In this document: positions 1-64,000 of the stretch, one piece after another
How the letters are laid out: each line of letters starts with the position of its first letter
Numbering within the stretch: the stretch's first letter is position 1
Assembly: GCA_964413715.1 (NCBI GenBank)
Contig: CAYPSN010000001.1
Location: forward strand, 135,573 to 199,572
Direction of reading: 5' to 3'
Origin: an uncultured Candidatus Saccharibacteria bacterium
Lineage (GTDB): Bacteria; Patescibacteriota; Saccharimonadia; CAILAD01; JADZBC01
DNA: 64,000 nucleotides
Position numbers and translations under genes: made by a program
The notes under the pieces: model-generated
What the model was told of the DNA's origin: nothing
Seen by the model: only the letters and a program-made list of their open reading frames with translations
The model's database searches: none

Positions 1-218
1 ACTACCTTCAGGGCATCTTGTCGGTTGAAATACACACCATTCGGTGCCGACTTGTCGACCGGCTGAACGGGGGTGAGGCCATATCGCTGCATGATCCTCA
101 CTATATGTGTTGGCCGTTTGTGGCCGAACATCATGCCTACCTCAGCAAGCGTCGCAAGCTTTGGTTTCTGCCGAGCTGCCCACCTCTGACGTTCTTGCTC
201 GATCTCGTCTATCGCCAT
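1..218 (-). CDS. hypothetical protein, truncated by window edge (start codon at 218..216; possible HTH-like small protein)
   Basis: ATG preceded by AGGAGTG 5 nt upstream; frame open to position 1; own TTGCTA-16-TATACT promoter on minus strand at 254..281; not in the ORF track because it runs off the edge. Confidence 0.45.
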   Translation of the reverse strand, partial: MAIDEIEQERQRWAARQKPKLATLAEVGMMFGHKRPTHIVRIMQRYGLTPVQPVDKSAPNGVYFNRQDALKV

Positions 219-253
219 GTTTTCACTCCTGCGTATAGGGTACGAGTAGTTTG

Positions 254-323
254 AGTATAGCTTGATTGGCCAGATTAGCAACCATAACAGATAATTGACA
301 AAATATAAGGCTTATGGTATTAT
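254..323. promoter_or_regulatory. divergent sigma70-like promoters (minus-strand TTGCTA/TATACT for ORF 1..218; plus-strand TTGACA 295..300 - 17 bp - TATTAT 318..323 for ORF 389..718)
   Basis: hexamers read directly from sequence with canonical spacing. Confidence 0.55.
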
Positions 324-388
324 GTCTAGGTTCAATGTCCACCGATTCTCGTGTGGGCACGAGCCCGCACCTACCCGGGGGAGGCCCC

Positions 389-718
389 ATGTACGAAAAA
401 CTGCTCGCTTCCTGGATCGTGCTTTGCGCGATACTCGGAGGTATCACCTGGAACTTTTACACGAAGTTCCAAGAAGCGAACCGTCTCTACGGGGAGCAAT
501 TCGACGCCACATCTCTTGAGCAGGTCTCTCATGCGATGGACAGAACCATGTTGGCATGTCTGTTGTTCAGCGGGGTTCTCGCTGTCGGAGCGTGCGCTTT
601 CATCGCCCATTACATCGGTTCGGCAAGTGAAGAAGGTTCGGACAGCGCGCAAGATGACGAACCTGACCCAGACACCCCCATGGATGCACCATGGGGCCAT
701 GAGTCGCGAGCGGCCTGA
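389..718 (+). CDS. GC-rich small membrane protein (2 predicted TM helices), ORFan
   Basis: ATG 389 with GGGGGAGG RBS 4 nt upstream; high GC vs flanks; hydrophobic segments; acidic C-terminus; followed by hairpin with TTCG tetraloop. Confidence 0.6.
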   Translation: MYEKLLASWIVLCAILGGITWNFYTKFQEANRLYGEQFDATSLEQVSHAMDRTMLACLLFSGVLAVGACAFIAHYIGSASEEGSDSAQDDEPDPDTPMDAPWGHESRAA

Positions 719-723
719 GGTGC

Positions 724-780
724 GGGCGGGGTGGAGTCTTCGGACTTCACCCCGCCAAACCCGTAATTATCTTTTGACGC
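724..780 (+). terminator. hairpin GGCGGGGTGGAGTC-TTCG-GACTTCACCCCGCC followed by AT-rich tract
   Basis: inverted repeat seen in sequence; T-tract not immediately adjacent so efficiency uncertain. Confidence 0.45.
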
Positions 781-876
781 CACCGTATTGCAGAGTGGTG
801 TTTTTGTTTACCAGTCATCAACAATTGACAGCTCTAAGCATAAGTAGTATGATAAGCGCAACTAAGTAAAACAAAA

Positions 877-1578
877 ATGCCTACTAAAAAATCAATTAAA
901 CCAAAGGGTCGTAAGCGCAAGCGCCAAACCTTCGACAAGCGTCTTGTACTGGCGGCTCTTATTTTAATCGGCCTGCTTGGCTTAGTCGTAGCAGGTCTAG
1001 CACCAGCCAAGACTGCTAAAAGTACCGGCTCACAGACAAAGACAGAACAGCAATCTACTGCATCTTCTACCAAATCCAAACAACCCAAAGCCGCAACGCC
1101 GACTAATAGCTCCGATACACCCAGCAGACCAAGCTCATCATCAAGCTCCCAGAACAAGCAGTCATCAAATAGCGGATCAACTCAGACCAACAACACAGCT
1201 CCCGTCAGCCAGCAGGGCGTTGCAGCTCCTGTATTCACTCCTACAGCTTCGGTTTCAAAAATCTTTGAAGAGATTACTGCCTGTGTACGCGAACGCTACA
1301 TCTTTAGTGGTCAAATTACAGCAAATATGGCCGGCACAGTTAACTGGAACTGGCTTCGTTGGGATGGCGGCACAAGTGGAGTCAGCGGCACGGTCACATT
1401 CGACAGTAATGGCAATACAAATGATGCCATGCCCTCATATGACTTCTGGATCCACCCAAATTATGATGTAAGTGGCTGGGTTGCGCTTCAGCTAACCTGG
1501 TCTGGTGGCAATTACACCACGCCTCACAGTAACTTTACTTATGTCGATGCCGATGTAAACCCAGGCGGCTGCCCTTAG
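877..1578 (+). CDS. membrane-anchored Ser/Thr/Gln-rich secreted protein
   Basis: basic N-terminus then TM helix (LVLAALILIGLLGLVVAGL), long S/T/Q low-complexity linker, C-terminal globular part; backbone-like GC. Confidence 0.6.
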   Translation: MPTKKSIKPKGRKRKRQTFDKRLVLAALILIGLLGLVVAGLAPAKTAKSTGSQTKTEQQSTASSTKSKQPKAATPTNSSDTPSRPSSSSSSQNKQSSNSGSTQTNNTAPVSQQGVAAPVFTPTASVSKIFEEITACVRERYIFSGQITANMAGTVNWNWLRWDGGTSGVSGTVTFDSNGNTNDAMPSYDFWIHPNYDVSGWVALQLTWSGGNYTTPHSNFTYVDADVNPGGCP

Positions 1579-1662
1579 ACTTTAGCAGTTTTGATACTAG
1601 TACGACGCTTTACGCCGGCGCAATTATTTACAAGAATTCACAACTTTCGTTATACTAAACAC

Positions 1663-2475
1663 ATGCATAAGCGTTATGGTTTTAGCGGGATAGAAGTAAT
1701 TTTGGTTCTAGCAATCATTGCTGCAGTTGGGGGTGTAGCTTGGTTTGGTTTGCGCGGCAATAACGCAAAAGATTCTAGTACTATAGCGAACGCTAAAGCC
1801 GTCACTTGGAGCTTTAACGGCACCGCTTGGGAAGCATCGGGCAAGCCACCGGCGTGTTCAAACCCAATACGCTTTAGCCAAGCGCCATCCGACTTATCAA
1901 AAGCAACTGCAGTGTTGTACCCAGGTCAAACCCGCGGCGGAAATTACAAACCACATGGTGGACTGCGCTACCCTGACGGGCAGAATAACGTCACAGTTAA
2001 AGCCATTTATGACGGTCGAGTTACAGAAGGCGCGCGCTATATCGAAGCAGGCGAAGTCCAGTATTTATTTACCATAGTAAACGATTGCGGCATTGCATAT
2101 CGTTTTGATCACTTACAGACGTTGAGTCCTAAGTTTCAAGCTATGGCTGATAAGTTGCCTGCCGCTCAGCCAAACGAGTCACGCACCACACGTTTTGACG
2201 ATCCTCTTGAAGTTAAGGCAGGGGAAATAGTCGCAACAGCAGTAGGGTTTCCTAAAATGCGCAACGCATCCTATGATTTAGGGGTATATGATCTGCGTAG
2301 CACCAACCAGGCCGCTCAAAGCGCTGAGTATCGCGCTAAACACCAACCCTGGCTGAATCAGGCTGCATACGCAGTGTGCTGGATCGACATGTTTTCAGCC
2401 AGTGACAACGCTATACTTGCGTCCTTACCCGGTGGAGACATGGTGAGCGGCAAACAAAGTGACTACTGCAAGTAA
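1663..2475 (+). CDS. type IV pilin-like protein (prepilin-type N-terminal cleavage/methylation motif)
   Basis: MHKRYG|FSGIEVILVLAIIAAVGG: G-F-x-x-E class III signal with Glu at +5 and hydrophobic helix; TATACT -10 at 1651..1656 only 6 nt before ATG (leaderless). Confidence 0.7.
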   Translation: MHKRYGFSGIEVILVLAIIAAVGGVAWFGLRGNNAKDSSTIANAKAVTWSFNGTAWEASGKPPACSNPIRFSQAPSDLSKATAVLYPGQTRGGNYKPHGGLRYPDGQNNVTVKAIYDGRVTEGARYIEAGEVQYLFTIVNDCGIAYRFDHLQTLSPKFQAMADKLPAAQPNESRTTRFDDPLEVKAGEIVATAVGFPKMRNASYDLGVYDLRSTNQAAQSAEYRAKHQPWLNQAAYAVCWIDMFSASDNAILASLPGGDMVSGKQSDYCK

Positions 2476-2780
2476 TGGCTAAGCAAGATCAGCGTCCAGG
2501 AATTCTCGGTGGTATTGTTTGGCTCTTTATTGCTAGCTCGGTAGTGACCCTATTATTACGTTTTGGCTATGACGCGCTCGGCAAGCAGCCACAGGGGAGT
2601 ATTACGGCACTTTTGTATGATTGGAGCAATACACTTTTGCTGCCAATTAGCTGGCTTGATAGCTATTTAGAGCTCCCCAAAACGTTTGCCAATGTTAGCC
2701 TAACTATCCCGCTCGCGATAGGACTCTATGTGCTTGTGGGCTGGCTTGTGATGGCAGTTATGGCTCGCAATCGAGGCTGA
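2475..2780 (+). CDS. small integral membrane protein (3 TM)
   Basis: ATG overlaps the stop of the pilin gene (TAATGG); hydrophobic throughout. Confidence 0.5.
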   Translation: MAKQDQRPGILGGIVWLFIASSVVTLLLRFGYDALGKQPQGSITALLYDWSNTLLLPISWLDSYLELPKTFANVSLTIPLAIGLYVLVGWLVMAVMARNRG

Positions 2781-2786
2781 GTCTGC

Positions 2787-2814
2787 TTGACAGCATACTT
2801 ATGAGGCGTAATAT
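2787..2814 (+). promoter_or_regulatory. sigma70-like promoter TTGACA-16-TAATAT
   Basis: read directly; sits at the low-GC to high-GC transition. Confidence 0.5.
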
Positions 2815-2859
2815 TAGGTGTACCTACCTGAAGAAGGTTGGTTCATCGGAGGTATCTCC

Positions 2860-3237
2860 TTGGTCGCACTCATGACTCGACCCGAGGCGCAGACCGTCGC
2901 GCCGAGCCGTCCCGACTACACACGCGCGGAGACGATCAACCTGATCAAGCGCGACGGCAGGTGCGGCACGATCCGTGCTCGCCTGCTGCTGTTCTTCGCC
3001 GAAGATCGCACCAAGCGTGGCTGTCACGGTCGCATGACCATGCTGCAAATGCTGCTGATCCATCCGGTGCTCGAGCGCATCATCCCAGATGGAGCGCAGG
3101 CCAAGCCAGGCACAGCACACGAGGCTCTCAACCAGCTCGATCCGCTGGGGCGTCCGTTCGTGCATGGCAAGGATCAGTTCCTGGGCGAGTGGTTCTGCCA
3201 CTGGAGCCTCGGCGTCCGGTTCGAGCCGCAGCGCTAG
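2860..3237 (+). CDS. GC-rich hypothetical protein (ORFan), about 125 aa
   Basis: plus-strand frame has GC3 near 90% versus about 60% for the overlapping minus ORF; GGAGGT 6 nt before in-frame TTG 2860; promoter upstream and terminator downstream in the same orientation; start uncertain (alternative ATG 2872). Confidence 0.5.
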   Translation: MVALMTRPEAQTVAPSRPDYTRAETINLIKRDGRCGTIRARLLLFFAEDRTKRGCHGRMTMLQMLLIHPVLERIIPDGAQAKPGTAHEALNQLDPLGRPFVHGKDQFLGEWFCHWSLGVRFEPQR

Positions 3238-3260
3238 TACGCGGTCAAGCAACCTCCGAA

Positions 3261-3303
3261 GGCCCGCATTGCAATAACGCAACGCGGGCCTTCTGCTTAT
3301 TTG
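3261..3303 (+). terminator. rho-independent terminator GGCCCGC-loop-GCGGGCC followed by TTCTGCTTATTT
   Basis: perfect 7-bp GC stem plus U-tract. Confidence 0.7.
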
Positions 3304-3335
3304 GTGCTATAATGGTCCAAACGGAGGGCACAATA

Positions 3336-3818
3336 ATGTTTGAGTGGTTTAAGGAATGGCGACGCAGTAGATTTCATCTCAAAACTCGACGCTTGTATGG
3401 TGGCCATCGTCACACTGCTGCGATGCTAGGCGTAGCCCAGGAACACCAGAAAGCTACCCAAGAGCTTCACGAGCACATCCATGCAGGGCAGGAAGCCAGA
3501 ATGGCTTCTATTGACACGTCGTTTAAAGACCCTCGCAATCAAGATCTCGCACGTCAGGCAGAAGTTGAATCAAAAGCTAAGCTCGAGCCGCTCATGGACC
3601 AAGACACTCAGGCTGCCGAGCAGTTGACGGCGGACAGGCAAAAAGATTATGACAAAGAGCTCAAAAAAGCCACCAAACACTACGCTCGACATCAGGATAA
3701 ATATTATGATGCAGCCGTCGAGGATATGCGCGAAGCAGGAATGGAGTTAAAGACAAATTCCCCTGAGCCCACCAAGGAATCAAAGCCGCCAAGAGACCCA
3801 GGCATTAAATTGGGCTAG
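3336..3818 (+). CDS. hypothetical charged/coiled-coil protein
   Basis: ATG 3336 with GGAGGG 7 nt upstream; extended -10 (TGcTATAAT at 3305..3313); low-GC codon usage, unlike the upstream GC-rich ORF in the same long track ORF. Confidence 0.6.
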   Translation: MFEWFKEWRRSRFHLKTRRLYGGHRHTAAMLGVAQEHQKATQELHEHIHAGQEARMASIDTSFKDPRNQDLARQAEVESKAKLEPLMDQDTQAAEQLTADRQKDYDKELKKATKHYARHQDKYYDAAVEDMREAGMELKTNSPEPTKESKPPRDPGIKLG

Positions 3819-3825
3819 AACAGAA

Positions 3826-3856
3826 GCCCCCGACCTAAGCCAGGGGCTTCTGTCAG
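3826..3856. terminator. bidirectional hairpin GAAGCCCCC...GGGGCTTC between convergent gene ends
   Basis: inverted repeat seen between stop at 3818 (+) and stop at 3853 (-). Confidence 0.5.
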
Positions 3857-4419
3857 GGGATGTTGCGAGTGTCTATGCTGCGTGAGTACGCTTCGAATAT
3901 CTCGTTTGCCTCCTTTCGAACCAAGCGCTCGGTATCACGCAACCGACGCTTGCTTACGACAGTGTGAACAATGTCGATCAAGATGCAGACTAGGGCAGCT
4001 ACAAAAATGGCGACCGTAACGACGACGTTCTCGCTCCTCGCCGATACTCTCAGCCAGCCTACCGCTACGCAGACCAGCCAAGACGTCCAGCAGGTGATCT
4101 TCACCCACAAAATTCGCTTTTCAGAACGGACGTACTGAGCAAGCAAGCGTCGTTGTTTCTGCTCCAGGCTGCCTAATCTGCTTTGCGCCTCTAGCACTGC
4201 CGTGCGTTGCTGCTGAACGTGCCTAACTCTAGCAGCAATTAAGGCATCGTCCTTGCGTGGAGCTTCTTCCAGCAGGTAGGTATCGAGATCACTCAAGATA
4301 CTGTCTGCCAGATTGCGCGCATTTCTGGTATTGTCGACTTCTTCGGCAAGCTGAAACTCCAGATCGATGTGCTGCCGAACACGACGAACACTTGGAAGCC
4401 AGCCCAAAATTCGCTTCAT
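3853..4419 (-). CDS. hypothetical protein with C-terminal TM segments
   Basis: ATG 4419 with GGGGGCAGC upstream; about 52% GC. Confidence 0.55.
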   Translation of the reverse strand: MKRILGWLPSVRRVRQHIDLEFQLAEEVDNTRNARNLADSILSDLDTYLLEEAPRKDDALIAARVRHVQQQRTAVLEAQSRLGSLEQKQRRLLAQYVRSEKRILWVKITCWTSWLVCVAVGWLRVSARSENVVVTVAIFVAALVCILIDIVHTVVSKRRLRDTERLVRKEANEIFEAYSRSIDTRNIP

Positions 4420-4487
4420 GCTGCCCCCAGGGCACTCGTAGATACGAAGTGAGCAAACTATATACTATTAATGCCAAAAATACAATA

Positions 4488-4982
4488 CTAAGCGCGACGG
4501 CGGGGTATAAATCGAGGTGTATTTAACTTATAGCGCGCGTAGCGTGAGCCGAACAGGGCTTCGAGCATGGCTTCTTCGCGCTGAGATTTTATCCATAGCA
4601 CCACAACAAGGCTGGCAAAGATCAACGCTCGGGCAATGCTTACTCGTATCAGTAATGTGCCAAGTGCCCATAGGATTATTCCGCTATATACTGGGTGGCG
4701 GACTCGCTTGTATAAGCCGCTGGTCGTGAGCTGGGCATTCTTTACGGGTTCGGCGAATATCGAAAGGGAATACTTGCGCAGTTGCCAGAGCGCTCGGGCA
4801 GCAATGTAGACACCACCAAGTCGCATGAGGTTGGCAAAGAGTATATGTAGCCCGCCCTCGCGTCGGCCAGGGAAGTACAAAACTGCAATCATCAAGCCAA
4901 GCTGAAGTGCAACCAAGATAATGCTGATAGTTTTTGGCTTTGGACTTACTGCATGCCGCCCGCTGCGTCTGCGCCGTTTCAT
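4488..4982 (-). CDS. isoprenylcysteine carboxyl methyltransferase (ICMT/PEMT) family membrane methyltransferase
   Basis: multi-TM protein with the family-typical RHPxY...ILWALG segment (VRHPVYSGIILWALG) and C-terminal acidic motif; -10 TATACT (4994..4989) only 6 nt before ATG (leaderless). Confidence 0.75.
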   Translation of the reverse strand: MKRRRRSGRHAVSPKPKTISIILVALQLGLMIAVLYFPGRREGGLHILFANLMRLGGVYIAARALWQLRKYSLSIFAEPVKNAQLTTSGLYKRVRHPVYSGIILWALGTLLIRVSIARALIFASLVVVLWIKSQREEAMLEALFGSRYARYKLNTPRFIPRRRA

Positions 4983-5043
4983 AGCCCAAGTATACCGCTT
5001 GTGCTTAATAAAATCGAGTAAATTATTTCAGGTACGAAAAGAG

Positions 5044-5087
5044 CCCCGGAGGGGAGTACAGGACTCTTCCGGGGCTCACGTGCGTAG
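5044..5087 (-). terminator. terminator of the AGAGCCCCG repeat family (GAGCCCCGG...CCGGGGCTC + TCTTTTCGTA on minus strand)
   Basis: hairpin plus U-tract read on the minus strand. Confidence 0.7.
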
Positions 5088-5099
5088 CCCTTGGTGGTC

Positions 5100-5480
5100 T
5101 CAGCCGAAGTACCAGCTGAAGCCGGCACCCATGATCATGCCTGCCATCAGACAGAGCATGGCTGGCAGGGCGATGGCAGCACGGATCTCGTTCTGCACGA
5201 GGTACGCCGATGGCTGCACCCAGTAGTTGGCGTACTTGGCATTCACCTTGCGGCGAGCGCGCAACCAGCCGAACAGGGCACCGATGTAGCCGCCGATCAA
5301 GGCACCACCGACCGCCCAGAGGAACGGAGTGGTGTTCTCCTGCCCGCCCGACGAACGGGTGGTGTAGAGGAACTTCAGCACCAGCCCCGGATCCATGAAG
5401 CGGATGTAGGTCATCACCGCGATGAGGCCGATGATCAGGCCGATGCCGACCTTGTACAGCACATCCTTCACGGCCGTCAC
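5100..5480 (-). CDS. GC-rich integral membrane protein (3 TM), ORFan
   Basis: GTG start overlaps the stop of the upstream small ORF (GTGA); high GC; hydrophobic. Confidence 0.55.
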   Translation of the reverse strand: MTAVKDVLYKVGIGLIIGLIAVMTYIRFMDPGLVLKFLYTTRSSGGQENTTPFLWAVGGALIGGYIGALFGWLRARRKVNAKYANYWVQPSAYLVQNEIRAAIALPAMLCLMAGMIMGAGFSWYFG

Positions 5481-5587
5481 TTGAGACCACTCAGCGCCCA
5501 GTACAGGACAGCCGAGGTTCCCACGGTGAACAGCGCCGTGAGGACGTTCTTCTGCAGCTCGGTGAGCTGCTTCTTTGCCTTGGCCAC
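5477..5587 (-). CDS. small membrane protein (36 aa) MAKAKKQLTELQKNVLTALFTVGTSAVLYWALSGLK
   Basis: AAGGAGG RBS 4 nt before GTG start; translationally coupled to downstream gene; not in the ORF track (under 60 aa). Confidence 0.45.
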   Translation of the reverse strand: MAKAKKQLTELQKNVLTALFTVGTSAVLYWALSGLK

Positions 5588-5624
5588 AGGGGCCTCCTTG
5601 ATGTAGGGAACTACGAACGTATGC

Positions 5625-5653
5625 ATATTACCATATTACTTATGCTTTGTCAA
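5625..5653 (-). promoter_or_regulatory. sigma70-like promoter TTGACA-17-TAATAT (minus strand) for the 5587..5100 operon
   Basis: read directly; shares the motif TTGACAAA...TATGGTAWTATG with the promoter at 295..323. Confidence 0.5.
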
Positions 5654-5871
5654 TAATATCCTCTCTGCTGCGGCGCAGAAAACATTGCGTTTTTAGACTT
5701 TCGTTCTTTTGAACTCATCAGCATAGAAACACATCTATGGAGTCTCCCGAGGGAGCCCACAATGAGCGCGCTTTTTGTTGCGCGCCCACCATGAGCGTCT
5801 CCTCAGGTGCCTGATTGTACAGGACTTTTTGGACGGATTAGCCGCCCTCTTCGCCTCTTGGGCTTGGGATG

Positions 5872-7605
5872 TCAGCGCTTGCCGAGGATGTGCAGCTCGA
5901 TCGTCGGCCTGATCTTGTTGTCGATCAGAGTGCGGTAGGTGTCCAGCTCGGCGTCCGTTGGGAAGTGCGCCAGCAGGGTGAGCAGCTCGATGGCCAACCA
6001 CTCCTGCAGGTGCATGATCCAGCGGTCGTTTCGAGCCGTGTGCCTGCCGTTGGTCTCGTCGAGCTTGACCCAGTCGGGGTGCCTGATGTTGAGCACCAGG
6101 GTTCCCGTGCTGGACTCGAACTCCCACAGGTGGGCGTTGCCAGCAAGCTCGTCGTAGCGGAACGACAGACCCTGGGAGCTTGCGCTCACAGAGCCCTTCT
6201 TGGTTCCACCCGACCCACCGGGATGCGGCTTGGTTGGGCGTTCGCCCTCACCGCTACCGCCGCCGGGCTTGCGCCCGCCGCTCGTGCCGTTGCCGCCACG
6301 AGTACCTGGCTCGTCATCGCCCGAGGTCTCACCCTCGGCCTTCTCGCTACCTCCGGGGTCCGGAGATGGTGCTCCGAAGCGCTTCCAGTCGGCGTCGGGG
6401 AATTGCTCGCTCAGTCGCTTGAGGCTCTCGTTGGCGAGGTCCTCGTAGCGGGAGCGATCCTGATCTTCCCGTTCCTCCTCGTAGAGCGCCTGCCCGACTT
6501 CCTCGTACCAGGTGCTCAGCACCAAGTACAAGCCGTGCAGGGGATCGTTGTACTTGAAGCTCTCCCGATCATCACGCAGGGTGATGTTCTCACATCGGAT
6601 GTAGCCCTCGAAGTACCCCGAGCAGAGCACGCTGGCAGCGTCGCTGACGAATTCCCAGAACTTGCCGGAGCGAGCCTGGTTGGCAAACGCCGTCATCGTC
6701 ACACCGAAGTCACCAACCTGGCGCATGACCTGCACCTTGCCCTCCCGCCTGCCGCGCTGTTGCGGCGCACGAAAGAGGGTGATGGTGACCTTGCCGGCGA
6801 TCGGGTCGGTGTACTCGACAACGTCGAGCGGATCTCCCTGGAACGACTGAGGTTCGATGTCACAAACCTCCTTGCTGCCGTTCGAGATCAGGGCGATGCG
6901 CACCTCGACACCCTTGCGCTGCATGGCGATGCCGAAGTTCTGACGGATCTCCGACACGAGCACTTCCAGGTCGATACGACTGACATGCCGGTCCTTGGTC
7001 AGGCCGTTCATCTTGATCATGGTCTGGTAGCGAACGCCGAAACGACCGCTCAGTTCACTGCGGAACTGCTGACCAGGATCCGGAAGCTTGTGGATCGACT
7101 TCCACGGGATGTGGAGCGTCTCGTGCTGAACTCGCACCTCTTCTTCTCGGAAGGTCCACACGTGGCCCTTCTTCGCACCACGTGCGATCGAAGCGAAGGT
7201 GTAGGTCTTGCACTTGTCGATTGGAGCCACGAGCCCCAAGCCGAACTCGCCCAGCTTGTCGGCATCCTTGATGGAGTTACCGATGTTGAGCAGAGCCTCG
7301 TTGAAGCCTGCCATCGTGGTGCCCTTGCCGTTGTCGAGCACGATCACCACTCGCTTGTCGAGATCGATACCGACGAAGATCAGGCTGGCGCCTTGATCGA
7401 TGCCGTTCTGAACCATCTCCTTGAGCGCTGCTCGCAGGGTGGGGTACCGATCTGCGTAGTACATGATGGCATTGCCTTGGTGGACACCGGCCGGGGAAGA
7501 CCCCGAACCGGCCTGGACAGCCTCAGCGGGTTCGCCGCTGGGGTCTTCTGTGGGTTCCTCAGCGGGATCGCCGCTGGGGTCATCTGTGGACTCAGCCACG
7601 GTCAC
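5872..7605 (-). CDS. GHKL-superfamily ATPase (HATPase_c_3; MORC/MutL-like ATP-binding fold) with acidic repeat N-terminus, Gly-rich linker and C-terminal domain
   Basis: N-box EMVQNGIDQ (ExxxNxxD), G1 box VLDNGKGTTMAGF (DxGxG), G2 box GEFGLGL present in order; 4-bp start/stop overlap with upstream gene; high GC. Confidence 0.75.
   Translation of the reverse strand: MTVAESTDDPSGDPAEEPTEDPSGEPAEAVQAGSGSSPAGVHQGNAIMYYADRYPTLRAALKEMVQNGIDQGASLIFVGIDLDKRVVIVLDNGKGTTMAGFNEALLNIGNSIKDADKLGEFGLGLVAPIDKCKTYTFASIARGAKKGHVWTFREEEVRVQHETLHIPWKSIHKLPDPGQQFRSELSGRFGVRYQTMIKMNGLTKDRHVSRIDLEVLVSEIRQNFGIAMQRKGVEVRIALISNGSKEVCDIEPQSFQGDPLDVVEYTDPIAGKVTITLFRAPQQRGRREGKVQVMRQVGDFGVTMTAFANQARSGKFWEFVSDAASVLCSGYFEGYIRCENITLRDDRESFKYNDPLHGLYLVLSTWYEEVGQALYEEEREDQDRSRYEDLANESLKRLSEQFPDADWKRFGAPSPDPGGSEKAEGETSGDDEPGTRGGNGTSGGRKPGGGSGEGERPTKPHPGGSGGTKKGSVSASSQGLSFRYDELAGNAHLWEFESSTGTLVLNIRHPDWVKLDETNGRHTARNDRWIMHLQEWLAIELLTLLAHFPTDAELDTYRTLIDNKIRPTIELHILGKR
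7523..7594 (-). repeat. tandem 36-bp direct repeat inside the 5' end of the GHKL ATPase gene (encodes acidic DPSGDPAEEPTE/DPSGEPAEAVQ repeats)
   Basis: cagcgggttcgccgctggggtcttctgtgggttcct / cagcgggatcgccgctggggtcatctgtggactcag. Confidence 0.8.
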
Positions 7606-8318
7606 CTTCCTTCTCGGTGTTGTGCACGAGCACGCTCGGAGTTGAGCGCGTTCAGGACTTGGGAAAGGTTGAACAAGCTGTTGGCCAGCTCGAACAACTC
7701 TTCGCCCGCCAGCTCACGCAGGCGGGAGCGCTGGGCTGGAGTCCAAGATTCCAGTGCCAGCAAAGCAAGGGGGGATACCCCTTTCACCATCGCTGCCAGT
7801 ACGGGCACCAGCACGTCGAATGCTGGCGCTTCCGCCAACACCTCTGGGGTTGCCTCTGGAAGCGGGGGAAGAGCACTTGGACTGAACGCACGCAGCTTGT
7901 CCTGCAGTCCGCTCTTGGCGTACTGCAAGCTTTCTCCGTACATCTCCTCCAGGCCCTCGACGCCCACAGCAGGCTGCATGGGCTCACGCCCACGCAGGAT
8001 CTGCAGCACGTCTTGGTTGTTCTTGACCCCGCTCAGCTGCTTGGCCTCATCGATCGTGATGACCGAGTAGGCGTACAGCTCGGCGAGGTACTGGTTGAAC
8101 TGCGGAATCCGAAGCTCGGGGATCTCATACCCGGCAGCCAGCACGAAGTGCCAGAGCCGAATCTCGAGGGTTCCCTGAGCCGGATTGCTGTTGGCTGTCC
8201 AGCGTTCCACGGAAGACCGCGCAGCCCCCACGAAATCACAGACGGGCTGTGTTCCATGATGGGTTACGAAGTCCGCCAGGGACGGCTGCAGCCACCGAAA
8301 TGGCTTGTGAACCTGCAT
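7602..8318 (-). CDS. hypothetical protein (238 aa), upstream partner of the GHKL ATPase
   Basis: ATG 8318 with AAGGAGCC RBS; longer track ORF start at 8378 lies inside promoter/operator sequence, so shorter start preferred; high GC. Confidence 0.6.
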   Translation of the reverse strand: MQVHKPFRWLQPSLADFVTHHGTQPVCDFVGAARSSVERWTANSNPAQGTLEIRLWHFVLAAGYEIPELRIPQFNQYLAELYAYSVITIDEAKQLSGVKNNQDVLQILRGREPMQPAVGVEGLEEMYGESLQYAKSGLQDKLRAFSPSALPPLPEATPEVLAEAPAFDVLVPVLAAMVKGVSPLALLALESWTPAQRSRLRELAGEELFELANSLFNLSQVLNALNSERARAQHREGR

Positions 8319-8387
8319 GGCTCCTTCTTGGGGGTTGATGGGTGGGTGGATTAGCGAACTAATCATCCCTTTTTTCAAAGGGCGATC

Positions 8388-8441
8388 GTCCGTAAACGGA
8401 CGTCTGTATTATTCTATCATCATATCTGTTTTTGTCAATCA
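8388..8441 (-). promoter_or_regulatory. promoter TTGACA(8441..8436)-16-TAGAAT(8418..8413) with perfect palindrome CGTCCGTAAACGGACG (8388..8403) at about +1, candidate operator
   Basis: read directly from sequence. Confidence 0.5.
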
Positions 8442-8663
8442 TTTTTTACGTTTATTATTGTTAACAAACGTAAATAGTTTAAAGATAGGCCGTAAGTGAT
8501 TTTACTTATATTAATTCGTCATGTGTCGTTGACAATTATGTAGTGCTTATTAGCAAGAATGACATTGCCCACCAACTCTCTCAAGAACCTACAGAATGAG
8601 CAGGGATTGCACCGCAGGAGTATAATATAAGTGTAAGGAGAGATACTCTCCACAGGAGGTTCT

Positions 8664-9176
8664 ATGGCTACCATATCATCTAACCTGCCGCTACTCGACA
8701 AGAGCACATCGACAACAGATTGCTGCCCCATCTTCCGGCCGAAAGACTGGGATGGCAAGGTCTTTACCTTCAAAGACAAGCCGTTTATTAAAGACCATAC
8801 GGTGAGTTTTTTGCACATTCCGCTCAATATGAGCAAGGTAATGGCGCGACTTTCTAAAACAGCTGAAGATGCTCATGCGAGTGCCGAGGACTTCATCCTC
8901 TTAAGCCAAGACACCTCTCCCTGGCATGCCGACCACTATTATGCGGTGTCGAAATCAATCAGTGGCGCCGAAAACGTCACACTAACTGGCACGTATTACG
9001 CCAAAGTATACGAAGGCGAGTACAAAGACATGACTAAGTGGTATAAGGACTTGATTGCTGCCGTAGAGCAGCGTGGCGATGAGCTCCAAGAAATCTACTT
9101 TTATTACACCACCTGCCCTAAGTGCACCAAGGTGTATGGCAAAAACTATGTGCTGGGCTTTGCAAAAATAGGGTAG
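8664..9176 (+). CDS. hypothetical protein with C-terminal CPKC motif, intermediate GC
   Basis: ATG with AGGAGG RBS; no family assigned. Confidence 0.6.
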   Translation: MATISSNLPLLDKSTSTTDCCPIFRPKDWDGKVFTFKDKPFIKDHTVSFLHIPLNMSKVMARLSKTAEDAHASAEDFILLSQDTSPWHADHYYAVSKSISGAENVTLTGTYYAKVYEGEYKDMTKWYKDLIAAVEQRGDELQEIYFYYTTCPKCTKVYGKNYVLGFAKIG

Positions 9177-9193
9177 CCAGCGACATACTGAAT

Positions 9194-9236
9194 ACGAAAA
9201 GAGCCCCGACTGGAGTCGTGGACTCTAATCGGGGCT
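9194..9236. terminator. bidirectional terminator of the AGAGCCCCG family
   Basis: GCCCCGA...TCGGGGC stem flanked by A/T tracts; between convergent genes. Confidence 0.7.
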
Positions 9237-9258
9237 TGTAGGGCCGTTGGTGCGGTGG

Positions 9259-9756
9259 CTAGACCGCGCGCAGGTGGGGAGCGGAGAGTTCCTCGGCCAA
9301 CTGCTGCAGAGCCTGCTGGTCCGCTTGCAGCTGAGCGAGCTGCTTGCGGCAGGTGGCGGCCTTATCTCTGTGGCTGGTGTAGCCCTGCGCCAGCATGTCC
9401 TCGCTGTACTGCAGCCGCTGCTGCACCGCCTTGATGGTCTCGCTGAGGATGGCCATGCGCTGCAGCAAGCAGGCCGCCACAGCCTGCCGGCTGTACTCGC
9501 CGAGCTTGGCGATCAGCTCCGGCTTGCCCTGGACCTGATCCAGGTAAGCGACGGCGGCGGCCACCTCCGCGTAGTGCTGGGTCGCCTTGCCGATCCGCTC
9601 CAGCGCTCGGTCGACGTCACTGTCGAACCGCGCCATCCAGGTGGTGTGGCGCTGCTCATGCAGCACCGCCAGGACGGCGATGAGCAGCAGCAGGAGGATC
9701 ACGGCGATCCCACCCAACAGCCACTCGGTCTTGGTCAGCTCTTCGAAGATGCCCAT
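9259..9756 (-). CDS. GC-rich membrane-anchored coiled-coil protein
   Basis: start at MGIFEEL (ATG 9756) with GAAAGGCGG RBS; N-terminal TM helix then Ala/Gln/Leu-rich helices. Confidence 0.55.
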   Translation of the reverse strand: MGIFEELTKTEWLLGGIAVILLLLLIAVLAVLHEQRHTTWMARFDSDVDRALERIGKATQHYAEVAAAVAYLDQVQGKPELIAKLGEYSRQAVAACLLQRMAILSETIKAVQQRLQYSEDMLAQGYTSHRDKAATCRKQLAQLQADQQALQQLAEELSAPHLRAV

Positions 9757-9803
9757 CGGGCACCACCGCCTTTCATTGTTTGTAGGGTACAACGGTCTGG
9801 TGA

Positions 9804-9832
9804 ATTATATCTTACATTTATTTATTTGTCAA
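9804..9832 (-). promoter_or_regulatory. consensus sigma70 promoter TTGACA-17-TATAAT (minus strand)
   Basis: exact consensus hexamers with 17-bp spacer. Confidence 0.6.
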
Positions 9833-9916
9833 TTGTATTTGACATATGTAAATCGGATTATCTTGCATGCATAATGGGCATTTTGCAAGTCATCTTATCC
9901 ATTTTGTTAAACGATA

Positions 9917-9945
9917 TTGACATATTCACTGCTATTGTATATAAT
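9917..9945 (+). promoter_or_regulatory. consensus sigma70 promoter TTGACA-17-TATAAT (plus strand)
   Basis: exact consensus hexamers with 17-bp spacer, then AAGGAGGGGG RBS and ATG 9982. Confidence 0.6.
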
Positions 9946-9981
9946 GCAAAGACTTCGCTCTAGACCCAAGGAGGGGGAGCC

Positions 9982-10338
9982 ATGACCGAAGACCGAATCT
10001 TCGAACTCGAGGTGGTCCGCGCCACCATTCCCGGACAGGCGCCCGGGCTCGTCATCTACCTGGTGGAGAGCCACGGCCTGTTGGCGGTGCCGCGCGAGAT
10101 CTACCGATCGAGCAACACCGGCCAGGCCATCGTGCTGCAGCATGGTACCGTCCCCAGCTTCGCAGCATGGGAGCCCGGTACCTTCACCGAGATCCGTGGC
10201 TACGAGGCCCTGCGCGAGCAGATCATGCGCGTGCTGGACCCGCCAGAAGATCTGATCAAGGATGCGAACACGCTGGCCGACACGATGGTCACCCATGTTC
10301 GTTCTGAGATCGAGCCCATGCCCGGGCAGTACGCGTAG
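9982..10338 (+). CDS. GC-rich hypothetical protein (118 aa), ORFan
   Basis: strong RBS; high GC; terminator downstream. Confidence 0.55.
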   Translation: MTEDRIFELEVVRATIPGQAPGLVIYLVESHGLLAVPREIYRSSNTGQAIVLQHGTVPSFAAWEPGTFTEIRGYEALREQIMRVLDPPEDLIKDANTLADTMVTHVRSEIEPMPGQYA

Positions 10339-10365
10339 CGAAGATCCGCCCCTGCATTGGGGCAC

Positions 10366-10403
10366 CCAGCCTCCCGGCTTACCCCGGGAGGCTTTCGCTT
10401 TCT
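10366..10403 (+). terminator. terminator AGCCTCCCGG-cttacc-CCGGGAGGCT + TTTCGCTTTC
   Basis: 10-bp perfect stem plus U-tract. Confidence 0.65.
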
Positions 10404-10427
10404 CAAGCAAAGGCAAAAAACAATACA

Positions 10428-10456
10428 TTGACTTTAGTGCTATATTCTTGTATTAT
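10428..10456 (+). promoter_or_regulatory. sigma70-like promoter TTGACT-17-TATTAT
   Basis: read directly. Confidence 0.55.
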
Positions 10457-10517
10457 ATGCCTCTGCAGATCAACTGTTTCGTACCTTAACCATTCCGTTC
10501 CGACCCAAAGGGGAAAG

Positions 10518-11264
10518 ATGTTCACTCGCTACACCAACTCACACCCAGCTGCGAAGGTGGTGATCTTCGCAGCAAGCCTCGGCCTCATGTACTGGGCCTT
10601 CTACCTCATCTACGGCAACCACACCTCAGCGATCCTGCTGGTGGGCAGCGTGGCCGTGCACGAGCTCGGGCACCTGGCGGCCTACCTGTACTACGGCCTG
10701 CGTGGTGGCATCATCTTCCTGCCGCCAATTGGCGCCGTGATGATCCCCAGCGATCAAGAAGCTGCCAAGCGCATGCAGGAGTGGCGCAAGGGCATCGTGG
10801 CGTTCGCCGGCCCGGCCGTGAACATCGGCCTGGCTGCCGTCGGCCTGGTCATGATCGTGTTCATGCCCGAGTGGCGCAACTTCGGCCTGATGATGACGTC
10901 GCTGAATGGCACCCTGGCGGCCTTCAACCTTCCCCCCTTCAGCTTGCTGGACGGGGGAAACGTCGCCAAGGCGTTGTTCAACAGCGCTGATGAGGCGGGT
11001 GACCGTCGCATCGTCTGGTACCTGACCCGGTCCATGATCGGTTGCTTCGTGGCCATGGCGCTGTTCGGCACGGTGTCGCTCATGCCGGTGTTGTTCATCT
11101 GGCGGCTGCACACTGCGGCCAACGACGACGACCCCTTGGCCTGGCGAGAGCCGACGGCCATGAAGAAGCGTGAGCTGCACCAGATGACGCGGCTCTACGC
11201 CGCAGCTGCCGTGGTGACGTTCTTCATCGCCGCGGTGTTCCGGTACTGGAACGACTACCGCTAG
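10518..11264 (+). CDS. peptidase M50 (site-2 protease-like) family membrane metalloprotease
   Basis: HELGH zinc-binding motif in a TM helix (VAVHELGHLAAYL), multi-TM architecture; ATG 10518 with AAAGGGGAAAG RBS; high GC. Confidence 0.7.
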   Translation: MFTRYTNSHPAAKVVIFAASLGLMYWAFYLIYGNHTSAILLVGSVAVHELGHLAAYLYYGLRGGIIFLPPIGAVMIPSDQEAAKRMQEWRKGIVAFAGPAVNIGLAAVGLVMIVFMPEWRNFGLMMTSLNGTLAAFNLPPFSLLDGGNVAKALFNSADEAGDRRIVWYLTRSMIGCFVAMALFGTVSLMPVLFIWRLHTAANDDDPLAWREPTAMKKRELHQMTRLYAAAAVVTFFIAAVFRYWNDYR

Positions 11265-11305
11265 CACGTGCTAGCACGCAGGGCGCGGTGGGCTGAAATA
11301 GGACC

Positions 11306-11349
11306 CACCGGCCTCCCGGCCTTCGGATTACCCGAAGGCTTTTTCTATT
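11306..11349 (+). terminator. terminator GCCTCCCGGCCTTCGG-attacc-CGAAGGC + TTTTTC; related to the 10366..10403 terminator
   Basis: hairpin plus U-tract; shares GCCTCCCGGC...TTACCC with the upstream copy. Confidence 0.65.
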
Positions 11350-11503
11350 ACTTGAATATTCCACCTGGCCATACCTCCTTACATGTCGCAATATTATTTC
11401 CTACAATGGGGTAAATAGAGCTATAGACCAAAGCAGCTGCCAGGTTCAAATAATGCGCGGGTCTTTACCGCGCCTCTGCGTAAACTGACCGGATGCATCA
11501 CAT

Positions 11504-11531
11504 TGACTAAACAGTATTTTTATGCTATTAT
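11504..11531 (+). promoter_or_regulatory. sigma70-like promoter TTGACT-16-TATTAT(TGCG)
   Basis: read directly; -10 context TATTATTGCG identical to the promoter at 19624..19652. Confidence 0.55.
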
Positions 11532-11566
11532 TGCGTTCTCACATTCGTCAACGGAAGGACAGTGAG

Positions 11567-11965
11567 ATGACCGACACGGTCGCATTGGAACCCGGCAAGG
11601 TCGAGGAGATCTTCCTGGACTGCCTGTTCAAGGAAGGCGAGGACACCAGCAACCACGTGCCTGCCGAAGGCATCACCATGATGGTCGGCTTCCACCCGGA
11701 GCGGCTCGAGAGCCACCGTGAGGAGATCAAGGCCCTGCTGGCCGAACTGCCCGACGAGTTCAAGAGCTCGGAGAGGGGTGGTGGCGGTGGCTGGTCGTTC
11801 CTCAACGCCTGCATGGATCGCCACGGCCAGCAGTGGACCGGTCTGCACAAGATCATGGAGCAGCTGGTGACCCTCGGCGTCGCTCTCGGCCTGGTGGACT
11901 ACACCCTGCCACGCGACATGTGGGGCGTCATGCCCGGAGGAGTGCCGTACTTCGTCGTCAAGTGA
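11567..11965 (+). CDS. GC-rich hypothetical protein (132 aa) with internal Gly5 stretch
   Basis: ATG 11567 with GGAAGGACAGTGAG upstream. Confidence 0.55.
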   Translation: MTDTVALEPGKVEEIFLDCLFKEGEDTSNHVPAEGITMMVGFHPERLESHREEIKALLAELPDEFKSSERGGGGGWSFLNACMDRHGQQWTGLHKIMEQLVTLGVALGLVDYTLPRDMWGVMPGGVPYFVVK

Positions 11966-12054
11966 CGACATCAGCCCGCATGGGCCGTCTGCCGGCGCGT
12001 CAGTCCGGCTCTTCCCAAGTTCATAATTTGAAAATTGTGAGTTTAGGAAGGTAT

Positions 12055-12105
12055 ATGAAAAGAGCCCCGAGAAGAGCTTGGGGCTCTTTTCGGGGCTGAG
12101 GGTAT
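12055..12105. terminator. bidirectional terminator, AGAGCCCCG family (two nested GAGCCCC units)
   Basis: AAAAGAGCCCCGAGAAGAGCTTGGGGCTCTTTTCGGGGCT. Confidence 0.7.
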
Positions 12106-12117
12106 GGCCAACTGGCA

Positions 12118-12600
12118 CTATCGGCGAAAGGACTGGGACCACTCCGACGCATCCATGGCGTCTTGTACGGCCATGTCGGTCATTTCGCGCTCGATGACCT
12201 CGCGTCGGATCCACGGGACAACCCCGTAGAAGTAGAAGATCAGGAGCAGGACGACCACCGCCCTGACTGCCAATTTGGCGATTCCGGACGCTTGGTAGCC
12301 GGTGTCATTCAAGACCGCCCAAATGCCCCCGAGGCAGATGGAGAGCAGCATGAATACCGCCACACCCATCAACGCCAGGATCGGCATAAGCCAGCACAGT
12401 CGCACTCGGAGCGTCTTGACCTGCTGAAGTCTCTGCTGCAAGCTGCCGATGCGTCGCGTCAGACTCACGGGTCGTTGCGGATACGGAAGCTGAACCCAGA
12501 GCGCCAACAGCTCATCGTGCGATGCCTGATAGCGCTCTTCGGCGTCCTGTAAGCGCATCAACACCGGGAACATTTCCCGGTTGAATTTCGTGTTTTTCAA
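12118..12600 (-). CDS. GC-rich membrane protein (2-3 TM), ORFan
   Basis: TTG start with GGAGGA upstream (alternative ATG 9 codons later). Confidence 0.5.
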   Translation of the reverse strand: MKNTKFNREMFPVLMRLQDAEERYQASHDELLALWVQLPYPQRPVSLTRRIGSLQQRLQQVKTLRVRLCWLMPILALMGVAVFMLLSICLGGIWAVLNDTGYQASGIAKLAVRAVVVLLLIFYFYGVVPWIRREVIEREMTDMAVQDAMDASEWSQSFRR

Positions 12601-12632
12601 CGTTCCTCCAAACGGGATATCACGGTCGTAAC

Positions 12633-12661
12633 ATTCTATAATGTTATAGGCATTATGTCAA
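12633..12661 (-). promoter_or_regulatory. sigma70-like promoter TTGACA-17-TAGAAT (minus strand)
   Basis: same -10 variant (aTAGAAT) as the 8413..8441 promoter. Confidence 0.55.
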
Positions 12662-12687
12662 TATATTACCTTGATATCTTAAGCGCC

Positions 12688-12733
12688 GACGAAAAGAGCC
12701 CCGAGGGGAGCAAGGGGCTCTCTTCGGGGCTCG
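12688..12733 (-). terminator. terminator, AGAGCCCCG family
   Basis: GAGCCCCGAGGGGAGCAAGGGGCTC plus TTTTCG on minus strand. Confidence 0.7.
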
Positions 12734-12749
12734 TTAGCCCTGCGGCGTC

Positions 12750-13109
12750 CTACACGCCAGGGTCAAGGCCGTGAGCGTGGAGCATGTCCGCACTCTCGCG
12801 CAGGAAGCTTTCGCCATCGGGTGAAAGCTGGTACAGGCGTGTGGTCCAGTCTCCCTGAACCAACCGAGGTGACGGCCACACGTAGCCTTCCTCGGCCTGA
12901 CGATTCAAGAGGTTCTGAAGGAAGTACACATCGCACTTGAGGTCGTCTGCCAGGTGTCGAAGCTCCTTGGGGCGACCGACGCGCTTGAGGTGGCAGAGCA
13001 CCACCCAGTAGTTGTTGGCTTCGAACTTCTTGTTAGCACGGATGCGCCACGCCCACACTCCCATGAGGAAGAAGACGAGGCACATCGTTATCTGAATGAG
13101 GAGTATCAC
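12750..13109 (-). CDS. GC-rich small membrane protein, ORFan
   Basis: GTG start at 13109 with GGAGGT upstream. Confidence 0.5.
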   Translation of the reverse strand: MILLIQITMCLVFFLMGVWAWRIRANKKFEANNYWVVLCHLKRVGRPKELRHLADDLKCDVYFLQNLLNRQAEEGYVWPSPRLVQGDWTTRLYQLSPDGESFLRESADMLHAHGLDPGV

Positions 13110-13157
13110 ATGACCTCCGTGGCCACTCGATGTTTGGAAGGGTCTATACGAAGTCGA

Positions 13158-13185
13158 ATTATATACTAAATATAAGATTAGTCAA
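13158..13185 (-). promoter_or_regulatory. sigma70-like promoter TTGACT-16-TATAAT (minus strand)
   Basis: read directly. Confidence 0.55.
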
Positions 13186-13217
13186 TGATTTCTATTGAAG
13201 CAGAGCTACGCTTATGC

Positions 13218-13246
13218 TTGTAAAAGAAGGTTGATGATTAGATAAT
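13218..13246 (+). promoter_or_regulatory. sigma70-like promoter TTGTAA-17-GATAAT
   Basis: read directly. Confidence 0.45.
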
Positions 13247-13285
13247 CACATAGTCCAAAGGCCACAACGAGTACTAGGAGGTAAC

Positions 13286-13468
13286 GTGGCAGTATTGAAG
13301 GAATTTTCGCTTCTGCGAACCGTGTGCGATGCATGTGGCGGCAACTACATGGCCATCGAGTCCACCGACGATCCCACCAAGGTGCAGCTGCTCTGCAGCT
13401 GCCGAGCAGTCCGCCTGATGTCCAGACAGAGCCCGGTGATCCGGCAAGCTCTGGAGGACTCGGAATGA
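13286..13468 (+). CDS. small Cys-rich (zinc-ribbon-like CxxC...CxC) protein, 60 aa
   Basis: GTG start 5 nt after AGGAGG. Confidence 0.5.
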   Translation: MAVLKEFSLLRTVCDACGGNYMAIESTDDPTKVQLLCSCRAVRLMSRQSPVIRQALEDSE

Positions 13469-13866
13469 ACCCCGTGGTTCTGCGCGTACGCTATCGGCCC
13501 ATCGGCATCGCCGAGGCCAAGGCACGTCAGCTGAGCAACGACAATGAAGTCGTACGTAGCGTCATGGCGGCGGTGGCGTTTCGTAGTTTCGGTGACAAGG
13601 TCGATGGGAAGCTCAAGGACCACGTGCGCCTGGAGTTCACTGCGGCCAGCCCGCTGGACTGCAACTGCCCAGCGATGTCGTTCGAGCTGGAGTGGACTGA
13701 TCCGGACATGACCCAGCGCAAGCTCGATGCGCGTTGCGATTCGCTCGCAGCCGCCCTGGTAGACCTCATGTCTGGACCGATCGACATGCTGGTAGTAGTG
13801 CGGGTAGGCAGCATGACGTCGCAGCTGGAGTCTTTCAAGCGACAGGCTACATCAGCCGCGCAATAA
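13465..13866 (+). CDS. GC-rich hypothetical protein (133 aa), ATGA-coupled to the upstream small protein
   Basis: ATG 13465 with GGAGGA 6 nt upstream, overlapping stop of the previous ORF; the track ORF 13324..13866 is in the same frame but starts earlier. Confidence 0.5.
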   Translation: MNPVVLRVRYRPIGIAEAKARQLSNDNEVVRSVMAAVAFRSFGDKVDGKLKDHVRLEFTAASPLDCNCPAMSFELEWTDPDMTQRKLDARCDSLAAALVDLMSGPIDMLVVVRVGSMTSQLESFKRQATSAAQ

Positions 13867-14023
13867 CAAACCACTTTTTGGCAAAGGAGGCCACGTAAAA
13901 GCCCCTTGCTGAAAGGTGGTTTTTACGTTGGTGGAGTTTGGAACTGATGTGAATCACAAAGTCCTAACGCACACATATATGATGTGTAACTTTGCGATTC
14001 CCTGATAGGGTATAATGTAGGTA

Positions 14024-15559
14024 ATGGCCAAAATGCAGCTGAGCAAATCTGAGTATATGATGTTTCTAAAACATCCCGCTTGGTTGTGGCTCAAAAAGCA
14101 CGCCAAAGACAAATTACCCCCGCCCGATGATAACTTGCAGGCGATGTTCGACGCTGGCAATACCTTTGAAAGCTATGCTGAGCAGCTCTTTGCTGGCGGC
14201 GTGCGCTTGGGATTTGATAACTACCAAGAGTATTTGAGCTTGCCTGAGCGCACCAAGCAAGCCTTGGCCGAGGGAACAAAGACGATCTTTCAAGGCAGAT
14301 TCGAACATGAAAAACTAACCTTTATTTGTGACGTGCTCGAGGTGGTGGGCGTGCGCATGGTTGATCTAACCGAGATTAAGTCGAGCACCACCGCTAAAGC
14401 TGATCATGAATACGACCTTGCCTTCCAAGTGTATGTGCTAGAAAAGTGCGGCTGGCAGGTGCGCAACGTTGCGGTGGTGCATGTAAATAACGAATACGTC
14501 CGCAGTGGTGCGATTGACCCCAATAAGCTGTGTAGCAAAACAGACGTTAGCCACGCAGTGCGCCAAAGACTTTCCCAAACTGAGCGTGACATTCAATCCG
14601 CCCTGAAAGTTATGAGCGAGCCCACCATGCCAAATCCCTCGCCGGCACGCTGTCGGCTCGGTAGCCTAAAAGAATGGCTGACCATATACAAAGGCTTGGT
14701 TGATGTCGAAGAGGGGAGTATTTACGAACTTTGCCGGCTCGACCCGAGTTTGATTGCGGTGCTGGAAGAGGAAGGCATTACTAAGCTGCGTGACATTCAC
14801 CCCGACTACGTGCAAAAACCCGCCCAAAAACTTCAACTCGAGGTGGTGCGCAGCGGCAAACAGATTGTACAAAAAGATAAAATTCGCAGCTTTCTTGATG
14901 GCCTTGAGTACCCACTGTACTTTTTTGACTACGAAACGCTCTCGAGCGTAGTACCGTACTTTGATGGTATGCGCCCATACGGTCAGTATCCCTTCCAGTA
15001 CTCATTGCACGTTATTGACTACCACGGCGCCACGCCTCGCCACATGAGCTACTTGCACAAACACAACTCAAATCCAGCCGAAAGCCTGAGCGCAACACTA
15101 AGCAAGCAGATTGGCCCAAGTGGCACGATATTGGCATGGTACATGGGCTTTGAAAAGGCCTGCAACACGACGCTTGGTGAAATGGCACCCGAGTACGCCG
15201 AATTCTTCGCTAATATCAACAAGCGGATGCAAGATTTGATGTTTCCGTTTAGTAAAGGCTGGTATGTGGATGCGGCGTTTGGCGGCAGCGCGAGTATTAA
15301 AAAGGTTTTACCAGCCCTGGTGCCAAGCTTGAGCTATAAAGAACTCGACATTCAAGAGGGTGGAGCTGCTCAACGCCTGTGGATGGAGGCTGTATTGGAG
15401 GGCAAACGTGACGACGAGAAGGACTCAATTCTAGCCGCACTCGACAAATACTGCGAGCTCGATACTTGGGCAATGGTGGAGATATTCAACTTTTTAACCC
15501 AGTTGGTTGGCGAAAACAGTATCGTGGGCAAGCCTCAACAGCTGGCGCTGGATTGGTAA
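14024..15559 (+). CDS. DUF2779-like protein: PD-(D/E)xK nuclease core (VDLTEIK) fused to DnaQ-like DEDD 3'-5' exonuclease motif I (FFDYET)
   Basis: LSKSEY...HPAWLWL N-terminus typical of the family; leaderless (TATAAT 14011..14016, ATG 14024); backbone-like GC. Confidence 0.7.
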   Translation: MAKMQLSKSEYMMFLKHPAWLWLKKHAKDKLPPPDDNLQAMFDAGNTFESYAEQLFAGGVRLGFDNYQEYLSLPERTKQALAEGTKTIFQGRFEHEKLTFICDVLEVVGVRMVDLTEIKSSTTAKADHEYDLAFQVYVLEKCGWQVRNVAVVHVNNEYVRSGAIDPNKLCSKTDVSHAVRQRLSQTERDIQSALKVMSEPTMPNPSPARCRLGSLKEWLTIYKGLVDVEEGSIYELCRLDPSLIAVLEEEGITKLRDIHPDYVQKPAQKLQLEVVRSGKQIVQKDKIRSFLDGLEYPLYFFDYETLSSVVPYFDGMRPYGQYPFQYSLHVIDYHGATPRHMSYLHKHNSNPAESLSATLSKQIGPSGTILAWYMGFEKACNTTLGEMAPEYAEFFANINKRMQDLMFPFSKGWYVDAAFGGSASIKKVLPALVPSLSYKELDIQEGGAAQRLWMEAVLEGKRDDEKDSILAALDKYCELDTWAMVEIFNFLTQLVGENSIVGKPQQLALDW

Positions 15560-15562
15560 GCC

Positions 15563-15859
15563 GTGCGTAATTGGTCATTCAAGGCTAAAGTATGGCTGTG
15601 GCCTGGTGAAGCTGCCTGGCACTTTGTGAGCTTGCCGCAAGATGTGTCGAACGAAATCAAAACATTGTTCGAAGGCCAAACCAGAGGTTGGGGATCACTG
15701 CCCGTTAAAGTAAATGTTGGCGAGACAACTTGGAAGACTTCGATTTTCCCTGACCGAAAGTCAGACGCCTATATACTGCCGCTGAAGGCTAGTGTGCGCA
15801 AGGCCGAAGGCCTAGCTGTTGATTCTGAGCACAGCTTTGATCTAGTAATTCTTGTTTAG
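15563..15859 (+). CDS. DUF1905 family small protein
   Basis: KVWLWPGEAAWHFVSLP...VGETTWKTSIFP signature; 4 nt after the previous gene. Confidence 0.6.
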   Translation: MRNWSFKAKVWLWPGEAAWHFVSLPQDVSNEIKTLFEGQTRGWGSLPVKVNVGETTWKTSIFPDRKSDAYILPLKASVRKAEGLAVDSEHSFDLVILV

Positions 15860-15864
15860 AACAT

Positions 15865-15892
15865 TGATTTTATCTCATAATTAAGGCATAAT
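15865..15892 (+). promoter_or_regulatory. sigma70-like promoter TTGATT-16/17-CATAAT
   Basis: read directly. Confidence 0.45.
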
Positions 15893-15939
15893 AACCAAAT
15901 CTTGCCCAGCGGGGGCGAGCAGACCCGAAAGGGGATTCG

Positions 15940-16389
15940 GTGGGACTTCTCAGGAAGTACGAGTGCACCACAGGGATCTACGATCCCAGGTTTTACCACA
16001 GGGCGACTGCAGCCATCCGTGCAGAATGCCGAGAGGCTGGGGTGAGGTGCAGCAAACCAGATGCCACCCTTGCTGCGAGGGTCCTGCTGCAAGTGGCATA
16101 CGACGCAGATGCCGAGCCACACTTCTGCGGTGGTGGGCGTGCGAGGATGCTCAGCGACGAACACTCGAAGCGCCTGGAACGGATCTTCGCTGTGATCATG
16201 AGGCCGAACATCACCAACCCGATTGCAGACTCCGCACATGGACTCTGCAACAGCATGCTTGGTGGCAATGAAGGCTTCAAGCGAACCGTGAGACACGGCA
16301 GGACCCACCTGCAGATCACAGGCTCCGAAGTGATCGGAGTGGACCCTTCTCTCCAGAACGCGTCACCTGTGCTTCTGCAGCTGAAGTAG
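15940..16389 (+). CDS. GC-rich hypothetical protein (149 aa), ORFan
   Basis: GTG start with AAAGGGGA RBS; terminator downstream. Confidence 0.5.
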   Translation: MGLLRKYECTTGIYDPRFYHRATAAIRAECREAGVRCSKPDATLAARVLLQVAYDADAEPHFCGGGRARMLSDEHSKRLERIFAVIMRPNITNPIADSAHGLCNSMLGGNEGFKRTVRHGRTHLQITGSEVIGVDPSLQNASPVLLQLK

Positions 16390-16401
16390 GTGGTACGACC
16401 A

Positions 16402-16450
16402 GCCACCCCAAGAATGATGAACCGTCACTCCTTGGGGTGGCGTTTCATTT
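16402..16450 (+). terminator. terminator GCCACCCCAAG...CTTGGGGTGGC + GTTTCATTTG
   Basis: 11-bp perfect stem. Confidence 0.7.
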
Positions 16451-16453
16451 GAC

Positions 16454-16482
16454 TTGAAAAATAACAGCCTACCTGGTATGAT
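16454..16482 (+). promoter_or_regulatory. sigma70-like promoter TTGAAA-17-TATGAT
   Basis: read directly. Confidence 0.5.
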
Positions 16483-16552
16483 TCTAAGCCGTACTTGTGC
16501 GATTTGTACCCATCCCGCTGCGTTAGCGCGCAGCACATAGCGAAAGTGAGCC

Positions 16553-16915
16553 ATGACCACATACACGAGTGAGTCGATTGCAGAGGGTCTGGAGTTCTTC
16601 TGCGAGGGGGCGCAGATGGCGTTCCTGACAGAGCCAGACGACACCAACGCCAAGCGGTTCCTGAAGGGCTACATCACCGGCCAGGAAGATGCCGCACTGC
16701 TGCATCTCACGGGCAAGCTGTTGGCTACGGGCATGCCCATCCGTCTCGGCACCGGCGTGTTCAACCACACTGCGCGCGAGACGCTGGAGATGCTGCTCAA
16801 CGCCTACCTGTGGCCCTACTTCTGCGAAGACGATCTGGTCGAGCAGAAGATCCGTGCCAGCAGCCACTGCGGCCAGCTCCCTGCGCCCAAGCGCCGCGCC
16901 CAAGCCGCCGCGTAG
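16553..16915 (+). CDS. GC-rich hypothetical protein (120 aa), ORFan
   Basis: ATG with GAAAGTGAG upstream; hairpin plus T-tract at 16945..16972. Confidence 0.5.
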   Translation: MTTYTSESIAEGLEFFCEGAQMAFLTEPDDTNAKRFLKGYITGQEDAALLHLTGKLLATGMPIRLGTGVFNHTARETLEMLLNAYLWPYFCEDDLVEQKIRASSHCGQLPAPKRRAQAAA

Positions 16916-17027
16916 CACCGAACCACTCCTGCGGGAGGCATTACGCCACTCGAAGGGGTGGTGTTTTGTTTTACTTGCCTTGCATTTTGGCTTTCAAATT
17001 TCTACAATAGAGCCACACATTAACATA

Positions 17028-17189
17028 ACCTAGTATCGAGAGTGCAGTGAGAGATCTAGCTCTATGACCTGCCGGCAACCACTTTGTAAAAGAACGGTGC
17101 CCCTTCTAGCCCTGTGCGGGAAAGATAAGTGATAGACTTAACTCCTTTTTCCTGCCGGTGGCGGGATAGATACGAAAGGAGTTTTTTTT
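17028..17189 (+). promoter_or_regulatory. SAM-I (S-box) riboswitch with expression-platform terminator (CTCCTTTTTCC...GGAAAGGAG + T8) in the metK leader
   Basis: conserved S-box blocks recognisable: GAGAGTGCAGTGAGAGA, TATGACCTGCCGGCAACC, GGTGCC, GAAAGATAAG; directly upstream of metK. Confidence 0.65.
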
Positions 17190-18161
17190 ATGGCCAAACT
17201 AACTAACCTGCGAACCGCCGAAAGTGTCAGCCCCAAGCACCCCGACAAATTGTGCGATCAAGTCAGCGATGCAATATTGGATGCATACTTAGCCAAAGAC
17301 CCTACGTCCCGAGTAGCAATTGAAGCACTTGGTGGGCACGGTCAGCTGGTGGTGATGGGTGAGGTTACCAGCACGGCGACGATAGACATTGCCCCAATTG
17401 TGCAGCGCATTGTGGGCGACATTGCACTCAGTACCATCATCGTGGAGCAAAGCCCCGAGATTGCCCAAGGAGTCGATACTGGCGGAGCTGGCGACCAGGG
17501 CATAATGATTGGCTACGCTTGCAGCGAAACACCCGAAGCCTTACCGCTCGAAGTAGTGTTAAGCCGTCAGCTCAATCAGTATTTGTTTGAGCGCTGGCCG
17601 TTCGATGGCAAAACACAAATAACGTTGCGAGGAGACCAGATTGTTGCCGTGGTGGCGAGTTTTCAAAACGCAGCTACCGACGAATTGAAACAGGCAATTG
17701 CCGAGTGGCTGCAAAGCAAGCCCACGAGCAAACAACTTGCCATTCACGCCAATCCGGCGGGCGAATGGCGCCAGGGTGGATTTAAGGCTGATACGGGCCT
17801 GACTGGTCGCAAGTTGGTGGTGGATAATTACGGCCCGCGCATTCCAATTGGCGGTGGTTGCTTTAGCGGCAAAGACGCCAGTAAAGTCGATAGATCGGCC
17901 GCTTACATGGCACGTAAGATTGCGCTGGATTATCTTCGTAAGCGTGAAGCAAGTGAAGTATTTACTAGGCTTGCGTATGCAATAGGCTACGATCAGCCAC
18001 TTGAGGCTAGTATCATAATTGACGGCAAACAAGAAGCCGTGGTTGGCTATGACTTGTCGCCACGGGGCATCATTAAGCAGCTTGACTTAACCAAGCCACA
18101 GTTTGAAGCCACGGCGCGCTATGGGCATTTTGGCCATGGTGAATTTAGTTGGGAGAAGTAA
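17190..18161 (+). CDS. metK: S-adenosylmethionine synthetase (short form, 323 aa)
   Basis: SESVSPKHPDKLCDQVSDAILDAYL and GAGDQGIMIGYA signatures. Confidence 0.85.
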   Translation: MAKLTNLRTAESVSPKHPDKLCDQVSDAILDAYLAKDPTSRVAIEALGGHGQLVVMGEVTSTATIDIAPIVQRIVGDIALSTIIVEQSPEIAQGVDTGGAGDQGIMIGYACSETPEALPLEVVLSRQLNQYLFERWPFDGKTQITLRGDQIVAVVASFQNAATDELKQAIAEWLQSKPTSKQLAIHANPAGEWRQGGFKADTGLTGRKLVVDNYGPRIPIGGGCFSGKDASKVDRSAAYMARKIALDYLRKREASEVFTRLAYAIGYDQPLEASIIIDGKQEAVVGYDLSPRGIIKQLDLTKPQFEATARYGHFGHGEFSWEK

Positions 18162-18198
18162 CGAAAACGAAAAACCGCCCACCAGGGCGGAATTTCGC
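18162..18198. terminator. bidirectional terminator CCGCCCACCAGGGCGG flanked by A5/T-rich tracts; copy 1 of a ~50-bp repeat
   Basis: perfect 6-bp stem, loop ACCA. Confidence 0.7.
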
Positions 18199-18215
18199 CC
18201 CGACGAGCGGGAGAG
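18165..18215. repeat. repeat copy 1 (GAAAAACCGCCCACCAGGGCGGAATTTCGCCCCGACGAGCGG), about 80% identical to copy at 19658..19712
   Basis: aligned by eye. Confidence 0.6.
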
Positions 18216-18218
18216 GGT

Positions 18219-18635
18219 CTAGTCGACCGGAACTGCTTGAGGCGTCGCACTGCCTGCGAGCACGACGCTAACGTCTTGCTCGAGATCTCGGGACATTGCC
18301 ACGTCCAGCGGCAACTCGCCATTCCGAGGTGAGGCCAGACGAGAGCACACCCTGTCGTACAAGCTGGCCGCAGCCGGCCCATGCGGCGCCAGCAAGATCC
18401 GATTGTTGTCCGCCATCAAGGAGACGTGCACTCCCTGGAGTCCTCGACAGAGATGGTTCACCGCCGAATATCCGACAGGCGTCAGTCGGCGACCAACAGC
18501 CAGGTGATAGGCGGCAGATCCGAAGTCAGCTCGAGAAGTTGGATCGACGTAGAGAGGTTCTTCGCTGGTCAGAACCAGCTCACCACCCCCTTCTGAGCGG
18601 TCGTAGGCAGTAACCCGAACTTGCATTTCTCTCAC
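18219..18635 (-). CDS. GC-rich hypothetical protein (138 aa)
   Basis: ATG with GAGAAAGTGAGAGAA upstream; likely co-transcribed with 18657..18902. Confidence 0.5.
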   Translation of the reverse strand: MREMQVRVTAYDRSEGGGELVLTSEEPLYVDPTSRADFGSAAYHLAVGRRLTPVGYSAVNHLCRGLQGVHVSLMADNNRILLAPHGPAAASLYDRVCSRLASPRNGELPLDVAMSRDLEQDVSVVLAGSATPQAVPVD

Positions 18636-18656
18636 TTTCTCGTTGTGGGGTGGGGA

Positions 18657-18902
18657 TTACTCGTTGGTTGGGCCGAAGTAGCCCTCATGCTCAAGCAGCC
18701 CTTCGAACCGGGCCACTCCATCAAGTGCGTTCTTGCGCATCCTTGCGCTGCGGTAATGCAGCTCACGCTTGATCTTGGGGTCCAACCTACGCATGTAGTA
18801 CGGATCCGAGAGCACACGTGCGATTACCTCGTCGCACCACTGGGTACTCATCTTGCTCGGGTATACACCTTTCGGTACATAGCGAGCGGGCCCTGTAGCC
18901 AA
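18657..18902 (-). CDS. GC-rich hypothetical protein (81 aa), TTG start
   Basis: GAGGAAGAG upstream of TTG; start uncertain. Confidence 0.45.
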   Translation of the reverse strand: MATGPARYVPKGVYPSKMSTQWCDEVIARVLSDPYYMRRLDPKIKRELHYRSARMRKNALDGVARFEGLLEHEGYFGPTNE

Positions 18903-18961
18903 ATTCTCTTCCTCTAGTTCGATGATGAGCGGATTACTACATTACCATGAAATAAGTATTC

Positions 18962-19016
18962 TTACAATAACGAAAGCCGCCCCACGGGGGAGAGGCGACT
19001 CTCTGCCGTGGGGCGG
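18962..19016 (-). terminator. terminator CCGCCCCACGG...CCGTGGGGCGG + CTTTCGTTATTG (minus strand)
   Basis: 11-bp stem. Confidence 0.65.
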
Positions 19017-19032
19017 ATGGGTTGTACTTGGG

Positions 19033-19584
19033 TCAGTCGAGGGTTGCGTCGGTAGTGACAACCTCGTTGGCCTTGGCCACGAAGCGTCCGAGGACGGCCA
19101 GCCCCTTGGGGCCGACGAAGGATGCCCGACGTGCATGGCGAAGAACGCTGCGAACCTCATCCTGGAACTCGGAGAAGTAAAAGACCTTGGCCAAGGTAGC
19201 CAGGTCAACCTCCCTTGCGCCTGCCGTTCGTGCAGGCATGAGCGGGCTGTCGCTGCAGCTGAGAGGATCCTCTTGCACGATGCTGACAGACATCCAGATC
19301 GAAGTGATCACCTTGACCAGGTATCCGGTCTCGCGCGGCGAAAGATCGAGGTTGCGACAGATCCGCTTGCGGACCACTTCCGTGATCATCACGCCGGACA
19401 AGTCGATCACCCCTTCAGGCGGACCATCAGAGCCCTTCTTCTGCTTCTTGCCGGACTTCTTCTTCGAAGCCCCCTTCTTCGGCGGCGCCTTGAGCTCGGC
19501 CTTCTTGGAGAGCTTGGGCTTCTTGCCCTTGCCCTTCTTGTTCTTCTTGGCGCCCTTCTTGGGCTCCTTCTTCTTGCTTGCCAT
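19033..19584 (-). CDS. protein with about 50-aa lysine-rich (AKKA/KKG) N-terminal tail resembling histone H1 / actinobacterial HupB C-tails, plus unknown C-terminal domain
   Basis: MASKKKEPKKGAKKNKKGKGKKPKLSKKAELKAPPKKGASKKKSGKKQKKG; high GC. Confidence 0.55.
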   Translation of the reverse strand: MASKKKEPKKGAKKNKKGKGKKPKLSKKAELKAPPKKGASKKKSGKKQKKGSDGPPEGVIDLSGVMITEVVRKRICRNLDLSPRETGYLVKVITSIWMSVSIVQEDPLSCSDSPLMPARTAGAREVDLATLAKVFYFSEFQDEVRSVLRHARRASFVGPKGLAVLGRFVAKANEVVTTDATLD

Positions 19585-19623
19585 GCCGCGCTTCTTTCTG
19601 TAGTTGGACGGCTGAACTTCGCA

Positions 19624-19652
19624 ATAATACTATATTTTGCGTAATAAATCAA
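19624..19652 (-). promoter_or_regulatory. sigma70-like promoter TTGATT-17-TATTAT(TGCG) (minus strand)
   Basis: read directly. Confidence 0.55.
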
Positions 19653-19657
19653 TACAA

Positions 19658-19712
19658 CCGAAGAACCGCCCACCAGGGACGGAATCTCCGTCCGCAGTGA
19701 GCGGATTGTTTT
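19658..19712. repeat. repeat copy 2 (GAAGAACCGCCCACCAGGGACGGAATCTCCGTCCGCAGTGAGCGG)
   Basis: aligned by eye to 18165..18215; contains hairpin GGACGGAGATTCCGTCC. Confidence 0.6.
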
Positions 19713-19729
19713 GGCAGGGTAGAGCTCTG

Positions 19730-20374
19730 CTAGCGATACCGATAGCGCCTCAGCCGTCGCCAGTAGGGCCAACGCCGCTTGAACTTGCAGCGCAAGCACT
19801 TGCAGACGTTCCAGTGCGTCCGACTGAACCGCTGGCAACGCCAACAGTGGCAGTGGCTGTGTTGCCGCCTTGGAGCGTCGCGCCAGTTCTTCCAGCGCGA
19901 AAACAGTGAGTTGTCATACCAGTACAGCCGCAGCTTGAAGCACTTATACAAGCACCAGCCCACTAGCTGCTCGAGACACAAACCAAGCAGCAAGGATCCG
20001 AAAGCGATCGCTGGCCAGGAATTAGCCAACGTAAAGCTGAACTTTTCACCTCCGCCCAAGTCGAGCATCCACAGAGTGTAGAGCCCACCGAGCGAGATGA
20101 GCAGACCAACTAGCCCCAACCAGCGCAGCGAACTACGCAAGCGTACTTCGCCAGCCTGATCATCGGCCTGGTCGTAGAACGGCGTGCGTTCATCCTTGCT
20201 TGAACCGAAGTGATCAGTATGAGTCTCTTCAACGATCAGGCCCCGCAGCCTATCCGCCTGCGGTGCTGGCTGGGCCATGAAGGCTTCGAGCGTGACCTCA
20301 AGCACAGGGTCCTCGGTGCCAAAAACCTCCTCGACAGCTGCGAAGAGGTCGTCTGGTACTTCATCGTCAGCCAC
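19730..20374 (-). CDS. membrane protein with acidic N-terminus, 2 TM helices and Cys/Arg/Trp-rich C-terminal tail (CxCxxC x2); 3' part uncertain
   Basis: GTG start with AAGGAGGT RBS; promoter TTGATT-17-TATAAA at 20417..20445 (minus); the C-terminal 75 aa also reads open in another frame. Confidence 0.4.
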   Translation of the reverse strand: MADDEVPDDLFAAVEEVFGTEDPVLEVTLEAFMAQPAPQADRLRGLIVEETHTDHFGSSKDERTPFYDQADDQAGEVRLRSSLRWLGLVGLLISLGGLYTLWMLDLGGGEKFSFTLANSWPAIAFGSLLLGLCLEQLVGWCLYKCFKLRLYWYDNSLFSRWKNWRDAPRRQHSHCHCWRCQRFSRTHWNVCKCLRCKFKRRWPYWRRLRRYRYR

Positions 20375-20445
20375 AGCCGACCTCCTTGATTCGATGTATA
20401 GGAACGAATAGATAGATTTATACGCTGATGAGCAGCATAAATCAA

Positions 20446-20850
20446 CCTAAACAAAAAGGGCCGGGGGTGGGGAGACGAATCCCCCCACCGCACGACCTCA
20501 ACTCGGAGGGATCGGGCCCGCAGACCATCCCAGCGCTCAGCACGCCCCCTTCGGCCGAGTAGCGTACGCCGCCACCGGTGCGATACGCCTCCCGGCGTAT
20601 CTTCCACAATCGTGGTGAGTCCCTGTCTTTCCACTGGGCAGTGGGTGAGTATTTTAGCTTTCCGCTGCGCCTCTACTGGCACTTTTACCTAGCTTATCCA
20701 GCACCCGAGCCCAGATTTGGCTGCTTCGGACAGGGGTGGGGGTCTTTAGGCTAGGAGAGAATCTGAGATTCTCTTAGTTTGGCCGCAAGCAGCCTAGATG
20801 ACGATGGTCACCATGTGGGCTATATTACGCCTTTTTTGAGTAAGTTCAAG
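20446..20850. ncRNA. candidate structured non-coding RNA or long structured UTR, class unknown
   Basis: about 400 nt GC-rich, no credible ORF/RBS; dense perfect hairpins (e.g. GATACGCC-tccc-GGCGTATC, GAGAGAATC-tga-GATTCTC); bounded by A5/T6 tracts. Confidence 0.3.
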
Positions 20851-20854
20851 CCTA

Positions 20855-21193
20855 TTATTTATTATCGGACTTTTCGTACTCGCGAATCTTGCGTCGTGCG
20901 ATTGTACTACGAAGCAGGTTGTTGAGGAATGCAGCAATAATACCAATACCGATGAGGAGATAGAAGATAGTAAAGAGTTTACCTAAGTCTGTCTTGGGCG
21001 TAATGTCGCCGTAGCCGACAGTGGTAAGAGTCACCACGCAAAAATAAAGGGAATCAAGCCAGCGTAAACCTTCTACGTAATGGTAGAACACCACGCCAAT
21101 TGCCAATACAGACATTACGCCGAGAGCGATGAGGCGAAAGTTACGCCGAATAGCGTGGGCTTCTTTGGGTGTTAAATCATCTTTGGGTTTCAT
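20855..21193 (-). CDS. minimal two-TM potassium channel (KcsA-like)
   Basis: TTVGYGD selectivity-filter signature between two TM helices. Confidence 0.8.
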
Positions 21194-21235
21194 AAACTTT
21201 ATTGTACCACGGGCCGTGATGGCCGAACGCTAGGG

Positions 21236-21263
21236 TTGCCATAACCTAAGCTTATGCTATAGT
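21236..21263 (+). promoter_or_regulatory. sigma70-like promoter TTGCCA-16-TATAGT driving the aroQ-tyrA leader
   Basis: read directly; ATG of leader peptide 7 nt downstream. Confidence 0.5.
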
Positions 21264-21269
21264 TATATC

Positions 21270-21335
21270 ATGTCAAAGCACGAACTTCGCGCATTTTCAT
21301 ACTATTACACCGACACCTTTCGTGGCGGCTATTAG
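21270..21335 (+). CDS. leader peptide MSKHELRAFSYYYTDTFRGGY (21 aa; 4 Tyr, 2 Phe) of a putative transcription attenuator
   Basis: leaderless ATG; Tyr-Tyr-Tyr run; 3' end (GTGGCGGCT) is complementary to the 5' arm of the downstream terminator (AGCCGCCAC). Confidence 0.5.
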   Translation: MSKHELRAFSYYYTDTFRGGY

Positions 21336-21367
21336 CATGTATTAAAGCTCATAAACAAACTATAAGT

Positions 21368-21390
21368 CAGCCGCCACACGGCGGTTTTTT
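21368..21390 (+). terminator. attenuator terminator AGCCGCC-ACAC-GGCGG + TTTTTT, 19 nt before aroQ ATG
   Basis: hairpin plus T6. Confidence 0.7.
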
Positions 21391-21409
21391 ATTTACAAGG
21401 AATTTAAAC

Positions 21410-21709
21410 ATGAACATACAAACAACTACATTAACAACTCTTCGGACTAAGCTTGATGCAATCGACGACCAGTTGATAAATATATTGGCAGAGCGGTTTG
21501 AACTCACGAGTCAGGTAGGCGAATACAAAGCCAAACACCATCTTCCTGCTATCGATTTGCAGCGAGAAGCAGAGCAGTTTACTCGAATTAGTGAACTTGC
21601 CCTAGCGAAAGGCCTCGACCAAGACTTCGCACGGTCCTTCTTGAGGCTGATCATTGACGAGGTCGTGCGTAATCACGAAGCAATCCGAAAAGATCAGAAC
21701 CATGTGTAA
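21410..21709 (+). CDS. aroQ: chorismate mutase (AroQ class)
   Basis: LRTKLDAIDDQLINILAERFELTSQVGEYK matches the AroQ fold consensus; 99 aa. Confidence 0.8.
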   Translation: MNIQTTTLTTLRTKLDAIDDQLINILAERFELTSQVGEYKAKHHLPAIDLQREAEQFTRISELALAKGLDQDFARSFLRLIIDEVVRNHEAIRKDQNHV

Positions 21710-22409
21710 ATCAATCACATCTATCGGAATAATCGGCAAAGGTGCATTCGGTACACTAGCATTTAGCCTGGTGCCCAGCGGTGTTGCTCGGCACACGTTT
21801 GGGCCAGAGGATAACCAAGAGCAATTCTTGAAAGTTGCGCACTGCGACGCCATTCTTCTTGCCATACCTCTAGGCTCCTACGAGGATGTATTAACAAGAC
21901 TCAAACCACATCTACACCCGGCAACCCTGCTGATTGATGTGTGCTCGGTTAAACTAGGGCCAGCGGAAATCATTGCCAGGCTGCTACCTGAACACAAGGA
22001 GGTCTTACTTACTCATCCACTATTTGGCCCCGAGACGTACTCACGAAGTGGCAGCAGTGCCACGCTCGTCGTTTGCACAGAGCTAACTGGGAAATCAAAG
22101 GATTTTATTAGGTTCTGCAGGGAACAGCTAAATATGAGCATAGTCGCCATGACACCCGAGAAGCATGATAAGGAAATGGCGTTCGTGCATGCCATGACGT
22201 TTTTTATAGCTCGTGGTCTGCGGGAAATCAATCTTGATCATCTCGTGCTTGAGACGCCGTCATTCCGGCATATCAAGCAACTAGCCCATCTGGATAGGAT
22301 ACATAGTCAGGAACTTTTTGAGACCATTGAGCTTGGCAACCCCTATGCAGCTATGGTCAGAGAACACCTCATCGCCAACCTGGAGCGAACCAACAATTCT
22401 CTAAAATAG
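21702..22409 (+). CDS. tyrA: prephenate dehydrogenase
   Basis: IGIIGKGAFG NAD-binding motif; start overlaps aroQ stop (ATGTGTAA). Confidence 0.8.
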   Translation: MCKSITSIGIIGKGAFGTLAFSLVPSGVARHTFGPEDNQEQFLKVAHCDAILLAIPLGSYEDVLTRLKPHLHPATLLIDVCSVKLGPAEIIARLLPEHKEVLLTHPLFGPETYSRSGSSATLVVCTELTGKSKDFIRFCREQLNMSIVAMTPEKHDKEMAFVHAMTFFIARGLREINLDHLVLETPSFRHIKQLAHLDRIHSQELFETIELGNPYAAMVREHLIANLERTNNSLK

Positions 22410-22482
22410 TAAATAACCTTAAGCGAAACGCCCACCTCCATGGGCGCTTCGTAAAGCGATGGAAGTGGGCGGGGAGCTGGCC

Positions 22483-22926
22483 CTAGTTGCGGACCACCTC
22501 GATGCACGGTTCCGTGACGGGGCCGACGACGAGCATCTGCGGCTCGCGGTAGACGCCGGTCGGGAGGTCGAGGAATGGGGCATCTGGCCCGTTGAGGAAC
22601 ATGTTGTCCTCGTCATCCCAGGATGGCTCATCTGCCAGCGCCATGGCGATCACCTCGTAGGTGTAGCCGGTCAGGATCTGGAAGTACTTCCGCACCGTCT
22701 CCTCGTCAGCTCGATCGTTGCCGTCAGCTTCGTTCATGAAGTCCGCCAGCTCGTAGCGATCTCGACAAGACTGGTTGTAGGTCACCCGCACGAAGTGCGT
22801 CATGCCGTTCTCGATGCAGAAGGACTGCACTCTCTCCGATGGAACGTCACCGATGACCAACAGCACGTGCTGGCTGGATCCCGAGTGGTCGGGAATGTCG
22901 ATGTATTCTCCTCCGGCTGCACCCAT
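22483..22926 (-). CDS. GC-rich hypothetical acidic protein (about 147 aa)
   Basis: start at MGAAGGEY (AAGGAGG 5 nt upstream) preferred over the longer track ORF; promoter TTGACA-17-TAATAT at 22998..23026 (minus). Confidence 0.5.
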   Translation of the reverse strand: MGAAGGEYIDIPDHSGSSQHVLLVIGDVPSERVQSFCIENGMTHFVRVTYNQSCRDRYELADFMNEADGNDRADEETVRKYFQILTGYTYEVIAMALADEPSWDDEDNMFLNGPDAPFLDLPTGVYREPQMLVVGPVTEPCIEVVRN

Positions 22927-23064
22927 GGCTGCCTCCTTGGTCCTGCTACTGGCTTCGGCCAGCACCTTACACACTGCGTGCAAGGAATTAGAGCATTATA
23001 TTAGTATAAATAACCTATTTTGTCAATGCTTACGGTTTTACAACAAGAGGAGTAAAATAGTGGT

Positions 23065-23958
23065 ATGAAAGCCGCCCTCAAAATATCTCGTGTTAGCAAG
23101 AAGTTTGGTAAAAAAACTGCCGTCAGTAACGTGAGCTTGGTAGTTTCCGAAGGAGAAATATTTGGTTTTTTGGGCCCGAATGGTGCAGGCAAGACGACTA
23201 CCATACGGCTCATCCTAAATCACATCAGCCCGAATGCTGGCCGCATTCATGTATATGGCAAAGACAGCGTACAGCACTACGAAGCAGTCCATGCACGCAT
23301 TGGCTACTTAGCAGGCGACATGGCGATGTATACGGGCCTGAGTGGCTGGAACTATCTGAAATTTATGATGAATTTACGCGGCATTCGCGACATGACAGAA
23401 GTGAATCGGCTGGCAGAGGTACTTGAGGCTGACTTAAAGCCGAAGATTAAAACCCTATCGCGTGGCAATCGCCAAAAAATCGGCATTATTGCTGCGATGG
23501 CACACAAGCCCAGCCTTTTGGTACTCGATGAGCCAACCAGCGGACTCGATCCGCTCATGCAAGAAGTGTTTTATTCACTACTGCGCGAGCACAAAAAAGC
23601 TGGTGGCGCGACGTTTATGTCGTCACACAACCTCGCCGAAGTCGAAAAGGTCTGCGACCGAGTTGGATTCATTCGCTCCGGCAAACTTATAGAGGTCAGT
23701 AGTGTACGCGAACTGCGCAAAGCGGCGACCAAAGAATATCGCATCACCCTGGCCAGCACGCCTAACCCAGCGCATTTCAAGAACTTCAGCAGTGTAAGTA
23801 ACGTCGAAATAAGCGGCAAGGAAATTACCTGCAGTGTGAAAGGCCGGCTCAATGAGTTAATTCGGGTACTGAGTAAATATGACGTGGTAAACATCGAAAG
23901 CCGTGAGCTCGAACTGGAAGAAGTTTTCATGAACCTATACGGAGAGCGCCATGTTTAG
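23065..23958 (+). CDS. ABC transporter ATP-binding protein
   Basis: Walker A GPNGAGKTT, signature LSRGNRQK, Walker B LLVLDEPT. Confidence 0.85.
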   Translation: MKAALKISRVSKKFGKKTAVSNVSLVVSEGEIFGFLGPNGAGKTTTIRLILNHISPNAGRIHVYGKDSVQHYEAVHARIGYLAGDMAMYTGLSGWNYLKFMMNLRGIRDMTEVNRLAEVLEADLKPKIKTLSRGNRQKIGIIAAMAHKPSLLVLDEPTSGLDPLMQEVFYSLLREHKKAGGATFMSSHNLAEVEKVCDRVGFIRSGKLIEVSSVRELRKAATKEYRITLASTPNPAHFKNFSSVSNVEISGKEITCSVKGRLNELIRVLSKYDVVNIESRELELEEVFMNLYGERHV

Positions 23959-24748
23959 AACCATATTTACCAAAACTCTTTATGACAAACGTTGGATGAT
24001 CTTTGGCTGGAGTATCGGCCTCGCCATTATGAACGCAGTGAACATGGTGTTTTACCCATCATTTGCCAACAGTAGTCAGTACACCGAGCTACTCAATCAG
24101 ATGCCGCCGGAGCTCAAAAGCCTGGTTGGGCAATCGCTAAACTTTGGCAAAATCGAAGGCTACACCAACAGCCAAATCTTTGCACTGAACTTACCTTTAC
24201 TGCTGATTATTCTAGTTATCATGTTTTATTCAGCGACATTAGCAGGCGAGGAAGACAGCGGCACACTCGGAAGCCTGCTTGCACAACCCGTCAGTCGGGC
24301 CAAAGTCTTGGCTCATAAGTTCCTGGCTGGTGTTACCATTACAGGTATTGTATCGATCCTAAGCTGGGTCGGACTAATTGCTGCAATTAAGGCAATTAAT
24401 TACGACATTAGCTTGGTACGAACTCTAGCCGCTACGTTGCAAGCAATGGGTCTGGCACTGGTGTTTGGCAGCTTGGCATATGCAATTGGCGCCATTTCAG
24501 GCAGGCGGTCGTTGGCAGTCTCGGTGCCGACCGTTCTTGCCGTAGCTAGCTTCTTTTTATATTCACTAGCAGCTGGCGTAAAGTCGCTCGAGCCCTATCG
24601 CGTACTGTCGATGTTCTACTACTACAACAAAACCAACGTGCTAGAAAGTGGTCTTAACTATGCAACTTTGGCAGTATTTATAGCACTTACCCTTGGCTTT
24701 GTCGCCCTTGCCTGGCTCGGTTTCCGCAAACGCGACATAAGAAACTAG
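23951..24748 (+). CDS. ABC-2 type transporter permease
   Basis: 6-TM hydrophobic protein overlapping the ATPase gene. Confidence 0.75.
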   Translation: MFRTIFTKTLYDKRWMIFGWSIGLAIMNAVNMVFYPSFANSSQYTELLNQMPPELKSLVGQSLNFGKIEGYTNSQIFALNLPLLLIILVIMFYSATLAGEEDSGTLGSLLAQPVSRAKVLAHKFLAGVTITGIVSILSWVGLIAAIKAINYDISLVRTLAATLQAMGLALVFGSLAYAIGAISGRRSLAVSVPTVLAVASFFLYSLAAGVKSLEPYRVLSMFYYYNKTNVLESGLNYATLAVFIALTLGFVALAWLGFRKRDIRN

Positions 24749-24868
24749 GGATTTTTATAGCTCTGCATAATTTGTTCGTCGCAACGCAGTAAAGTGCTTG
24801 CGCCTTCTTGCGAACCCATACATAATACATAGCGTCCGTTTGTACCACTACAACAGAAAAGAGCAACG

Positions 24869-25348
24869 GTGAGTGACAGCACGCAAGTCAAATCGAGAAC
24901 GGCGGCACCTCCATGGGAGACCACCCAGGGTGGCAACATCGCCTGGAAGATTGGGGCAGAAAAGAGGGCCGCGACCGAAGGCGTGAGCGTGGCGGTAGCT
25001 GCCGCTCGCGAGTACGTCGGGTACGACAAGAAACGCCAACGGCGCCACCTGCTGGAAGACCTGCCGACGGCCGACGAGGTCAAGCTGGCTGCGGAGCACG
25101 CCCCGAACTACCTGGAGACCCTGCTGAGCAGGCTGGGCGGTGCGATCAGGCGTGAGCTGATCAGCCGGCGAGCACCCAACGCACCGGTGCGCTGCGAGCT
25201 GCTGGTCAACGAAGGCGAGCGGGAGTTCATCCAAGAGCTGCTGAAGCTTCGCGGCTACAGCAGCAGCTGGGATGACACCCACGCACTCGACATGGGCAGC
25301 CTGCAGGACGGTCGCAGCAACCAGGTGCTGCTCCTGCACATCCCCTGA
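24869..25348 (+). CDS. GC-rich hypothetical protein (159 aa)
   Basis: GTG start; high GC; terminator 25364..25410 (ACACCCGATG...CATCGGGTGT + CATTTTTG). Confidence 0.5.
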   Translation: MSDSTQVKSRTAAPPWETTQGGNIAWKIGAEKRAATEGVSVAVAAAREYVGYDKKRQRRHLLEDLPTADEVKLAAEHAPNYLETLLSRLGGAIRRELISRRAPNAPVRCELLVNEGEREFIQELLKLRGYSSSWDDTHALDMGSLQDGRSNQVLLLHIP

Positions 25349-25363
25349 GCTCAGCCAAGAGCT

Positions 25364-25410
25364 AACACCCGATGGTGCCACTACGGCATCATCGGGTGTG
25401 TTCATTTTTG
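25364..25410 (+). terminator. rho-independent terminator
   Basis: 10-bp stem plus T-tract. Confidence 0.65.
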
Positions 25411-25502
25411 CCATAATAATCAAAGAGATGAGTTGATGTATAATACATCTTGACCTAGAGGCGGAGGAGTCCGCACCTTCACACATAGAGGAGGTGGACA
25501 GA

Positions 25503-27131
25503 GTGTCCACACAATCAGAGTTCCTGACCGAAGTTGACGGCCACACAGTCGTCACCCCGGCCGGCAAGGAGTGGCTGGCCAAGATCCTGACCTCTACCGA
25601 GGACCAGGTGTATGCCTTCATGTCCGAAGCCGACCCCGTGATCGTGGCTGCGGCCATGGCTCGGCTCAGCCGTCGTGCTGGAGACATGCGGGTTGCCCTG
25701 CTCGACGAGTTCGCCGGCGATCCTGCCGACGCACCCAAGCTGATCAAGCGAGTCGTCACCGAATATGGCGATGACTCGGTGCAGCAGCTCATCACCATCC
25801 AGTTCGTAGTGGAGGGCGCCAGCAACATACTGACCAAGCTGCTGGAGTGGGGTCGGATCGGTGCAGCGTACCTGGAGCAATCCACGCGCTACATCTACTT
25901 CGACGAGAAGGGTCCGGACGGGAGATACCTGTTCTATGTCCCGGAATCACTCGAACCAGTGCTCGCCCAGCGTTACGAGCGTGACATGAACACGATCTTC
26001 GACATCTACTCGGAGGTCGTGCGTCGCGTCACCGAGCACGTGCGCGCTACCAATCCCAGGCCAGACAAGGCCGAGGACCCGTTCGGGCACAAGGGCTGGC
26101 CTGCAGTTACGCGAGCGCAAGCTTGTGATGCCGCACGTCCGCTCTTGCCGGTGGCAACCAAGTCAACCGTCGGTTTCGCCATGAGCGCGCAGGCCGTCGA
26201 TGCACTGGTGATGCGGCTGCTTGCCCATGAGCTGCCCGAAGCCCAAGCGGTCGGCCGCAAGATCCTCGATCATGCCAGGCTGGTCGTTCCAGCGTTCCTA
26301 GAGCGCACTGACCGGCCTGACCGCGGAGGGCTCACTACAGAGTACTGGCGAGGCACCACTTCGGCCATGGCCGAGCTGGCAGACGAGTTGCTGCCGGCAG
26401 AACCCGCATGGTGGGACATGCGGTCGGTCAAGCTGACCAGCTATTGGCCGCACAGCGAGCTGGACTTGGCGCCAGCGATGCTGTTCGATCACTGCGGATT
26501 GTCACTTCGTGGCATCCAGACGCAGCTGGAGATGCACCGCGACTCGCACCGGGTCAAGGAGCAGATCCTCCAGGCATACGTGGGTGATCGGCTAAACCGT
26601 CGCCACAAGCCCGGCAGGGCGCTAGAGACAGCGCACTTCAGCTGGGAGCTGGTTGCAGATTACGGCGTGTTCCGCGATCTGCAGCGCCACCGTATGGTCG
26701 ACGACCTGCGCTGGCAGCAACTACACCCTGGCTTCGGCTACGAAGTGCCCGAGCTGGTTATCAAGGCTGGCTGTGGAGGTCTGTTCGAGCAGGCCTACGC
26801 CATCTCGGAGCAGTTGTTCTCAGCTATGGCAACTGAGCACGCGGTGGAAGCGCAGTACGCAACCCTGCTAGGTCACCGCATGCGGTTCTGCATGACCACC
26901 AACCTGCGGGAGCTGTTCCACATGCTGGAGTTGCGCACCAGCCCCCAGGGGCACCCTGGCTATCGCAAGCTGTGCCAAGAGATGTACCGCGAACTGCGGT
27001 TCGTCTATCCGCGTTTGGCAGCCGCTATGCAGTTCGTCAATCAGAGTGACAACCTGGACGAACTCACCCGCATGGCAGCCGAACGCGCCACTGCAGCCAA
27101 GTTGGCGGGGCTGGACCAGCCAGAGGGCTAG
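25503..27131 (+). CDS. tandem-domain flavin-dependent thymidylate synthase (ThyX)-like protein, about 540 aa
   Basis: C-terminal half has ThyX RHR motif (FRDLQRHRMVDD) and NLRELFHMLELRTSPQGHPGYR; N-terminal half has a degenerate ThyX-like block (QFVVEGASNILTKLLEWGRIGAAYLEQSTRY); high GC; start uncertain (GTG 25494 or 25503). Confidence 0.6.
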   Translation: MSTQSEFLTEVDGHTVVTPAGKEWLAKILTSTEDQVYAFMSEADPVIVAAAMARLSRRAGDMRVALLDEFAGDPADAPKLIKRVVTEYGDDSVQQLITIQFVVEGASNILTKLLEWGRIGAAYLEQSTRYIYFDEKGPDGRYLFYVPESLEPVLAQRYERDMNTIFDIYSEVVRRVTEHVRATNPRPDKAEDPFGHKGWPAVTRAQACDAARPLLPVATKSTVGFAMSAQAVDALVMRLLAHELPEAQAVGRKILDHARLVVPAFLERTDRPDRGGLTTEYWRGTTSAMAELADELLPAEPAWWDMRSVKLTSYWPHSELDLAPAMLFDHCGLSLRGIQTQLEMHRDSHRVKEQILQAYVGDRLNRRHKPGRALETAHFSWELVADYGVFRDLQRHRMVDDLRWQQLHPGFGYEVPELVIKAGCGGLFEQAYAISEQLFSAMATEHAVEAQYATLLGHRMRFCMTTNLRELFHMLELRTSPQGHPGYRKLCQEMYRELRFVYPRLAAAMQFVNQSDNLDELTRMAAERATAAKLAGLDQPEG

Positions 27132-27193
27132 TTGCCCTTCATTACTACCTGAATGAGATCCCGGTAGTCATGTTTGTTTTTCAAACAGATCTC

Positions 27194-27228
27194 GGGCCCC
27201 GCGGCAACGCGGGGCCTTTATATTTTGC
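27194..27228 (+). terminator. terminator GGCCCCGCG-gcaac-CGCGGGGCC + TTTATATTTTG
   Basis: 9-bp perfect GC stem. Confidence 0.7.
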
Positions 27229-27323
27229 AAATAGCATTATTCCTTAAGCTTGCTTTGTGAGGATTATGGTTCGATAATTTAGGTAAGAGAGTGATCGATG
27301 AGACTAACTCAGCTGAGGTCAAT

Positions 27324-29045
27324 ATGCAGAAGCGACTGAAACAAATTATCTTTGGACTCATGATGGCCGGCCTACTTGGCTTAGCCACTCCAGCAGCACA
27401 AGCAAGCACCCAGGCAACTGCCCAGGTTAGTTTTACCTTCGATGACGGGTTTCGAAGTGCCTACACGATTGCTGCGCCTACGCTGGCCGAATATGGCCTG
27501 GTTGGCACCAGCTACCCAATAACGAGCTGTGTAGGAACGCCAACGCGACAGTGTCCGGTTAAAAACTTTGGCTTTATGAGCTGGGCGCAAATCCAAGCCT
27601 TGCAAAACCAATATGGTTGGGAGGTGGGAAGTCATACGGTAACACATAAGGCTATGACCACACTTACGGCCGCCAAAGTCAGCCAAGAACTCATTAATAG
27701 CAAAAATGCTCTTACAAACCACGGCATAGCCGCCAACGCCTATTGCTCGCCATATGGTGACTACAGCAATAATGTGATTGCAGCTGTTGCTCGTAACTAC
27801 ACCTCGCACCGCGGTTTTGCCGACACTGGCTACAATACGTTTCCATATAATGATTACCTGCTGTACGTTCAGCCAGTACAGGTGGGAGTTTCTGTGGACC
27901 AAGTCAAAAGCTACATTGATTATGCAAAAGCCCACAATATGTGGCTGATTTTGGCCTTCCATGACATTAGCCCAACTCCCAGCCAAGACCCCAATGATTT
28001 TCAGTACAGCTCGGCCGACTTAGAAAGCATTGCTGCCTACACGGCCAGCCAGGGAGTCGCCTCGACCACGATCAGCCGTGGACTAGTGAGTGGCAATAAT
28101 TTACTCACGAACGGAGACTTTACGAGTGGCTTGAGTGCTGGCTGGACTACCGATGCACCCACGCTGATTAAGCCAAATTCCCAAAACAAAGGCAGCTATC
28201 CAGGCGCTACACAGTCCATCGAACTCAATAGCGGCACCACAAATAAGCATCTGTTTTCGCCCAAAGCAGGCATCGAAGCTGGGCAGGCTTACGTATTAAA
28301 GACGTTTTTGAATGTAGTGAGTATCGACAGCGGAGAAGTTGGTTTTTATATCGATGAATATGACGCGACTGGAAACTGGATAAGCGGTCAATATAAGCGC
28401 GGTGAACGGAGTGCATTTGTCGAGAATGTGAATTTTGAATACATTCCTTCCTCAGCCAATGTAGCGCAAGCTCGCTTGCAAATCTTTACCACTGCCAATT
28501 CGGGCATAAAAGCCTACGTTGATAATGTGCAGTGGTTGAGCCAGGGAAGAACCATAACTCCGCCATCGCCACCCGAACCGAAGCCAGAGCCAACCAATCT
28601 GCTACCAAACGGAAATTTCGACAGTGGCCTGAGTCAGGGCTGGTGGACTGACAACCCTACAAATATTTCGACCGTAGTAGCAAACTTAGGTGGCGTAAAT
28701 AATCGCGCTGCTATTGAATTCCGCGCTGGCACGACTAACTCGCACCTATTTTCACCAGCTGTTGCTGTGCAGCCAAGCACAACGTACACAATAAAGAACT
28801 GGCTCCTCGTCGACACGATCTCTAATGGCGCACTGGGTTACTACATTGATGAATATGACGCGGCGGGCAACTGGGTGAGCGGCCAATACAAGGCGAACAT
28901 TTGGCAACTATACAATGGCGAATACGAACTTAGCTATACGCCAACTAGCAGCACTGTGGCCAAGGCTAGCCTACAGATAATTGTGAGTGGCGGAAGTGGT
29001 CTGCACGGCTACGTTGATGACGCACGTTGGTATGTCAGCCAATAG
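27324..29045 (+). CDS. secreted polysaccharide deacetylase (NodB-like) with two C-terminal carbohydrate-binding-module-like repeats
   Basis: signal peptide; FTFDDGFRSAY NodB motif; two about 150-aa repeats beginning NLL(T/P)NG(D/N)F...GW. Confidence 0.75.
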   Translation: MQKRLKQIIFGLMMAGLLGLATPAAQASTQATAQVSFTFDDGFRSAYTIAAPTLAEYGLVGTSYPITSCVGTPTRQCPVKNFGFMSWAQIQALQNQYGWEVGSHTVTHKAMTTLTAAKVSQELINSKNALTNHGIAANAYCSPYGDYSNNVIAAVARNYTSHRGFADTGYNTFPYNDYLLYVQPVQVGVSVDQVKSYIDYAKAHNMWLILAFHDISPTPSQDPNDFQYSSADLESIAAYTASQGVASTTISRGLVSGNNLLTNGDFTSGLSAGWTTDAPTLIKPNSQNKGSYPGATQSIELNSGTTNKHLFSPKAGIEAGQAYVLKTFLNVVSIDSGEVGFYIDEYDATGNWISGQYKRGERSAFVENVNFEYIPSSANVAQARLQIFTTANSGIKAYVDNVQWLSQGRTITPPSPPEPKPEPTNLLPNGNFDSGLSQGWWTDNPTNISTVVANLGGVNNRAAIEFRAGTTNSHLFSPAVAVQPSTTYTIKNWLLVDTISNGALGYYIDEYDAAGNWVSGQYKANIWQLYNGEYELSYTPTSSTVAKASLQIIVSGGSGLHGYVDDARWYVSQ

Positions 29046-29080
29046 CTTGAGATACAAGCATAAGCAGTAATACAATATAT

Positions 29081-29108
29081 TTGCCATAAATCAAGAGCAG
29101 TGTATAAT
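29081..29108 (+). promoter_or_regulatory. sigma70-like promoter TTGCCA-16-TATAAT
   Basis: read directly; immediately followed by the hairpin at 29116..29142. Confidence 0.45.
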
Positions 29109-29115
29109 GGGTTGT

Positions 29116-29142
29116 AGAGGGTGTTTGGCCCTCTTTTTTTAA
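29116..29142 (+). terminator. hairpin AGAGGG-tgtttgg-CCCTCT + T8 (terminator of upstream gene or attenuator of the sortase operon)
   Basis: 6-bp stem plus T8. Confidence 0.55.
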
Positions 29143-29159
29143 TGCCCAAAGGAGGACGT

Positions 29160-29357
29160 ATGTACGGAGGTATGGGTGGTGGAATGATTGGCGGCGGTGG
29201 AACTGCAGCAGCAGCAACCACAGCAGCAATCGTCCTACCAAACACAGGCGCACCATGGACGCTAGAAGCTCTAGCGGTCGTAAGTGCACTCGTAGGTACA
29301 GCAATCGTTGCAAGCACTGTTGTGCGCGCAATGGCTGGCAAATCCTACACCAAATAA
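29160..29357 (+). CDS. 65-aa Gly-rich LPXTG sorting-signal peptide (MYGGMGGGMIGGGG...IVLPNTGAP + TM + RAMAGKSYTK)
   Basis: AAAGGAGGACGT RBS before ATG 29160; LPNTG, hydrophobic helix and positively charged tail form a complete sortase signal; no N-terminal signal peptide. Confidence 0.55.
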   Translation: MYGGMGGGMIGGGGTAAAATTAAIVLPNTGAPWTLEALAVVSALVGTAIVASTVVRAMAGKSYTK

Positions 29358-29393
29358 TGCTGGGCTGGAGGGTCCTAGTAGGAATTATTACGC

Positions 29394-29984
29394 ATGAAGA
29401 AATCTTCGATTCTCCTCACCATTCTCGGCACCACCCTCATCGTCTTCGGACTCAGCGTATTTGCGTATTCGCGTACGATCGCCCAACAGGGCACGAGCTC
29501 TGTAGAGCAGCCGTCACAAAAAACTGCACAGGCACCACAGAACGCTCAGCGCGTCGAAGCCACCATTTACGATAAACCAAGACTCCTCATTATTCCTCGG
29601 CTCGGCCTAACGCTCCCCGTAATTGACGGCCTATACAACCCAGCTACTAAACAGTGGAACGTCAGCAACGCCGCCGTGCAATACGCCACCATCACGACAC
29701 CTGCCAATAATAATAGTGGCAATACCTTTATATATGGTCACAATTTTCCTGGCCTGCTCAAGCGTTTGCCGGAACTGCAAGCTGGTGATGAGATTATACT
29801 CGTGACTGAAAAGGGCTATTGGTTTACCTACCGTCATACTAGCCGCAAAGAGACCAATCCGCTTGATGACAGTTTGTTTTACTACAGCGGCCCACCAATT
29901 GTCACCATGCAAACGTGTTCTGGCGTATTCGACCAAAACCGCCTGCTCTTAACCTTTGGCCTCGTGAAGGTAGAGAAGTCATGA
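29394..29984 (+). CDS. sortase family transpeptidase
   Basis: N-terminal TM anchor; His (IYGHN), Cys (TMQTCSG) and Arg (NRLLLTF) in canonical order. Confidence 0.8.
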   Translation: MKKSSILLTILGTTLIVFGLSVFAYSRTIAQQGTSSVEQPSQKTAQAPQNAQRVEATIYDKPRLLIIPRLGLTLPVIDGLYNPATKQWNVSNAAVQYATITTPANNNSGNTFIYGHNFPGLLKRLPELQAGDEIILVTEKGYWFTYRHTSRKETNPLDDSLFYYSGPPIVTMQTCSGVFDQNRLLLTFGLVKVEKS

Positions 29985-31270
29985 TTCGCACAATTGCCTT
30001 CTATACTTTTATAACGCTAAGCTTTATTAATGTCTTGCACTATGGCGCTTACCTGGTAGGAGCAAACATTTACGACATTCGTGCGCTCAAGACTAAACAT
30101 CGAGCGAGCAAACGCAGACGACACCGCGAAGTCCCACTGGTCAGTGTGTTGGTGCCAGCCCATAACGAAGCCCTCACAGTGCTGCGCTGCCTGGAATCGA
30201 TTCACAAAAACAGCTATCGCAAACTGCAAATTATCGTCATAAACGATGCGTCAACTGATGAAACGGGCACTATAGCACAAGACTTTGCCAAGACTCACCA
30301 AAATAGTCGCAGAGATATTCGCGTCGTAAACAAGCGGCGCAATGTAGGCAAAGCAGCCGCCTTAAATTCCGTATTGCGCCGCGGCTATGTGCAAGGCGAC
30401 TTAGTTATGACGCTCGACGCCGATTCATTCATCGCACCTGACGCAATTGAAAAAGCCGTGAAGTATTTTCACGATCCAAATGTAGCAGGTGTAGCAGCGA
30501 ATGTCAGAATCATGCATCAGTCTTCGATCCTGGGTATTCTCCAGCGCTTCGAACACATGATTGGCTACCGATCAAAGAAATTCTATGACGTATCGAATAG
30601 CGAGTTTGTTGTTGGTGGCGTGGCCTCGACCTTTCGGAGAGAGGCAATGTCGCAAGTTGGCTACTATAATACCAATACTGCCACCGAGGACATTAGCTTG
30701 AGTCTTAAAATAGTCTCTCAGGGCAATAAGGGCTCACGCATCGTTTATGGCGTAGACATTCGGGCTATGACCGAAGGTGTGCAAACCTACAGAGCTCTTT
30801 TGAAACAACGCTACCGCTGGAAGCTGGGTACGCTGCAAAACCTGATCCAGTTCCGCAGCTTAGTGTTTAATCGTGACCGCAAATATTCAAGGATGCTAAC
30901 GTTTTACCGTATGCCGATGGCTTTTTTGAGCGAACTTATGCTACTCGTAGAACCAATCATTGTGCTGTACTTACTAGTACTATCACTGCGTCAGGGCTAC
31001 GTTGGTTTTGTCGCTGGTGCGTATTTGCTTATCTCGCTGATTACCGCCATTACTCTTTGGCAAGACGAGCACTTGCCGCTTAAACAAAAGGTAAGGCTCA
31101 GTGCCTACGTACCGTTCATGTATTTTGCGTACTACATTATGAATACCGTGCAAATTCTTGCCGTAATTCAATGTGTGCTCAAGCCAAAACGACTTTTAGG
31201 TGAAGCCAAAGAAGGCAATATGTGGAAGTCACCGGAGCGACTGGGCAAACACCTCTTAACTAGTTCGTAG
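29981..31270 (+). CDS. family 2 glycosyltransferase (processive, membrane-integrated; PgaC/cellulose-synthase-like)
   Basis: DAS/DAD motifs and QRYRW (QxxRW); N- and C-terminal TM segments; ATGA overlap with sortase. Confidence 0.8.
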   Translation: MIRTIAFYTFITLSFINVLHYGAYLVGANIYDIRALKTKHRASKRRRHREVPLVSVLVPAHNEALTVLRCLESIHKNSYRKLQIIVINDASTDETGTIAQDFAKTHQNSRRDIRVVNKRRNVGKAAALNSVLRRGYVQGDLVMTLDADSFIAPDAIEKAVKYFHDPNVAGVAANVRIMHQSSILGILQRFEHMIGYRSKKFYDVSNSEFVVGGVASTFRREAMSQVGYYNTNTATEDISLSLKIVSQGNKGSRIVYGVDIRAMTEGVQTYRALLKQRYRWKLGTLQNLIQFRSLVFNRDRKYSRMLTFYRMPMAFLSELMLLVEPIIVLYLLVLSLRQGYVGFVAGAYLLISLITAITLWQDEHLPLKQKVRLSAYVPFMYFAYYIMNTVQILAVIQCVLKPKRLLGEAKEGNMWKSPERLGKHLLTSS

Positions 31271-31279
31271 AGTGAATCC

Positions 31280-32317
31280 CTAGCTGGCCTTTTTGGGCAA
31301 TTGCACTTCGAGGCCATCGAGTTTGTCGTGCGGCGACTCATCTATGCAGGCCGATAGGGCAGCGAGAATGGCAGATTCATCAGCGTTTTGGCCAATAAAT
31401 ACTAGCCGAGTTTCGGGCGTTTGGTCGTGCCAATTATCCCAAGTAATTTCTGCCCGTGTACCGACGAGTTGGTAGATGTACTTTCGCTCATGCCCCTTTG
31501 TGCCAAGATCCACAAAACCTTTGGCGCGATATATGCTGGTGGGGATCTGTGTGTTTACAAATTCCTGAAATCGCAATGGGTGTAGCGGTTTGTCGCTCGT
31601 GAAACTGAACGTTTGGTAGTGAGAATGGACGTGATCGGCGTGCTCGTGATCATGTTCTTGCAGCTTTCGCGCATCGCGTTGAGAAAATACGTCTTGATCG
31701 AGCAGCAAATGAACTTCAACTTCGCCGCGGGTAGCTTCGAGAATCCTTGCTTTAGGATTAATGCTACGCACTAATGAGCGAATGTCTTTGATTTTAGCTG
31801 CAGGCACCAAATCAACTTTATTAATAACCACAAAATCACAATACTCAATCTGCTCACTGGCCGTACCGTGCTCCTGGGCATTTTTTTCTAAGTTTTCAGC
31901 ATCGAGAACCGTAATAATGCTATCGAGATATACTCGTTGGCCTATTGTCTCTTTGAGCGTCATGGCCAGATCCTTTGGCTCAGCTAAGCCACTAGCTTCG
32001 ATAATTATGTAATCAATGTTTGTGTCAGCATAAGCAAACTGATTAATCGCTTCCTGCAAATCAAGCGTTTCAAGGCTACAGCAAATACAGCCATTGGTGA
32101 GTTCGAGCTTCTTGTCAGTCTTATCAGCAATGAGTTCGGCATCGACATTAATATCGCCATAATCATTTACTACCACGCCAATGTTAAGGCCTTGATTGTG
32201 GGTCAGGAGGTAGTTAAGTAGGGTAGTCTTGCCAGCACCCAAAAAACCAGTTAGTACGGTAATGGGGAGTTTTTTAAAGTTAGGGTCTTTTTGTGGTCCG
32301 CTCTGCGTTGTTGTCAT
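31280..32317 (-). CDS. COG0523 (CobW/YciC/ZigA-like) metal-chaperone GTPase
   Basis: GFLGAGKTT P-loop, GCICCS motif, His-rich region (HDHEHADHVHSH); start at MTTTQSG with TATGAT -10 7 nt upstream (leaderless). Confidence 0.8.
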   Translation of the reverse strand: MTTTQSGPQKDPNFKKLPITVLTGFLGAGKTTLLNYLLTHNQGLNIGVVVNDYGDINVDAELIADKTDKKLELTNGCICCSLETLDLQEAINQFAYADTNIDYIIIEASGLAEPKDLAMTLKETIGQRVYLDSIITVLDAENLEKNAQEHGTASEQIEYCDFVVINKVDLVPAAKIKDIRSLVRSINPKARILEATRGEVEVHLLLDQDVFSQRDARKLQEHDHEHADHVHSHYQTFSFTSDKPLHPLRFQEFVNTQIPTSIYRAKGFVDLGTKGHERKYIYQLVGTRAEITWDNWHDQTPETRLVFIGQNADESAILAALSACIDESPHDKLDGLEVQLPKKAS

Positions 32318-32359
32318 AGATCTATCATACCTAAAACCACAGAGTCGTGCTGCAGACGT

Positions 32360-32388
32360 GATGGATATGCTTGCGGGAAGGCCTAATT
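32360..32388 (+). promoter_or_regulatory. sigma70-like promoter TTGCGG-17-GATAAT
   Basis: read directly. Confidence 0.4.
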
Positions 32389-32431
32389 GGCACGATAATA
32401 ATGTCGATCCGCCCACAACCCAAGGATAAAC

Positions 32432-32863
32432 ATGGAAAGCTACCAAATCCAAATCGATGTTGATCCAGTGGACGGCATCATGTTGCACCTCAAGATGCCC
32501 ACGGGAATGGCCGAACACAGCGCCCTCGCCGATGAAATCGAGCTGTATAAGGCGCTGTTCGAGATCTCGAGCAGAATCACGAATGAGCTACCAAGAAACC
32601 TTCGGATCCACCCTGCTGTTCGTAGGGCCCAGATCGAAGAACTTGTTGACCAACTGCGAAGAGCATTTATCGCTCGTGCGGGGACAGCAACGAGCTGGTT
32701 CGGAGCTCTCAACGTGCTCGGACCTATGCCGCATGTTCCAGGATTGCTCAAGGATCCAACTGCGGGCTGCAGGGCTCTATCCGTTCTAATCCATGAGCTC
32801 ATGGAACACGGGGCGCAATTCACCGAGAAGAGTGCCACACCACCGTGTATCGATGAAGACTAG
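32432..32863 (+). CDS. hypothetical protein (143 aa), moderately GC-rich
   Basis: ATG with CAAGGATAAAC upstream. Confidence 0.5.
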   Translation: MESYQIQIDVDPVDGIMLHLKMPTGMAEHSALADEIELYKALFEISSRITNELPRNLRIHPAVRRAQIEELVDQLRRAFIARAGTATSWFGALNVLGPMPHVPGLLKDPTAGCRALSVLIHELMEHGAQFTEKSATPPCIDED

Positions 32864-32868
32864 AACCC

Positions 32869-32946
32869 AAGCGGCAGGGTGGGGTGGCCAAGGAGCTACC
32901 CCGCCCACGCGACCTATGAATTACGATATTCATGGGTCGTTTTTCG
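32869..32946 (+). terminator. two hairpins ending GACCTATGAAT...ATTCATGGGTC + GTTTTTCG
   Basis: read directly. Confidence 0.6.
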
Positions 32947-33004
32947 TATAAATCACCTATGCGCTTATGCTACAATATAGGTGATTTTATAATTTGAGAT
33001 CTGG

Positions 33005-34714
33005 GTGGCAGAACTAGCGAATTCTTTATCTAAATACGAGCGAGTGGTGAGCTATGGTGCCGCCGGCGTACAGGCCGGTGCATTGCTGGCTATTGTAGTG
33101 GGTACAGCCCTAGGGCTCATTACCGACCACCAGCTGATTATCAGTTTTGTGATAGCACCGCTCTACATTGTAGGCCTAGGCTATGCGTTGCTTGGCCTAA
33201 AGCCAATGACGCAGCGCAAACCAGACTTAGCCTTGCTACTACTCGTAGCACCGCTCGCCATCAGCACTCTTATAATGGCCTACCTCGAGGGCGGCATTGA
33301 ATCTGGCTACTATCTTTTCTGGCTCGTTCTCATTATGACAAGTGGTATATCGGGCATTATGGCGGTGGACACTACCATTAGTGTCGGTATTGCCTACTAT
33401 TTGTTGCTTGCCGGTGTCAGCTTCGCCAGCGGCAAAAACTACGTAGGCGACTGGCCAGAACTCGTGGCGACGCTGCTGGCAATGTCTGTGGCATACGTGA
33501 TCGCCCAGCAGGCCGAGCAGGTAACGCGTAACCGCGAAAAAGCCGAGAATTTAAGCGGCCAACTGGTCGGCGAACAAAGCAAAATCGAGCTAATGATAGA
33601 AGAAATCGCCGATGCGGTAATTGGCGTGAACCAAAGCTGCCAAATTGTGGTGTTTAATCGAGCAGCAGAAGAACTTACCGGCTGGGATCGGGCGAGTGCC
33701 ATGGGGCTTCATTACAACAATGTCTTGGGGCTTCACGACCCGAAAGACCGTGCGATTCAAGATTCTTCTGATCCGTTTTTAAAGGCCTTTGAAGCGAGCG
33801 GCAAAATTAAGCTCGACGACTACTATATACTCGGCAAAAATGATGAAAAAATCATCTTTTCAATTGCGGTAGCGCCCACCAAAGATGCGTCTGGTAACTT
33901 AAGTGGTGCTATCGCGATTTTCCACGACATTAGCGAGCAAAAAGCCCTACAGCGCGAGCGAAACGAGTTTGTATCGACCGCCTCGCACGAAATGCGGACA
34001 CCCGTTGCAGCCATCGAGGGCTATTTGTCGATGGCGAGCAATCCAAGGCTTGCTCAAATTGACGTGCGCGGCAAAGACTATATCGAAAAAGCGCACCAAG
34101 CAGCATTGCACCTGGGCAAGTTGTTCCGCGACCTGCTGAGCGTTACCAAACTAGAAGACCGCACACTCAACGACCACCCAGAGGTTTTTAGCCTTGCTGA
34201 GTTAACCAAACAAACCGTTGAAACGATTAATATGCTTCCAAGAGAAAAGGATGTAGTTTTGAGCTTCCGAGCTGAAAGCAAATTAATGGGCAGCAAAACG
34301 GTACTGCCGCTAGCCAACGTACTGGCCGACAAAGACCGCGTGCAGGAGGCGCTCAATAACCTCATCGATAACGCAATAAAATACACGCCACGTGGCAAAG
34401 TTGAAGTCACACTCGAAGAGGCCGACAGTCACGCTATTGTGCGTGTTGCCGACACGGGCATGGGCATTAGTCCAGAAGACCAGAAGCACTTGTTTGAAAA
34501 GTTCTATCGCGTTAATAATTCGAAGACGCGCGAAATAGGCGGAACCGGGCTCGGCCTATACATAAGCCGCAACCTAATAGAGCACTATGGTGGAAAAGTT
34601 AACGTTAAAAGCTCGCTCGGCAAAGGCAGTATTTTTTCATTTTCACTACCGCTTGCTTCAGAGCGACAAGCCAACTATAATAATGTCAAAGAGAGGGTAA
34701 AAAACAATGGCTAA
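33005..34714 (+). CDS. membrane sensor histidine kinase (multi-TM, PAS, HisKA, HATPase_c)
   Basis: H-box STASHEMRTPVAAIEGYL; N/G1/G2 boxes (NLIDNAIKYT, DTGMGI, GGTGLGL). Confidence 0.8.
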   Translation: MAELANSLSKYERVVSYGAAGVQAGALLAIVVGTALGLITDHQLIISFVIAPLYIVGLGYALLGLKPMTQRKPDLALLLLVAPLAISTLIMAYLEGGIESGYYLFWLVLIMTSGISGIMAVDTTISVGIAYYLLLAGVSFASGKNYVGDWPELVATLLAMSVAYVIAQQAEQVTRNREKAENLSGQLVGEQSKIELMIEEIADAVIGVNQSCQIVVFNRAAEELTGWDRASAMGLHYNNVLGLHDPKDRAIQDSSDPFLKAFEASGKIKLDDYYILGKNDEKIIFSIAVAPTKDASGNLSGAIAIFHDISEQKALQRERNEFVSTASHEMRTPVAAIEGYLSMASNPRLAQIDVRGKDYIEKAHQAALHLGKLFRDLLSVTKLEDRTLNDHPEVFSLAELTKQTVETINMLPREKDVVLSFRAESKLMGSKTVLPLANVLADKDRVQEALNNLIDNAIKYTPRGKVEVTLEEADSHAIVRVADTGMGISPEDQKHLFEKFYRVNNSKTREIGGTGLGLYISRNLIEHYGGKVNVKSSLGKGSIFSFSLPLASERQANYNNVKERVKNNG

Positions 34715-35162
34715 AATTTTGCTAGTAGAAGACGATGTGGCACTGCGCGATGTGTATTCTGCGCGCCTGCAAGCCGAAGGCTATACAATTGTGACTGCCT
34801 CGAACGGCGAGGAAGCACTCGCAGCTGCAGTCAAGGAAATGCCTGACCTCGTATTGCTCGACGTCATGATGCCACGCATCTCTGGTTTTGACGTGCTCGA
34901 CATTTTGCGCTCAACCCCAGAAACGAAAGCCGTCAAGGTAATTATGATGACCGCCCTGAGTTCACCAGAAGATCACGCTCGTGGCGAAAAGCTCGGCGTC
35001 GATAAGTATTTGGTAAAATCCCAAGTTACGCTCGAAGAAGTAGTGGCGAACATTGCCGAGGTAATTTCGCATGGCGGCGGTAATGCAGCTGCGGGCGAGC
35101 CAGTTGTTGGCGGGCCAAGCCAACCAACACCACCTCCTGCAGCCCCACCCGCGGCGCAATAA
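34707..35162 (+). CDS. single-domain response regulator (receiver only) with Pro/Ala-rich tail
   Basis: LLVEDD...D (phospho-acceptor LLDVMMP)...K; overlaps the kinase gene by 8 nt. Confidence 0.8.
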   Translation: MAKILLVEDDVALRDVYSARLQAEGYTIVTASNGEEALAAAVKEMPDLVLLDVMMPRISGFDVLDILRSTPETKAVKVIMMTALSSPEDHARGEKLGVDKYLVKSQVTLEEVVANIAEVISHGGGNAAAGEPVVGGPSQPTPPPAAPPAAQ

Positions 35163-35219
35163 TACCTATTCGCAACATAGCCCTGGGCAGCCTAGCTATA
35201 GCTTTGCTATAATAAGATT

Positions 35220-36620
35220 ATGAAAAGAACGCTAATCGACCAGCTTACTCAAGCGGTCGATACACAAGTGAAGATTTTGGGCTGGGTAAGTGTCCGTCGT
35301 GATCACGGAAAACTCATTTTTTTAGACGTGCGCGACAGCACGGCCACCGTTCAAGTGGTGTATCAATTGAGTGACCAAGACAAAGAACTTATTGAAACGC
35401 TGAAGCCTGAATCAGTCGTAGAGATTATCGGCCAAGTCAAACAACGGCCCGAGCGCATGGTGAATCCAGAAATGAAAACCGGCACAATCGAACTTGGTGC
35501 CGAAAAAATTCACGTAATCAATCAAGCTCAAACCCCGCCATTTGAAATTCATGACAAGCACACCGAAGCAGGCGAGGAAGTGCGCATGCAATACCGCTAC
35601 CTCGATTTGCGCAACGAACGCATGCAGCACAACATTCGATTCCGCCATCGCTTTATCAAGGCTTTGCGCGACTACTTGGACGCTCGTGATTTTGTAGAAA
35701 TTGAAACACCAATTCTCACGAAAAGTAGCCCCGAGGGAGCACGAGATTTTATTGTGCCTTCTCGATTGAGCGAGGGTAGTTTTTACGCCCTACCGCAAGC
35801 ACCACAGCAGTTTAAGCAGCTGCTTATGGTGGCAGGTTTTGAACGTTATTACCAAATTGCTCGTTGCTTTAGAGATGAAGACCTGCGCCTGGATCGCCAA
35901 CCCGAATTTACCCAGCTTGATATTGAAATGAGCTTTGTGGACCAGGAAGCAATTTTAACGCTGTGCGAAGACATGTTCCGCGAAGTTATTCGCGAACTAC
36001 TCCCTGAAAAGAAAATCCCTGATAGTTTCCAAAGACTCACCTACGATGAGGCCATGAGCAAACATGGCAGCGATAAGCCTGACCTGCGATCCAACAAGAA
36101 GGATGATGATGAGCTGGCGTTTGCGTGGGTTACTGATTTTCCAATGTTCGAGCGCGACAATACCGGCAAAATTACCTTTGCACACAATCCATTCGCACGA
36201 CCGCGCGATGAAGACCTGCACTTACTTGATAGCGATAACCCCGAAGACCTGCTTAAGGTCCGTGCCTACTGCTATGACTTAGTGCTCAATGGTGTTGAAA
36301 TTTCTTCGGGCAGCTTACGCATTCACGACCCAGCCTTGCAACACAAAATCTTTACACTCATGGGACTGAGCGACGAACAGACCAAAGAGAGATTTGGTGC
36401 TTTTATGAAAGCATTCACCTTTGGCGCGCCACCGCATGGCGGACTCGCTCCGGGACTGGATCGATTGATTATGGTCTTACTTAAGCAAGACTCTATTCGA
36501 GACGTCATTGCTTTTCCAAAAACGGGCGACATGCGCGACTTAATGCTTGGCGCACCAGGAAAAGCAGCATCAGAACACTTGCGCGAGCTTGGTTTGCAAG
36601 TGCGTAAACAAGAGAAATAA
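35220..36620 (+). CDS. aspS: aspartyl-tRNA synthetase, archaeal/eukaryotic-type (class IIb)
   Basis: class II motifs incl. FRDEDLR, GGLAPGLDRLIMVL; 466 aa. Confidence 0.85.
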   Translation: MKRTLIDQLTQAVDTQVKILGWVSVRRDHGKLIFLDVRDSTATVQVVYQLSDQDKELIETLKPESVVEIIGQVKQRPERMVNPEMKTGTIELGAEKIHVINQAQTPPFEIHDKHTEAGEEVRMQYRYLDLRNERMQHNIRFRHRFIKALRDYLDARDFVEIETPILTKSSPEGARDFIVPSRLSEGSFYALPQAPQQFKQLLMVAGFERYYQIARCFRDEDLRLDRQPEFTQLDIEMSFVDQEAILTLCEDMFREVIRELLPEKKIPDSFQRLTYDEAMSKHGSDKPDLRSNKKDDDELAFAWVTDFPMFERDNTGKITFAHNPFARPRDEDLHLLDSDNPEDLLKVRAYCYDLVLNGVEISSGSLRIHDPALQHKIFTLMGLSDEQTKERFGAFMKAFTFGAPPHGGLAPGLDRLIMVLLKQDSIRDVIAFPKTGDMRDLMLGAPGKAASEHLRELGLQVRKQEK

Positions 36621-36636
36621 CGAGGGTCGGGCGGAC

Positions 36637-37338
36637 ATGCAGCAATACACTGTACTTCTGGACAATTTCGAAGGACCGCTGGATCTACTGCTTCAGCTTG
36701 TTGAGCGCAATAAGTTAGATATTCGCGAGGTGGCAGTCAGCCAAGTTACCCAAAGTTACTTAGAGCACCTGCAACACTTTGAAATCGAACAAGAGGAAAT
36801 GGGGCAATTCCTCACTATTGCGTCACAGCTATTGCTGACTAAAAGCAAACGAATACTGCCAAACCAAACGGCCGATAATGCAGGCGAAGAGCCGGCCCAA
36901 GATGTTATTGCCAGGCTACAGACTTACCAACAGTTCCGCGAACGAGCAGAGGCATTGCGCCAGAAATTCAACTCACCGTTCATATCTCGGCCCGAGCCAC
37001 AACTAGGAATCTCGGCAAAAGTTCGCCGGGGTATCAACCTAAAGCCCCAGGAACTGCAAAGAACTTGGGAACAGCTCAACAAACTCCGTAAGGCTGTGGC
37101 AACTGTTCATACAGTGCAGACAAAACCGCTGAGCCAGAGCGAGGTAATAGCATGTGTTCTTACCAGACTCACTGAGCAGAGCGAGTTAACGCTCGATACG
37201 CTCATCAGGAACGCCGGCAGCCAGCATGAGGCAATATTATGCTTTTTGGCTATTTTAGAACTCGGTCGTCAGAACAAGGCTCGTATTGTACTCGTAGATA
37301 ATGAAACCGTTTTGATTCAGCCTGGAGTGATGGTGTGA
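36637..37338 (+). CDS. scpA: segregation and condensation protein A
   Basis: MQQYTVLLDNFEGPLDLLLQLVERNKLDI N-terminal signature. Confidence 0.8.
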   Translation: MQQYTVLLDNFEGPLDLLLQLVERNKLDIREVAVSQVTQSYLEHLQHFEIEQEEMGQFLTIASQLLLTKSKRILPNQTADNAGEEPAQDVIARLQTYQQFRERAEALRQKFNSPFISRPEPQLGISAKVRRGINLKPQELQRTWEQLNKLRKAVATVHTVQTKPLSQSEVIACVLTRLTEQSELTLDTLIRNAGSQHEAILCFLAILELGRQNKARIVLVDNETVLIQPGVMV

Positions 37339-37820
37339 ATCGCCAGGTCGCCAAATTGCATGCCTTACTATTTGCCCAGCCGGGCGGCGTAAGCCTGCAG
37401 GACGTAATGGAGTTCTGCCAAACAGGCCAACAAGCTACCTTGGCCCTCCTAGCTCGCTTAGAGCAGTGGCTAAAAGGTAGTGGTGTGAGCTTATTTGAGC
37501 ACAAGGGGGTCTATGCCTTAGTTGTCGATCAAGAAGTCTCCGCTGCTATTGAAGAATTTTCACCTTCACAAAAACTTGATCTGACCCAGCCCATGCTGGA
37601 GGTACTAACCATTGTCGCTCACAGCCAACCCTGCACGAAACAAAGCATCGACGAGATTCGTGGGGTTAACAGCGAGCAAACCATTCGCAATTTACTACAG
37701 CTCGGATTGATTGAGGAATCAGTAGACCCAGCTGACCCTCTGGCGCTTACTCAACTAATTACTACCAGAGACTTTCTCATGCATGCAGGCCTCAAAAACA
37801 TTGAGGAGCTCACGTCATGA
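37335..37820 (+). CDS. scpB: segregation and condensation protein B
   Basis: tandem winged-helix; overlaps scpA stop. Confidence 0.8.
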   Translation: MNRQVAKLHALLFAQPGGVSLQDVMEFCQTGQQATLALLARLEQWLKGSGVSLFEHKGVYALVVDQEVSAAIEEFSPSQKLDLTQPMLEVLTIVAHSQPCTKQSIDEIRGVNSEQTIRNLLQLGLIEESVDPADPLALTQLITTRDFLMHAGLKNIEELTS

Positions 37821-38509
37821 ACACTCGCCTCAACAAACGCATGGTCGAACTTGGGCTGGTTTCTTCTCGACGTAAAGCTGATGAACTTATTCAGACTGGC
37901 GGCGTAAAAGTAAACGGTAGTCCGGTTGAAAACCTGGCAACACGAGTCTCAGAAGACGACAGTGTGACCCTGTATGGCCGTAGCGGCAAAGCAAAGGCCA
38001 ACATTACCATCGCTTTCAACAAACCTGTTGGATACATTTGCACCCATCGATCACAGCGCAATGGGCAAAAAACTATCTTTGATTTGCTGCCACTTAATTT
38101 TGCCAGCCTGAAAATTGCTGGGCGACTCGACAAAGATAGCCAGGGCCTCATGCTGTTATCTTCGGATGGTGAACTTATTCAAAAAGTCTCACACCCATCC
38201 CAAGGAAAAAGTAAAACCTACAGTGTCCATCTCGATAAAAAAGTTGACAACGACGACCTCAGCAAACTACTGGCTGGAGTAAAGCTTGCCGACGGCATGA
38301 GTAAATTCGCGGAGGCACGTCGCATCAAACCACAAATTATCAGGGTCGTACTCACTGAAGGGCGCAACCGCCAAATCCGCCGCAGCTTCGAAGCGCTCGG
38401 TTACAAAGTTATAAAACTTGAGCGTACAAAGATTGGCAACATGACGCTTGGACTCCTCAAGCCAGGTGAACATCGTTTCATTAAACCAACAGAGGTGCTC
38501 GATGCTTAA
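37817..38509 (+). CDS. RNA pseudouridine synthase (RsuA/RluB family) with S4 domain
   Basis: S4 motif LVSSRRKADELIQTGGVKVNG; catalytic GRLDKDSQGLMLL. Confidence 0.8.
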   Translation: MNTRLNKRMVELGLVSSRRKADELIQTGGVKVNGSPVENLATRVSEDDSVTLYGRSGKAKANITIAFNKPVGYICTHRSQRNGQKTIFDLLPLNFASLKIAGRLDKDSQGLMLLSSDGELIQKVSHPSQGKSKTYSVHLDKKVDNDDLSKLLAGVKLADGMSKFAEARRIKPQIIRVVLTEGRNRQIRRSFEALGYKVIKLERTKIGNMTLGLLKPGEHRFIKPTEVLDA

Positions 38510-39419
38510 TGCCATATCTGGCTTTTTGCTCGTCATAAGCAGCCTGCTGCCGGCTAATACTGCCGTACTCGCACTTCGCGAGAATGTCACCCAGCAAGCA
38601 GTACGCAACACTACGGACACTACGCCGAGGGTGCAATCAATTACGAGCAGCTACGCAGCCTTACCAACGACGATGCAGAGTAGTGATGCAGCAATCGACG
38701 CAAAAGCTGCTAAGTTTTACGACATTGGCTCAGCACGAACATTACTTGCTAAAAATACTGACACTCGGCTGCCAATTGCTTCGATCACCAAGATCATGAC
38801 GGCCCTCGTGATATTGCAGAACCATGAGTTAAACGAAACAGTCACAATTCCGGCGCTACCACCACAGCTAGACGGCAGCCAAGCCATGGGCATTAAGCCA
38901 GGCGAGCAATTTGTGCTTTCTGAAGCGCTCGTGGGCATGCTGACGCTGTCGGCGAACGACATGGCCCAGGCCTTAGCGATTTGGGACAGTGGCAGCGAAG
39001 AAGAGTTTGTGCGCAAGATGAATCGCATGGCAGCAGAGTGGGGACTTGCGAACACCAAATATAGTGATGCCACTGGGCTGAGCAGCGAAGGCGCCTACTC
39101 AACAGCTGATGATTTAGTCGTACTCGCAACGATCGCACTTAGGAGCGGCTTTGTACGACAAGCCACCAGCCAGCCGCGCTACACAGTGCGAACCACCACC
39201 GGCAAGCCTTACGTTGTAACTACCACCAACCAGCTGCTTGGCAAAAACGGCGTGATTGGACTCAAGACGGGCTACACACTAGCGGCCGGTCAATGCCTCG
39301 TAAGCCTGACAAGACAAGGTGGACGTGAGATAATTGGAGTGATTCTGGGCAGCAGTGATCGATTTGGACAAACCAGACTTACGCTCAACCGCATAGAACG
39401 AATATATGAATGGAAGTAA
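38502..39419 (+). CDS. D-alanyl-D-alanine carboxypeptidase (PBP5/6-like, peptidase S11)
   Basis: signal peptide; SITKIM (SxxK), SAND (SxN), KTGY (KTG). Confidence 0.75.
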   Translation: MLNAISGFLLVISSLLPANTAVLALRENVTQQAVRNTTDTTPRVQSITSSYAALPTTMQSSDAAIDAKAAKFYDIGSARTLLAKNTDTRLPIASITKIMTALVILQNHELNETVTIPALPPQLDGSQAMGIKPGEQFVLSEALVGMLTLSANDMAQALAIWDSGSEEEFVRKMNRMAAEWGLANTKYSDATGLSSEGAYSTADDLVVLATIALRSGFVRQATSQPRYTVRTTTGKPYVVTTTNQLLGKNGVIGLKTGYTLAAGQCLVSLTRQGGREIIGVILGSSDRFGQTRLTLNRIERIYEWK

Positions 39420-39420
39420 C

Positions 39421-40761
39421 ATGAACAAAATTAAGAAACCAGTCGTACTCATCATTGGCCAGCCCAACGTGGGAAAATCAACTCTCTTCAATCGCCTAAC
39501 CAATACTAATCAGGCAATTGTGGCGGACGTTGCGGGCACCACTCGTGATCTTGTCGAAGGCGAGGTAGAATGGCGCGGGCAAGCATTTCAGCTGGTAGAC
39601 AGTGCTGGGCTCGCCAAGTCAGATGATTTTTTAGTCCGCCGTGCTCAAGATAAAATTGCCGAATCTATTGAACAGGCCGACCTGGTTGTGATGCTGGTTG
39701 ATGCAACGGTACCGATTGATGCGCACGACCGCAAAGTCGCCCAGCAAATATTAAAAAGCGACAAGTCAGCCATCCTCGCGCTCAACAAAGTTGATAAGAC
39801 TCAAAAATCTGGCCCCGCCGATTCGTTTGAACGATTGGGCATTAAGCACATCGTACCACTCGCCGCCATAAGCGGGCAGGGTAGTGGTGATTTATTGGAC
39901 GCCATAGTAGAGCAAATTGAGGCACCACCAACCGAGCTGGCCGAAACTGATTCCAACACCATTCGAGTAGCCATCCTTGGTCGACCCAACGTGGGTAAGT
40001 CAAGCCTACTCAATAAGATTATTAATTCACCTAAGGCACTGGTTTCAGACGTGGGTGGTACAACGCGCGACATTAATTATGGCTCGGTTGAGTTCGGTGG
40101 AAAAACGATTGTCTTTGCCGATACTGCCGGGTTGCGTCGTCCGGGCAAGATCGACCGAGGCATAGAGTACTTTTCAAGCTTACGTACCAAAAAAGCCATT
40201 GCCTGGGCACACGTTTGCTTAGTTCTCTTGGATGCCAATGAGAGCAACGTAGCACAAGACCAGAACATCGCTGGCTTGGTCAAAGAAGCTGGCAAGGGCT
40301 TGGTGCTCGTAGTCAACAAGTGGGACGCCGTCGAAGACAAAGACGACAACACGATGCAGCGCTTAGCGAATTACATTAGCGCTCGGTATCAGTTTGTATG
40401 GTGGGCGCCGCTTATCTTTACTTCGGCAATCACCGGGCTTAATCTAGATAAAATCTTTGAGCTCATTACCAACATCCACCACAACACCAGTACTACTTTG
40501 CCCACAGCCAAGCTCAATAAGATTCTGCAGCAAGCCACGGCCAAACAGCCGCCAGTTGGCCTAAAGAATACACACCCTAAGCTGAACTACATAACCCAAA
40601 CCGGCACAAATCCGCCCGAATTTACGATTTTCGCCACACATCCAGACATGATTCAGTTCTCTTACCCTCGCTATCTGGAAAACGTCTTGCGTGAGAACGG
40701 CGAATTTGCCGGTACTCCTATAAAAATCATCTTCCGGCACAAACGCAAGGAGGAGCGATGA
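39421..40761 (+). CDS. der: ribosome-biogenesis GTPase Der (EngA), tandem GTPase domains + KH-like domain
   Basis: two G1 motifs GQPNVGKST / GRPNVGKSS. Confidence 0.9.
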   Translation: MNKIKKPVVLIIGQPNVGKSTLFNRLTNTNQAIVADVAGTTRDLVEGEVEWRGQAFQLVDSAGLAKSDDFLVRRAQDKIAESIEQADLVVMLVDATVPIDAHDRKVAQQILKSDKSAILALNKVDKTQKSGPADSFERLGIKHIVPLAAISGQGSGDLLDAIVEQIEAPPTELAETDSNTIRVAILGRPNVGKSSLLNKIINSPKALVSDVGGTTRDINYGSVEFGGKTIVFADTAGLRRPGKIDRGIEYFSSLRTKKAIAWAHVCLVLLDANESNVAQDQNIAGLVKEAGKGLVLVVNKWDAVEDKDDNTMQRLANYISARYQFVWWAPLIFTSAITGLNLDKIFELITNIHHNTSTTLPTAKLNKILQQATAKQPPVGLKNTHPKLNYITQTGTNPPEFTIFATHPDMIQFSYPRYLENVLRENGEFAGTPIKIIFRHKRKEER

Positions 40762-41327
40762 AGCTTGTTGTTGGCTTGGGTAATGTAGGCGCGCAGTTCG
40801 CAAACACCCGTCACAATGCAGGTTTTATGGTCGTAGATGAGCTAGCAAAGCAACTCGATGCCACCCCGTGGGAACACAAACCCAAACTTTTTGCCTTTAC
40901 AGCTACCAGCTTAGTTGGCGCAGACAAAGTAATGCTCGCTAAGCCCGATACCATGATGAATGTGAGTGGCAAAGCCGTGCGAGCCTTGATTGATTTTTAC
41001 AAAATTCCACTCGAAGATGTTTTGGTGGTTTCTGATGATTTAGACTTAGCGTATGGAAAAATCCGCGTGCGCCAGGGAGGCAGTAGCGGAGGACAGAATG
41101 GCTTGCGCTCAATCATTGACTCGGTTGGAGCAGATTTTGTGCGCATGCGAATCGGCATCGCCAGCGAAGATAGACGCGAACATGCTCCAAGTAACTTCGT
41201 ACTCAGCAGCTTTAGCGACTCCGAAGCAAAACATTTACCAACTATTATAAGTGAGGCCACACAAATTGTCCGCCAACTCATAACTGACGGTGTAGAACAT
41301 ATTTCTAAGACAATTTTAGACAATTAG
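40758..41327 (+). CDS. pth: peptidyl-tRNA hydrolase
   Basis: MKLVVGLGN...RHNAGF signature. Confidence 0.9.
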   Translation: MKLVVGLGNVGAQFANTRHNAGFMVVDELAKQLDATPWEHKPKLFAFTATSLVGADKVMLAKPDTMMNVSGKAVRALIDFYKIPLEDVLVVSDDLDLAYGKIRVRQGGSSGGQNGLRSIIDSVGADFVRMRIGIASEDRREHAPSNFVLSSFSDSEAKHLPTIISEATQIVRQLITDGVEHISKTILDN

Positions 41328-41454
41328 CCCAAAATTCGACTGCTTCAGTAGCGATACTTATACGAACAGTTTAGAATTAAAAGAGACTCGCTTCAGTTAA
41401 GGAGTCGAGTCCGTTTTAACACCCTCTAATGCCCCCTATATATTTGGGATTTTG

Positions 41455-41600
41455 CAGTCGCTTCAAAATAAGACCGTGGCAATTAAAGGGAGTAATCTGC
41501 TCCGAGAACCTAAAGGAGGGTGAGTTTTAGGTTTAGCCTCGAGAGCAGATTACTCACTTCAATAATGAGGTGAGTATTGGTGTGAGGTGCACTCTCTTGA
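41455..41600 (+). ncRNA. candidate small structured RNA (long stem GAGTAATCTGCTC...GAGCAGATTACTC enclosing a second hairpin)
   Basis: 13-bp inverted repeat in a 400-nt gene-free gap between pth and dprA; no ORF. Confidence 0.25.
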
Positions 41601-41725
41601 AGCCATTTTTAGGTGGCTTTATAAGAGCCTATGTATACTAACATAGTATAAGCTTTTTGTCAACACTTTTTACAGGAGAATATTCTTACCTTTTATGCTT
41701 TACAGGTTAGAATACTAATATTTCT

Positions 41726-42571
41726 ATGCAATATATAGATTATAAAAGCAACAATTTTCCGCTACTGTTACGCGATATAAGCTCACCACCAAAAGAGCTT
41801 TTCGTACTTGGGAACATACCCGATCTACCAATGGTCGCAATTGTAGGAAGTAGAGCCGTGACTGACTATGGCCGCCAAATGACCTACCGCCTAGCTTACG
41901 ACTTGGCAAAAGCTGGCTTGTGTATAGTGAGCGGCTTGGCACTCGGCGTAGATGCCATAGCACACCGAGCAGCGCTTGAAGCCAAGGGTGCCACATTGGC
42001 AGTGCTAGCTGGCGGACTCGACTGCCCATCACCACGCTCGAATTATGGACTTATGCAAGAAATTCTAGCAGCTGGCCATGGTGTAATAAGTGAATACCCG
42101 GCAGGGACAACTTCATTCAAACAGAACTTCCCGGCGCGTAACCGTATTATCGCCGGTCTTAGCCTGGCAACTGTCATAACGGAGGCTAATGCCAGTAGCG
42201 GCTCGCTTATTACCGCTAATTTTGCTTTGCAGGAAAACCGCCTCGTCATGGCCGTTCCAGGCAACGTTACCAGCCCGCGCTCAGCTGGACCAAATAATCT
42301 CCTGAAATGTGGCGCCAAGCCAGTTACCGATGCTGTTGATGTGCTCTCTGAGCTAGGCCTAGAGAGTACCGTCGTAAAATCGCAAAAGCGCAAGGCAGAC
42401 TCAGCCGAAGAAGCACGCCTTATGGAATTGATCGAATCAGGGTACCTTACCACACATGATTTAATTGATAACTGCGACATATCGGCCGATAAAATCGCCA
42501 GTATGCTGAGTCTGATGGAAATAACCGGCAAAATCCGCAATATTGGTGCTGGCCAATGGGTGCTTACCTAG
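41726..42571 (+). CDS. dprA: DNA processing protein DprA (Smf)
   Basis: Rossmann-like core GSRAVTDYG...SGLALGVDAIAHRAAL...AVLAGGLD. Confidence 0.8.
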   Translation: MQYIDYKSNNFPLLLRDISSPPKELFVLGNIPDLPMVAIVGSRAVTDYGRQMTYRLAYDLAKAGLCIVSGLALGVDAIAHRAALEAKGATLAVLAGGLDCPSPRSNYGLMQEILAAGHGVISEYPAGTTSFKQNFPARNRIIAGLSLATVITEANASSGSLITANFALQENRLVMAVPGNVTSPRSAGPNNLLKCGAKPVTDAVDVLSELGLESTVVKSQKRKADSAEEARLMELIESGYLTTHDLIDNCDISADKIASMLSLMEITGKIRNIGAGQWVLT

Positions 42572-42641
42572 AATAATCTTGTAAAACCACTCAAACGAGG
42601 TAATAATATACTGGTTCACACCTCAATGCCGGGAGGCTACC

Positions 42642-42980
42642 TTGAACCTACAACATCAATACAGTGTTCCAGCCAGATCAACCTCTAAGCCAGAGGGAGG
42701 CATCGCCACCTTCTGGCTCGTCATGATCATCCTAGGACTCGCTGCATTGTTCGGAGTGACCATCTGGGCTGGCTTCACCAACCGGAACCCCCTGATAGAA
42801 CAGCCGAGCAGGAAGACCGTTCGCGAGATAGATGACGCCACAACCTACAAGGTGATCTACCTGGGTGAGAAGTGGCTGTACTGCATTGCTGGTTACGAGG
42901 GTCAGGCCCAAGTGATCAACAGCTGCGACTACAGCCGCTTCTACCGCGACCATCCGAAGCTGGGCAACAAGCCGAGCTGA
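42642..42980 (+). CDS. GC-rich small membrane-anchored protein (112 aa)
   Basis: TTG start 5 nt after GGGAGG; single TM. Confidence 0.5.
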   Translation: MNLQHQYSVPARSTSKPEGGIATFWLVMIILGLAALFGVTIWAGFTNRNPLIEQPSRKTVREIDDATTYKVIYLGEKWLYCIAGYEGQAQVINSCDYSRFYRDHPKLGNKPS

Positions 42981-43222
42981 ACTTGGCCAAAGAGGGGTGG
43001 GGCGGTAATGATACGCCCCACCAAAGAACTATGCATACACGCGACTTGAGAGCAAAGCCTTCAGGTCGCTTTGCATTTGAGTAACACTGTCTTACAGATT
43101 GGTATTTTGACAAGTCCATAACCACTCTGTATAGTCTCTGATTGTGACTTTAAGCCAACCTTCATGGTGGCTTACTATATTAACTTGCAAAGCAACCTTA
43201 TAAGCATTAGCATTACAAAGAC

Positions 43223-45529
43223 ATGACCAAAAACCTCGTAATCGTAGAAAGCCCGGCCAAGGCAGAAACAATTGAGAAGTACTTGGGTAAAGAATTCCAG
43301 GTACTCTCGAGCATTGGCCACATTCGCTCCATCGCCAAAAAAGGCAAGGGTGGCGCTGAACCTATTGAGGTACAAAACGGCTTCAAAACTACCTACGAAG
43401 TTGATCCAGAAAAAAAGAAGGTGATTACTGAACTCAAGAAGGCCGTTAAATCAGCTGAGGCTGTGTGGCTCGCTACCGATGAAGACCGCGAAGGGGAGGC
43501 TATTGCATGGCATTTATGCAAAGTGCTCGGCCTAGATACGAGCAAAACGAAACGTATTGTATTCCACGAGATTACCGAGTCCGCGCTAAAAGAAGCAATA
43601 GCTTCGCCACGCACGGTGGATATGAAGCTGGTAGAGGCTCAACAGGCGCGACAGATCCTTGACCGGATTGTAGGCTTTGAGCTTTCGCCGGTCGTATGGC
43701 AGAAGGTACCTGGTGGCAAATCCGCCGGACGCGTACAATCGCCAGCCGTTCGACTACTTGTGGAGCGCGAGCGAGAAATTCGTGAGTTCAAACCAACTGA
43801 GCAGTATAAGATTACAGCGGAATTTCAGCATAAAGCCGAACCGTTCAAGGCCGAGTTGCCAACAAAGTTTGAGAGCGAAAAGGCAGCTCACGATTTCCTA
43901 AAGAGCCTCATTGGTGCAGATTTTAGTGTGTCAGATGTAGCTACCAAACCCAGCAAGCGCAACCCTGGTGCACCTTACACCACTAGTACCCTGCAGCAAG
44001 ATGCCAACTCTCGGCTCGGCTTTAGCGCCAAAGCCACCATGACAGCAGCGCAAAAACTCTACCAAGAGGGTAAAATCACCTACATGCGTACTGATTCAAC
44101 GAACCTGAGTGAGCAGTCGCTTAAACAAATAGAGCAGTATATTGGCAGTCAGTTTGGCATAAACTACCAACACCCTCGCCGATTCAAGACAAAGTCGTCC
44201 AGCGCCCAGGAGGCCCACGAAGCAATTCGACCGACTGATGTTTCCCAAGAAAAAGTCAGCAGCAATGCATACGATCAAAAACTCTATGATTTAATTCGCC
44301 GACGCACCCTAGCCAGTCAAATGGCGCCAGCAGAGCTGGAACGAACCAACGTAACTATTAACATCTCAACCGCTGCGGAGACTTTTGTAGCCAAGGGGGA
44401 AGTGGTGCTTTTCGATGGCTTTATGAAGGTTTACGGCGGCGGCAAGCAAGATCCTGACCTATTACCAGCCCTTGAGAGTGGCGACGCCTTACAGCTCAAC
44501 ACCGCCCAGGCAAAACAAATTTTCAGCAAGCCACCAGCCCGATATACCGAAGGTAGTTTGGTGAAAAAACTCGAAGACCTCGGTATCGGCAGGCCCTCTA
44601 CGTACGCAACAATTATTTCGACTATCCAAACACGGGGTTATGTCGAGAAGGGCGAAGGTGAAGGTGAACCACGTGATATTATTTTGCTGTCATTAGACAA
44701 CAAAGAAGTTAAGAAGGAAGTTATACAAGAAAAAACAGGCGCCGACAAAGGAAAGCTCGTTCCGACTCCGAGTGGGGAGCTGATCAGTGATTTCTTACAT
44801 GCCTACTTTACCCAAGTGGTGGACTACGGCTTTACAGCTAAAATCGAAGATGAGCTCGATGAGGTTGCAGCCGGCAAAATGCCGCGCAATACTATGCTCA
44901 ATGACTTTTACGAGCCATTTCATAGCTTGATTAAAAAGTCAGGCACTATCGAGCGTGCCGCCGTGGCACAAGCCCGCGAAGTTGGCGTTAACCCCAAAAA
45001 TGGTCGCATGATTTACGCCCGTTTCGGCAAATATGGGCCAATGCTACAGATGGGCAGCACCGACGACAAAGAAAACAAGCCGACATTCGCTCCTATGCCT
45101 GCCGGCAAGCGCATCGATGACGTTTCGCTCGAAGAAGCGCTGGTAATGTTTAAACTGCCGCGTACTGTTGGCCAAACAGCAGACGGCGAAGAAATCACCG
45201 CCAATATCGGCCCGTTCGGCCCATATGTAAAAATCGGCAAACTCTATGTATCTATTAAGCCAGAAAGTCCCTTCGACATCACCCTAGAGCGCGCACGAGA
45301 GCTTATTGAAGCCAAGCAAGCAGCTGAAGCAGCTAAGTTCATCCAGCAGTTCAAAGACGAGGGCATTGATGTGATTAATGGTCGATACGGCCCCTACGTA
45401 ACCGATGGCAAAAAGAATGCCAAGCTGCCCAAGGATGAAGATCCAGCCAAAATTTCACTCGAAAAACTTAAGCAAATTCTAGACGAAGCGCCTCTTAAAG
45501 CAAAGCGTCCACGTCGTCGCAAGCCCTAA
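43223..45529 (+). CDS. topA: DNA topoisomerase I
   Basis: Toprim N-terminus (LVIVESPAKA...ATDEDREGEAIAWH), active-site region, basic C-terminal tail. Confidence 0.95.
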   Translation: MTKNLVIVESPAKAETIEKYLGKEFQVLSSIGHIRSIAKKGKGGAEPIEVQNGFKTTYEVDPEKKKVITELKKAVKSAEAVWLATDEDREGEAIAWHLCKVLGLDTSKTKRIVFHEITESALKEAIASPRTVDMKLVEAQQARQILDRIVGFELSPVVWQKVPGGKSAGRVQSPAVRLLVEREREIREFKPTEQYKITAEFQHKAEPFKAELPTKFESEKAAHDFLKSLIGADFSVSDVATKPSKRNPGAPYTTSTLQQDANSRLGFSAKATMTAAQKLYQEGKITYMRTDSTNLSEQSLKQIEQYIGSQFGINYQHPRRFKTKSSSAQEAHEAIRPTDVSQEKVSSNAYDQKLYDLIRRRTLASQMAPAELERTNVTINISTAAETFVAKGEVVLFDGFMKVYGGGKQDPDLLPALESGDALQLNTAQAKQIFSKPPARYTEGSLVKKLEDLGIGRPSTYATIISTIQTRGYVEKGEGEGEPRDIILLSLDNKEVKKEVIQEKTGADKGKLVPTPSGELISDFLHAYFTQVVDYGFTAKIEDELDEVAAGKMPRNTMLNDFYEPFHSLIKKSGTIERAAVAQAREVGVNPKNGRMIYARFGKYGPMLQMGSTDDKENKPTFAPMPAGKRIDDVSLEEALVMFKLPRTVGQTADGEEITANIGPFGPYVKIGKLYVSIKPESPFDITLERARELIEAKQAAEAAKFIQQFKDEGIDVINGRYGPYVTDGKKNAKLPKDEDPAKISLEKLKQILDEAPLKAKRPRRRKP

Positions 45530-45672
45530 GCCTTAATCTGTTACTACAAAATATTCATCGATTTTTTGTGTTGACTAATACCATTGTATATAGTATAATT
45601 GCTCATGTCGTATTCGATCATAAGCCGTTGGCTGATCGAAATAACTGCTAACAGCGAGGGTGAACGTAAGCA

Positions 45673-46701
45673 ATGACTAAAACGAACCGAACTCAATATC
45701 AACTAGAAGATTTACGAGCCATGATAGAGGCTTCACTCGAGATTTTGCGTAAAGACAGAGACCGCGAAATCTTAAGTAAGCGCCATGGTATTCTTGGTAA
45801 TGAACCACAAACACTCGAGCAAATCGGCCAGCAAATGGGTATTACTCGTGAGCGGGTTCGCCAAATCGAAAAAGCTGCTCTTACACGCATCCGCCAAGAA
45901 GAGGAGCTGAATCCTGCGTTAACAAAAGAAGTCCTAGCAGTACTCAATAACAAAGGTGGTATTGTACGTTTTGAATACATTACAGATGAGCTTACAGGTG
46001 GCGATTTTGCCCCAGAGCTTGGTTTTATTATCCGAACGAATCCAAAGTTTCACTATCTGGATAAAAACGACCTGCATGACAATCTAGTATTGCTAGCGGA
46101 CGTATACACCAGCGAAGATGTTAAAGCCCTTCATGATGAAATTTATAAAGCCACAAAGGCAATCGGCAAACCGGGCAAGTTTTCACTTATCGCGGCAAAA
46201 ATCGATGGCCCACACAAACCTGAGTCACTCAAAGAAATTGCCTATGCATCAGCAAAATTAGCTGAGCTGGAGGACAATTGGGGACTTAGCAATTGGCCAG
46301 AAGTGAATCCGAAGAGTATCCGCGACAAGGTATATTTGGTGCTTAAGAAAAACGGCCGACCTATGCATTTTTCAGATATTGCCAATAAACTGAGTCAAGT
46401 TCAGGCAAATCCAAAGAAAGTAACTACCCAGGCAGTGCACAACGAACTTATTAAAGACAAGCGTTTTGTTTTAATCGGTCGCGGTATTTATGCATTAGCG
46501 GAATGGGGCTACCAAGCAGGTACGGTAGCTGATATCATAGAAGAGATCCTACGAGAAGAGTCACCTTTAAGTAAAGAAGAAATCGTACGCCGCGTCCTAG
46601 CTCGTCGCCAGGTTAAGGTAACGACGATTGCACTCAACTTACAGGAAAAACCACAATTCGAACGAGTTGCTAAAGCAACTTACCAGCTTAAAAAGGCGTA
46701 A
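45673..46701 (+). CDS. sigma-70 region-4-like HTH protein with large C-terminal domain of unknown function
   Basis: TLEQIGQQMGITRERVRQIEKAALTRIR matches the sigma-70 region 4 HTH. Confidence 0.6.
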   Translation: MTKTNRTQYQLEDLRAMIEASLEILRKDRDREILSKRHGILGNEPQTLEQIGQQMGITRERVRQIEKAALTRIRQEEELNPALTKEVLAVLNNKGGIVRFEYITDELTGGDFAPELGFIIRTNPKFHYLDKNDLHDNLVLLADVYTSEDVKALHDEIYKATKAIGKPGKFSLIAAKIDGPHKPESLKEIAYASAKLAELEDNWGLSNWPEVNPKSIRDKVYLVLKKNGRPMHFSDIANKLSQVQANPKKVTTQAVHNELIKDKRFVLIGRGIYALAEWGYQAGTVADIIEEILREESPLSKEEIVRRVLARRQVKVTTIALNLQEKPQFERVAKATYQLKKA

Positions 46702-46710
46702 AACATACTA

Positions 46711-49395
46711 ATGGACATTTTTGCTACGACACTGGGTGCTATATTTTCATTTGTAGGTATAGTGCTATTTAAGTATTGGGGCTGGCTACTCATTGCAGCC
46801 TATTTAGGCTGGAAAATCGTCAAGAATAACAAAGCAACGGCATTCGTGCAGCAGTCTGAGCACGCCATCTTGCAGATTATTGTGCCGAAAAACAATGAGA
46901 AAAAAGAACTCTCTGCCGAACAGCTGTTTGCTAGTTTGCATGGTATTTTACGACCAAGCAGCGAAACCGAATCAGGTGAAGTCATTCAAGAACATATTAG
47001 CTTTGAAATTGCCTCCGAAGAAAACGTGATTAACTTCTACGTCTGGGTACCAAAACACCTCAAGAACTACGTGGAAAGCCAAGTCTACGCTCAGTACCCA
47101 ACCGTGCAGATTCAAGAAGTGAGCCATGATTATGCCCAGAAGGACCTCAAGGGTAGAGAAGTGCATACCGCCGAGGTTGTGCTGGACAAAGATGATGTCT
47201 TACCAATCCGAACGTTTCCAAGTTTCGAAGTTGACCCCCTGGCCGGTATTACTACAGCCCTTACCAAGTTAGCAGAGACGGAGGAGCTATGGGTGCAGTT
47301 CTTGATGCGCCCCATTGACGATAGTTGGCATAAACGATCCATCCAATACATCGATGAAATAACCAAGGGCAAAGCACCGCGCTTTGGCGCCACCTGGGAG
47401 CAGAAGCTCATTATGATACCTTTTCAATGGATAGGCGCACTCATCCATGCTGCTTTTATTGGACCCAATGCAGCAGCTGACAAGAAGGATGACAAAAAAG
47501 ACGCCAAGAAAGAGCTTAGCACTGGTCAGAGCACCATAAACGCCGCGGTAGAGACTAAGGCCCAGAAGCTTGGCTACCAGGTAAAAATTCGCGTGGCCTA
47601 CATTGGTGGCGATGCGCCAGCCGCACGTCAACGCGTTCAAGCCCTGGTTGGTGGTTTTAAGCAGTTTAATACCATTAACCTCAATGGCTTTTCTGGCAGC
47701 AGCATACACAGCGGGCAAGAAGCATTTGGCGAATACCAAGCTCGATACTTCGGCGACGAAGGGTTTATTCTGAACATTGAAGAACTTGCTAGTTTGTACC
47801 ACTTGCCGCACATCTCGGTAGAGACGCCAAATATCGCCTGGACCTCCACGAAAGTAGGCGAGCCACCAACTAACTTGCCGACCCTATCTAACACAGCCGC
47901 TGGTGATTTAAGTTTGTTTGGCACTACCACCTTCCGCCAGGGCGACATCAAATTCGGCATTAAACGCAGCGACCGCAAAAGGCACTTCTACGTTATCGGT
48001 AAGAGTGGATCAGGTAAGTCCTTCTTGCTCGAGCTGCTTGTGATGTCTGACATCTACCATAATGAAGGCTTTGCCATTGTGGACCCGCACGGCGACTTTG
48101 CTCAAGACATGCTACGCCACATTCCAAAAGCGCGGCTTGACCAAGTAGTCTACTTTAATCCGGCCGACACCGAGTGGCCAATTGCGTTTAACCCAATGGA
48201 AAACGCTGACCCGAATATGCGTGCCTCGATTGCATCTGAAATCGTTGGTGTACTTAAGAAAATGTTTGGAGACTCTTGGGGTCCACGACTTGAACACATC
48301 CTGCGCTTTACGCTTCTTGCCTTACTCGAAACACCAGATGCCACACTGCTTGGGATTACGCGTATGCTCACCGATAAAACCTACCGAAAGCATGTTATTA
48401 ATAACGTAACTGACCCTGTCGTGCGTGCCTTCTGGGTAAATGAATTTGCTTCTTGGAATGATAAGTTTGCCTCTGAAGCCGTTGCGCCAGTTCTTAATAA
48501 GGTCGGTGCCTTCACGGCCAACCCACTGATACGTAATGTACTTGGCCAAACGAGATCGAGCTTTGATATTCGCAAAATCATGGATGAAGGCAAGATTCTT
48601 GTTGTCGACCTTTCGCGTGGACGACTCGGCGAAGATAACGCGAGTATTTTGGGTGCTTTAGTTATTACTAAAATCCAGCTGGCAGCTATGAGTCGTGCCA
48701 ATATCGTCAATATCGATGACCGACGTCCATTCTACTTGTACGTTGACGAATTCCAGAACTTTGCAACTGATTCATTCGCCGTGATTCTGTCTGAGGCACG
48801 TAAGTACGGCTTGTACCTCACAGTAGCCAACCAGTACATTGCCCAAATGCCTGATGAAGTAAAAGACGCTGTATTCGGTAACGTTGGCTCGATGGTGAGC
48901 TTCCGAGTCGGCAGTGAAGATGCCGCCTACTTAGCAAAGTATTTTGAGCCAGTCTTTGAGCCGCTCGATCTTGTAAACCTTGGCCTGAGACAAATCTATG
49001 TAACCATGAGTATCGATGGTGAAACGAGCTTGCCGTTCTCTGCTCGTACATTGAGCATTCCAAAACCGGCGCATGACCATACTCCTGAGATTATTGAGCT
49101 TAGCCATCAGCACTTCAGCACGCCACGTACAGAAGTAGAACGCGTTGTAGCTGAATGGTGGGGGACTAATCAGAATGAAGAAAAAGCGAACACAGCAGAT
49201 GGAGCAACCAAAGAGCCCCAAATACCTACCTTCAATAAACATAAACCGAACATAGAAGGTATTGAGCCAAAACAGTACAGTGCCCAAGTTGCCAAACAGC
49301 GCAGTGGGCAGCACAAAAAAGCAGGCGATAGAGGTAGCACCAGAGGTTCAGGTGGTGCAAACCATGGTGGGCGCAACAGATCACGTCGTAAATAA
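46711..49395 (+). CDS. membrane-anchored VirD4/TraD-like type IV coupling-protein-family ATPase
   Basis: N-terminal TM pair; Walker A GKSGSGKS, Walker B LYVDEFQNF; C-terminal TraD-like region. Confidence 0.75.
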   Translation: MDIFATTLGAIFSFVGIVLFKYWGWLLIAAYLGWKIVKNNKATAFVQQSEHAILQIIVPKNNEKKELSAEQLFASLHGILRPSSETESGEVIQEHISFEIASEENVINFYVWVPKHLKNYVESQVYAQYPTVQIQEVSHDYAQKDLKGREVHTAEVVLDKDDVLPIRTFPSFEVDPLAGITTALTKLAETEELWVQFLMRPIDDSWHKRSIQYIDEITKGKAPRFGATWEQKLIMIPFQWIGALIHAAFIGPNAAADKKDDKKDAKKELSTGQSTINAAVETKAQKLGYQVKIRVAYIGGDAPAARQRVQALVGGFKQFNTINLNGFSGSSIHSGQEAFGEYQARYFGDEGFILNIEELASLYHLPHISVETPNIAWTSTKVGEPPTNLPTLSNTAAGDLSLFGTTTFRQGDIKFGIKRSDRKRHFYVIGKSGSGKSFLLELLVMSDIYHNEGFAIVDPHGDFAQDMLRHIPKARLDQVVYFNPADTEWPIAFNPMENADPNMRASIASEIVGVLKKMFGDSWGPRLEHILRFTLLALLETPDATLLGITRMLTDKTYRKHVINNVTDPVVRAFWVNEFASWNDKFASEAVAPVLNKVGAFTANPLIRNVLGQTRSSFDIRKIMDEGKILVVDLSRGRLGEDNASILGALVITKIQLAAMSRANIVNIDDRRPFYLYVDEFQNFATDSFAVILSEARKYGLYLTVANQYIAQMPDEVKDAVFGNVGSMVSFRVGSEDAAYLAKYFEPVFEPLDLVNLGLRQIYVTMSIDGETSLPFSARTLSIPKPAHDHTPEIIELSHQHFSTPRTEVERVVAEWWGTNQNEEKANTADGATKEPQIPTFNKHKPNIEGIEPKQYSAQVAKQRSGQHKKAGDRGSTRGSGGANHGGRNRSRRK

Positions 49396-49977
49396 CGCAC
49401 GTTATTCAAAAGTAGAGAAGTTAAGCAAAAAGAATCCACTGCCGTAAAAGCTGTGACTTCTCTATCTTTACGCAAAATATTAGGGAGACCTTAGTACCCC
49501 TATATACATATTATGGAGCTAGTTTCCTGCGCTTGTTGTCGCGTATAGCATATATACAGCGCCAGAATAGACTTTAACGCATCCTACAAGCTTCTAAAGT
49601 CGTCTTGCTAATAAATAGGCTGCAGAACACGAGTAAGAGTGAGTAGCTTACTATGCGGTGAAGTTGGTACGAGTATTACGAAGTATTAAGCACCTAACTA
49701 ATTATAACGATTTTGCCTACATATAGGCCAAAAGGAGAGGTATAAACACACAGCTCAAAGCATAAAAACTATATGTCGCACAATGTACCTTTTGCGACGA
49801 ACACCTAAGTTATTAATACATTTGTGTATTTAAACAATTTATATCAAATATTTGGGTTTTTGATTTTTTCTAATTTTTACCCGCCTATACTATCCCCGTG
49901 TGCTTACCTTAGACGGCTACTTCTTAGGCATATATTTGTTCAGACAAAAACCGAACTTAATGAGGGTGGTTTTAGCC

Positions 49978-50772
49978 TTATTTGTAAAAAACTTTGCCAG
50001 CGATCCGTAGATCAATGTATTCCTTGGGGCTAATCTTTTTCGCCATAACAGAACGATAATCCATTATCTGCCCTTCTACATTACGTGTAGTATCAAACTT
50101 AATCACTATCCCCTGCTTTGTCTTAATGGCCAGTTCGGTTGTTGTTTCTGGCACACTTATCGAGGCTACCACAACACCTGCGCTAGCTAACTTTGTATTC
50201 AAATCAGTCACAAATGCCACAAAGCTACTTGGTACGATTTTTTGACCGGTTTTTACTGGTAAATTCGTGCTATCCTCCACCGTTGGCAACGACGTATTGA
50301 GCTTTTGTTGTTCGGCGTACGCCACGCCATTACCTGATAGTACAAAAACCGAACTACCACTCTTCCACTGCAACGTGGCCTGCTGCTCTTTAATGGTTAC
50401 TCGCAAGCCACCGAGTAAACTACGCTCCACCCGCACTTCTTCTAATTGGTAATTTGCGGCCCTTAACTCTTTAGCCAGGCCTTCTGGATTAACAAAAATA
50501 GCATTATCGCCCAAGAAGGACTTATTTAACAGTGCCACAACTTGCTGCTGTACTTCGGCGGCAGTCAACTGTTGGTTGCCACGAACGGCAATTGTGCGGA
50601 CGCGAAACAGGGGTGAAAAGATTACAATATAAAACAAGCTTAGAACCACTAGCAAAGCTAGAATCGGCTTAATATAGCGCCCTACATGAATCTGTTTTTT
50701 TGGCTGCTCATAGTTGGGCCGATACCCTCCTGAAGTGCCAAAACTAACCTTACGCCCTCCTCGTTGCTGCAC
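49978..50772 (-). CDS. ftsQ: cell division protein FtsQ/DivIB-like (TM + POTRA)
   Basis: position at end of dcw cluster; N-terminal TM; POTRA-like region. Confidence 0.7.
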   Translation of the reverse strand: MQQRGGRKVSFGTSGGYRPNYEQPKKQIHVGRYIKPILALLVVLSLFYIVIFSPLFRVRTIAVRGNQQLTAAEVQQQVVALLNKSFLGDNAIFVNPEGLAKELRAANYQLEEVRVERSLLGGLRVTIKEQQATLQWKSGSSVFVLSGNGVAYAEQQKLNTSLPTVEDSTNLPVKTGQKIVPSSFVAFVTDLNTKLASAGVVVASISVPETTTELAIKTKQGIVIKFDTTRNVEGQIMDYRSVMAKKISPKEYIDLRIAGKVFYK

Positions 50773-50775
50773 CTG

Positions 50776-51921
50776 CTACTTCTCCCCTTGCCCGACATTA
50801 TGCAGAATCTTGGCCAACCGCTTGGCAGCGTCTTCTTGCGCAAACTTCATAAGCGTGCTGCCAAGATAGCGCATGTCGTTTGGCGAAGCAAAAAGCTTTT
50901 CTATTTCGTTTAATAAGCGCATACCGGTGAGATCTTTCTCTAGCAACAAGCGAATTGCACCGGATCGTGCCAAGTATTGCGCGTTTACTAGCTGCTCGTT
51001 ATTGGCAGCCGTCGGCAGTGGGATGACAATTGCAGGCTTACCCCAATGCATAAGCTCAGACAAGCTATTCGCACCGCCACGCGACACAACTACATCGGCT
51101 AAGGCATATGCCAAGCCCATTTCGTCTCGCAAAAAACTCTGTGGCTTGTAGCTAGCTTGCACTTCTTTGGGCATGCGACTCGCCAAGAAACGTGCTCGCT
51201 CAATATCCGCCTCTCCCACTACATGAATTACGTTATATCGCTTCGCAAACGCCTCCATGTGGTCAAACACAGTACTGTTAACAGCTTGTGAACCCAACGA
51301 ACCACCAAAGATAAGTATGTTTGGTTTTTGTTCTGTTATCTCAAAGTGCATTCTTGCTTCACTGCGCGACCCGGTTAACGCGGCACTGCGTAACGGATTA
51401 CCCGTATAGACCAGGTTGGTTAACTTGTAGTCTTTATAGAACTCCGTCGGAAAACCTGTCGCCAAGACTTCTGCATTCTTGGCTAAGATTTTGTTGGTCA
51501 TACCAAGCACCGTGTCGGAATCATGTAAAACAAGTGGGATCTTGAGCCACTTGGCAGCCAAGCCAACAGGCAGACCAACGTAGCTGCCTTTTACAAATAC
51601 GACGTCTGGCTTATACTTGCGCACCACTTGGTACGCTCGAAATACGCCACCATTAAACTTAAAAAAATCTTTAAAATTATGCCAATTCGTACGCGCGTCA
51701 ATTGCCGCCTCGTAAAACTTTCGGCCGTAGCGTCGGAACTTACCCGCTGGTATGCGCACGTATTCGATACCCGCGCCAGCAAGGATTTTTTGTTCCATAG
51801 CACCGCCAGAACCAATAAAGAGAACTTCTAAGTTTTTATCGAGACGTCTTAACTCTTCGAGTACCGCCAGTATGGGCGAAATATGACCCGCCGTTCCGCC
51901 CCCCGACACCACTATTCGCAT
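50776..51921 (-). CDS. murG: UDP-N-acetylglucosamine--N-acetylmuramyl-(pentapeptide) pyrophosphoryl-undecaprenol GlcNAc transferase
   Basis: MRIVVSGGGTAGHISP N-terminus. Confidence 0.9.
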   Translation of the reverse strand: MRIVVSGGGTAGHISPILAVLEELRRLDKNLEVLFIGSGGAMEQKILAGAGIEYVRIPAGKFRRYGRKFYEAAIDARTNWHNFKDFFKFNGGVFRAYQVVRKYKPDVVFVKGSYVGLPVGLAAKWLKIPLVLHDSDTVLGMTNKILAKNAEVLATGFPTEFYKDYKLTNLVYTGNPLRSAALTGSRSEARMHFEITEQKPNILIFGGSLGSQAVNSTVFDHMEAFAKRYNVIHVVGEADIERARFLASRMPKEVQASYKPQSFLRDEMGLAYALADVVVSRGGANSLSELMHWGKPAIVIPLPTAANNEQLVNAQYLARSGAIRLLLEKDLTGMRLLNEIEKLFASPNDMRYLGSTLMKFAQEDAAKRLAKILHNVGQGEK

Positions 51922-53086
51922 CTGTTGTCTCCTTTAGAGTGTATTTTGAAATATTTTGCAGGATACCCACCGCGGCAAGCGACGCAAGCATACTCGTGCC
52001 ACCGTAGCTGATAAAGGGTAAAGGAATACCCGTGAGAGGTATGAGGTTTAGCATGGCCATAATGTTGATAATAGCCTGAAAGCCAAACCAGCCTACAATG
52101 CCTATCGAAACGAGCCTGGAGAAATCATCAGGCGCACGCCGTACGATGTTGAGTCCTCTATATATGAGGACCGCAAAAATCCCTACAACTGTCATGGTAC
52201 CCCAAAGCCCAAATTGCTCGCCGAGAATGGCGAAAATCGAGTCATTGGTTGATTCGGGCAAGTAGCCATAAGACTGCAAGCCTTTCCCCAAGCCCTTCCC
52301 TAGTATACCACCTGAGCCCAGTGCAATTAAGGCCTGATTGATGTGATAACCGGTACTACTCACGTCCTCTTTATGGTTGAAAAAGGTCATAACACGGGCC
52401 AAACGATATGGCTGAATCAAGATCATCGCCACGCCGCCGGCAGCAAAAATACCCAGTGTGCCGCCATAGAGCCACAATGGCATGCTGGACATAAAAAGCA
52501 TACTCATGCCAGACAGTAGCAAAACCATGGCGCTGCCCATGTCTCGCTGTACAAATACGGCCAAAAACGTGGCCGAACCTAAAATCAGCAAGAACGGCAC
52601 GAGCCCTTTTGCAAAGTTACTTAGTTGCGACTTGTTTTTATCTAACCATGTGGCTAAATATAAAACCAAACTAAGCTTGAAAAACTCTACAGGCTGGAAG
52701 CTAAATCCGCCCAAACGAACCCAACGCGTTGCACCATTGGCCGAGTTCGACAAACCTGGGATGAGGACCAAAAGCATCATCACGAACGTGGCGATAAACA
52801 TATGAAGTGAATATTTACGCCAAAAATCATAGTGGATCTTAGATACTCCGTACCACACCAGCAAACCAAGCCCAAAAGCAATTAATTGAGTGCTAAAGAA
52901 CGTGTTTTTACCACTACTTCCACCGGTAATTGATAATTTCACAATTGAGCCAGTTGCATAGAGCATGATTAGCCCTATTGCTACCAGCGCAAACACCAAT
53001 ACTGTCAGTAAATAGTCTGGTTGGTGAGCTCGCCCCGTGTCGGCATGAGCCTGCCTAGCGCCATTTACTACCCTCCTGCCGACCAC
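51836..53086 (-). CDS. ftsW: peptidoglycan glycosyltransferase FtsW (SEDS family)
   Basis: 10-TM SEDS protein; 3' end overlaps murG start by 86 nt. Confidence 0.85.
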   Translation of the reverse strand: MVGRRVVNGARQAHADTGRAHQPDYLLTVLVFALVAIGLIMLYATGSIVKLSITGGSSGKNTFFSTQLIAFGLGLLVWYGVSKIHYDFWRKYSLHMFIATFVMMLLVLIPGLSNSANGATRWVRLGGFSFQPVEFFKLSLVLYLATWLDKNKSQLSNFAKGLVPFLLILGSATFLAVFVQRDMGSAMVLLLSGMSMLFMSSMPLWLYGGTLGIFAAGGVAMILIQPYRLARVMTFFNHKEDVSSTGYHINQALIALGSGGILGKGLGKGLQSYGYLPESTNDSIFAILGEQFGLWGTMTVVGIFAVLIYRGLNIVRRAPDDFSRLVSIGIVGWFGFQAIINIMAMLNLIPLTGIPLPFISYGGTSMLASLAAVGILQNISKYTLKETTDANSGVGGRNGGSYFAHTGGTRRVKTSR

Positions 53087-53087
53087 C

Positions 53088-54119
53088 CTAACCTCGTGCT
53101 ATCAAGCCGATAATAATACCTAGGACCGAGCAGACGGCACCAATCACCCAAAACCGCATTGTAACTTTGGTCTCAGGCCAACCAATCGCTTCAAAATGAT
53201 GATGCACGGGAGCGGATAAGAAAATTTTGCGCTTAAAGATCTTTTTAGAAAGTATTTGCAACGAACTTGATCCGGCTTCAGCTACAAAAACTGCGCCGAT
53301 AATTGGCAAAATAAACACCGTGTTCGTCAACATGGCTACCATACCAAGCGCTGTGCCCAGAGCAAACGAGCCGCTATCGCCCATAAAAAAGCGAGCTGGA
53401 TAGATATTAAACCAAGTATAAGACAGCACAGCGCCAACCACAGCTGCACAGAAGGCTGCTATGCCGATATTACCCTGTACGAGCGCTATAACCGAGTATG
53501 CTCCAAAGGCTAGGGCAAGCAAACCGCCAGACAGACCATCGAGGCCGTCGGTAATGTTGACGGCATTGGCGGTAGAGATAATGACCAGCATGAAGAGCGG
53601 GATGTACCATAAGCCAATCTCAAAACCACCTACTGCCGGCACGTGGATGATGCTAAAGCCTAGCTTAAAGTAAAAGTAAAAAGCACCCAGTGTAGCGACC
53701 AGTAAGATAAGTAAAAACTTAATCTTGCTGCGTAAGCCAGCCACACCCTTGCCCGAACCACGGATGTTGATAAAGTCATCCAATAGCCCAACTAAACCAG
53801 CACCAACGAGGCCAAACAGTGGCAAGTAGGTCTGCGACCTGCTCCAGTTGAGTAGCAGGGTCACGACCGATATAGCGACAATCATGACCACTCCCGCCAT
53901 CGTAGGGATGTGGCGTTTGTGCTTGGCAGCATGAAGTTTGTGGAAGATCGGCGCTTTTTCGCCAGTCGTAGCCGTGTCGCGGATTTGCTTCCAGGCCTTA
54001 TACTTGAAAGCAAAGTGAGTGTAAATTGGGGTTAGCAGCATGGCCACTGAAAAACCCAAAAATGCCTGCAAAAGTATTCGTGATAATTGATCGAAGCTGA
54101 TGGTAATTGTTTCTGACAT
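53088..54119 (-). CDS. mraY: phospho-N-acetylmuramoyl-pentapeptide transferase
   Basis: conserved MraY TM core incl. FMGDSGS. Confidence 0.9.
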   Translation of the reverse strand: MSETITISFDQLSRILLQAFLGFSVAMLLTPIYTHFAFKYKAWKQIRDTATTGEKAPIFHKLHAAKHKRHIPTMAGVVMIVAISVVTLLLNWSRSQTYLPLFGLVGAGLVGLLDDFINIRGSGKGVAGLRSKIKFLLILLVATLGAFYFYFKLGFSIIHVPAVGGFEIGLWYIPLFMLVIISTANAVNITDGLDGLSGGLLALAFGAYSVIALVQGNIGIAAFCAAVVGAVLSYTWFNIYPARFFMGDSGSFALGTALGMVAMLTNTVFILPIIGAVFVAEAGSSSLQILSKKIFKRKIFLSAPVHHHFEAIGWPETKVTMRFWVIGAVCSVLGIIIGLIARG

Positions 54120-54151
54120 AATGAATCTATTCTAGCATATTATCCAGTTAA

Positions 54152-55891
54152 TTATTTGGGCGGCACTTGGTAGTACTTTAGTAGCATTTTTGCCACTGTA
54201 GCAAAGGCCGGCACGGCAGTCTTTTCAGCAAAACCATCGACCTGCGGGTAGTCAATTCGCACTAGCATGACGAACTTGGGGTCCTCGACAGGGGCAAAAC
54301 CAACAAAGCTACCAACGTTTTTACGCTCCTCATACCCGGTACCGTCAGCCTTCGCCACCTGGGCTGTACCGGTTTTACCTGCGATGCTATAGCCTGGCAT
54401 TTTCGTAGCCCAGCCTGACCCCTTTTCAACTACACGTGTCATCATCGAGGCCGTCTCAGCCGCCGCCTGAGGGCTGATAACTTGTGAGTTAATGAGTTTT
54501 GGCTGGCTCTTCTTTACCTTGCCGTCAGCCTGCACTACGCCACCCACAAGGTATGGTTGGTACAACTTGCCGCCATTAGCAATTGCCGTAACTGCCTGAA
54601 CCATCTGCATACTCGTTACAGCAATACCCTGGCCGAATGTCATGTTGGCATAATCAACATCATAAGTGGAAGGCGGCTTTACTCGCACCGAAGCCTCGCC
54701 AGCCTGCTCTATGCCTGTACGCACGCCAAAGCCAAACTTGGCAATATATTGTGAGAACAAGTCTTTGCCGGCCCTGTTAATCTTGCCGCTGTCACCACCA
54801 AGCTGTTTTAAGATAAACACCATGCCAGTATTGAGCGACTTCTGAATGACGTCGTACATATTCTGCACACCGTACTTTTTATTCTCAGCATTGCGGATTG
54901 TCTTGCCGCTCACTTCCACCTCACCAGTGTCGTTATAGGTTGTTTCGGGTGTAATTTTATCTGCATCAAGCGCCGAAGCCATTGTAATTACCTTAAACCC
55001 AGAGCCAGGCTCGTATAAATCAGTCACCGCGCGATTACGAAAAACAGCGTAGTCCTTAACCTTGCCGTATTCATTAGGATTATAGTCGGGATAGTTGACG
55101 AGGGCTTTTACAGCGCCACTACTCGGGTCAACCACCACAATACTGCCCGATTCGGCACGGTTTTCTTGCACGGCTTTCTCCAAAGCCTGAGCAGCCACCA
55201 GCTGAATGCTGCGATCAATCGTAAGCACCACATCCTTACCATTCTTTGGCTCAATAATGGTGTTTTCGTTACTGACAATCGGCACACCCATACTGTCTGT
55301 TGCGGCCTTCAGGAGGCCATTCTTGCCGGTCAGATCTACATTTAGGTACTCCTCGAGGCCATATTGACCATCACCATCACTATTTACATAGCCGATTACG
55401 TGCGAGAGCAAATTGTTTTCTGGATAATAGCGGTAGTCTTTTTGGCGCAACACAACGCCCGGTATCTTTAGCGCTCGAATCTTGCTGGCTTCCTCGCTGC
55501 TTACGCGCTGCTTAAGCTCGATGTAGCGTGATTTTTTGTACGTTAATTGGTCGCGCAGCGTGGTTTCATCTAGGCCAGTGACGCGCGCTAGCTCGCTAGC
55601 TGCTCGTTTGGAATCAGGAATGAATTTCGGGTCAACATAGAGCATGCTCAACTTTTGATTGAGCGCCACTGGGTAGAGCTCGCCGTTTTCGTCCAGATAA
55701 ACCTGGCCCCTGGAAGCTGGGATTTCGAATTTACGTGACTGCTGAGAATTTGCTCGCGCTTCGTAGTCTTGGCCCAAGACTACCTGAACCTGGAAAAGTC
55801 GAAAGACAATTACAACAAGACAACCGCCGAACACGGCGATTGAAAGAAAATTGAGGCGCCTTTTGGCCTGAATTTCGCGCGTAAAACCCAA
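54152..55891 (-). CDS. ftsI: penicillin-binding protein (FtsI/PBP2-type transpeptidase)
   Basis: N-terminal TM; SxxK (SGFK), SxN, KTG(T) motifs. Confidence 0.85.
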   Translation of the reverse strand: MGFTREIQAKRRLNFLSIAVFGGCLVVIVFRLFQVQVVLGQDYEARANSQQSRKFEIPASRGQVYLDENGELYPVALNQKLSMLYVDPKFIPDSKRAASELARVTGLDETTLRDQLTYKKSRYIELKQRVSSEEASKIRALKIPGVVLRQKDYRYYPENNLLSHVIGYVNSDGDGQYGLEEYLNVDLTGKNGLLKAATDSMGVPIVSNENTIIEPKNGKDVVLTIDRSIQLVAAQALEKAVQENRAESGSIVVVDPSSGAVKALVNYPDYNPNEYGKVKDYAVFRNRAVTDLYEPGSGFKVITMASALDADKITPETTYNDTGEVEVSGKTIRNAENKKYGVQNMYDVIQKSLNTGMVFILKQLGGDSGKINRAGKDLFSQYIAKFGFGVRTGIEQAGEASVRVKPPSTYDVDYANMTFGQGIAVTSMQMVQAVTAIANGGKLYQPYLVGGVVQADGKVKKSQPKLINSQVISPQAAAETASMMTRVVEKGSGWATKMPGYSIAGKTGTAQVAKADGTGYEERKNVGSFVGFAPVEDPKFVMLVRIDYPQVDGFAEKTAVPAFATVAKMLLKYYQVPPK

Positions 55892-55905
55892 ATACCCCCC
55901 GTTCT

Positions 55906-56235
55906 TTATTTGGCCTGATCTACATAGGTCACGTTGTCGACAGCGACCATAGACTTAGCAACGTTCGACTCGCGTGCCGCCGATATCGACTGCAAACGTG
56001 CCGCATCAACCTGTAGCTTCTCTTTCTTGGCAAGCAAGTCATCTCGACTAGCAGACAATTGCGACAACTTGTAGTTGAAGGTTGAAGTCTTCGTTACCTG
56101 CGACAGATATAATAATGATAGCAAAATCACCAAGCTAATCAACATAAGGACAATCGTAAAGGGTCCCGATGTGATCTGGGTTTGGTTTCTGGTAAAGTTC
56201 TGGTTTCGACGCATTGCGACCGTTGCGGTAGACAT
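55906..56235 (-). CDS. ftsL: FtsL-like small bitopic cell-division protein
   Basis: position between rsmH and ftsI; TM helix then coiled coil. Confidence 0.6.
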   Translation of the reverse strand: MSTATVAMRRNQNFTRNQTQITSGPFTIVLMLISLVILLSLLYLSQVTKTSTFNYKLSQLSASRDDLLAKKEKLQVDAARLQSISAARESNVAKSMVAVDNVTYVDQAK

Positions 56236-56262
56236 CGTTTCTCCTTTTGTTTTTTAGATAGT

Positions 56263-56400
56263 TTTATTTTTGTTTTTGTTTTTGTGGCGAACTTTTTGGT
56301 AATTACTTAATTACGCGAACTTTGAGCTTAACAGCTCGGCTACGACCTTTTACTTGAACTGACATCGTTATGCCTCCTTTTGTTTTTGTTATTTTGTTTT
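56263..56400. repeat. (TTTTTG)n / (CAAAAA)n low-complexity repeats in the ftsL-rsmH spacer; further copies at 57319..57339 and 57485..57510
   Basis: read directly. Confidence 0.7.
56303..56365 (-). CDS. candidate 20-aa basic micro-ORF MSVQVKGRSRAVKLKVRVIK
   Basis: GGAGGC 5 nt upstream of ATG; too short for the ORF track. Confidence 0.3.
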   Translation of the reverse strand: MSVQVKGRSRAVKLKVRVIK

Positions 56401-57285
56401 CTCAACGGCGCGTAGCTTAGCGCTACGGGCGCGCGGGTTAAAATCTTTTTCATCCAAGCCACTCATGGGCTTTTTGGTAACTAACACACATTCTGGAATT
56501 GACACTTCCCTACCCATGGCATCTTTTTCTGGTGTAACGAGACGCTTGAAGTAGCGCTTTACTATTCGATCCTCTAAAGAATGAAAAGTAATTACCGCTA
56601 GTCTTCCGCCTGGCTTGAGCTGACGAATGGCTGCTGGCAAAACCTCTTCGAGGGCACGCAATTCTTGATTTACTGCGATACGTAGCGCCTGAAACGTGCG
56701 GGTTGCGGGGTGAATTTTACCCCTTCGCCCGATTGCTCGCTCTACCAAATCAGCCAGCTGCAATGTGGAAACAATAGTCCTCACCTTCCTCGCTTCTACT
56801 ATTGCCTTCGCTATCTGCCGACTCTTTCGTTCCTCGCCGTAATGATAGATGATGTCGGCCAACTCGCGTTCGCCCAAGCTGTTTACCAAATCAGCCGCCG
56901 TATCTCCCTGAGTCTGATCCATTCTCATATCAAGCGGACCGTCCTGCATGAAGCTAAAACCACGCTGAGCGTCATCAAGCTGTACCGAGGAAACCCCGAT
57001 ATCAAGCAGAATCATATCAGCACTTGGCAGCTCTAGTTCGGCTAACTCTGCGAAGTTTGCTTGTTTGATGGCCACGTTATCGTGATCAGCAAATCGCTGG
57101 CGCAAGGCCTCGATTGCAACCGAATCTTGATCGACCAAATAGCCGAAGCCACTTGACCCCACCTGTGCAAGCAAACGTGCACTATGGCCACCAAAACCGG
57201 CTGTAAGGTCAATAAAAACCTCACCGCGCTCGGGTCTAAGCACCTCTATCACTCTTTCGAGTAAAACTGGTATGTGTCTTTCCAT
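56389..57285 (-). CDS. rsmH: 16S rRNA (cytosine1402-N4)-methyltransferase
   Basis: MraW family SAM-binding motifs; position after mraZ. Confidence 0.9.
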   Translation of the reverse strand: MERHIPVLLERVIEVLRPERGEVFIDLTAGFGGHSARLLAQVGSSGFGYLVDQDSVAIEALRQRFADHDNVAIKQANFAELAELELPSADMILLDIGVSSVQLDDAQRGFSFMQDGPLDMRMDQTQGDTAADLVNSLGERELADIIYHYGEERKSRQIAKAIVEARKVRTIVSTLQLADLVERAIGRRGKIHPATRTFQALRIAVNQELRALEEVLPAAIRQLKPGGRLAVITFHSLEDRIVKRYFKRLVTPEKDAMGREVSIPECVLVTKKPMSGLDEKDFNPRARSAKLRAVEKTK

Positions 57286-57560
57286 ATGTCAAGGTTACCT
57301 ATTCAGCAGCCAGTTGTCTATTTTTGTTTTTGTTTTTCGAGTAGTAAGCCAACGAGAGAGGTGTTGGCTTGTGTGGCAAGGACTTGTTTTGATTGAATAA
57401 GTCCTTGAAAAGTGTTTGTGAGGTGGAGTTTTGTTGGTACCTGGGGCAATGAAGCGTTCCCCACTGTTCGCTTACTGACTGCCGAATAGCTAACTTTGAT
57501 TTTTGTATTTGTTTTTGTAAAAGTACTGTTTCTAGTCAGGCTAGAAACCCCTCAGCTGCC

Positions 57561-57935
57561 TTACGCTGCGCTTATGCGCCAGTATTTACCAGCGCGCACC
57601 GCTACGACATCACGCTTGATGCCGGCGTAAGCCAAGTGATGAGCTTCTAAAATAACTCTCCCCTGTTTGTTGTCCAGGCTTGCTACCACTTTGCCAGTTC
57701 GAAACTTTACGTTTAAATCAGCTACGTGCTCGTCAAGGATGTTGCCTTGCAATGCTGATTCCATTTCGTTGTCCCAAACTTCTTTCGAGTAAAGGTGCAG
57801 GTAATTTTTAAAACCTTGGGTAATAACAACTTCACTTCCGAATTCCTCGTGCAATTCTTTCGGTATGGTTAACCGATTCTTTTCATCTAGTTTGCGTTGG
57901 AAGAAATCCATTGGTGTTTGTTTTTCCTTACCCAC
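57561..57935 (-). CDS. mraZ: transcriptional regulator MraZ (short form)
   Basis: two MraZ/AbrB-fold half-domains (KNRLTIPKEL, KQGRVILEAHH). Confidence 0.75.
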   Translation of the reverse strand: MGKEKQTPMDFFQRKLDEKNRLTIPKELHEEFGSEVVITQGFKNYLHLYSKEVWDNEMESALQGNILDEHVADLNVKFRTGKVVASLDNKQGRVILEAHHLAYAGIKRDVVAVRAGKYWRISAA

Positions 57936-58123
57936 TTTTACCCACTACAGCTATTATACGCCGCTGCTCTACCCACTGTAAATAGGTTTGAGCCTAATTT
58001 CTTACGATTCGCCTAGAGTGTTTCAGGTTTTTATTAAAGCCAAAACGTCACTATACCGAACACACCATGAACAAATAATTTGTACAATTTCCCTAATGCG
58101 CTTCGAGTCCGTATAATGCAGAT

Positions 58124-58615
58124 ATGAGAAGAAAAAGAATCGACAGTGACTACGTACGCAGCTCGTTTTTCGGGATTGAAGATAGTTTAGTTTCGACTAC
58201 AGGGCTCATAGCAGGGGTAGCCGTCGGCTCACAGAATGCCAAATACGTCATCTTAGCTGGGCTCGTAGGCATTGCTGTAGAAGCCGTTTCTATGGGGGCC
58301 GGAGAATTTTTGGCCGAAGAAACCGAGCACGACTTGGTTAAAAACGACAAAGCCAATCCCCTATTAGGCGGAATCATCATGCTCATTAGCTACGCACTTG
58401 CCGGCCTGGTGCCCCTTCTACCTATTATTCTAATTGGTGGCAAAGAGGCATTACCCGTCAGCATAGTGGCAGCGCTCATTGGCCTCTTCTTGCTCGGTCT
58501 TGCCAAGGGCAAGATTACTGGTCGCAAAGCCCTTCGCAGCGGCCTAGAAGTACTCATAATCGGCGGCATTGCGGCTGGGATCGGCATTGCCGTAGGTGTA
58601 ACCCTTAAGATCTAG
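58124..58615 (+). CDS. VIT1/CCC1-family metal (Fe/Mn) transporter
   Basis: FGIEDSLVSTTGLIAGVAVGS signature; multi-TM. Confidence 0.75.
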   Translation: MRRKRIDSDYVRSSFFGIEDSLVSTTGLIAGVAVGSQNAKYVILAGLVGIAVEAVSMGAGEFLAEETEHDLVKNDKANPLLGGIIMLISYALAGLVPLLPIILIGGKEALPVSIVAALIGLFLLGLAKGKITGRKALRSGLEVLIIGGIAAGIGIAVGVTLKI

Positions 58616-58679
58616 GCATAGTAATTATTGACTATTCATCATTTTTATGCTAATGTAGCATAATTCGCCATCGCGGACC

Positions 58680-59267
58680 TTGGCTACGAAGGACTCGTGG
58701 CAAGAACCTACGGAATCGAGATACATCATGTTCAGTGGACTCACCGACGGAACGTGCGAAGCGGCAGTCGAGCTGATCAAGCCCGTTCTGGAACTCGGGG
58801 CGTTCAAGCGCACCGACGGCCAGCTCATCGTGCTGGACCCCAGCCGCCCCTACACCAAGGACTTCGAGGATCTGGAGAGAGAGATCGCCGCAGGAGACGA
58901 AGAGGCTCTGCGCAAGTTCTGGCTCGAGGTGGTACTCAACGAGTGGGACTTCGGCGACAAGGCCAACTGGGAACACCCCTACGACTTCGTGGCCGCCTCC
59001 AAGGCCTTCATCTCGTGGCGAACCGGCCTGCCCAGCCACATGGTGCAGCAGCTCTACCCGTACCTGTACAAGCAGGGTGACACCAAGTGGGGTGGCAGCA
59101 CTGTCCTCCCCGGTGGCCTCGTGATCGCCTTCTCGGGCGTCGAGTGGTACTACGACCAGATGATCGCCGAGATGATGGGTTCCGCTATCAAGGCGGTCTG
59201 CCTCGCCGGCATGAAGCCGGTGCTGGCAGACGACAGCATCACCTTCCTCGGTGACCATCTCGGCTGA
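58680..59267 (+). CDS. GC-rich hypothetical protein (195 aa from TTG, or 179 aa from ATG 58728)
   Basis: promoter TTGACT-17-TAATGT at 58628..58656; start uncertain. Confidence 0.5.
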   Translation: MATKDSWQEPTESRYIMFSGLTDGTCEAAVELIKPVLELGAFKRTDGQLIVLDPSRPYTKDFEDLEREIAAGDEEALRKFWLEVVLNEWDFGDKANWEHPYDFVAASKAFISWRTGLPSHMVQQLYPYLYKQGDTKWGGSTVLPGGLVIAFSGVEWYYDQMIAEMMGSAIKAVCLAGMKPVLADDSITFLGDHLG

Positions 59268-59286
59268 ACTGCCAGGGCCCTACACC

Positions 59287-59337
59287 AAGAGCCCCGAATG
59301 AGAGCCTTAACGCTCCATCCGGGGCTCTCATTCGTTT
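59287..59337. terminator. bidirectional terminator, AGAGCCCCG family, between convergent gene ends
   Basis: CGAATGAGAGCC...GGCTCTCATTCG plus GAGCCCCG...CGGGGCTC. Confidence 0.7.
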
Positions 59338-59343
59338 AGTCAG

Positions 59344-60702
59344 CTAATTCTCTAGCTTGGCCTTTAGGTAAGCCGGCAGCTCTTCAATCTTAATCCGCTC
59401 TTGCGCCATGGTGTCTCGATCGCGCACCGTCACAGCCTTGTCTTCTAAGCTATCAAAGTCGACCGTTACGCAGTATGGTGTACCAATCTCGTCCTGGCGA
59501 CGGTAGCGGCGGCCAATTGACTGTGTTTCGTCATACTCTAGGCTATATTCGCCGCCTAATGAAGTATAGACTTCCTGGGCAAGACCACTGAGTTCTGGTT
59601 TTTTGCTAAGTGGCAAAATCGCCACCTTAATTGGAGCTAAATCTTTATGAAAACGCATTACAACGCGCTTTTCGCCTTTTACATCCTCTTCGTCGTAGGC
59701 GTCGAGCAGAGCCTGCATAAAGAGTCGGTCAGCACCCACAGAAGTTTCCACTACCCACGGTATTACATGCTCGCCCTTTGATTCATCAAAGTATGTGAGC
59801 TCTTTGCCAGAGTATTTACTATGCCGCGACAGATCCCAATCGCCACGGTTATGAATACCTTCAACTTCCTTAAAGCCAAATGGAAAGTCGTACTCGATAT
59901 CCCAAGCTTCTTTGGCATAGTGAGCTCGCTCATGCGGGCCGTGTTCGCGAAAACGCAGTTTCGTTTTGGTGAAGTAACGTTGGTGCCAAGCCATGCGTCG
60001 CTCTTTCCAATCAGCATAAATATCACCCGCTTGCTCCGGCAACACAAACATCTGCATTTCCATCTGCTCGAACTCCCGCTGGCGGAACAGAAAGTCTCCT
60101 GGCGTTATTTCATTTCGAAACGCCTTACCAATTTGCGCGATACCAAATGGCAACTTCTTGCGAGCTGTATCAACCACATTGGCGAAGTTTGTGTAAATCC
60201 CCTGACACGTCTCACCACGCAGGTAGGCAATTGCCTTATCGCCCTCTACCGCCCCTAGCGAGGTCTGCATGAGTAAATTAAACTCACGTGGGTCAGTCCA
60301 GTCTTCGCCGCCACAGTTTGGACACTTCAGCCCTTTGAGTCCAGCAATTAGCTCATCGTAGTCGGTACTATCAATATCGACCAGCTTATCTGCCCGAAAG
60401 CGCTTCTTGCAGACTTTGCAGTCTACCATTGGGTCACTAAAGCGTTCGGTGTGCCCACTGGCCTCCCATACTCGTGGGTTTTGGATGATTGCGCTATCTA
60501 AGCCAACAATATTCGGGTTACTATTTACCATGGCCTGCCACCACGCGCGCTTCAGGTTGTTTTTGAGCTCTACGCCGTAGGGACCGTAGTCGTAAAATCC
60601 AGCAATACCACCGTAAATTTCACTTGCTTGAAACACAAAGCCGCGCCGCTTGGCATAGCTTACTAACTCTTCCATTGATAAGGTTGGTTTGTTTTGACTC
60701 AT
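59344..60702 (-). CDS. glyQS: glycyl-tRNA synthetase, dimeric archaeal/eukaryotic type
   Basis: class II motifs; 452 aa. Confidence 0.9.
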   Translation of the reverse strand: MSQNKPTLSMEELVSYAKRRGFVFQASEIYGGIAGFYDYGPYGVELKNNLKRAWWQAMVNSNPNIVGLDSAIIQNPRVWEASGHTERFSDPMVDCKVCKKRFRADKLVDIDSTDYDELIAGLKGLKCPNCGGEDWTDPREFNLLMQTSLGAVEGDKAIAYLRGETCQGIYTNFANVVDTARKKLPFGIAQIGKAFRNEITPGDFLFRQREFEQMEMQMFVLPEQAGDIYADWKERRMAWHQRYFTKTKLRFREHGPHERAHYAKEAWDIEYDFPFGFKEVEGIHNRGDWDLSRHSKYSGKELTYFDESKGEHVIPWVVETSVGADRLFMQALLDAYDEEDVKGEKRVVMRFHKDLAPIKVAILPLSKKPELSGLAQEVYTSLGGEYSLEYDETQSIGRRYRRQDEIGTPYCVTVDFDSLEDKAVTVRDRDTMAQERIKIEELPAYLKAKLEN

Positions 60703-60739
60703 AGGCCATATTATACCTTAAAGCCCAACGAGAGTGAAT

Positions 60740-61447
60740 TCAGGCCAGTATCTGCTCTGAACGAAACCGTACGCCGAATTGATAATCATAAAAGCGCTCA
60801 GCCGTAGATTGTGCTTCGAGGGCTAAGTCTACCGCATTCACCACCCTCGCAACTTGGCTCAATGGGTTGCTAAAAATTAAACGCCACAGCTTCAGCTGAT
60901 CGGGCGACATCTTCGCGCTCGCCTCGTCAGTCGGCTGAACGCTTAATTGACCAGACTGCAAAAGCAAATAATAGGCAGTTGTACCGTGATCTGTAGTCAG
61001 CTCGGGGCGATGCCCCATTGGTTGCAGTAAGCGTACGTAAAAATAATGACGAACAAGCTGCGGATCCAGGCCGTTCTGGAGGCCGCTTAAACATTCCAGG
61101 AGCAAATCAAAGACTTCGGGTTGCGGCTCGTCTTCGGGCAAGATTTTATCGCATATTTCTAATAGTAAGTGCGCCAAAGCAAGTTTGCCCAAATCGCCAT
61201 CTGCGGGGTTAAAATACTGCTTGCCCTGAGCCGACGTAATGACGTCTAAGTTTCTGCCCTTTGCCATACGTACATCCGAAACGACGAAGGGTTCTAGGTG
61301 GCCAGCAAGTTTGCTCCGACCTCTTCGTACCCCCTTTGCCACAGCGCGAATCTTACCTAAATCAGGCGACAGAAGTGTGAGAATACGGTCAGCTTCGCCG
61401 AGGCTGTGTCGCCTGAGAAGGATTGCCTCTGTTTTGTAATACGCCAT
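60740..61447 (-). CDS. recO: DNA repair protein RecO
   Basis: N-terminal OB fold MAYYKTEAILLRRHSLGEADRILTLL. Confidence 0.8.
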   Translation of the reverse strand: MAYYKTEAILLRRHSLGEADRILTLLSPDLGKIRAVAKGVRRGRSKLAGHLEPFVVSDVRMAKGRNLDVITSAQGKQYFNPADGDLGKLALAHLLLEICDKILPEDEPQPEVFDLLLECLSGLQNGLDPQLVRHYFYVRLLQPMGHRPELTTDHGTTAYYLLLQSGQLSVQPTDEASAKMSPDQLKLWRLIFSNPLSQVARVVNAVDLALEAQSTAERFYDYQFGVRFRSEQILA

Positions 61448-61456
61448 GGTCCCCTC

Positions 61457-61840
61457 CTAAGAAACTGCAGAGGTGACTTCTTTTAGGACGTGTTCTGGCG
61501 TGACCTTTGACTTGACCAGATACGCTACCACGCCCAGGGCATCGGCAACTTCGTCGTCCATATCTACTTCGGAGCCAGTTAAGTTTGTCAGAATAATAAC
61601 CGGGCAATGCATCGTATCAGGATTCTTACGCAGCTCCTTGAGCACAGCTAAGCCATTTACCTTTGGCAACAAGATGTCGAGCAGCACAACATCAGGAGTA
61701 TGCTCAGCCACTACCTGCTTGGCTTCATGGGCATCATGCGCCAACAGCACTTCATAGCCAGCTAGCTCCAGCTTCAGCTTATACATACGCGCCAAAAGCT
61801 GATCGTCTTCGATCATGAGAATTTTCTTCTTTCTAGCCAT
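61457..61840 (-). CDS. single-domain response regulator (receiver only), paralogue of 34707..35162
   Basis: ILMIEDD...LLDILLP...YLVKSKVTPEHV. Confidence 0.8.
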   Translation of the reverse strand: MARKKKILMIEDDQLLARMYKLKLELAGYEVLLAHDAHEAKQVVAEHTPDVVLLDILLPKVNGLAVLKELRKNPDTMHCPVIILTNLTGSEVDMDDEVADALGVVAYLVKSKVTPEHVLKEVTSAVS

Positions 61841-61866
61841 ACCCCTCCCGACTTCTTATGCTTAGC

Positions 61867-62577
61867 TTAGCGCAGTTCAGCGCTAACATCAACCAAGCTC
61901 ATCTGCTGGATGATTGCCAAGTGTAGATGAACGCTCCTGCGCCGCACATGCTGGCGAGTCACCATACGCGCGCCAGCACTTCGTAGCAACACAAAGCCTG
62001 TGGCGAGCGACATAAACTCGCCAGGCGCCAAAGGATACCGATCAGACCCCAGGCGCGTCAATTGGCAGAGGTATTCATACTGTTCTCGATTAACTCTCTG
62101 CCAATCCAAGTGCACAATCAGATCCGTCTTGCGCTGCTCAAAACGCACCACAACCCGCCGTGCATTCGGCTGCGTAAACTGCCGAACCATCAGTAGTAGT
62201 CCCTCGCTCAGAGCATCATAGCCCACCATGACCAGCGGCAACGGTCGCTTGCGCAAACCTACAAATCGTATGCCCGTTGCTGCAGACAAGCGGGCGAACA
62301 ATTCGTCCAGACGCCCCGGCGATAACTCAGCGGATGCATTGTAGTGTTTTTGCGCCAGCGCAATGCTCCGCATTACATGCTGCGCACGCTCAGCAGCAGT
62401 TTGCGCATCCCGTATGATTGTCGGGTGCAGCTTGCGATAGCTGGTGTCACCAAGCATGTCAAGATAGCCATGAATAGCACTCAGTGGACTTTGTGCGTAA
62501 TGGCTCATCCAATGCAAATAACCTCCATACGATGCGGTGGAGGTTATTGCTATTTTGTTCACCCTGCCCTGCTTCAT
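61867..62577 (-). CDS. histidine-kinase-like protein: HisKA H-box (HYAQSPLSAIHGYLDML), degenerate ATPase domain
   Basis: H-box recognisable; N/G boxes not; adjacent to response regulator. Confidence 0.55.
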   Translation of the reverse strand: MKQGRVNKIAITSTASYGGYLHWMSHYAQSPLSAIHGYLDMLGDTSYRKLHPTIIRDAQTAAERAQHVMRSIALAQKHYNASAELSPGRLDELFARLSAATGIRFVGLRKRPLPLVMVGYDALSEGLLLMVRQFTQPNARRVVVRFEQRKTDLIVHLDWQRVNREQYEYLCQLTRLGSDRYPLAPGEFMSLATGFVLLRSAGARMVTRQHVRRRSVHLHLAIIQQMSLVDVSAELR

Positions 62578-62626
62578 GCTTATACGCTACGTTCTTTACG
62601 GACGCGAGGCAAGCATAAGCGGAGTC

Positions 62627-63331
62627 TTACGGAATAAGCTTGGCAGTTTGAAGCATTTGATTGTAGGCGTCAGCATAGTTTTTGTTGTTGTCGGTCTGTA
62701 GAAGCATCGTCTTGTCACGCAATGGCACAATTGTGGCGGTACCAACTGCATCTTTTGCATCTTTATTGATTTTGCCAACATACTGATAGCCTTTTATACC
62801 TGATACTTCTACTTCTGTTCGCTTAGCGCCCTTATTGGCAAACTCATCGTATTCCTTTTTCATTGATTCAAACGACTTGTCTACTAGTGTAAAGCGTAAA
62901 GCATGCTCGTCGGCGATCTGGCTAACATAGTCTGGGTCAATCAAGCCATCAACCGGCTTTGAAGAAGTAGAATCGACCGAGAGGTTCCAGGCCTTAGGAA
63001 AGGTAATTTGAAAACTACCATTTACCACCGGCGCAGTGTAGGTTCTGGTGCTACTAATAGTGGCTTTATTATAAGCAACGGTGTCGGCCTCTTTCTGTGC
63101 CGCCTTACCATCGCTCACGCCTTCGTTGTAGCGCGCATCCAAAGCTGCCGAGGTAGTCGATGCCCCCGCTGCAAACACCAGAGTCGTGATAAGCAAAATA
63201 ACCGCGACGATACTTACGCCTATCAGCATAAGTTTGGTGCGTTTTAGTTTCTCGATCGACGGTTTACCCTGGGGCTCAACCGGCATTGGTTGAGGAACTG
63301 GGCCCATCATCATGGGGTCTTGTGGGGGCAT
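62627..63331 (-). CDS. membrane-anchored Pro-rich N-terminus extracytoplasmic protein
   Basis: single TM after Pro-rich N-terminus. Confidence 0.5.
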   Translation of the reverse strand: MPPQDPMMMGPVPQPMPVEPQGKPSIEKLKRTKLMLIGVSIVAVILLITTLVFAAGASTTSAALDARYNEGVSDGKAAQKEADTVAYNKATISSTRTYTAPVVNGSFQITFPKAWNLSVDSTSSKPVDGLIDPDYVSQIADEHALRFTLVDKSFESMKKEYDEFANKGAKRTEVEVSGIKGYQYVGKINKDAKDAVGTATIVPLRDKTMLLQTDNNKNYADAYNQMLQTAKLIP

Positions 63332-63337
63332 ATTCTC

Positions 63338-63862
63338 CTAGCCTTTCTTTAATGTATCCTGGCCAGGCTCCCAATCCACCGGGCAGAGTCCGCCAGTCTG
63401 CAACGCTTTAACTACTCGCAAAGTCTCTTCGACACTACGACCAACATTTCCATCTGAAACTACGATGTAGCGCAAGTTCCCTTCTGGATCAACGATGAAG
63501 GTTCCGCGCTCAGCTGTACCGTCGCTTTCATTCAGCACTTCGTAGTCACGTGCCAATGTATGGGCCGTGTCGGCTAGTATCGGGAATTTCACCTCGGCTA
63601 GGTCTCTCTCGAACCAAGCCTTGTGTGAGTGAACACTATCAGTCGATGCTGCAAGTACTACCGTGTCGACTTTTTCAAATTCCTTTTCAGCTTTAGCAAA
63701 ACCTTTGATCTCAGTTGGGCAAACAAAGGTAAAGTCTCTTGGGTAAAAGAACAATACTACCCACTTCCCCTTATAGTCGTTAAGACTAATTTCGGTAAAG
63801 TCCTTGCCCGAAACGTAGGCTGGTTGTTTAAATTCTGGTGCTGGTTGATTTAGTTTTAACAT
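63338..63862 (-). CDS. peroxiredoxin (AhpC/TSA/Bcp family)
   Basis: FTFVCPTE peroxidatic-Cys motif. Confidence 0.85.
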   Translation of the reverse strand: MLKLNQPAPEFKQPAYVSGKDFTEISLNDYKGKWVVLFFYPRDFTFVCPTEIKGFAKAEKEFEKVDTVVLAASTDSVHSHKAWFERDLAEVKFPILADTAHTLARDYEVLNESDGTAERGTFIVDPEGNLRYIVVSDGNVGRSVEETLRVVKALQTGGLCPVDWEPGQDTLKKG

Positions 63863-63878
63863 ATTACAACTCCTTTCT

Positions 63879-64000
63879 TTTAAGCTTCGTGGTGAGCCAC
63901 GCGTTTATTTATTTCTTCCCAGTCAATGGCCGCCATGAACTTGGTAACGTATTCTTTGCGAGCTGTACCGTAATCTAAAAAATACGCATGTTCATACACG
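63879..64000 (-). CDS. sodA: Fe/Mn superoxide dismutase, C-terminal fragment (gene continues beyond window)
   Basis: YEHAYFLDYGTARKEYVTKFMAAIDWEEINKRVAHHEA matches the SOD C-terminal domain; stop at 63879. Confidence 0.7.

Follow-up and report, generated by a model that had tools for sequence, protein, structure and literature searches.

GC-rich small-gene cassettes interleaved with a housekeeping backbone in a Saccharibacteria chromosome, with a possible origin within the phylum

The DNA analysed here (the window, 64,000 nucleotides of contig CAYPSN010000001.1) belongs to the chromosome of a soil-type member of Saccharibacteria (TM7) of ~48% G+C. It carries two classes of genes, a backbone and a set of small GC-rich genes, the latter arranged as units with their own promoters and terminators that are partly conserved and partly turned over across species and that have GC-rich relatives of the same architecture. 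With moderate confidence, we interpret these units as moron-like accessory cassettes from a GC-rich pool within the phylum, which would have entered at hot spots, passed between species and ameliorated slowly.

Recomputation bore out the compositional mosaic proposed in a preliminary description of this DNA, giving two gene classes and not a uniform composition. Backbone genes have a GC of 0.43–0.54 and a GC3 of 0.38–0.59, whereas cassette genes reach 0.55–0.67 and 0.62–0.91. All 20 intervals listed in that description are GC-enriched, but its ~28 cassettes become ~21 GC-rich genes in ~19 units across the whole window, and a GC3 close to 90% holds for about six genes only (median ~0.80; five are intermediate, at 0.62–0.73). 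The interval 0.4–27.1 kb contains 19 of the ~21 genes, which occupy 44% of it. Because sampling noise in GC3 is ~0.02–0.05 at 110–580 codons per gene, gaps of 0.25–0.4 far exceed chance. The switch at gene boundaries is indeed sharp and coincides with the CDS ends: GC is ~0.63 within cassette genes versus 0.41–0.48 in the 200 nt upstream, and downstream of the stops it runs from 0.65 to 0.57 over ~60 nt (the terminator hairpin zone) and then drops to 0.41. Codon usage differs accordingly between cassettes and backbone (TTC 0.94 versus 0.30, ATC 0.88 versus 0.30, AAG 0.95 versus 0.47), and the cassette proteins contain less K, I and N and more R. GroEL/GroES, AhpC and MetK have backbone-type composition, so the cassette codon usage is not that of highly expressed genes. 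The products recognised earlier as M50, GHKL and ThyX proteins were confirmed. The ICMT/PEMT gene (4488–4982; GC3 0.54), previously counted as a cassette, is of backbone type, as is a Bact_hydrolase gene (8664–9176) within the densest cassette block. The supposed HupB tail is no more than a Lys-rich stretch at the N-terminus.

The view that the cassettes are independent transcription units also stands, as they have their own near-consensus sigma-70 promoters and hairpin terminators (Table 1). In this layout, a GC-rich CDS follows a sigma-70-like promoter that lies in AT-rich DNA and is closed by a hairpin terminator, an arrangement that would make expression independent of the neighbouring genes. 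The promoters follow TTGACA-17-TATAAT in DNA of 30–45% GC, as do those of the window backbone and of the native genes of a 60% GC Saccharibacteria-like contig (L048). Between 1 and 20 kb, 38 sigma-70-like sites were found versus 11.2 ± 3.2 in shuffled sequence, many of them directly upstream of cassettes; no such excess was seen at 20–28 kb or 42–60 kb. In addition, an imperfect palindrome of ~45 nt, GAGCCCCG...CGGGGCTC, recurs between cassettes and is conserved across species. These palindromes carry an A-tract and a T-tract and can be read as putative bidirectional intrinsic terminators.

Table 1. GC-rich cassettes and associated elements (positions within the window; L numbers denote related loci)
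Feature	Position	Strand	GC3	Promoter-like site	Terminator or palindrome	Relatives and remarks
Intermediate cassette, 109 aa, 2 TM-like segments	389..718	+	0.62	295-323		Weak homologues in L001/L002/L005
ORFan cassette, 125 aa	2860..3237	+	0.80	2787-2814		Syntenic orthologue in L001/L002, 66–68% aa identity; paralogues adjoin DUF2779 gene in L001, L003, L004, L006
Hot-spot island, ICMT/PEMT gene to DUF2779 gene	5000..13900					11 GC-rich genes and 1 backbone-type gene
Cassette, 126 aa, 3 TM-like segments	5100..5480	-	0.87	5653-5625	5034-5078, palindromic, terminator-like	
Conserved structured 3' RNA of GHKL module	5685..5871	-				
Type III hammerhead ribozyme candidate	5747-5693					End of GHKL 3' RNA
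GHKL ATPase (HATPase_c_3), 577 aa	5872..7605	-	0.80			Second gene of mobile pair
GHKL partner gene, 258 aa	7602..8378	-	0.70	8438-8411		No Pfam match
Cassette, TM segment and coiled-coil-like region	9259..9792	-	0.89-0.91	9832-9804, perfect TTGACA-17-TATAAT	9194-9239, palindromic, terminator-like	
Cassette, 118 aa	9982..10338	+	0.83	9917-9945, perfect consensus	10368-10393, terminator	Distant homologues, likewise GC3-rich, in L005 and L002
M50-family membrane peptidase-like cassette	10518..11264	+	0.88	10428-10456	11318-11340, terminator	
Phage family phrog_26039 cassette	11567..11965	+	0.87	11503-11531		61% identity to Variovorax phage protein
Cassette, 160 aa, 2 TM-like segments	12118..12600	-	0.78	12661-12633	12055-12100, bidirectional, palindromic, terminator-like	
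Cassette, 119 aa, N-terminal TM segment	12750..13109	-	0.76	13185-13158	12689-12734, palindromic	Two homologues in tandem in L006
Intermediate GC-rich stretch	13286..13866	+	0.72-0.73			Two reading frames, 13286-13468 and 13462-13866; gene structure tentative
Intermediate ORFan cassette, 149 aa	15940..16389	+	0.69			Syntenic orthologue in L001/L002, 56% identity; synonymous sites saturated
ORFan cassette, 120 aa	16553..16915	+	0.84	16454-16482	16943-16964, terminator	Same locus throughout: 83% identity in L003, 32% in L001/L002
Intermediate cassette, 135 aa	18219..18626	-	0.62		18210-18175, terminator	Orthologue in L001/L002, 57% identity
Cassette, Lys-rich N-terminal tail and globular domain, 183 aa	19033..19584	-	0.79	19652-19624		Orthologues: L001/L002 63%, L003 41%
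Intermediate cassette, 214 aa; acidic N-terminus, TM segments, Cys/Arg-rich tail	19730..20374	-	0.70			82% identity in L003
ORFan cassette, 147-166 aa	22483..22926	-	0.81	23026-22998		74% identity in L003, where a tandem paralogue is also present
ORFan cassette, 159 aa	24869..25348	+	0.81		25365-25399, terminator	Missing from corresponding slot in L003
Double-domain ThyX, 545 aa	25494..27131	+	0.76		27194-27217, terminator	Nearest relative (54%) in L049, a 57% GC contig
Isolated cassette 3' of dprA, 112 aa, one TM segment	42642..42980	+	0.72			
Isolated cassette, 179 aa, distant HbpS/GlcG-like family	58728..59267	+	0.86		59289-59330, palindromic, terminator-like	Syntenic orthologue in L044, 78% identity

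The closest loci (L001–L006) are all from Saccharibacteria MAGs and all show the GC-rich cassette pattern, which is not present in more distant Saccharibacteria of 30–43% GC. Most cassettes outside 5.0–13.9 kb occupy the same loci in sister species, where their GC3 is 0.65–0.9, so recent strain-specific insertion does not apply to them. Lineage-specific insertion, as suggested earlier, holds for part of the region, namely 5.0–13.9 kb and 24.9–25.3 kb only; the slot between the ICMT/PEMT and DUF2779 genes spans just 1.1–2.5 kb in L001–L003 and contains other GC-rich cassettes. By composition, the cassettes form a distinct class of accessory genes. Synonymous divergence of several cassettes is 0.50–0.78 of saturation versus 0.84–1.05 in flanking backbone genes, and such values may be signs of cassette exchange between species.

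The abrupt GC steps and the metagenomic source would also fit reads of a high-GC organism misassembled or misbinned into a low-GC contig. However, junctions of the mosaic were reproduced in independent assemblies: a second assembly is 100% identical across 15190–20161 and a third sample 99.2% identical across 16576–18696, several junctions included in each case. This agreement of 99–100% excludes a chimeric assembly. Further, independent MAGs of sister species carry the same cassettes in the same mosaic, and the GC steps match gene ends, promoters and terminators. The probability of an artefact is practically negligible.

The two-gene GHKL module, with its conserved hammerhead candidate, has about five different locations in different Saccharibacteria. 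Together with its 3' RNA, the pair lies in the ICMT–DUF2779 slot in the window and in a NUDIX–PGI slot in L045–47, while in L048, L049, L052 (a named Ca. Microsaccharimonas) and L053 it adjoins GroEL, L7/L12, DUF1761 or GyrB. The pair with its RNA is thus mobile within the phylum. The hammerhead candidate has the CUGAUGAG and CGAAA cores and three stems with compensatory changes, and scores 32–39 bits, under the Rfam gathering threshold of 48.5. Prokaryotic hammerheads have been associated with phages and small non-conserved ORFs (PMC6155905). The candidate resembles the type III hammerheads linked to phage-like small ORFs in its cores, three stems and mobile-type accessory gene neighbours, but differs in its sub-threshold score and in its position at the 3' end of a longer RNA behind the GHKL operon. 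No published description was found of a hammerhead in this setting, at the tail of a conserved longer RNA downstream of a GHKL ATPase operon in Saccharibacteria.

A high-GC donor, as first proposed, is the simplest account of the codon usage and amino-acid shift; the suggested actinobacterial or actinophage origin is unsupported. Genes of a high-GC actinobacterial host or of actinophages, perhaps phages interacting with both partners, would in that case have been inserted singly into the epibiont. Cultivated Saccharibacteria use Actinobacteria as growth hosts, and their natural competence has been experimentally demonstrated (PMC10633639). Small ORFan units with their own promoters are reminiscent of phage morons, and one cassette is a member of a phage family (phrog_26039). 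Cassette RSCU correlates at r = 0.90 with L048 and with an actinobacterial replicon alike, so codon usage cannot separate the candidate donors; at 2-fold codons, the cassettes (TTC 0.96, AAG 0.95) are nearer to the actinobacterial reference than to L048 (0.76 and 0.70). Against such a donor, tblastn searches with ~20 cassette proteins, covering 50,697 phage genomes and 72,556 plasmids, matched nothing but the broad phrog_26039 family, whose nearest relatives are in phages of Proteobacteria, and IMG/VR had no relatives of the cassette families. Of the eight ORFan families tested, seven form only 1–6 clusters in a set of 1.84 billion representative proteins, and these clusters all stem from rare metagenomic contigs, despite the heavy sequencing of Actinobacteria. 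The two traceable families (GHKL pair and long ThyX) reside in Saccharibacteria-type contigs, the promoters and their AT-rich setting match those of the backbone and L048, and the synteny of many cassettes is kept across species. We consider an actinobacterial source quite unlikely. L048 itself has a GroEL GC3 of 0.78, an intergenic GC of 0.45 and TTGACA-N17-TATAAT promoters, and thus shows the architecture of the cassettes natively. The homologues in high-GC contigs are distant (33–34% for GHKL, 54% for ThyX); most ORFan families showed none in a high-GC context.

The persistence of high GC3 raises the possibility, improbable in our judgement, that it is actively maintained, either by GC-biased heteroduplex repair at often-transformed loci or by synonymous or mRNA selection. 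Retention exceeds the prediction of simple neutral amelioration: in L045–47, the GHKL pair has nearly saturated synonymous sites but a GC3 still 0.26 to 0.30 above the backbone, both members of same-locus cassette pairs at 28–35% amino acid identity are GC3-rich, and the 58728 gene has a homologue with a GC3 of 0.43 versus ~0.2 even in a genome of 31% GC. The excess within the same families is similar (+0.2 to +0.35) at backbone GC3 values of 0.2, 0.4 and 0.5, and at 2-fold sites the GHKL pair agrees with a stationary model (30:5 observed, ~28:5 expected). Signs of frequent exchange between species in the same genes and the presence of dprA and recO (uptake/recombination) in the window also accord with maintenance. 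In contrast, 4-fold sites of the GHKL pair show 37 GC>AT versus 14 AT>GC polarised changes, a net GC>AT excess over the ~25:17 expected at stationarity (P ~0.01), and GC3 declines with divergence age, from ~0.8 in lineage-specific and recently shared cassettes to 0.62–0.69 in two with saturated divergence. The shift in amino acid composition goes beyond codon selection alone, genes of classically high expression lack a high GC3, and there is no excess in L053 or in ThyX genes from low-GC relatives. For biased gene conversion in bacteria, the effects reported are far below 0.3 in GC3. It is very unlikely that the clade ancestor was GC-rich throughout and that the backbone drifted to ~48% GC with the cassettes as laggards. 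The mosaic is limited to one clade of 52–54% GC, and related lineages span 30–60% GC, so large GC shifts have occurred in the phylum. The backbone is nevertheless at equilibrium (161 GC>AT versus 165 AT>GC polarised 4-fold changes) with saturated synonymous sites, fast-evolving accessory genes have no reason to lag, and the cassettes have been gained, lost and relocated between loci.

DNA acquired by bacteria tends to be richer in AT than the genome, whereas the window cassettes are GC-richer. They otherwise share with genomic islands and islets (Lawrence and Ochman framework) the unusual composition and codon usage, a content of accessory genes or ORFans, conserved flanking genes, presence/absence polymorphism among relatives and 4-fold decay towards host composition. 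They differ in being of single-gene scale and alternating with core genes across 25 kb, mostly syntenic across species, without integrase, tRNA target or flanking direct repeat, and in keeping their GC3 longer than simple amelioration predicts. Like phage morons, they are autonomous promoter–gene–terminator units of deviant composition encoding small, non-essential-looking proteins; unlike morons, they lie in a cellular chromosome amid housekeeping genes and not in a prophage, without nearby phage structural or integration genes, and only one has phage homologues. The window genes scanned included no integrase, transposase or phage structural gene. Integron and super-integron arrays are similar in their runs of small, mostly promoter-independent-looking ORFans with a recurring palindrome between them and in the varying cassette content at one locus. 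The window, however, has no integron integrase or attI site, its cassettes lie in both orientations with a promoter each, and its palindromes, with their A-tract and T-tract, are terminator-like.

In the preferred reading, a backbone of ~48% GC that is stable in composition is interleaved with moron-like cassettes, which lie mostly at a small number of hot spots flanked by conserved genes. Besides its one or two GC3-rich genes, each cassette supplies the sigma-70 promoter and the hairpin terminator for them. The cassettes represent small gene families endemic to Saccharibacteria, with products including membrane proteins, a Lys-rich DNA-binding-like protein, the GHKL module with its hammerhead, an M50 peptidase, a long ThyX and ORFans. 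Their donors may have been Saccharibacteria lineages of ~60% GC or more, and/or mobile elements or phages shuttling between them. Entry would have been by DNA uptake and recombination at the hot spots, in keeping with the dprA and recO genes of the window and with the natural competence of Saccharibacteria (PMC10633639), followed by swaps among sister species, and cassette GC would then drift slowly towards the backbone value. The cassettes are real and shared with sister species, and they do not look like recent loot from an actinobacterial host.

The window has an overall GC content of 50.9% and is strongly heterogeneous, and a codon-model gene call divides its genes into two classes that are separated by a gap. 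Backbone genes (GC 0.43–0.54; GC at third codon positions, GC3, 0.38–0.59) were labelled by Pfam as metK, aroQ-tyrA, an ABC transporter, topA, the dcw cluster, two class II aminoacyl-tRNA synthetase (aaRS) genes, Der, dprA, recO and AhpC. The other class consists of about 21 small genes, here called cassettes (GC 0.55–0.67, GC3 0.62–0.91), of which 19 lie within 0.4–27.1 kb, where they make up 44% of the sequence, and two are isolated. Relative synonymous codon usage of cassettes and backbone correlates with r = 0.43; the gap is extreme at two-fold sites (TTC 0.94 vs 0.30, ATC 0.88 vs 0.30, AAG 0.95 vs 0.47) and milder at four-fold sites, and cassette amino-acid usage is shifted, with K, I and N down and R up. 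All twenty intervals named as GC-rich in the preliminary description were enriched on recomputation. Of the products it recognised, GHKL, M50 and ThyX stand and are the only Pfam matches among the cassettes (for ThyX, the PF02511 Thy1 domain above the Pfam threshold, 128.5 bits in two stretches), while the ICMT/PEMT gene is of backbone type. TM-like segments occur in 11 of 22 cassette products.

The cassettes are real genes under relaxed constraint, with dN/dS ratios of 0.2–0.6 compared with 0.03–0.18 in the backbone. These ratios, GC1/GC2/GC3 periodicity, amino-acid-level conservation and independent gene calls led us to reject the GC-rich stretches being non-coding or mis-called. GroEL/ES, AhpC and MetK are backbone-type, so cassette usage is not that of the optimal codons of highly expressed genes. 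Three long ORFs antisense to GC3-rich genes (the longest 733 aa) lack the GC1/GC2/GC3 pattern expected of a gene and are not genes; such ORFs are expected by-products of stop-codon depletion in GC3-rich genes. Nor is the mosaic an artefact of chimeric assembly: an independent scaffold is 100% identical to the window over 15190–20161 and another sample 99.2% identical over 16576–18696, each crossing several junctions, and the metK product occurs on six contigs from several samples. Among the backbone-composition genes are dprA, recO and a sigma-70-r4/HARE-HTH gene adjoining an 894-aa TrwB/VirD4-like ATPase (DUF87/TrwB_AAD_bind), with DNA-uptake, recombination and type IV coupling-protein-like functions; the last two also occur as a pair in two homologous contigs (L042 and L044).

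Features of the window and their counterparts in relatives (L001–L003, sister Saccharibacteria with the same locus; L041 and L044–L047, homologous loci of other genomes)
Feature	Window position (strand)	Counterpart	Amino-acid identity	GC3 in relative	Remark
Cassette	2860–3237	L001/L002	66–68%	0.81	
Cassette	15940–16389	L001/L002	56%	0.70	
Cassette	16553–16915	L003; L001/L002	83%; 32%	0.81–0.84	
Cassette	18219–18626	L001/L002	57%		
Cassette	19033–19584	L001/L002; L003	63%; 41%	0.87–0.89	
Cassette	19730–20374	L003	82%		
Cassette	22483–22926	L003	74%		
Cassette	24869–25348				missing from its slot in L003
Isolated cassette	42642–42980				
Isolated cassette (58728 protein)	58728–59267	L044	78%	0.85	
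58728-protein homologue		L041 3962–4438	45%	0.43	Logan SRR27370447_1571; neighbours' GC3 0.15–0.25
GC-rich overlapping frames	13286–13468, 13462–13866				possibly two small genes, or a single one with a frameshift
GHKL ATPase	5872–7605 (-)				
GHKL partner gene	7602–8378 (-)				
phrog_26039 family gene	11567–11965				
ThyX cassette	25494–27131				
Antisense ORFs, not genes	5869–8070 (+), 9247–9963 (+), 58650–59258 (-)				
Perfect TTGACA-17-TATAAT sites	9804–9945				two, back to back
Palindrome copies	5034–5078, 9194–9239, 12055–12100, 12689–12734, 59289–59330				all five adjoin a cassette
GHKL 3' RNA, about 190 nt	5685–5871 (-)	L045 11702–11910; L046 6476–6677; L047 11207–11409			
Hammerhead ribozyme candidate, type III	5747–5693				ends the GHKL 3' RNA
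Structured RNA candidate, about 360 nt	20455–20815 (-)	L003 16370–16735			
ORF overlapping the RNA candidate	20236–20682				probably spurious
Low-divergence tract	19900–22900	L003 15800–19550			
K-channel-like gene	20855–21193				inside low-divergence tract; saturated
SAM riboswitch (RF00162)	17030–17131 (+)	L001, L003			52.3 bits; upstream of metK
dprA	41726–42571				
sigma-70-r4/HARE-HTH gene and TrwB/VirD4-like ATPase	45673–49395				
recO	60740–61447				

At the ends of cassette genes GC steps from 0.41–0.48 upstream to about 0.63 inside, stays high for about 60 nt past the stop codon and then drops to 0.41. Consensus scans predicted 38 sigma-70-like sites in the first 20 kb, compared with 11.2 ± 3.2 in shuffled sequence, most of them immediately 5' of a cassette, and also hairpin-plus-T terminators 3' of cassettes; no such excess of sites was seen in 20–28 kb or 42–60 kb. 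The same promoter type precedes the backbone genes topA, a sigma factor gene and mraZ. Taken together, the GC step, the promoter-like sites and the terminators suggest that a cassette is an autonomous promoter–gene–terminator unit, and the preliminary description of independent transcription units in either orientation agrees with these predictions at most cassettes. Further, cassette 3' ends in the window, in L001–L006 and in L044 repeatedly carry a palindrome of about 45 nt, GAGCCCCG...CGGGGCTC, which is composite, (A)AAAGAGCCCCGA...GGGGCTCTTTTCGGGGCT. Some copies are 95–97% identical between species, and the palindrome reads as a putative bidirectional terminator.

Among species-representative genomes, a search with the DUF2779 gene returned 31 loci. 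The six closest (68–76% amino-acid identity) belong to Saccharibacteria/Saccharimonadia MAGs and all six have the same mosaic, which is absent from twenty-odd more distant Patescibacteria of 29–43% GC. A literature search yielded no description of a mosaic of this kind in Saccharibacteria. Many cassettes are syntenic in the relatives and keep a high GC3 there (Table). Presence at conserved loci is patchy for the cassette at 24869 and for the 9-kb block from ICMT to DUF2779 (5.0–13.9 kb), which in the three sister genomes is replaced by 1.1–2.5 kb with other GC-rich cassettes; most cassettes outside these two are conserved in synteny. Synteny, the replaced block and the missing cassette together mark the region as a series of hot spots at which cassettes turn over, and not as a row of strain-specific insertions. 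Two of the sister genomes (L001 and L002) are different species-representative MAGs whose tblastn coordinates and identities coincide over about 11 kb (locus coordinates ~9400–20700) and whose upstream sequences differ; a very recent exchange may have taken place, or the two genomes may be closely related.

Synonymous divergence between species reaches 0.84–1.05 of saturation in the backbone and 0.50–0.78 in several cassettes. A sliding comparison with the third sister genome, L003, revealed a mosaic of tracts that includes backbone genes: aroQ-tyrA has a dS of 0.3–0.4, and metK, DUF2779 and the ABC transporter are saturated. In one tract of 3 kb (Table) divergence is much below that of the rest of the region, a pattern that indicates mosaic inter-species recombination. 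From this tract mosaic and the lower divergence of cassettes we infer that inter-species recombination is common and affects cassettes more often than the backbone. In the GHKL pair, polarised four-fold singletons among four genomes comprise 37 GC-to-AT and 14 AT-to-GC changes, compared with a stationary expectation of about 25:17 (P ~0.01); polarised four-fold changes in the backbone are 161:165. Two-fold sites of the pair (30:5) are consistent with stationarity, and the test is only moderately informative, as four-fold sites reject stationarity and two-fold sites do not. Also, GC3 is about 0.8 in lineage-specific or recently shared cassettes and 0.62–0.69 in two with saturated divergence. 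Together, the divergence, four-fold substitution and GC3–age data favour import followed by slow decay. The excess GC3 is nevertheless retained better than a neutral model predicts, and a force maintaining cassette GC is for this reason a serious, if unlikely, alternative.

The origin of the cassettes was sought among homologues. The preliminary description had pointed to the actinobacterial host or actinophages, and dual-host phages have been proposed (PMC10746230), but homology lends this donor no support and we regard it as improbable. Searches of phage genomes and plasmids with the cassette proteins (tblastn) gave no match besides the phrog_26039 family gene, which is matched best by a Variovorax phage (61%) and by Stenotrophomonas phages; the family also occurs in viral contigs of 38–42% GC, and its one match in a Euzebya megaplasmid (48%) is exceeded by those in phages of Proteobacteria. 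Viral-contig scans with the GHKL, M50, Lys-rich, 58728 and ThyX proteins found no relatives. Seven of eight ORFan families have only 1–6 clusters among 1.84 billion representatives (index-free search), all on rare metagenomic contigs, in collections that carry no taxonomy for the ORFan matches and cover actinobacterial chromosomes only indirectly through those representatives. The only large family of the eight is that of the 58728 protein, which is distantly HbpS/GlcG-like. The GC enrichment of this family holds against backgrounds that differ widely; one homologue lies in a genome of 31% GC (L041; Table).

Traceable relatives were obtained for GHKL and ThyX only, all in Saccharibacteria-type contigs, the high-GC ones at 33–54% identity. 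The GHKL ATPase has 18 relatives, of which seven were inspected in context. In L045–L047 the pair (238 aa plus GHKL) lies between NUDIX and PGI, near groESL, with GC3 of 0.67–0.83 vs 0.38–0.57 in the backbone; in L052, named Ca. Microsaccharimonas, it occupies another locus (0.66–0.80 vs 0.34–0.46), and in L053 it has no GC3 excess. Distant GHKL versions occur in a natively GC-rich setting in L048 (60% GC, GroEL GC3 0.78) and L049 (57% GC), two Saccharibacteria-like contigs (ENA ERZ27267672 k141_516357 and Logan SRR16630543_1392, respectively) that document lineages of much higher GC in the phylum than those in culture. Intergenic DNA of L048 is AT-rich (0.45) and carries consensus promoters, so that this contig natively has the architecture of the cassettes. 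A metagenome scan with ThyX returned three loci only; the window ThyX has its closest relative in L049 (54%), where a Tmk-ThyX fusion of 845 aa was observed, and is 44% identical to ThyX genes of ordinary, low GC3 in contigs of 41% GC. Codon usage is uninformative on the donor, because cassettes correlate with L048 (r = 0.90) and with an actinobacterial replicon equally well.

The cassettes resemble several known systems in part. With horizontally acquired islands they share deviant composition and codon usage and, at the two loci named, patchy presence; no integrase-type match was found among cassette genes (Pfam, PHROG, PADLOC), and the window contains no tRNA and no flanking direct repeats besides the terminator-like palindromes. 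Like phage morons, most carry their own predicted promoter and terminator around a single gene. Morons, however, sit in phages or prophages, whereas the cassettes adjoin metK, aroQ-tyrA, the ABC transporter, DUF2779, the dcw cluster and aaRS genes, and no phage structural genes were found near them. Integron arrays have an integrase (IntI) and attI, and their cassettes are promoterless, lie in one orientation and each end in an attC-like imperfect palindrome; here no recombinase matched among the cassette and backbone genes scanned, the cassettes lie in both orientations with their own predicted promoters, and the recurrent palindromes that follow several of them look like terminators. The GHKL module was not called as a known defence system, with only weak PADLOC similarity of the GHKL domain to TmtA.

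We lean, with roughly even confidence, to moron-like accessory units drawn from a GC-rich gene pool of Saccharibacteria. The pool would be higher-GC lineages of the phylum and/or their mobile elements, from which cassettes would be taken up and recombined into hot spots; they would also pass between sister species and ameliorate slowly. Saccharibacteria are documented to be naturally competent (PMC10633639), and the window contains the uptake and recombination genes dprA and recO. A more specific form of GC maintenance, in which the GC-rich state is actively upheld in a dedicated exchangeable gene class of this clade and the palindromes serve as swap points of an integrase-free cassette system, seems to us rather improbable. 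Conceivable mechanisms of maintenance are GC-biased repair during frequent transformation-mediated allele replacement and selection on synonymous sites that would distinguish these transcripts, such as a translational programme based on codon usage and linked to life on a GC-rich host.

Two candidate RNA elements also emerged. Behind the GHKL operon lies a conserved structured 3' RNA, which accompanies the module from locus to locus and has a type III hammerhead ribozyme candidate at its end, scoring 32.0–39.4 bits independently in four genomes compared with the Rfam RF00008 gathering score of 48.5. Its CUGAUGAG and CGAAA cores are invariant and stems I and II contain compensatory changes; double compensatory changes affect 6 of 49 pairs. 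The candidate fits the known link of prokaryotic hammerheads to phage-like DNA and small ORFs (PMC6155905). The second element, a candidate structured RNA, is 98–100% identical to its counterpart in L003, compared with 70–94% in the flanks, and is absent from the same slot in L001 and L002. Its minus strand has a stable fold (z = -2.96) ending in a terminator hairpin followed by UUUUUG, and matched no Rfam family and no tmRNA by ARAGORN. The hammerhead-bearing RNA and this ultra-conserved candidate may be new RNA elements.

Saccharibacteria are reduced-genome epibionts, and their accessory genes, almost all unannotated, probably decide host range and survival. A GC3 about 0.3 above the backbone flags the flexible gene set at single-gene resolution across the whole clade, and the genes it marks are for the most part endemic to the phylum and move between species. 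This flag gives a workable way to select candidates for host-interaction and defence genes. The result argues against host-to-epibiont gene capture, at least in this clade, and raises the population-genetic question of why these genes stay GC-rich for so long when the backbone is at equilibrium near 50% GC3, which is testable with existing metagenomes.

Follow-up and report, generated by a model that had tools for sequence, protein, structure and literature searches.

The left part of this 64,000-nt stretch of DNA, hereafter called the window, is crowded with near-consensus sigma-70 promoters standing in front of GC-rich genes, and it raises the question of where these promoters came from. The original prediction was a copied promoter module, or a recent engineered or mobilised origin. 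We consider it likely that they are ordinary sigma-70/sigma-A-type promoters, combined with a flexible pool of GC-rich cassettes, on a chromosome of the Saccharibacteria (TM7, Patescibacteria). The backbone of the window carries pth, dprA, topA, ftsW, mraY, recO and genes for a penicillin-binding protein and aminoacyl-tRNA synthetases. The best relatives of its metK, with 63-69% identity, are in Candidatus Saccharibacteria and Nanosyncoccus genomes.

The region 1-20.5 kb, together with scattered sites at 22.5, 24.9 and 58.7 kb, is a variable island (Table 1). Promoters are dense here because the island holds at least 16 short, self-contained and mutually insulated transcription units. A unit begins with an AT-rich promoter and a leader of 30-90 nt that contains a GGAGG ribosome-binding site. 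Then come GC-rich ORFs, one or two per unit, with 60-66% GC and a GC3 of about 0.8, and a GC-rich hairpin with a TTTCGT-type tail serves as terminator. One terminator repeat family, T1, has the sequence GAGCCCCG...CGGGGCTCTTTTCGT. The cassette ORFs are mostly orphans, and many are membrane proteins. The cassette type of promoter is also found on a gene that is not GC-rich, the low-GC gene 877-1578.

Table 1 Features of the window. Promoters are written as -35 hexamer, spacer length and -10 hexamer, with matches to the 12 consensus positions.
Feature	Position	Strand	Details
Promoter-like site of 236-aa orphan gene	254..281	-	TTGCTA-16-TATACT, 9/12; gene runs off left end of window
C1 promoter	295..323	+	aTTGACA-17-(tatgg)TATTAT, 11/12
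C1 ORF	389..718	+	GC-rich, 109 aa, predicted 2-TM orphan; hairpin terminator 722-756
Promoter of low-GC gene 877-1578	825..853	+	aTTGACA-17-TATGAT, 11/12
Promoter of pilin-like operon 1664-2780	1627..1656	+	TTTACA-18-TATACT, 10/12
C2 promoter	2787..2814	+	TTGACA-16-TAATAT, 10/12; ORF 2860-3237, terminator 3258-3302
C3 promoter	5625..5653	-	aTTGACA-17-(tatgg)TAATAT, 10/12
C3 genes	5477-5626; 5100-5480		Small membrane ORF (49 aa); C3b; both under 5625-5653 promoter
C3b terminator	5034..5077	-	T1 family
C4 cassette	5872..8378	-	Two genes, GC3 0.70-0.80; C4a 7602-8318/8378
C4b	5872-7605	-	GHKL-type ATPase, Pfam HATPase_c_3
C4 promoter	8411..8438	-	aTTGACA-16-TAGAAT, 11/12
C5 terminator	9194..9237	-	T1 family; common to convergent gene 8664-9176
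C5 ORF	9259..9756	-	GC-rich, 165 aa, GC3 0.89; N-terminal TM, then long predicted helical region
C5 promoter	9804..9832	-	TTGACA-17-TATAAT, perfect
C6 promoter	9917..9945	+	TTGACA-17-TATAAT, perfect
C6 ORF	9982..10338	+	GC-rich orphan, 118 aa; terminator 10368-10393
C7 promoter	10428..10456	+	aTTGACT-17-TATTAT, 10/12
C7 ORF	10518..11264	+	GC-rich M50-like membrane metalloprotease, 248 aa; terminator 11318-11340
C8 promoter	11503..11531	+	aTTGACT-17-(tatgc)TATTAT, 10/12; ORF 11567-11965
C9 terminator	12055..12098	-	T1 family
C9 ORF	12118..12600	-	GC-rich membrane orphan, 160 aa
C9 promoter	12633..12661	-	aTTGACA-17-TAGAAT, 11/12
C10 terminator	12689..12732	-	T1 family
C10 ORF	12750..13109	-	GC-rich orphan, 119 aa
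C10 promoter	13158..13185	-	aTTGACT-16-TATAAT, 11/12
C11 promoter	13218..13246	+	TTGTAA-17-GATAAT, 9/12; C11a 13286-13468, C11b 13465-13866
C12 promoter	15864..15892	+	aTTGATT-17-CATAAT, 9/12; ORF 15940-16389, terminator 16423-16442
C13 promoter	16454..16482	+	TTGAAA-17-(ctgg)TATGAT, 10/12; ORF 16553-16915, terminator 16943-16964
C14 cassette	18219..18902	-	Two genes; C14a 18657-18902, C14b 18219-18635
C14 terminator	18160-18210		Common to convergent metK
C14 weak promoter-like site	18939..18967	-	aTTGTAA-17-(atgg)TAATGT, 8/12
C15 ORF	19033..19584	-	GC-rich, 183 aa, Lys-rich N-terminus; terminator 18966-19016
C15 promoter	19624..19652	-	aTTGATT-17-TATTAT, 9/12
C16 ORF	19730..20374	-	GC-rich membrane ORF, 214 aa, Cys/Arg-rich tail; terminator 19656-19704
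C16 promoter	20417..20445	-	TTGATT-17-TATAAA, 9/12
C17	22483..23026	-	Beyond range of original prediction; GC-rich ORF 22483-22983, promoter aTTGACA-17-TAATAT 22998-23026
C18a and ThyX	24869..27131	+	C18a 24869-25348, absent from species B and C; GC-rich ThyX 25494-27131
C19	58628..59337	+	Isolated amid housekeeping genes; ORF 58680/58728-59267
C19 promoter and terminator	58628-58656; 59289-59337	+	aTTGACT-17-(tatgc)TAATGT; T1-family terminator

The promoter-like sites of the island are genuine and lie far above chance. Between 1 and 20 kb, 38 sites were observed and 11.2 +/- 3.2 expected, while the backbone is at expectation, with 18 sites vs 18.2 at 20-40 kb and 25 vs 25.1 at 40-60 kb. With every intergenic segment shuffled on its own, the expectation was about 1 site with at least 10 of 12 matches and fewer than 0.1 with at least 11; the observed numbers were 14 and 7. 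The motif ATTGACW-N16/17-TANNAT occurs 11 times in the window (0.08 expected). ATTGACA/T promoters had been attributed to at least 16 cassettes; 10 sites in 254-20,445 match strictly, one of these on the low-GC gene, and in the remaining six or seven transcription units the sites are weaker, with 8-10/12 matches (TTGTAA, TTGATT, TTGAAA). The divergent pair of exact TTGACA-17-TATAAT promoters is present as described, at 9804-9832 (minus strand) and 9917-9945 (plus strand).

Comparison with sister species B indicates that the promoter sites are under selection, since their hexamers are kept far better than their spacers: in six orthologous promoters, 68 of 72 hexamer positions are identical and 64 of 101 spacer positions (Fisher p = 1e-6). 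In species B the C5 promoter keeps 11 and the C16 promoter all 12 of the 12 hexamer positions, and the C15 hexamers are identical in species B and C. The C6 promoter keeps ATTGACATA and the -10 hexamer in species B with only 6 of 17 spacer positions; the C6 orthologue there is just 22% identical. In strains L007 and L008 the C1 promoter is kept ahead of a different allele. Judged from conservation and position only, the sites appear to be functional promoters.

Natural promoters were said to match the consensus this closely only rarely, which is untrue for this phylum. In 337 kb of loci from other Saccharibacteria and candidate-phyla (CPR) bacteria, 31 sites have at least 11 of 12 matches (6 expected) and 8 are perfect. 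In Saccharibacterium L103 (59% GC), two perfect and two 11/12 sites lie within 18.8 kb. Near-consensus promoters, perfect ones included, are thus common across Saccharibacteria, and the type is phylum-wide. In the window itself, two backbone genes, topA and a sigma-like gene, have 11/12 sites. The proposed comparison with backbone promoters of the same window places the cassette promoters somewhat nearer the consensus, with mean best matches of 9.7/12 vs 8.7/12 (Mann-Whitney p = 0.012).

The case for a copied module was built on strings shared between promoters, most of which we could confirm. TATTATTGCG is found at 11526-11535 and, as reverse complement, at 19620-19629; atttttatgcta is common to 11503-11531 and 58628-58656, TTGACAAA...TATGGTAWTATG to 295-323 and 5625-5653, and aTAGAAT to 8411-8438 and 12633-12661. 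TATATAAT is present at 9938 and at 13158, whereas at 9804 the sequence is GATATAAT. The claim that the modules are clearly related beyond the hexamers is nevertheless not borne out: column permutation gave no pairwise similarity above the position-specific consensus. The best pair has 26 of 51 non-hexamer positions in common (p about 0.18), the longest in-register run common to two promoters is 9-10 nt (p 0.06-0.17), and shared strings of the AGCATAAGTA type show no excess over chance. A repeat finder run on the window returned the terminator families and two short promoter overlaps only. In another genome, a homologous cassette pair has ORFs that are 75% identical and promoter regions that are not alignable. 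Among 24 promoters of the window, A stands at -36 in 16, the start of the spacer is A-rich, and the counts directly before the -10 hexamer are T 15, A 16, T 15, G 11 and G 12. The shared strings (ATTGACAaa, TATGg-TATAAT, tttatgcTA) are also present in unrelated Saccharibacteria, as is the TRTG plus TTGACAaaa pattern, for example 'tttatgcTATAAT' in L085 and L103. They fit an extended sigma-A consensus, in which A stands at -36, the early part of the spacer is A-rich and a TRTG "-16" motif is present. The likeness outside the hexamers is what this consensus and AT-richness give. A copied module is therefore not supported; what makes the promoters alike is the set of recognition rules that they share. 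A residual cassette-specific flavour is nevertheless seen in the A at -36, present in 12 of 13 cassette promoters and 11 of 27 promoters of other Saccharibacteria, and in the cassette promoters' closer match to the consensus; it could come from shared ancestry or a shared donor. The pairwise similarities of the promoters are also over-dispersed (p <= 0.001 for the variance), and the longest in-register run is borderline at its lower p value of 0.06.

An engineered origin is rejected. The locus lies on contigs of at least eight independent metagenome assemblies with natural strain polymorphism and has diverged orthologues in two sister species, and it had no match among 72,556 plasmid and 50,697 phage records. 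Mobilisation holds in a looser sense, for the cassettes, given their foreign GC3, strain variation, rearrangement and the C7 exchange. Cassettes vary between strains, with a strain-level replacement at 390-1645, and their order differs in species B. The C7 block 10319-11363 (promoter, ORF and terminator) is 95% identical to species B, and its flanks 75-84%. At fourfold sites, C7 has an identity of 0.92 to species B and five cassettes have 0.70, whereas values for four of the five backbone genes are 0.21-0.50; the contrast is not clean, since the backbone gene for prephenate dehydrogenase also has low synonymous divergence. Cassettes thus appear to have been gained, lost and rearranged, and at least one whole unit to have been exchanged between species. 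Saccharibacteria are naturally competent, and promoter and terminator parts function across species (PMC10633639).

The composition of the cassette ORFs (GC3 about 0.8) marks them as foreign to the backbone, where GC3 is 0.5. For their relative synonymous codon usage, r is 0.38 against the backbone and 0.91 against L103. Codon usage cannot tell whether a donor was a high-GC Saccharibacterium or an actinobacterium, since L103 and Frankia both give r = 0.90. Of 5.8 billion proteins, only 18 are homologous to C4b, and the sole named one is from Ca. Microsaccharimonas. The GC content of its homologue fits that of the genome in the 57-59% GC Saccharibacteria L102 and L103, and stands out in L101 (52% GC), as C4b does in this window. 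The GC-rich ThyX is of Saccharimonadales type. The two traceable cassettes, C4b and ThyX, have relatives in Saccharibacteria only, 57-59% GC lineages included. The most likely source, inferred for most cassettes, is a higher-GC lineage (57-60% GC) to which the layout of AT-rich promoter and GC-rich ORF is native. The donor evidence concerns two cassettes only. A simple recent import that has not yet ameliorated does not fit, since in two of three cassettes compared with species C (C12 and C14b) synonymous sites are saturated, yet GC3 is still above that of the backbone; repeated re-import or a GC-maintaining force would be needed.

In the explanation that we propose, the sites would be promoters of the housekeeping sigma factor, of the form A(-36)-TTGACA-aaa ... 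T-R-T-G-n-TATAAT with a spacer of 17 +/- 1 nt. At such a site, the holoenzyme of RNA polymerase would directly bind the -35 hexamer, the TRTG motif at -16 and the -10 hexamer, and no activator would be required. The cassette promoters would have converged on, or kept, one recognition consensus rather than descended from one copied module. The GC-rich ORFs would form a flexible gene pool, whose units are gained, lost, rearranged and swapped for divergent alleles, and a whole promoter-ORF-terminator unit would have been exchanged between species at least once, probably via natural competence and recombination. We infer where transcription starts, how strong the promoters are, which donor most cassettes had, how they were transferred and what their ORFs do. 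The promoters are ordinary, and the island is moderately interesting. Although there is no phage context around them here, its units resemble the "morons" of phages.

The 64-kb window is chromosomal DNA of a member of the Saccharibacteria (TM7, Patescibacteria). The closest relatives of its metK product, at 63-69% amino-acid identity, come from Candidatus Saccharibacteria and Nanosyncoccus genomes. The backbone has a GC content of about 48-50% and includes pth, dprA, topA, genes for aspartyl/asparaginyl-type and class II tRNA synthetases and der, as well as ftsW, mraY, a penicillin-binding protein gene, mraW, ftsQ, scpB and recO. A DUF2779 gene, DUF1905, metK, an ABC transporter, chorismate mutase, prephenate dehydrogenase (PDH) and ThyX are located between the GC-rich cassettes. 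A TrwB/TraG-like ATPase is encoded elsewhere in the window, in which a tRNA scan found no tRNA gene. An ENA metagenome scaffold matches the window at 100% identity and a 200 kb JGI contig, apart from one replaced segment, at 99.95%; the proteins of the window are also found on contigs of many independent metagenome assemblies (JGI, ENA, Logan). Megablast of 1-20.5 kb against phage and plasmid collections returned zero matches. The metK neighbourhoods of relatives (L015-L031, L085), screened for GC-rich blocks, had essentially none, so the island that carries the cassettes is specific to this clade. Its left border lies beyond the retrieved DNA, which comprises the window and 2.6 kb upstream (locus L105). 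Small orphan transcription units run on for at least 2.6 kb past the left end of the window (L105 1-2614).

The island was resolved into units by its GC profile and by codon-position analysis. Each unit, or cassette (C1 to C16 within 254-20445, and C17, C18a/ThyX and C19 outside this range), starts with an AT-rich promoter, which is followed by a leader of 30-90 nt ending in a GGAGG-type ribosome-binding site, by one or two ORFs of 60-66% GC, and by a GC-rich hairpin with a T-rich tail, often TTTCGT. GC3 is 0.7-0.9 in the cassettes, against about 0.5 in the backbone. Many of the cassette proteins are predicted membrane proteins. Searches against Pfam, NCBIfam and PADLOC gave almost no family match, those of PADLOC and NCBIfam yielding sub-threshold matches only; the exceptions are C4b, which has a GHKL ATPase domain, C7, an M50-like protease, and ThyX. 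C19 is a member of an uncharacterised family of about 485 clusters without usable annotation, for which profile searches against the PDB and Pfam returned only a marginal HbpS-like match. Eight orphans concatenated as one chimeric protein query gave no return, the word prefilter having favoured long unrelated proteins, and folding of the conserved C1 leader gave no significant structure. The N-terminal region of C15 is a Lys-rich, histone-H1-like tract of ~55 residues (KKKEPKKGAKKNKKGKGKK...), which suggests that C15 may be a nucleic-acid-binding protein. At the 5' end of C4b there is a 33-nt tandem duplication, 94% identical, which encodes a repeated acidic DPSG(D/E)PAE motif.

In contrast to the promoters, the terminators include true repeats. 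The T1 family, with the sequence GAGCCCCG ... CGGGGCTCTTTTCGT, has five copies, located behind C3b, C5, C9, C10 and C19, with a core of 13-15 nt. An exact 13-mer is present in four of the five copies, the fifth having diverged, while essentially no exact occurrence is expected. The copy behind C19 is 46 kb from the rest. The terminators of C14b and C16 have CCCTGGTGGGCGGTTYTTCG in common, and the C6/C7 and C12/C13 pairs have shorter common cores. Two non-coding segments were also noticed. A candidate structured non-coding RNA of about 360 nt has a promoter TTGAAC-16-TAATAT, a terminator made of a perfect hairpin and a U-tract, and an MFE z-score of -2.85; it contains no ORF with a coding signature, and Rfam, searched down to E <= 1, gave no match. 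The RNA is conserved in the sister species B, but species C has a gap of only about 100 nt at this place. Downstream of C4b, about 170 nt of non-coding DNA are conserved at the homologous locus L101, from a Saccharibacterium of 52% GC, despite different flanking genes; this segment may represent a small RNA or a small ORF, or belong to the mobile unit.

Coordinates of the features discussed in the text
Feature	Position	Strand	Remark
SAM-I riboswitch, metK leader	17030-17131	+	Rfam RF00162, 52 bits; kept in species B and C
Segment replaced between strains	390-1645		C1 and Ser/Thr-rich 233-aa gene
Low-GC gene B877	877-1578		
Conserved non-coding segment	5699-5871		
Tandem duplication, 5' end of C4b	7521-7589		
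Perfect promoter of divergent pair	9804-9832	-	
Perfect promoter of divergent pair	9917-9945	+	
Segment exchanged between species	10319-11363		C6 terminator; C7 promoter, ORF, terminator
C15	19033-19584	-	
Candidate non-coding RNA	20449-20849	-	
Promoter of candidate RNA	20849..20822		
Terminator of candidate RNA	20489..20449		
Unit C17	22.5 kb		outside 254-20445
Unit C18a/ThyX	24.9-27.1 kb		outside 254-20445
C18a	24869-25348	+	between ABC transporter and ThyX
Unit C19	58.7 kb		outside 254-20445
A(-36)	294, 824, 5654, 8439, 9833, 9916, 10427, 11502, 12662, 13186, 23027, 58627		
T1 terminator family	5034-5077, 9194-9237, 12055-12098, 12689-12732	-	bidirectional hairpins
T1 terminator family	59289-59337	+	bidirectional hairpin

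A consensus scan found promoter-like sites at the positions named in the original prediction, and the divergent pair of perfect TTGACA-17-TATAAT promoters was recovered as described. Sites were scored by their identity to the two hexamers, with a maximum of 12/12. Within 1-20 kb, 38 sites were observed, including two of 12/12 and five of 11/12, against 11.2 +/- 3.2 in shuffled sequences. Because intergenic DNA is AT-rich, a stricter null was obtained by shuffling inside each of 23 intergenic segments (3.6 kb in total). By this measure, 14 sites of at least 10/12 were seen with about 1 expected, and 7 of at least 11/12 with fewer than 0.1 expected. The motif ATTGACW-N16/17-TANNAT occurs 11 times in the window (expectation 0.08), and 10 of these occurrences are within 294-13186. 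Further to the right, weak matches are as frequent as by chance (18 against 18.2 at 20-40 kb, 25 against 25.1 at 40-60 kb), and the few strong sites are located at real operon starts, e.g. that of topA. Within 254-20445, 17 sites score 9-12/12, two of them perfect, and the site of C14 scores 8/12; every site is in the correct orientation and faces an ORF whose start codon lies 14-92 nt downstream. The excess of promoters is real and holds up well statistically, although sites of the strict motif had been over-counted. The figure of at least 16 cassettes holds for transcription units with some promoter-like site, while the strict ATTGACA/T form is present in only ten sites, one of which drives the low-GC gene B877. 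The strings said to recur among the promoters do exist, with the exception that TATATAAT, found at 9938 and 13158, is absent from 9804.

Two sister species, species B (loci L097 and L098) and species C (locus L095), were found via homologues of ThyX. Their metK genes are 81% identical to that of the window, and orthologues of many cassettes are present. In six orthologous upstream regions compared between the window and species B, the -35 and -10 hexamers are identical at 68 of 72 positions and the spacers at 64 of 101 (Fisher p = 1e-6), while the leaders are identical at 181 of 226 positions and the 30 nt upstream at 97 of 180. This comparison indicates purifying selection on the hexamers relative to the spacers. 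In C6, the protein is 22% identical to that of species B and the spacer at 6 of 17 positions, yet ATTGACATA and the -10 are retained, a pattern that reads as a signature of selection on the hexamers. The promoter of C15, together with the upstream terminator, is nearly invariant across the three species. At the level of sequence, these putative promoters have every property expected of sigma-70/sigma-A promoters with an extended -10. The comparison with backbone promoters of the same window, which had been proposed earlier, showed that the best sites of the cassettes are nearer to the consensus (mean 9.7 versus 8.7/12, p = 0.012); many backbone units have a good extended -10 and a poor -35.

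The resemblance among these sites had been attributed to a copied promoter module. We aligned 24 promoters (16 of cassettes and 8 of backbone units) on their hexamers and compared 51 non-hexamer positions, using as the null a permutation of each column among the promoters, which preserves position-specific preferences. In this alignment, A is found at -36 in 16 of 24 promoters, the first three bases of the spacer are A-rich, and the five bases before the -10 are T(15) A(16) T(15) G(11) G(12). The TRTG '-16' motif is a known feature of Gram-positive sigma-A promoters, and it accounts for TATGGTAWTATG and ttatgcTA. The 10-mer AGCATAAGTA, considered as a common operator, has a frequency at chance level. 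When only TTGACW promoters are counted, A at -36 is seen in 12 of 13 from the island, in none of three from the backbone, in 11 of 27 from other Saccharibacteria and in four of four from L103, a Saccharibacterium of 59% GC; it may extend the -35 or mark the donor lineage.

That an ancestral promoter of ~40 bp was duplicated, or carried ahead of each cassette, so that the similarity would be homology, is improbable. Such copying could explain the strings of 10-18 nt that are common to a few pairs (C1/C3, C8/C19, C8/C15, B877/C3), the frequent A at -36 in cassette promoters and the over-dispersion of pairwise identity, and the repeat families of the terminators suggest that short regulatory DNA does get copied in this genome. 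However, the best pairs (C1/C3 and C4/C5) match at just 26 of the 51 positions, with p about 0.18 by column permutation, the longest in-register common run, of 9-10 nt, is borderline at best (p 0.06-0.17), and the B877/C3 match is out of hexamer register. Similar-looking promoters have unrelated leaders and upstream flanks, and the repeat finder listed no promoter family. Only the variance of pairwise identity stays inflated after permutation, as is expected because the promoters vary in AT content. Furthermore, in 337 kb from 18 other loci of Saccharibacteria and candidate phyla, 31 sites of at least 11/12 were found against 6 expected, eight of them perfect, and TTGACAaaa, TRTGn-TATAAT and even tttatgcTATAAT occur in unrelated Saccharibacteria, so these strings are not private to the locus. 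In L103, 18.8 kb contain two perfect and two 11/12 sites, located in the AT-rich gaps that separate GC-rich genes. The C4 pair and its homologue in L101 have 75% nucleotide identity in their ORFs and promoter regions that cannot be aligned, although both promoters are of the form TTGACA-16/17-TA..AT with a TRTG-like motif. The premise that natural promoters rarely come this close to consensus is contradicted, for this phylum, by the 337-kb scan and by L103. Closeness to consensus is therefore a trait of the phylum, and the similarity beyond the hexamers is functional convergence. The promoters are ordinary for this phylum, and a copied module is not supported. Their near-consensus sequence and A(-36) flavour could mean that they travelled with the cassettes from a lineage having such a flavour, or that accessory genes are selected for strong, regulator-independent expression.

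The content of the island varies between strains and species. In the JGI contig, the replaced segment corresponds to a single 114-aa allele (L007 1209-1664). This allele retains the promoter, the leader of 65 nt and the final ~19 codons, but has an unrelated sequence in the middle of the ORF. Conserved ends with a hypervariable middle are also seen in C6 between species. In species B, a C5-C6-C7-C10 block without C8 and C9 follows ThyX, from which it is 15 kb apart in the window, and C18a is an insertion relative to both species B and species C. The segment that comprises the C7 unit matches species B at 95% identity and the adjoining segments do so at 75-84%; this contrast indicates that a complete C7 transcription unit was recently exchanged between species. 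Fourfold sites compared with species B are 70% identical in five cassettes and 92% in C7, with a saturation expectation of about 35%, and they are 21-50% identical in four of the five genes compared from the backbone. PDH, a backbone gene, resembles the cassettes at its synonymous sites. The cassette proteins, 68-83% identical to those of species B, are no better conserved than the backbone proteins (79-94%). Compared with species C, two of three cassettes and all five backbone genes are saturated, C15 (0.54) and ThyX (0.59) are unsaturated, and cassette GC3, at 0.64-0.87, is still above that of the backbone (0.44-0.65). These values, from small samples in which PDH is cassette-like, suggest repeated import of alleles or a GC-maintaining force, combined with fast protein evolution.

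The origin of the GC-rich ORFs could be followed in two cases. ThyX, which is GC-rich here, belongs to the Saccharimonadales type; it has no thymidylate kinase fusion, unlike most Saccharimonadales homologues. Among 5.8 billion proteins, no more than 18 homologues of C4b were found, and the sole named one is from Ca. Microsaccharimonas. The composition of the C4 pair is that of the genome in L102 (57% GC) and L103, and is deviant in L101, as it is here. The traceable cassettes thus have relatives in Saccharibacteria only, and we infer a source in higher-GC Saccharibacteria for the remaining ones. Cassette GC1, GC2, GC3 and RSCU match L103 (r = 0.91) and not the backbone of the same chromosome (r = 0.38). 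Codon usage was rejected as an identifier of the donor, as Frankia (r = 0.90) fits equally well; an actinobacterial donor is therefore compatible with it. A metagenome scan with C7 gave just one further locus, of 2.2 kb.

A more novel reading, with a probability well below even, is that of a phylum-internal and horizontally exchanged pool of self-expressing cassettes with its reservoir in higher-GC lineages, in which foreign GC3 would outlast synonymous saturation through continual re-import via natural competence, along with fast protein evolution. A GC content maintained in place, with nothing foreign, has a lower but appreciable chance of being correct. In this case, biased gene conversion or selection would act on recombining, highly expressed accessory genes with native, strong promoters. 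Orthologous cassettes have a GC3 above the backbone in species A, B and C, even at saturated synonymous sites, they show signs of more recent recombination than the backbone, and the C4 pair is located between groEL and pgi in both L101 and L103, which suggests long residence. Against this, the GC3 gap of 30 points far exceeds what is normally ascribed to bacterial biased gene conversion, GC1 is shifted too, and the strongly expressed groESL of L101 is not GC-rich. It is doubtful that the ORFs came from a high-GC actinobacterial host or its phages, with a Saccharibacteria-type promoter captured or evolved after insertion. Cultivated Saccharibacteria do live on Actinobacteria and are naturally competent (PMC10633639), the correlation with Frankia is as good as that with a high-GC Saccharibacterium, and most cassettes are orphans without placeable relatives. 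However, both traced cassettes are related only to Saccharibacteria, tblastn of C4b and C19 against a host-labelled phage collection gave no match, and IMG/VR viral contigs scanned with C7 and C4b gave none either. In addition, GC drops exactly at the ORF and terminator boundaries, without GC-rich flanks, as it does in the native high-GC loci L103 and L104. The array is very unlikely to represent the early or 'moron' part of a phage, plasmid or conjugative element that has integrated, even though autonomous promoter-ORF-terminator modules of deviant composition correspond to the definition of morons (PMC3594210), the proteins are small orphans and the TrwB/TraG-like ATPase is encoded in the window. 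Searches of the window gave no integrase, recombinase, capsid, terminase or tRNA attachment site, there is no similarity to phages, plasmids or IMG/VR contigs, and core genes (metK with its riboswitch, DUF2779, the ABC transporter, ThyX) stand between the cassettes in a synteny common to the sister species. The suggestion of mobilised cassettes is borne out in part, by the variation between strains and species and by the exchanged C7 unit, while a prophage or mobile-element context was not found in the searches made. The natural variation seen within the population and between species excludes the alternative of an engineered origin. Two perfect promoters back to back, the layout of promoter, ribosome-binding site, ORF and terminator, and a codon usage unlike that of the backbone could recall codon-optimised ORFs between synthetic parts. 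This explanation has almost no probability in view of the strain polymorphism, the orthologous loci of both sister species, where the hexamers are conserved and the spacers have diverged, the occurrence of the locus in many independent assemblies, the plasmid and phage collections without a match, and the normal chromosomal context with a SAM riboswitch and core genes.

If the cassettes do form an exchanged pool within the phylum, the island would be a hotspot of factors for epibiont-host interaction or defence, and the near-consensus ATTGACA-type promoter would be a portable 'plug' that makes imported cassettes expressible without regulators. As originally stated, the promoter finding has little consequence, as these are ordinary housekeeping promoters. 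It does provide a usable working consensus for Saccharibacteria, A-TTGACA-aaa-N-TRTGn-TATAAT, and the short natural promoter and terminator parts could aid new genetic systems for epibionts. What deserves further study is the variable island, with its self-expressing, GC-rich orphan genes. It is the better lead, being made of fast-evolving, compositionally distinct orphan genes that are predicted to be independently transcribed and are partly exchanged between species. It is a sensible place to seek factors with which ultrasmall bacteria deal with hosts or phages, and a test case for the persistence of foreign-looking GC in a reduced genome.

Compilations from Bacillus subtilis describe sigma-A promoters with the Gram-positive '-16' TRTG extended -10. 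The predicted promoters resemble the sigma-70/sigma-A class in their TTGACA and TATAAT hexamers, a spacer of 16-18 nt (mostly 17), a T-R-T-G-n that abuts the -10, an AT-rich upstream region, a position 15-95 nt before a start codon preceded by GGAGG, and selectively conserved hexamers. They differ from typical sets in a mean consensus match that is unusually high for natural promoters and in a cassette subset with a nearly invariant A(-36). A literature search for a compilation of Patescibacteria promoters found none. Phage morons are independent promoter-ORF-terminator units of deviant composition that spread horizontally (PMC3594210). Like them, the cassettes are self-contained transcription units with their own promoter and terminator, deviate in composition from their neighbours (GC3 about 0.8 versus about 0.5), are present or absent between related genomes, and encode mostly small proteins without assigned function. 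Unlike morons, they are located outside phages or prophages (Pfam scans, the phage collection and IMG/VR were negative), among core chromosomal genes, and they are strung together in a long array instead of being inserted singly, several being conserved at fixed positions in three species. The array also resembles those of integrons, with tandem, short, mostly single-ORF units that end in an imperfect inverted repeat and with a strain-variable content. It differs from them in having one promoter per unit and mixed orientations, where integron cassettes are promoterless, point in one direction and depend on a common Pc promoter, and in having 3' inverted repeats that are GC-rich hairpins with U-tracts, like intrinsic terminators. 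Neither an IntI integrase nor attI was found, and the ORFs scanned in the window and 2.6 kb upstream contained no recombinase domain; with the own promoters, mixed strands and terminator-like hairpins, this led us to reject an identity with integron cassettes. The RpoD regulon of a phytoplasma provides another case of a genome-reduced bacterium with near-canonical -35/-10 promoters (PMC4493692). A small genome, few sigma factors and regulators, and reliance on near-canonical -35 and -10 hexamers are common to both, but the phytoplasma belongs to another phylum, and the strongest sites of the island are on accessory orphan genes and not on core genes.

Follow-up and report, generated by a model that had tools for sequence, protein, structure and literature searches.

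A dispersed hairpin repeat, found in five copies (T1-T5; Table 1) in a 64-kb stretch of a Candidatus Saccharibacteria chromosome (hereafter, the window), probably represents one homologous family of Rho-independent (intrinsic) transcription terminators. Our verdict is that this is a new terminator module, lineage-wide in occurrence and associated with promoter-ORF-terminator cassettes. We infer actual termination by the element from its anatomy alone.

Four tight copies (T1-T4) have ACGAAAAGAGCCCCG-N21-CGGGGCT on the plus strand, with the same 21-nt spacing in all. The 14-mer CGAAAAGAGCCCCG, allowing up to two mismatches, gave 6 matches against 0.64 expected, and none of 100 shuffles reached 6. 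A covariance model trained on 15 members of the family detected T1-T4 on the minus strand with 54-67 bits (E 1e-10 to 1e-13) and T5 (59285-59340) on the plus strand with 32.7 bits (E 1e-5). The excess over shuffles and the scores for all five copies substantiate the repeat family proposed in a preliminary description of this DNA. The copies listed there are real, while the first starts at 5034, not at 5044; the fifth, which had been placed in a core-sharing family, is a divergent subtype that does not share the full core and has no A-tract, only AGAGCCCCGA...CCGGGGCTCT and TTCGT being common to T5 and the tight copies. The density is 5 copies per 64 kb, about one per 13 kb, and no Rfam family matched the elements.

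Table 1. Elements, the ORFs that they follow, and the second hairpin pair in the window (GC3, GC content at third codon positions).
Feature	Coordinates	Strand	Remarks
T1	5034-5079	-	53.9 bits, E 1.2e-10; fold -25.1 kcal/mol, z -4.2; GG/CC at stem base, inner stem GAGU/ACUC; 18 nt past stop of 126-aa membrane-protein gene 5100-5480
T2	9194-9239	-	67.2 bits, E 9e-14; fold -24.9 kcal/mol, z -6.5; inner stem GAGUC/GACUC; 17 nt past stop of gene 9259-9756
T3	12055-12100	.	64.1 bits on minus strand, 31.1 bits on plus strand; folds -24.6 and -29.9 kcal/mol
T4	12689-12734	-	66.6 bits, E 1.2e-13; 13 nt past stop of gene 12750-13085
T5	59273-59337	+	32.7 bits, E 1e-5; longer hairpin, tail CUCUCAUUCGUUU; 17 nt past stop of gene 58731-59267; set between core genes
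Cassette ORF ahead of T1	5100-5480	-	GC3 0.87
Cassette ORF ahead of T2	9259-9756	-	GC3 0.91; family A: one transmembrane segment and coiled coil
Cassette ORF ahead of T3	12118-12573	-	GC3 0.78
Cassette ORF ahead of T4	12750-13085	-	GC3 0.77; promoter 13185-13158
Cassette ORF ahead of T5	58731-59267	+	GC3 0.85; distant relative of family B
F2a	10366-10403	+	simple terminator hairpin AGCCUCCCGG/CCGGGAGGCU with U-rich tail, after gene 9982-10338
F2b	11306-11349	+	simple terminator hairpin GGCCUUCGG/CCGAAGGCU with UUUUUC, after M50 peptidase gene 10518-11264

In the sense of the upstream gene, each copy folds into a two-tier GC hairpin of -24.6 to -28.1 kcal/mol (z-scores -4.2 to -6.5), and none of 200 shuffles was as stable as the folds, which span -24.6 to -29.6 kcal/mol. 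In the gene sense, each copy has about 46 nt and is composed of RAGCCCCGR, a 3-nt internal loop, GAGY, an apical loop, RCUC, a second 3-nt internal loop, YCGGGGCU and then CUUUUCGU. Directly 3' of the stem, CUCUUUUCGU is present in T1-T4 and in 11 of 11 copies from other genomes; this U-tract is short, with four consecutive U, and is interrupted and weaker in T5. In all 16 copies examined, the stop codon of a co-directional ORF lies 10-23 nt before the element. A stable GC hairpin with CUCUUUUCGU at this distance past the stop constitutes the anatomy of an intrinsic terminator, and the earlier view of the elements as terminator-like and tied to cassettes holds. The nascent RNA would form the two-tier hairpin (about -25 kcal/mol), and the U-rich tail would lead to polymerase release. 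The claim that the hairpins are mostly usable in both orientations fared differently: both strands fold in all copies, yet a U-tract on the opposite strand is found only in T3, which sits between the convergent genes 11567-11965 (plus strand) and 12118-12573 (minus strand) and carries GAAAAGAG on one flank and CTCTTTTC on the other. Since an A-tract and a U-tract on both sides are restricted to T3, the family is not mostly bidirectional; T3, alone in its bidirectional design, is a symmetrical version that would act as one terminator for two convergent genes.

Pair 20-27 of the inner stem covaries (CG in seven sequences and UA in six), and paired cells amount to 86.5%, compared with 24-52% when partners are slid by one to three columns. 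In a close relative (R), the outer stem of the T2 orthologue differs by two compensatory changes (AGGCCCGG/CCGGGCCU versus AGCCCCGA/UCGGGGCU), and the internal and apical loops vary freely among copies. That the outer stem is invariant in our alignment A1 is for the most part an effect of ascertainment, as this stem was required by the search pattern. In common with canonical intrinsic terminators, the element has a GC stem-loop and a U-rich tract just past the stop, co-oriented with the gene, and the symmetrical A-tract/U-tract form between convergent genes is also shared. A difference is that ordinary terminators show no sequence conservation from one locus or species to another, whereas the present element is a recognisable 46-nt two-tier family found with at least 11 unrelated genes in at least 10 genomes.

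An exact pattern without the inner stem was searched for in 185,579 species genomes and gave 75 matches, about 10 of which were from Saccharibacteria/Patescibacteria; the inner stem is common to all of these. The element with the covarying inner stem is present in at least nine other Saccharibacteria/Patescibacteria genomes, and further copies thus exist far outside the window, in other Saccharibacteria. The ORFs ahead of the elements belong to at least 11 unrelated families, and element subtypes do not track these families. Two loci of one MAG (L004 and L014) have elements 93% identical with unrelated genes ahead of them, and family A genes are followed by T2-type (window and L004), T3-like (L046) or T1-like (R) elements. 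T2 and the element that follows the family A homologue of L004 are 91% identical, the proteins being only 48% identical, and T2 is nearer to this distant copy than to the orthologous element (79%) of R, the closer relative. T3 is 89-91% identical to two copies of R (L048 6852-6905 and 7705-7758), which lie 850 bp apart and are 95% identical over 58 nt including flanks, and the T4 orthologue in R has an identical hairpin. T5 and its counterpart in L102 share 95.4% identity over 65 nt, of which 17 nt lie ahead of the stem, while the core genes around them are 63-77% identical (69% background). Some 116 kb of DNA from other Saccharibacteria, sampled irrespective of the element, contained no T1-T4-type copies; the sole matches, one in L102 and one in L110, were of T5 type. 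One T5-type copy, and otherwise no element, was present in four 20-kb stretches taken from genomes of other Saccharibacteria.

Since the same subtypes are found behind unrelated ORFs and one gene family can have varied subtypes, the family would have been propagated or homogenised among cassettes, and we infer that this took place by duplication, gene conversion or recombination. Conservation beyond the needs of a hairpin hints at an additional sequence-specific function or at recent exchange, because the T5 identity far exceeds that of the flanking genes and CGU is kept past the U-run in 13 of 15 copies.

Core genes of the window have GC3 values of 0.45-0.59 and cassette genes of 0.69-0.91, and all five elements lie behind genes with GC3 of 0.77 or more. 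The element follows 5 of 17 high-GC3 genes and none of 34 low-GC3 genes (our hypergeometric estimate, p about 0.003), and copies outside the window, in genomes of 41-60% GC, are always behind high-GC3 genes (0.58-0.89). Promoter-like sites in the window number 38 against 11.2 expected, and the cassettes, present on both strands, each have their own near-consensus promoter. The ORF ahead of T2 has a perfect TTGACA-17-TATAAT (9832-9804), promoter 5653-5625 serves both the ORF ahead of T1 and a small ORF (5477-5626), and a promoter-like site is found at 58627-58659 for the ORF ahead of T5. The module would cap single-gene units consisting of a near-consensus sigma-70-type promoter and an ORF with GC3 far above that of the core genome. 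It may also insulate adjacent units, because the next cassette's promoter is often only 20-50 nt beyond the element; the promoter of the next minus-strand cassette (12661-12633) lies within 30 nt beyond T4. Not every cassette has the element: unrelated hairpins end other high-GC3 cassettes of the window, as they do 4 of 7 family B homologues sampled irrespective of the element. A hammerhead ribozyme, and not the element, was observed in the 3' UTR of one operon.

The chromosomal neighbours of the cassettes include metK, thyX, topA and the glycyl-tRNA synthetase gene, and the cassette proteins tested had no matches in phage or plasmid records. Phage morons, according to Hendrix and colleagues, are reportedly promoter-ORF-terminator units with deviant GC content, and the cassettes resemble them as autonomous single-gene units with their own promoter, a factor-independent terminator and deviant composition. 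The cassettes differ in lying on a bacterial chromosome, where no phage genes surround them, and in having terminators of one sequence family, a feature not known from morons.

The main role of the hairpin might be sequence-specific recognition, in the 3' UTR or at the DNA level, for example by an RNA-binding protein, by an RNase or by a regulator co-controlling the GC-rich cassettes, with termination as a secondary role. This is unlikely in our judgement, although several of the above observations would suit it: the 95% identity of T5 against a 69% background, which includes the unpaired 5' flank, the near-invariance of the tail CUCUUUUCGU between species, and the greater similarity of T2 to the distant L004 copy (91%) than to its R orthologue (79%). 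The invariance of CUCUUUUCGU, however, is partly owed to the search pattern, and the R orthologue alters the sequence and keeps the structure by compensatory changes, which are typical of structural selection only. The free variation of the loops also argues against recognition, and no candidate binding protein was identified.

Homology between the window and R stops at 9193/9194 and at 12691, the outer edges of T2 and T4, and also at 5048, within T1. Genes 11567-11965 and 12118-12573 are absent from R, and the slot adjoining an ICMT-family methyltransferase gene holds a different ORF in the window and in R. The preliminary description had proposed that the repeats may mark cassette boundaries or recombination sites, and this is partly upheld. 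Gene-order breaks against R do fall at or inside elements in all three places compared. Another strain-level breakpoint, at about 1642, coincides with a promoter-like site and no element. The element itself is a plausible candidate for a recombination site or anchor; boundaries of rearrangement or exchange may fall at it because it is among the best-conserved DNA in a fast-changing region. A block of near-identity with R (10366-11345, about 1 kb) carries the peptidase M50 gene and has F2a at its left edge and F2b at its right. The second pair of hairpins thus flanks the M50 cassette as had been described, whereas its status as related repeats did not stand: the 10-mer GCCTCCCGGC of F2a/F2b, with up to one mismatch, gave 9 matches against 4.1 expected, and 3 of 100 shuffles reached 9. 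With GCCTCCCGGC not above chance and stems of different sequences, homology of F2a and F2b is therefore unproven.

A selfish REP- or MITE-like sequence, mobilised by a dedicated transposase and inserted 3' of genes with incidental termination, would also give a dispersed palindromic extragenic repeat common to unrelated loci and genomes, and the two 95%-identical copies of R, 850 bp apart, fit such an origin. We regard it as improbable, since every copy has the orientation of the ORF ahead of it and lies a fixed short distance away, the density is low, and the DNA sampled elsewhere lacked T1-T4-type copies. Comparisons with R, L102 and L110 gave no site differing by the element alone, and no target-site duplication was visible at any copy. 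No clustered or inverted arrangement of copies was seen in the window, and no Y1/RAYT or other transposase was found among about 50 proteins scanned with Pfam in these 64 kb. The REP and BIME sequences of Enterobacteria and Pseudomonas are likewise extragenic imperfect palindromes, scattered at the 3' ends of genes and able to terminate or stabilise transcripts; the present copies differ from them in being single, strictly co-oriented, sparse and restricted to high-GC3 accessory genes, and the earlier label "REP-type" is not supported.

It is very improbable that the element is attC-like or otherwise serves site-specific recombination in an integron-like system of gene capture. The resemblance to integron attC sites and Vibrio cholerae repeats lies in variable single-gene cassettes, each ending in a conserved imperfect palindrome, with content differing between relatives, and the synteny breaks at the element and the variable slot by the ICMT-family gene agree with it. 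However, no R/L boxes or GTTRRRY/RYYYAAC core sites were seen in or around the copies when their sequences were read, no tyrosine or serine recombinase or integrase was found among the window proteins scanned, the cassettes have their own promoters and occupy both strands, and the breakpoint near 1642 is away from any element.

Known uptake sequences occur about once per kb, in either orientation and within genes as well, and those of Neisseria and Haemophilus often make terminator hairpins. That the element serves natural transformation as such a DNA uptake sequence, in the manner of a DUS/USS inverted pair, is extremely improbable, since it occurs about once per 13 kb, the 4-5 elements account for all occurrences of its core in 64 kb, none of them in coding DNA, its orientation strictly follows the upstream gene, and the four 20-kb stretches from elsewhere lacked it except for one T5-type copy. 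Neisseria DUS pairs and Correia elements are also lineage-specific inverted repeats doubling as terminators in a competent organism, but the element is at least 10-fold sparser than DUS pairs and of fixed orientation, and is without the 100-150-bp body and TA duplication of Correia elements. In favour of a role in uptake are the natural competence of Saccharibacteria (PMC10633639), the presence of dprA in the window and the conservation of the core between species. Convergence of independent terminators on a similar GC-rich stem without common descent is already disfavoured and scarcely credible: since the 13+7-base outer pattern forms ordinary hairpins in about 65 unrelated genomes (Streptomyces, Clostridia and others), the outer stem evolves easily, but these matches have unrelated loops and spacings of 19-23 nt, whereas the Saccharibacteria copies share GAGY/RCUC, a spacing of 21 +/-1 nt, an AC prefix and subtype-specific loops.

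Returning to a family of terminator modules, we tentatively consider, as a possible but rather doubtful extension, that a pool of GC-rich accessory ORFs is packaged between conserved AT-rich promoter modules and the conserved terminator module, and that these shared modules serve as portable patches of homology. RecA-type recombination could then swap, insert or replace cassettes with no need of a dedicated integrase; the system would be a functional counterpart of the integron, free of integrase, in competent, genome-reduced epibionts, and the persistently high GC3 of cassettes could be a by-product of frequent recombination through GC-biased gene conversion.

Saccharibacteria, members of the Candidate Phyla Radiation, have tiny genomes and have become genetically tractable only recently, and a portable terminator with matching strong promoters would provide native parts directly useful in expression constructs. 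As a sequence tag, the element can also lead to fast-turning-over accessory cassettes, the products of which are mostly membrane proteins or of unknown function and may mediate host-bacterium interaction. If the modules are indeed recombination anchors, they would represent a simple, recombinase-free route of cassette exchange in a competent lineage, and this might also account for the two-class distribution of GC3.

The repeated hairpins T1 to T5 are best read as a homologous family of intrinsic terminators. Four of the window copies fit exactly to ACGAAAAGAGCCCCG-N21-CGGGGCT, and the fifth, T5, is a divergent subtype whose stem is longer and whose tail is CTCTCATTCGTTT; the first copy had previously been placed 10 nt too far to the right. 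The 14-mer core has six window matches at two or fewer mismatches, versus 0.64 expected. With a covariance model of 15 family members, the four tight copies score 54-67 bits. Positions of these and other features are collected in the table.

Features in the window (positions in nucleotides)
Feature	Position	Strand	Remark
T1	5034-5079	minus	exact fit to pattern
T2	9194-9239	minus	exact fit to pattern
T3	12055-12100	minus	exact fit; starts ATG, not ACG
T4	12689-12734	minus	exact fit to pattern
T5	59273-59337	plus	covariance model match 59285-59340, 32.7 bits, E 1e-5
F2a, simple terminator hairpin	10366-10403	plus	
F2b, simple terminator hairpin	11306-11349	plus	
M50 peptidase gene	10518-11264		between F2a and F2b
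Small hairpin just 5' of F2a	10338-10365		GCCCCTGCATTGGGGC in window, GCCCTTACGTAGGGC in R
Third look-alike pair, first hairpin	16423-16442	plus	CGTCACTCCTTGGGGTGGCG then TTTCATTTGACTTG
Third look-alike pair, second hairpin	16943-16964	plus	ACGCCACTCGAAGGGGTGGTGT then TTTGTTTTACTTG
Tandem genes capped by third pair	15940-16389, 16553-16915		high GC3
Unrelated hairpins ending cassettes	10368, 11318, 16423, 16943, 18210		
High-GC3 genes, examples	5100-8321, 9259-13866, 15940-16915, 25494-27131, 58731-59267		
Similar promoter regions	294-326, 11502-11534, 58627-58659	plus	ATTGACT...TTTTTATGCTAWTRT
GHKL-ATPase gene	5872-7605		
Type III hammerhead ribozyme candidate	5693-5747	minus	RF00008
SAM-I riboswitch	17030-17131	plus	RF00162
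metK	17190-18161		
Stretch replaced in JGI contig	376-1641		contains 233-aa gene 877-1578

In the sense of the upstream gene, an outer stem (AGCCCCGR pairing with YCGGGGCU) encloses a 3x3 internal loop that is paired in some copies, an inner stem (GAGY with RCUC) and an apical loop of 3-6 nt, and the stem is followed by the tail CUCUUUUCGU. Predicted fold energies are -24.6 to -28.1 kcal/mol (z -4.2 to -6.5). The outer stem is invariant in the alignment because the search pattern demanded it; the inner stem, though outside every search pattern, is conserved and covaries, being CG in seven sequences and UA in six, and 86.5% of cells are paired versus 24-52% when the partners are slid. In the relative R (GCA_964496815.1; loci L048, L096 and L097), the T2 orthologue, located via protein homology, has AGGCCCGG/CCGGGCCU where the window has AGCCCCGA/UCGGGGCU, which are two compensatory double changes with the same tail. 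The preliminary description regarded most copies as usable in both orientations. The opposite strands do fold, but a U-run follows the opposite-strand hairpin only in T3. This copy lies between convergent genes, and the repeat of GGGGCTCTTTTC in its inner arm places an A-tract and a U-tract beside the stem whichever way it is read.

The window comes from a bacterial chromosome and carries topA, dprA, thyX, metK and genes for a penicillin-binding protein and a class II tRNA synthetase. Two ENA metagenome scaffolds are 100% identical to it, and the JGI contig Ga0172278_1384 is 99.9% identical from position 1642 on. Among the fetched loci, its closest relatives are MAGs titled Candidatus Saccharibacteria, and R shares 75-95% DNA identity. 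Named homologues of the cassette proteins belong to Saccharibacteria or Microsaccharimonas. An exact-pattern scan of one genome per species (185,579 species) gave 75 loci, about ten of which are from other Saccharibacteria or Patescibacteria MAGs and have the AC prefix, a spacing of 21 +/-1 nt and the inner stem in common, showing that further copies exist beyond the window. The remaining 65 or so, from Streptomyces, Clostridia and other taxa, are ordinary hairpins whose loops are unrelated. A scan of a metagenome collection from which the window's own contig is absent gave two family members among 12 matches, and IMG/VR viral contigs gave none, the single match being an unrelated GC hairpin. 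Since only T5-type copies (L102 and L110) appeared in some 116 kb of Saccharibacteria sequence retrieved via protein homology, the family is of low copy number and not universal in the phylum. Rfam gave no match to the elements under either gathering or E-value cutoffs, and none of the papers searched describes such an element.

In all 16 copies (five in the window and 11 from other genomes), the element starts 10-23 nt past the stop codon of an ORF read in the same direction. GC at third codon positions (GC3) divides the window genes into two classes, core genes at 0.45-0.59 and about 17 cassette genes at 0.69-0.91; each of the five elements comes after a gene with GC3 of at least 0.77, and none of the approximately 34 low-GC3 genes is followed by one. 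The gene thyX also belongs to the high-GC3 class. Every cassette is served by a near-consensus promoter of its own, several being perfect TTGACA-17-TATAAT, and the distance from the element to the next promoter is often 20-50 nt; promoter-like sites number 38 in 20 kb versus 11.2 expected. Three cassette promoter regions are 70-79% identical over 33 nt, and cassette promoters may thus form a family too. Some cassettes end with unrelated hairpins. The third look-alike pair, which caps tandem high-GC3 genes, is probably the other related pair of the preliminary description.

The elements are modular with respect to the genes that they follow. The upstream ORFs of the 16 copies represent at least 11 unrelated families, and element subtypes cross-cut these families. 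T2-type elements are found behind family A genes, to which T2's upstream gene (9259-9756) belongs (window, L004), and behind family B genes (L014, L057, L071, L088); L004 and L014, from one MAG, have elements 93% identical and unrelated upstream genes. Family A genes are in turn followed by T2-type (window, L004), T3-like (L046) or T1-like (R) elements. Window T2 is 91% identical to the L004 copy, while the upstream proteins share only 48%; for its own orthologue in R the values are 79% and 68%. For T5, 62 of 65 nt are identical between the window and L102, versus 63-77% for the surrounding collinear core genes, or 69% across 8.8 kb; the ORFs upstream of the two copies have no significant similarity (BLASTP E 0.62). 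Among seven family B homologues sampled regardless of element, three have a T5-type element and four unrelated hairpins. The main rival explanation, that the hairpin carries an additional sequence-specific function, leads the alternatives because conservation in some pairs exceeds structural need.

The proposed link of elements to cassette boundaries is supported by comparison with R. Homology stops at 9193, the outer edge of T2, and resumes at 27220 at the thyX 3' end; a second stop, at T4's outer edge (12691), is followed by resumption at 11363, so both cassettes sharing T3 are missing in R. Beside a conserved ICMT-family methyltransferase gene, homology extends through T1's A-tract and first arm as far as 5048, past which R has another element subtype and another ORF (a 241-aa putative lipoprotein) lying between two elements 95% identical. 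The window has no insert right after T5; at the same place L102 carries a gene of the CofD family, and L110 one of the HTS family (Pfam PF04204). Since homology breaks at the elements, they mark cassette edges, and we infer that they may cause the exchanges. Saccharibacteria are naturally competent (PMC10633639), which makes exchange via short conserved flanks plausible; an integrase-free cassette exchange anchored on shared modules is rather unlikely in our estimation.

F2a and F2b were thought to be direct repeats of a second family, but their shared 10-mer is not above chance. As boundaries, however, the pair acts much like the elements. The block 10366-11345, which begins with the first base of F2a, includes the M50 peptidase gene and ends where the F2b T-tract ends, is 95-100% identical to R (L096 553-1550), versus 50-84% for flanks and neighbouring cassettes. 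This suggests either recent exchange or a chimera assembled from co-occurring strains; a chimera is possible since both genomes occur in the same samples, but the block itself is mosaic. The NCBI contig of R (L097) terminates within the block. The small hairpin just 5' of F2a falls outside it, and its compensatory changes preserve pairing. At strain level, the breakpoint near 1642 lies in a promoter-like site with no element there; the JGI contig has another stretch of about 470 bp (L106 8700-9169) in place of window sequence, and it matches window 1-375 at only 83.5% identity.

Two other RNA motifs were observed. The SAM-I riboswitch (52.3 bits, above the gathering score) is directly 5' of metK. 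At 35.7 bits (E 5.6e-4 over the window as a whole), the hammerhead candidate falls short of the 48.5-bit gathering score; its catalytic core, with CUGAUGAG ... CGAAA and the cleavage triplet CUC, is intact. The candidate is located about 125 nt 3' of the GHKL-ATPase stop codon, in the 3' UTR of the operon, and the next cassette's promoter is about 40 nt beyond. The same motif (L109 11848-11902, 32 bits) is downstream of a 71%-identical GHKL-ATPase homologue from a different genome, where stem I (A-U to U-A) and pair 15.2-16.2 (G-C to A-U) show compensatory changes. The candidate may cut the operon transcript where other cassettes carry a terminator. None of the papers searched connects hammerheads with Saccharibacteria.

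As for the origin of the cassettes, homologues of two high-GC3 families also have a GC3 of 0.8-0.92 in other Saccharibacteria, although the GC content of those genomes is 41-55%, so this is not a recent import awaiting amelioration; GC-biased gene conversion is one possibility, and transfer between Saccharibacteria that differ in GC content is another. Import from actinobacterial hosts as the source of the high GC is only weakly rejected: homologues of the two families searched are few and the named ones are all from Saccharibacteria, but most matches carry no taxonomy. The architecture is similar to that of phage morons, but here without phage context: no match came from megablast of 4000-14000 against phages or from tblastn against phages and plasmids with a 577-aa cassette protein as query, and PHROGs matches of window proteins are generic. 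PADLOC and NCBIfam yielded just marginal GHKL-ATPase matches for an anti-phage defence island. The traits tested as defining for REP/BIME, attC and DUS elements were not found, a RAYT transposase having been looked for among roughly 50 window proteins; as to MITEs, no target-site duplication is visible, and comparisons with R, L102 and L110 revealed no site where just the element was gained or lost.

Dispersed terminator-type repeats are an already known kind of element, of which this family is a new form. As intrinsic terminators, its members would cap and insulate promoter-ORF-terminator cassettes within a variable part of the Saccharibacteria genome; the family probably spreads among cassettes by duplication or recombination.
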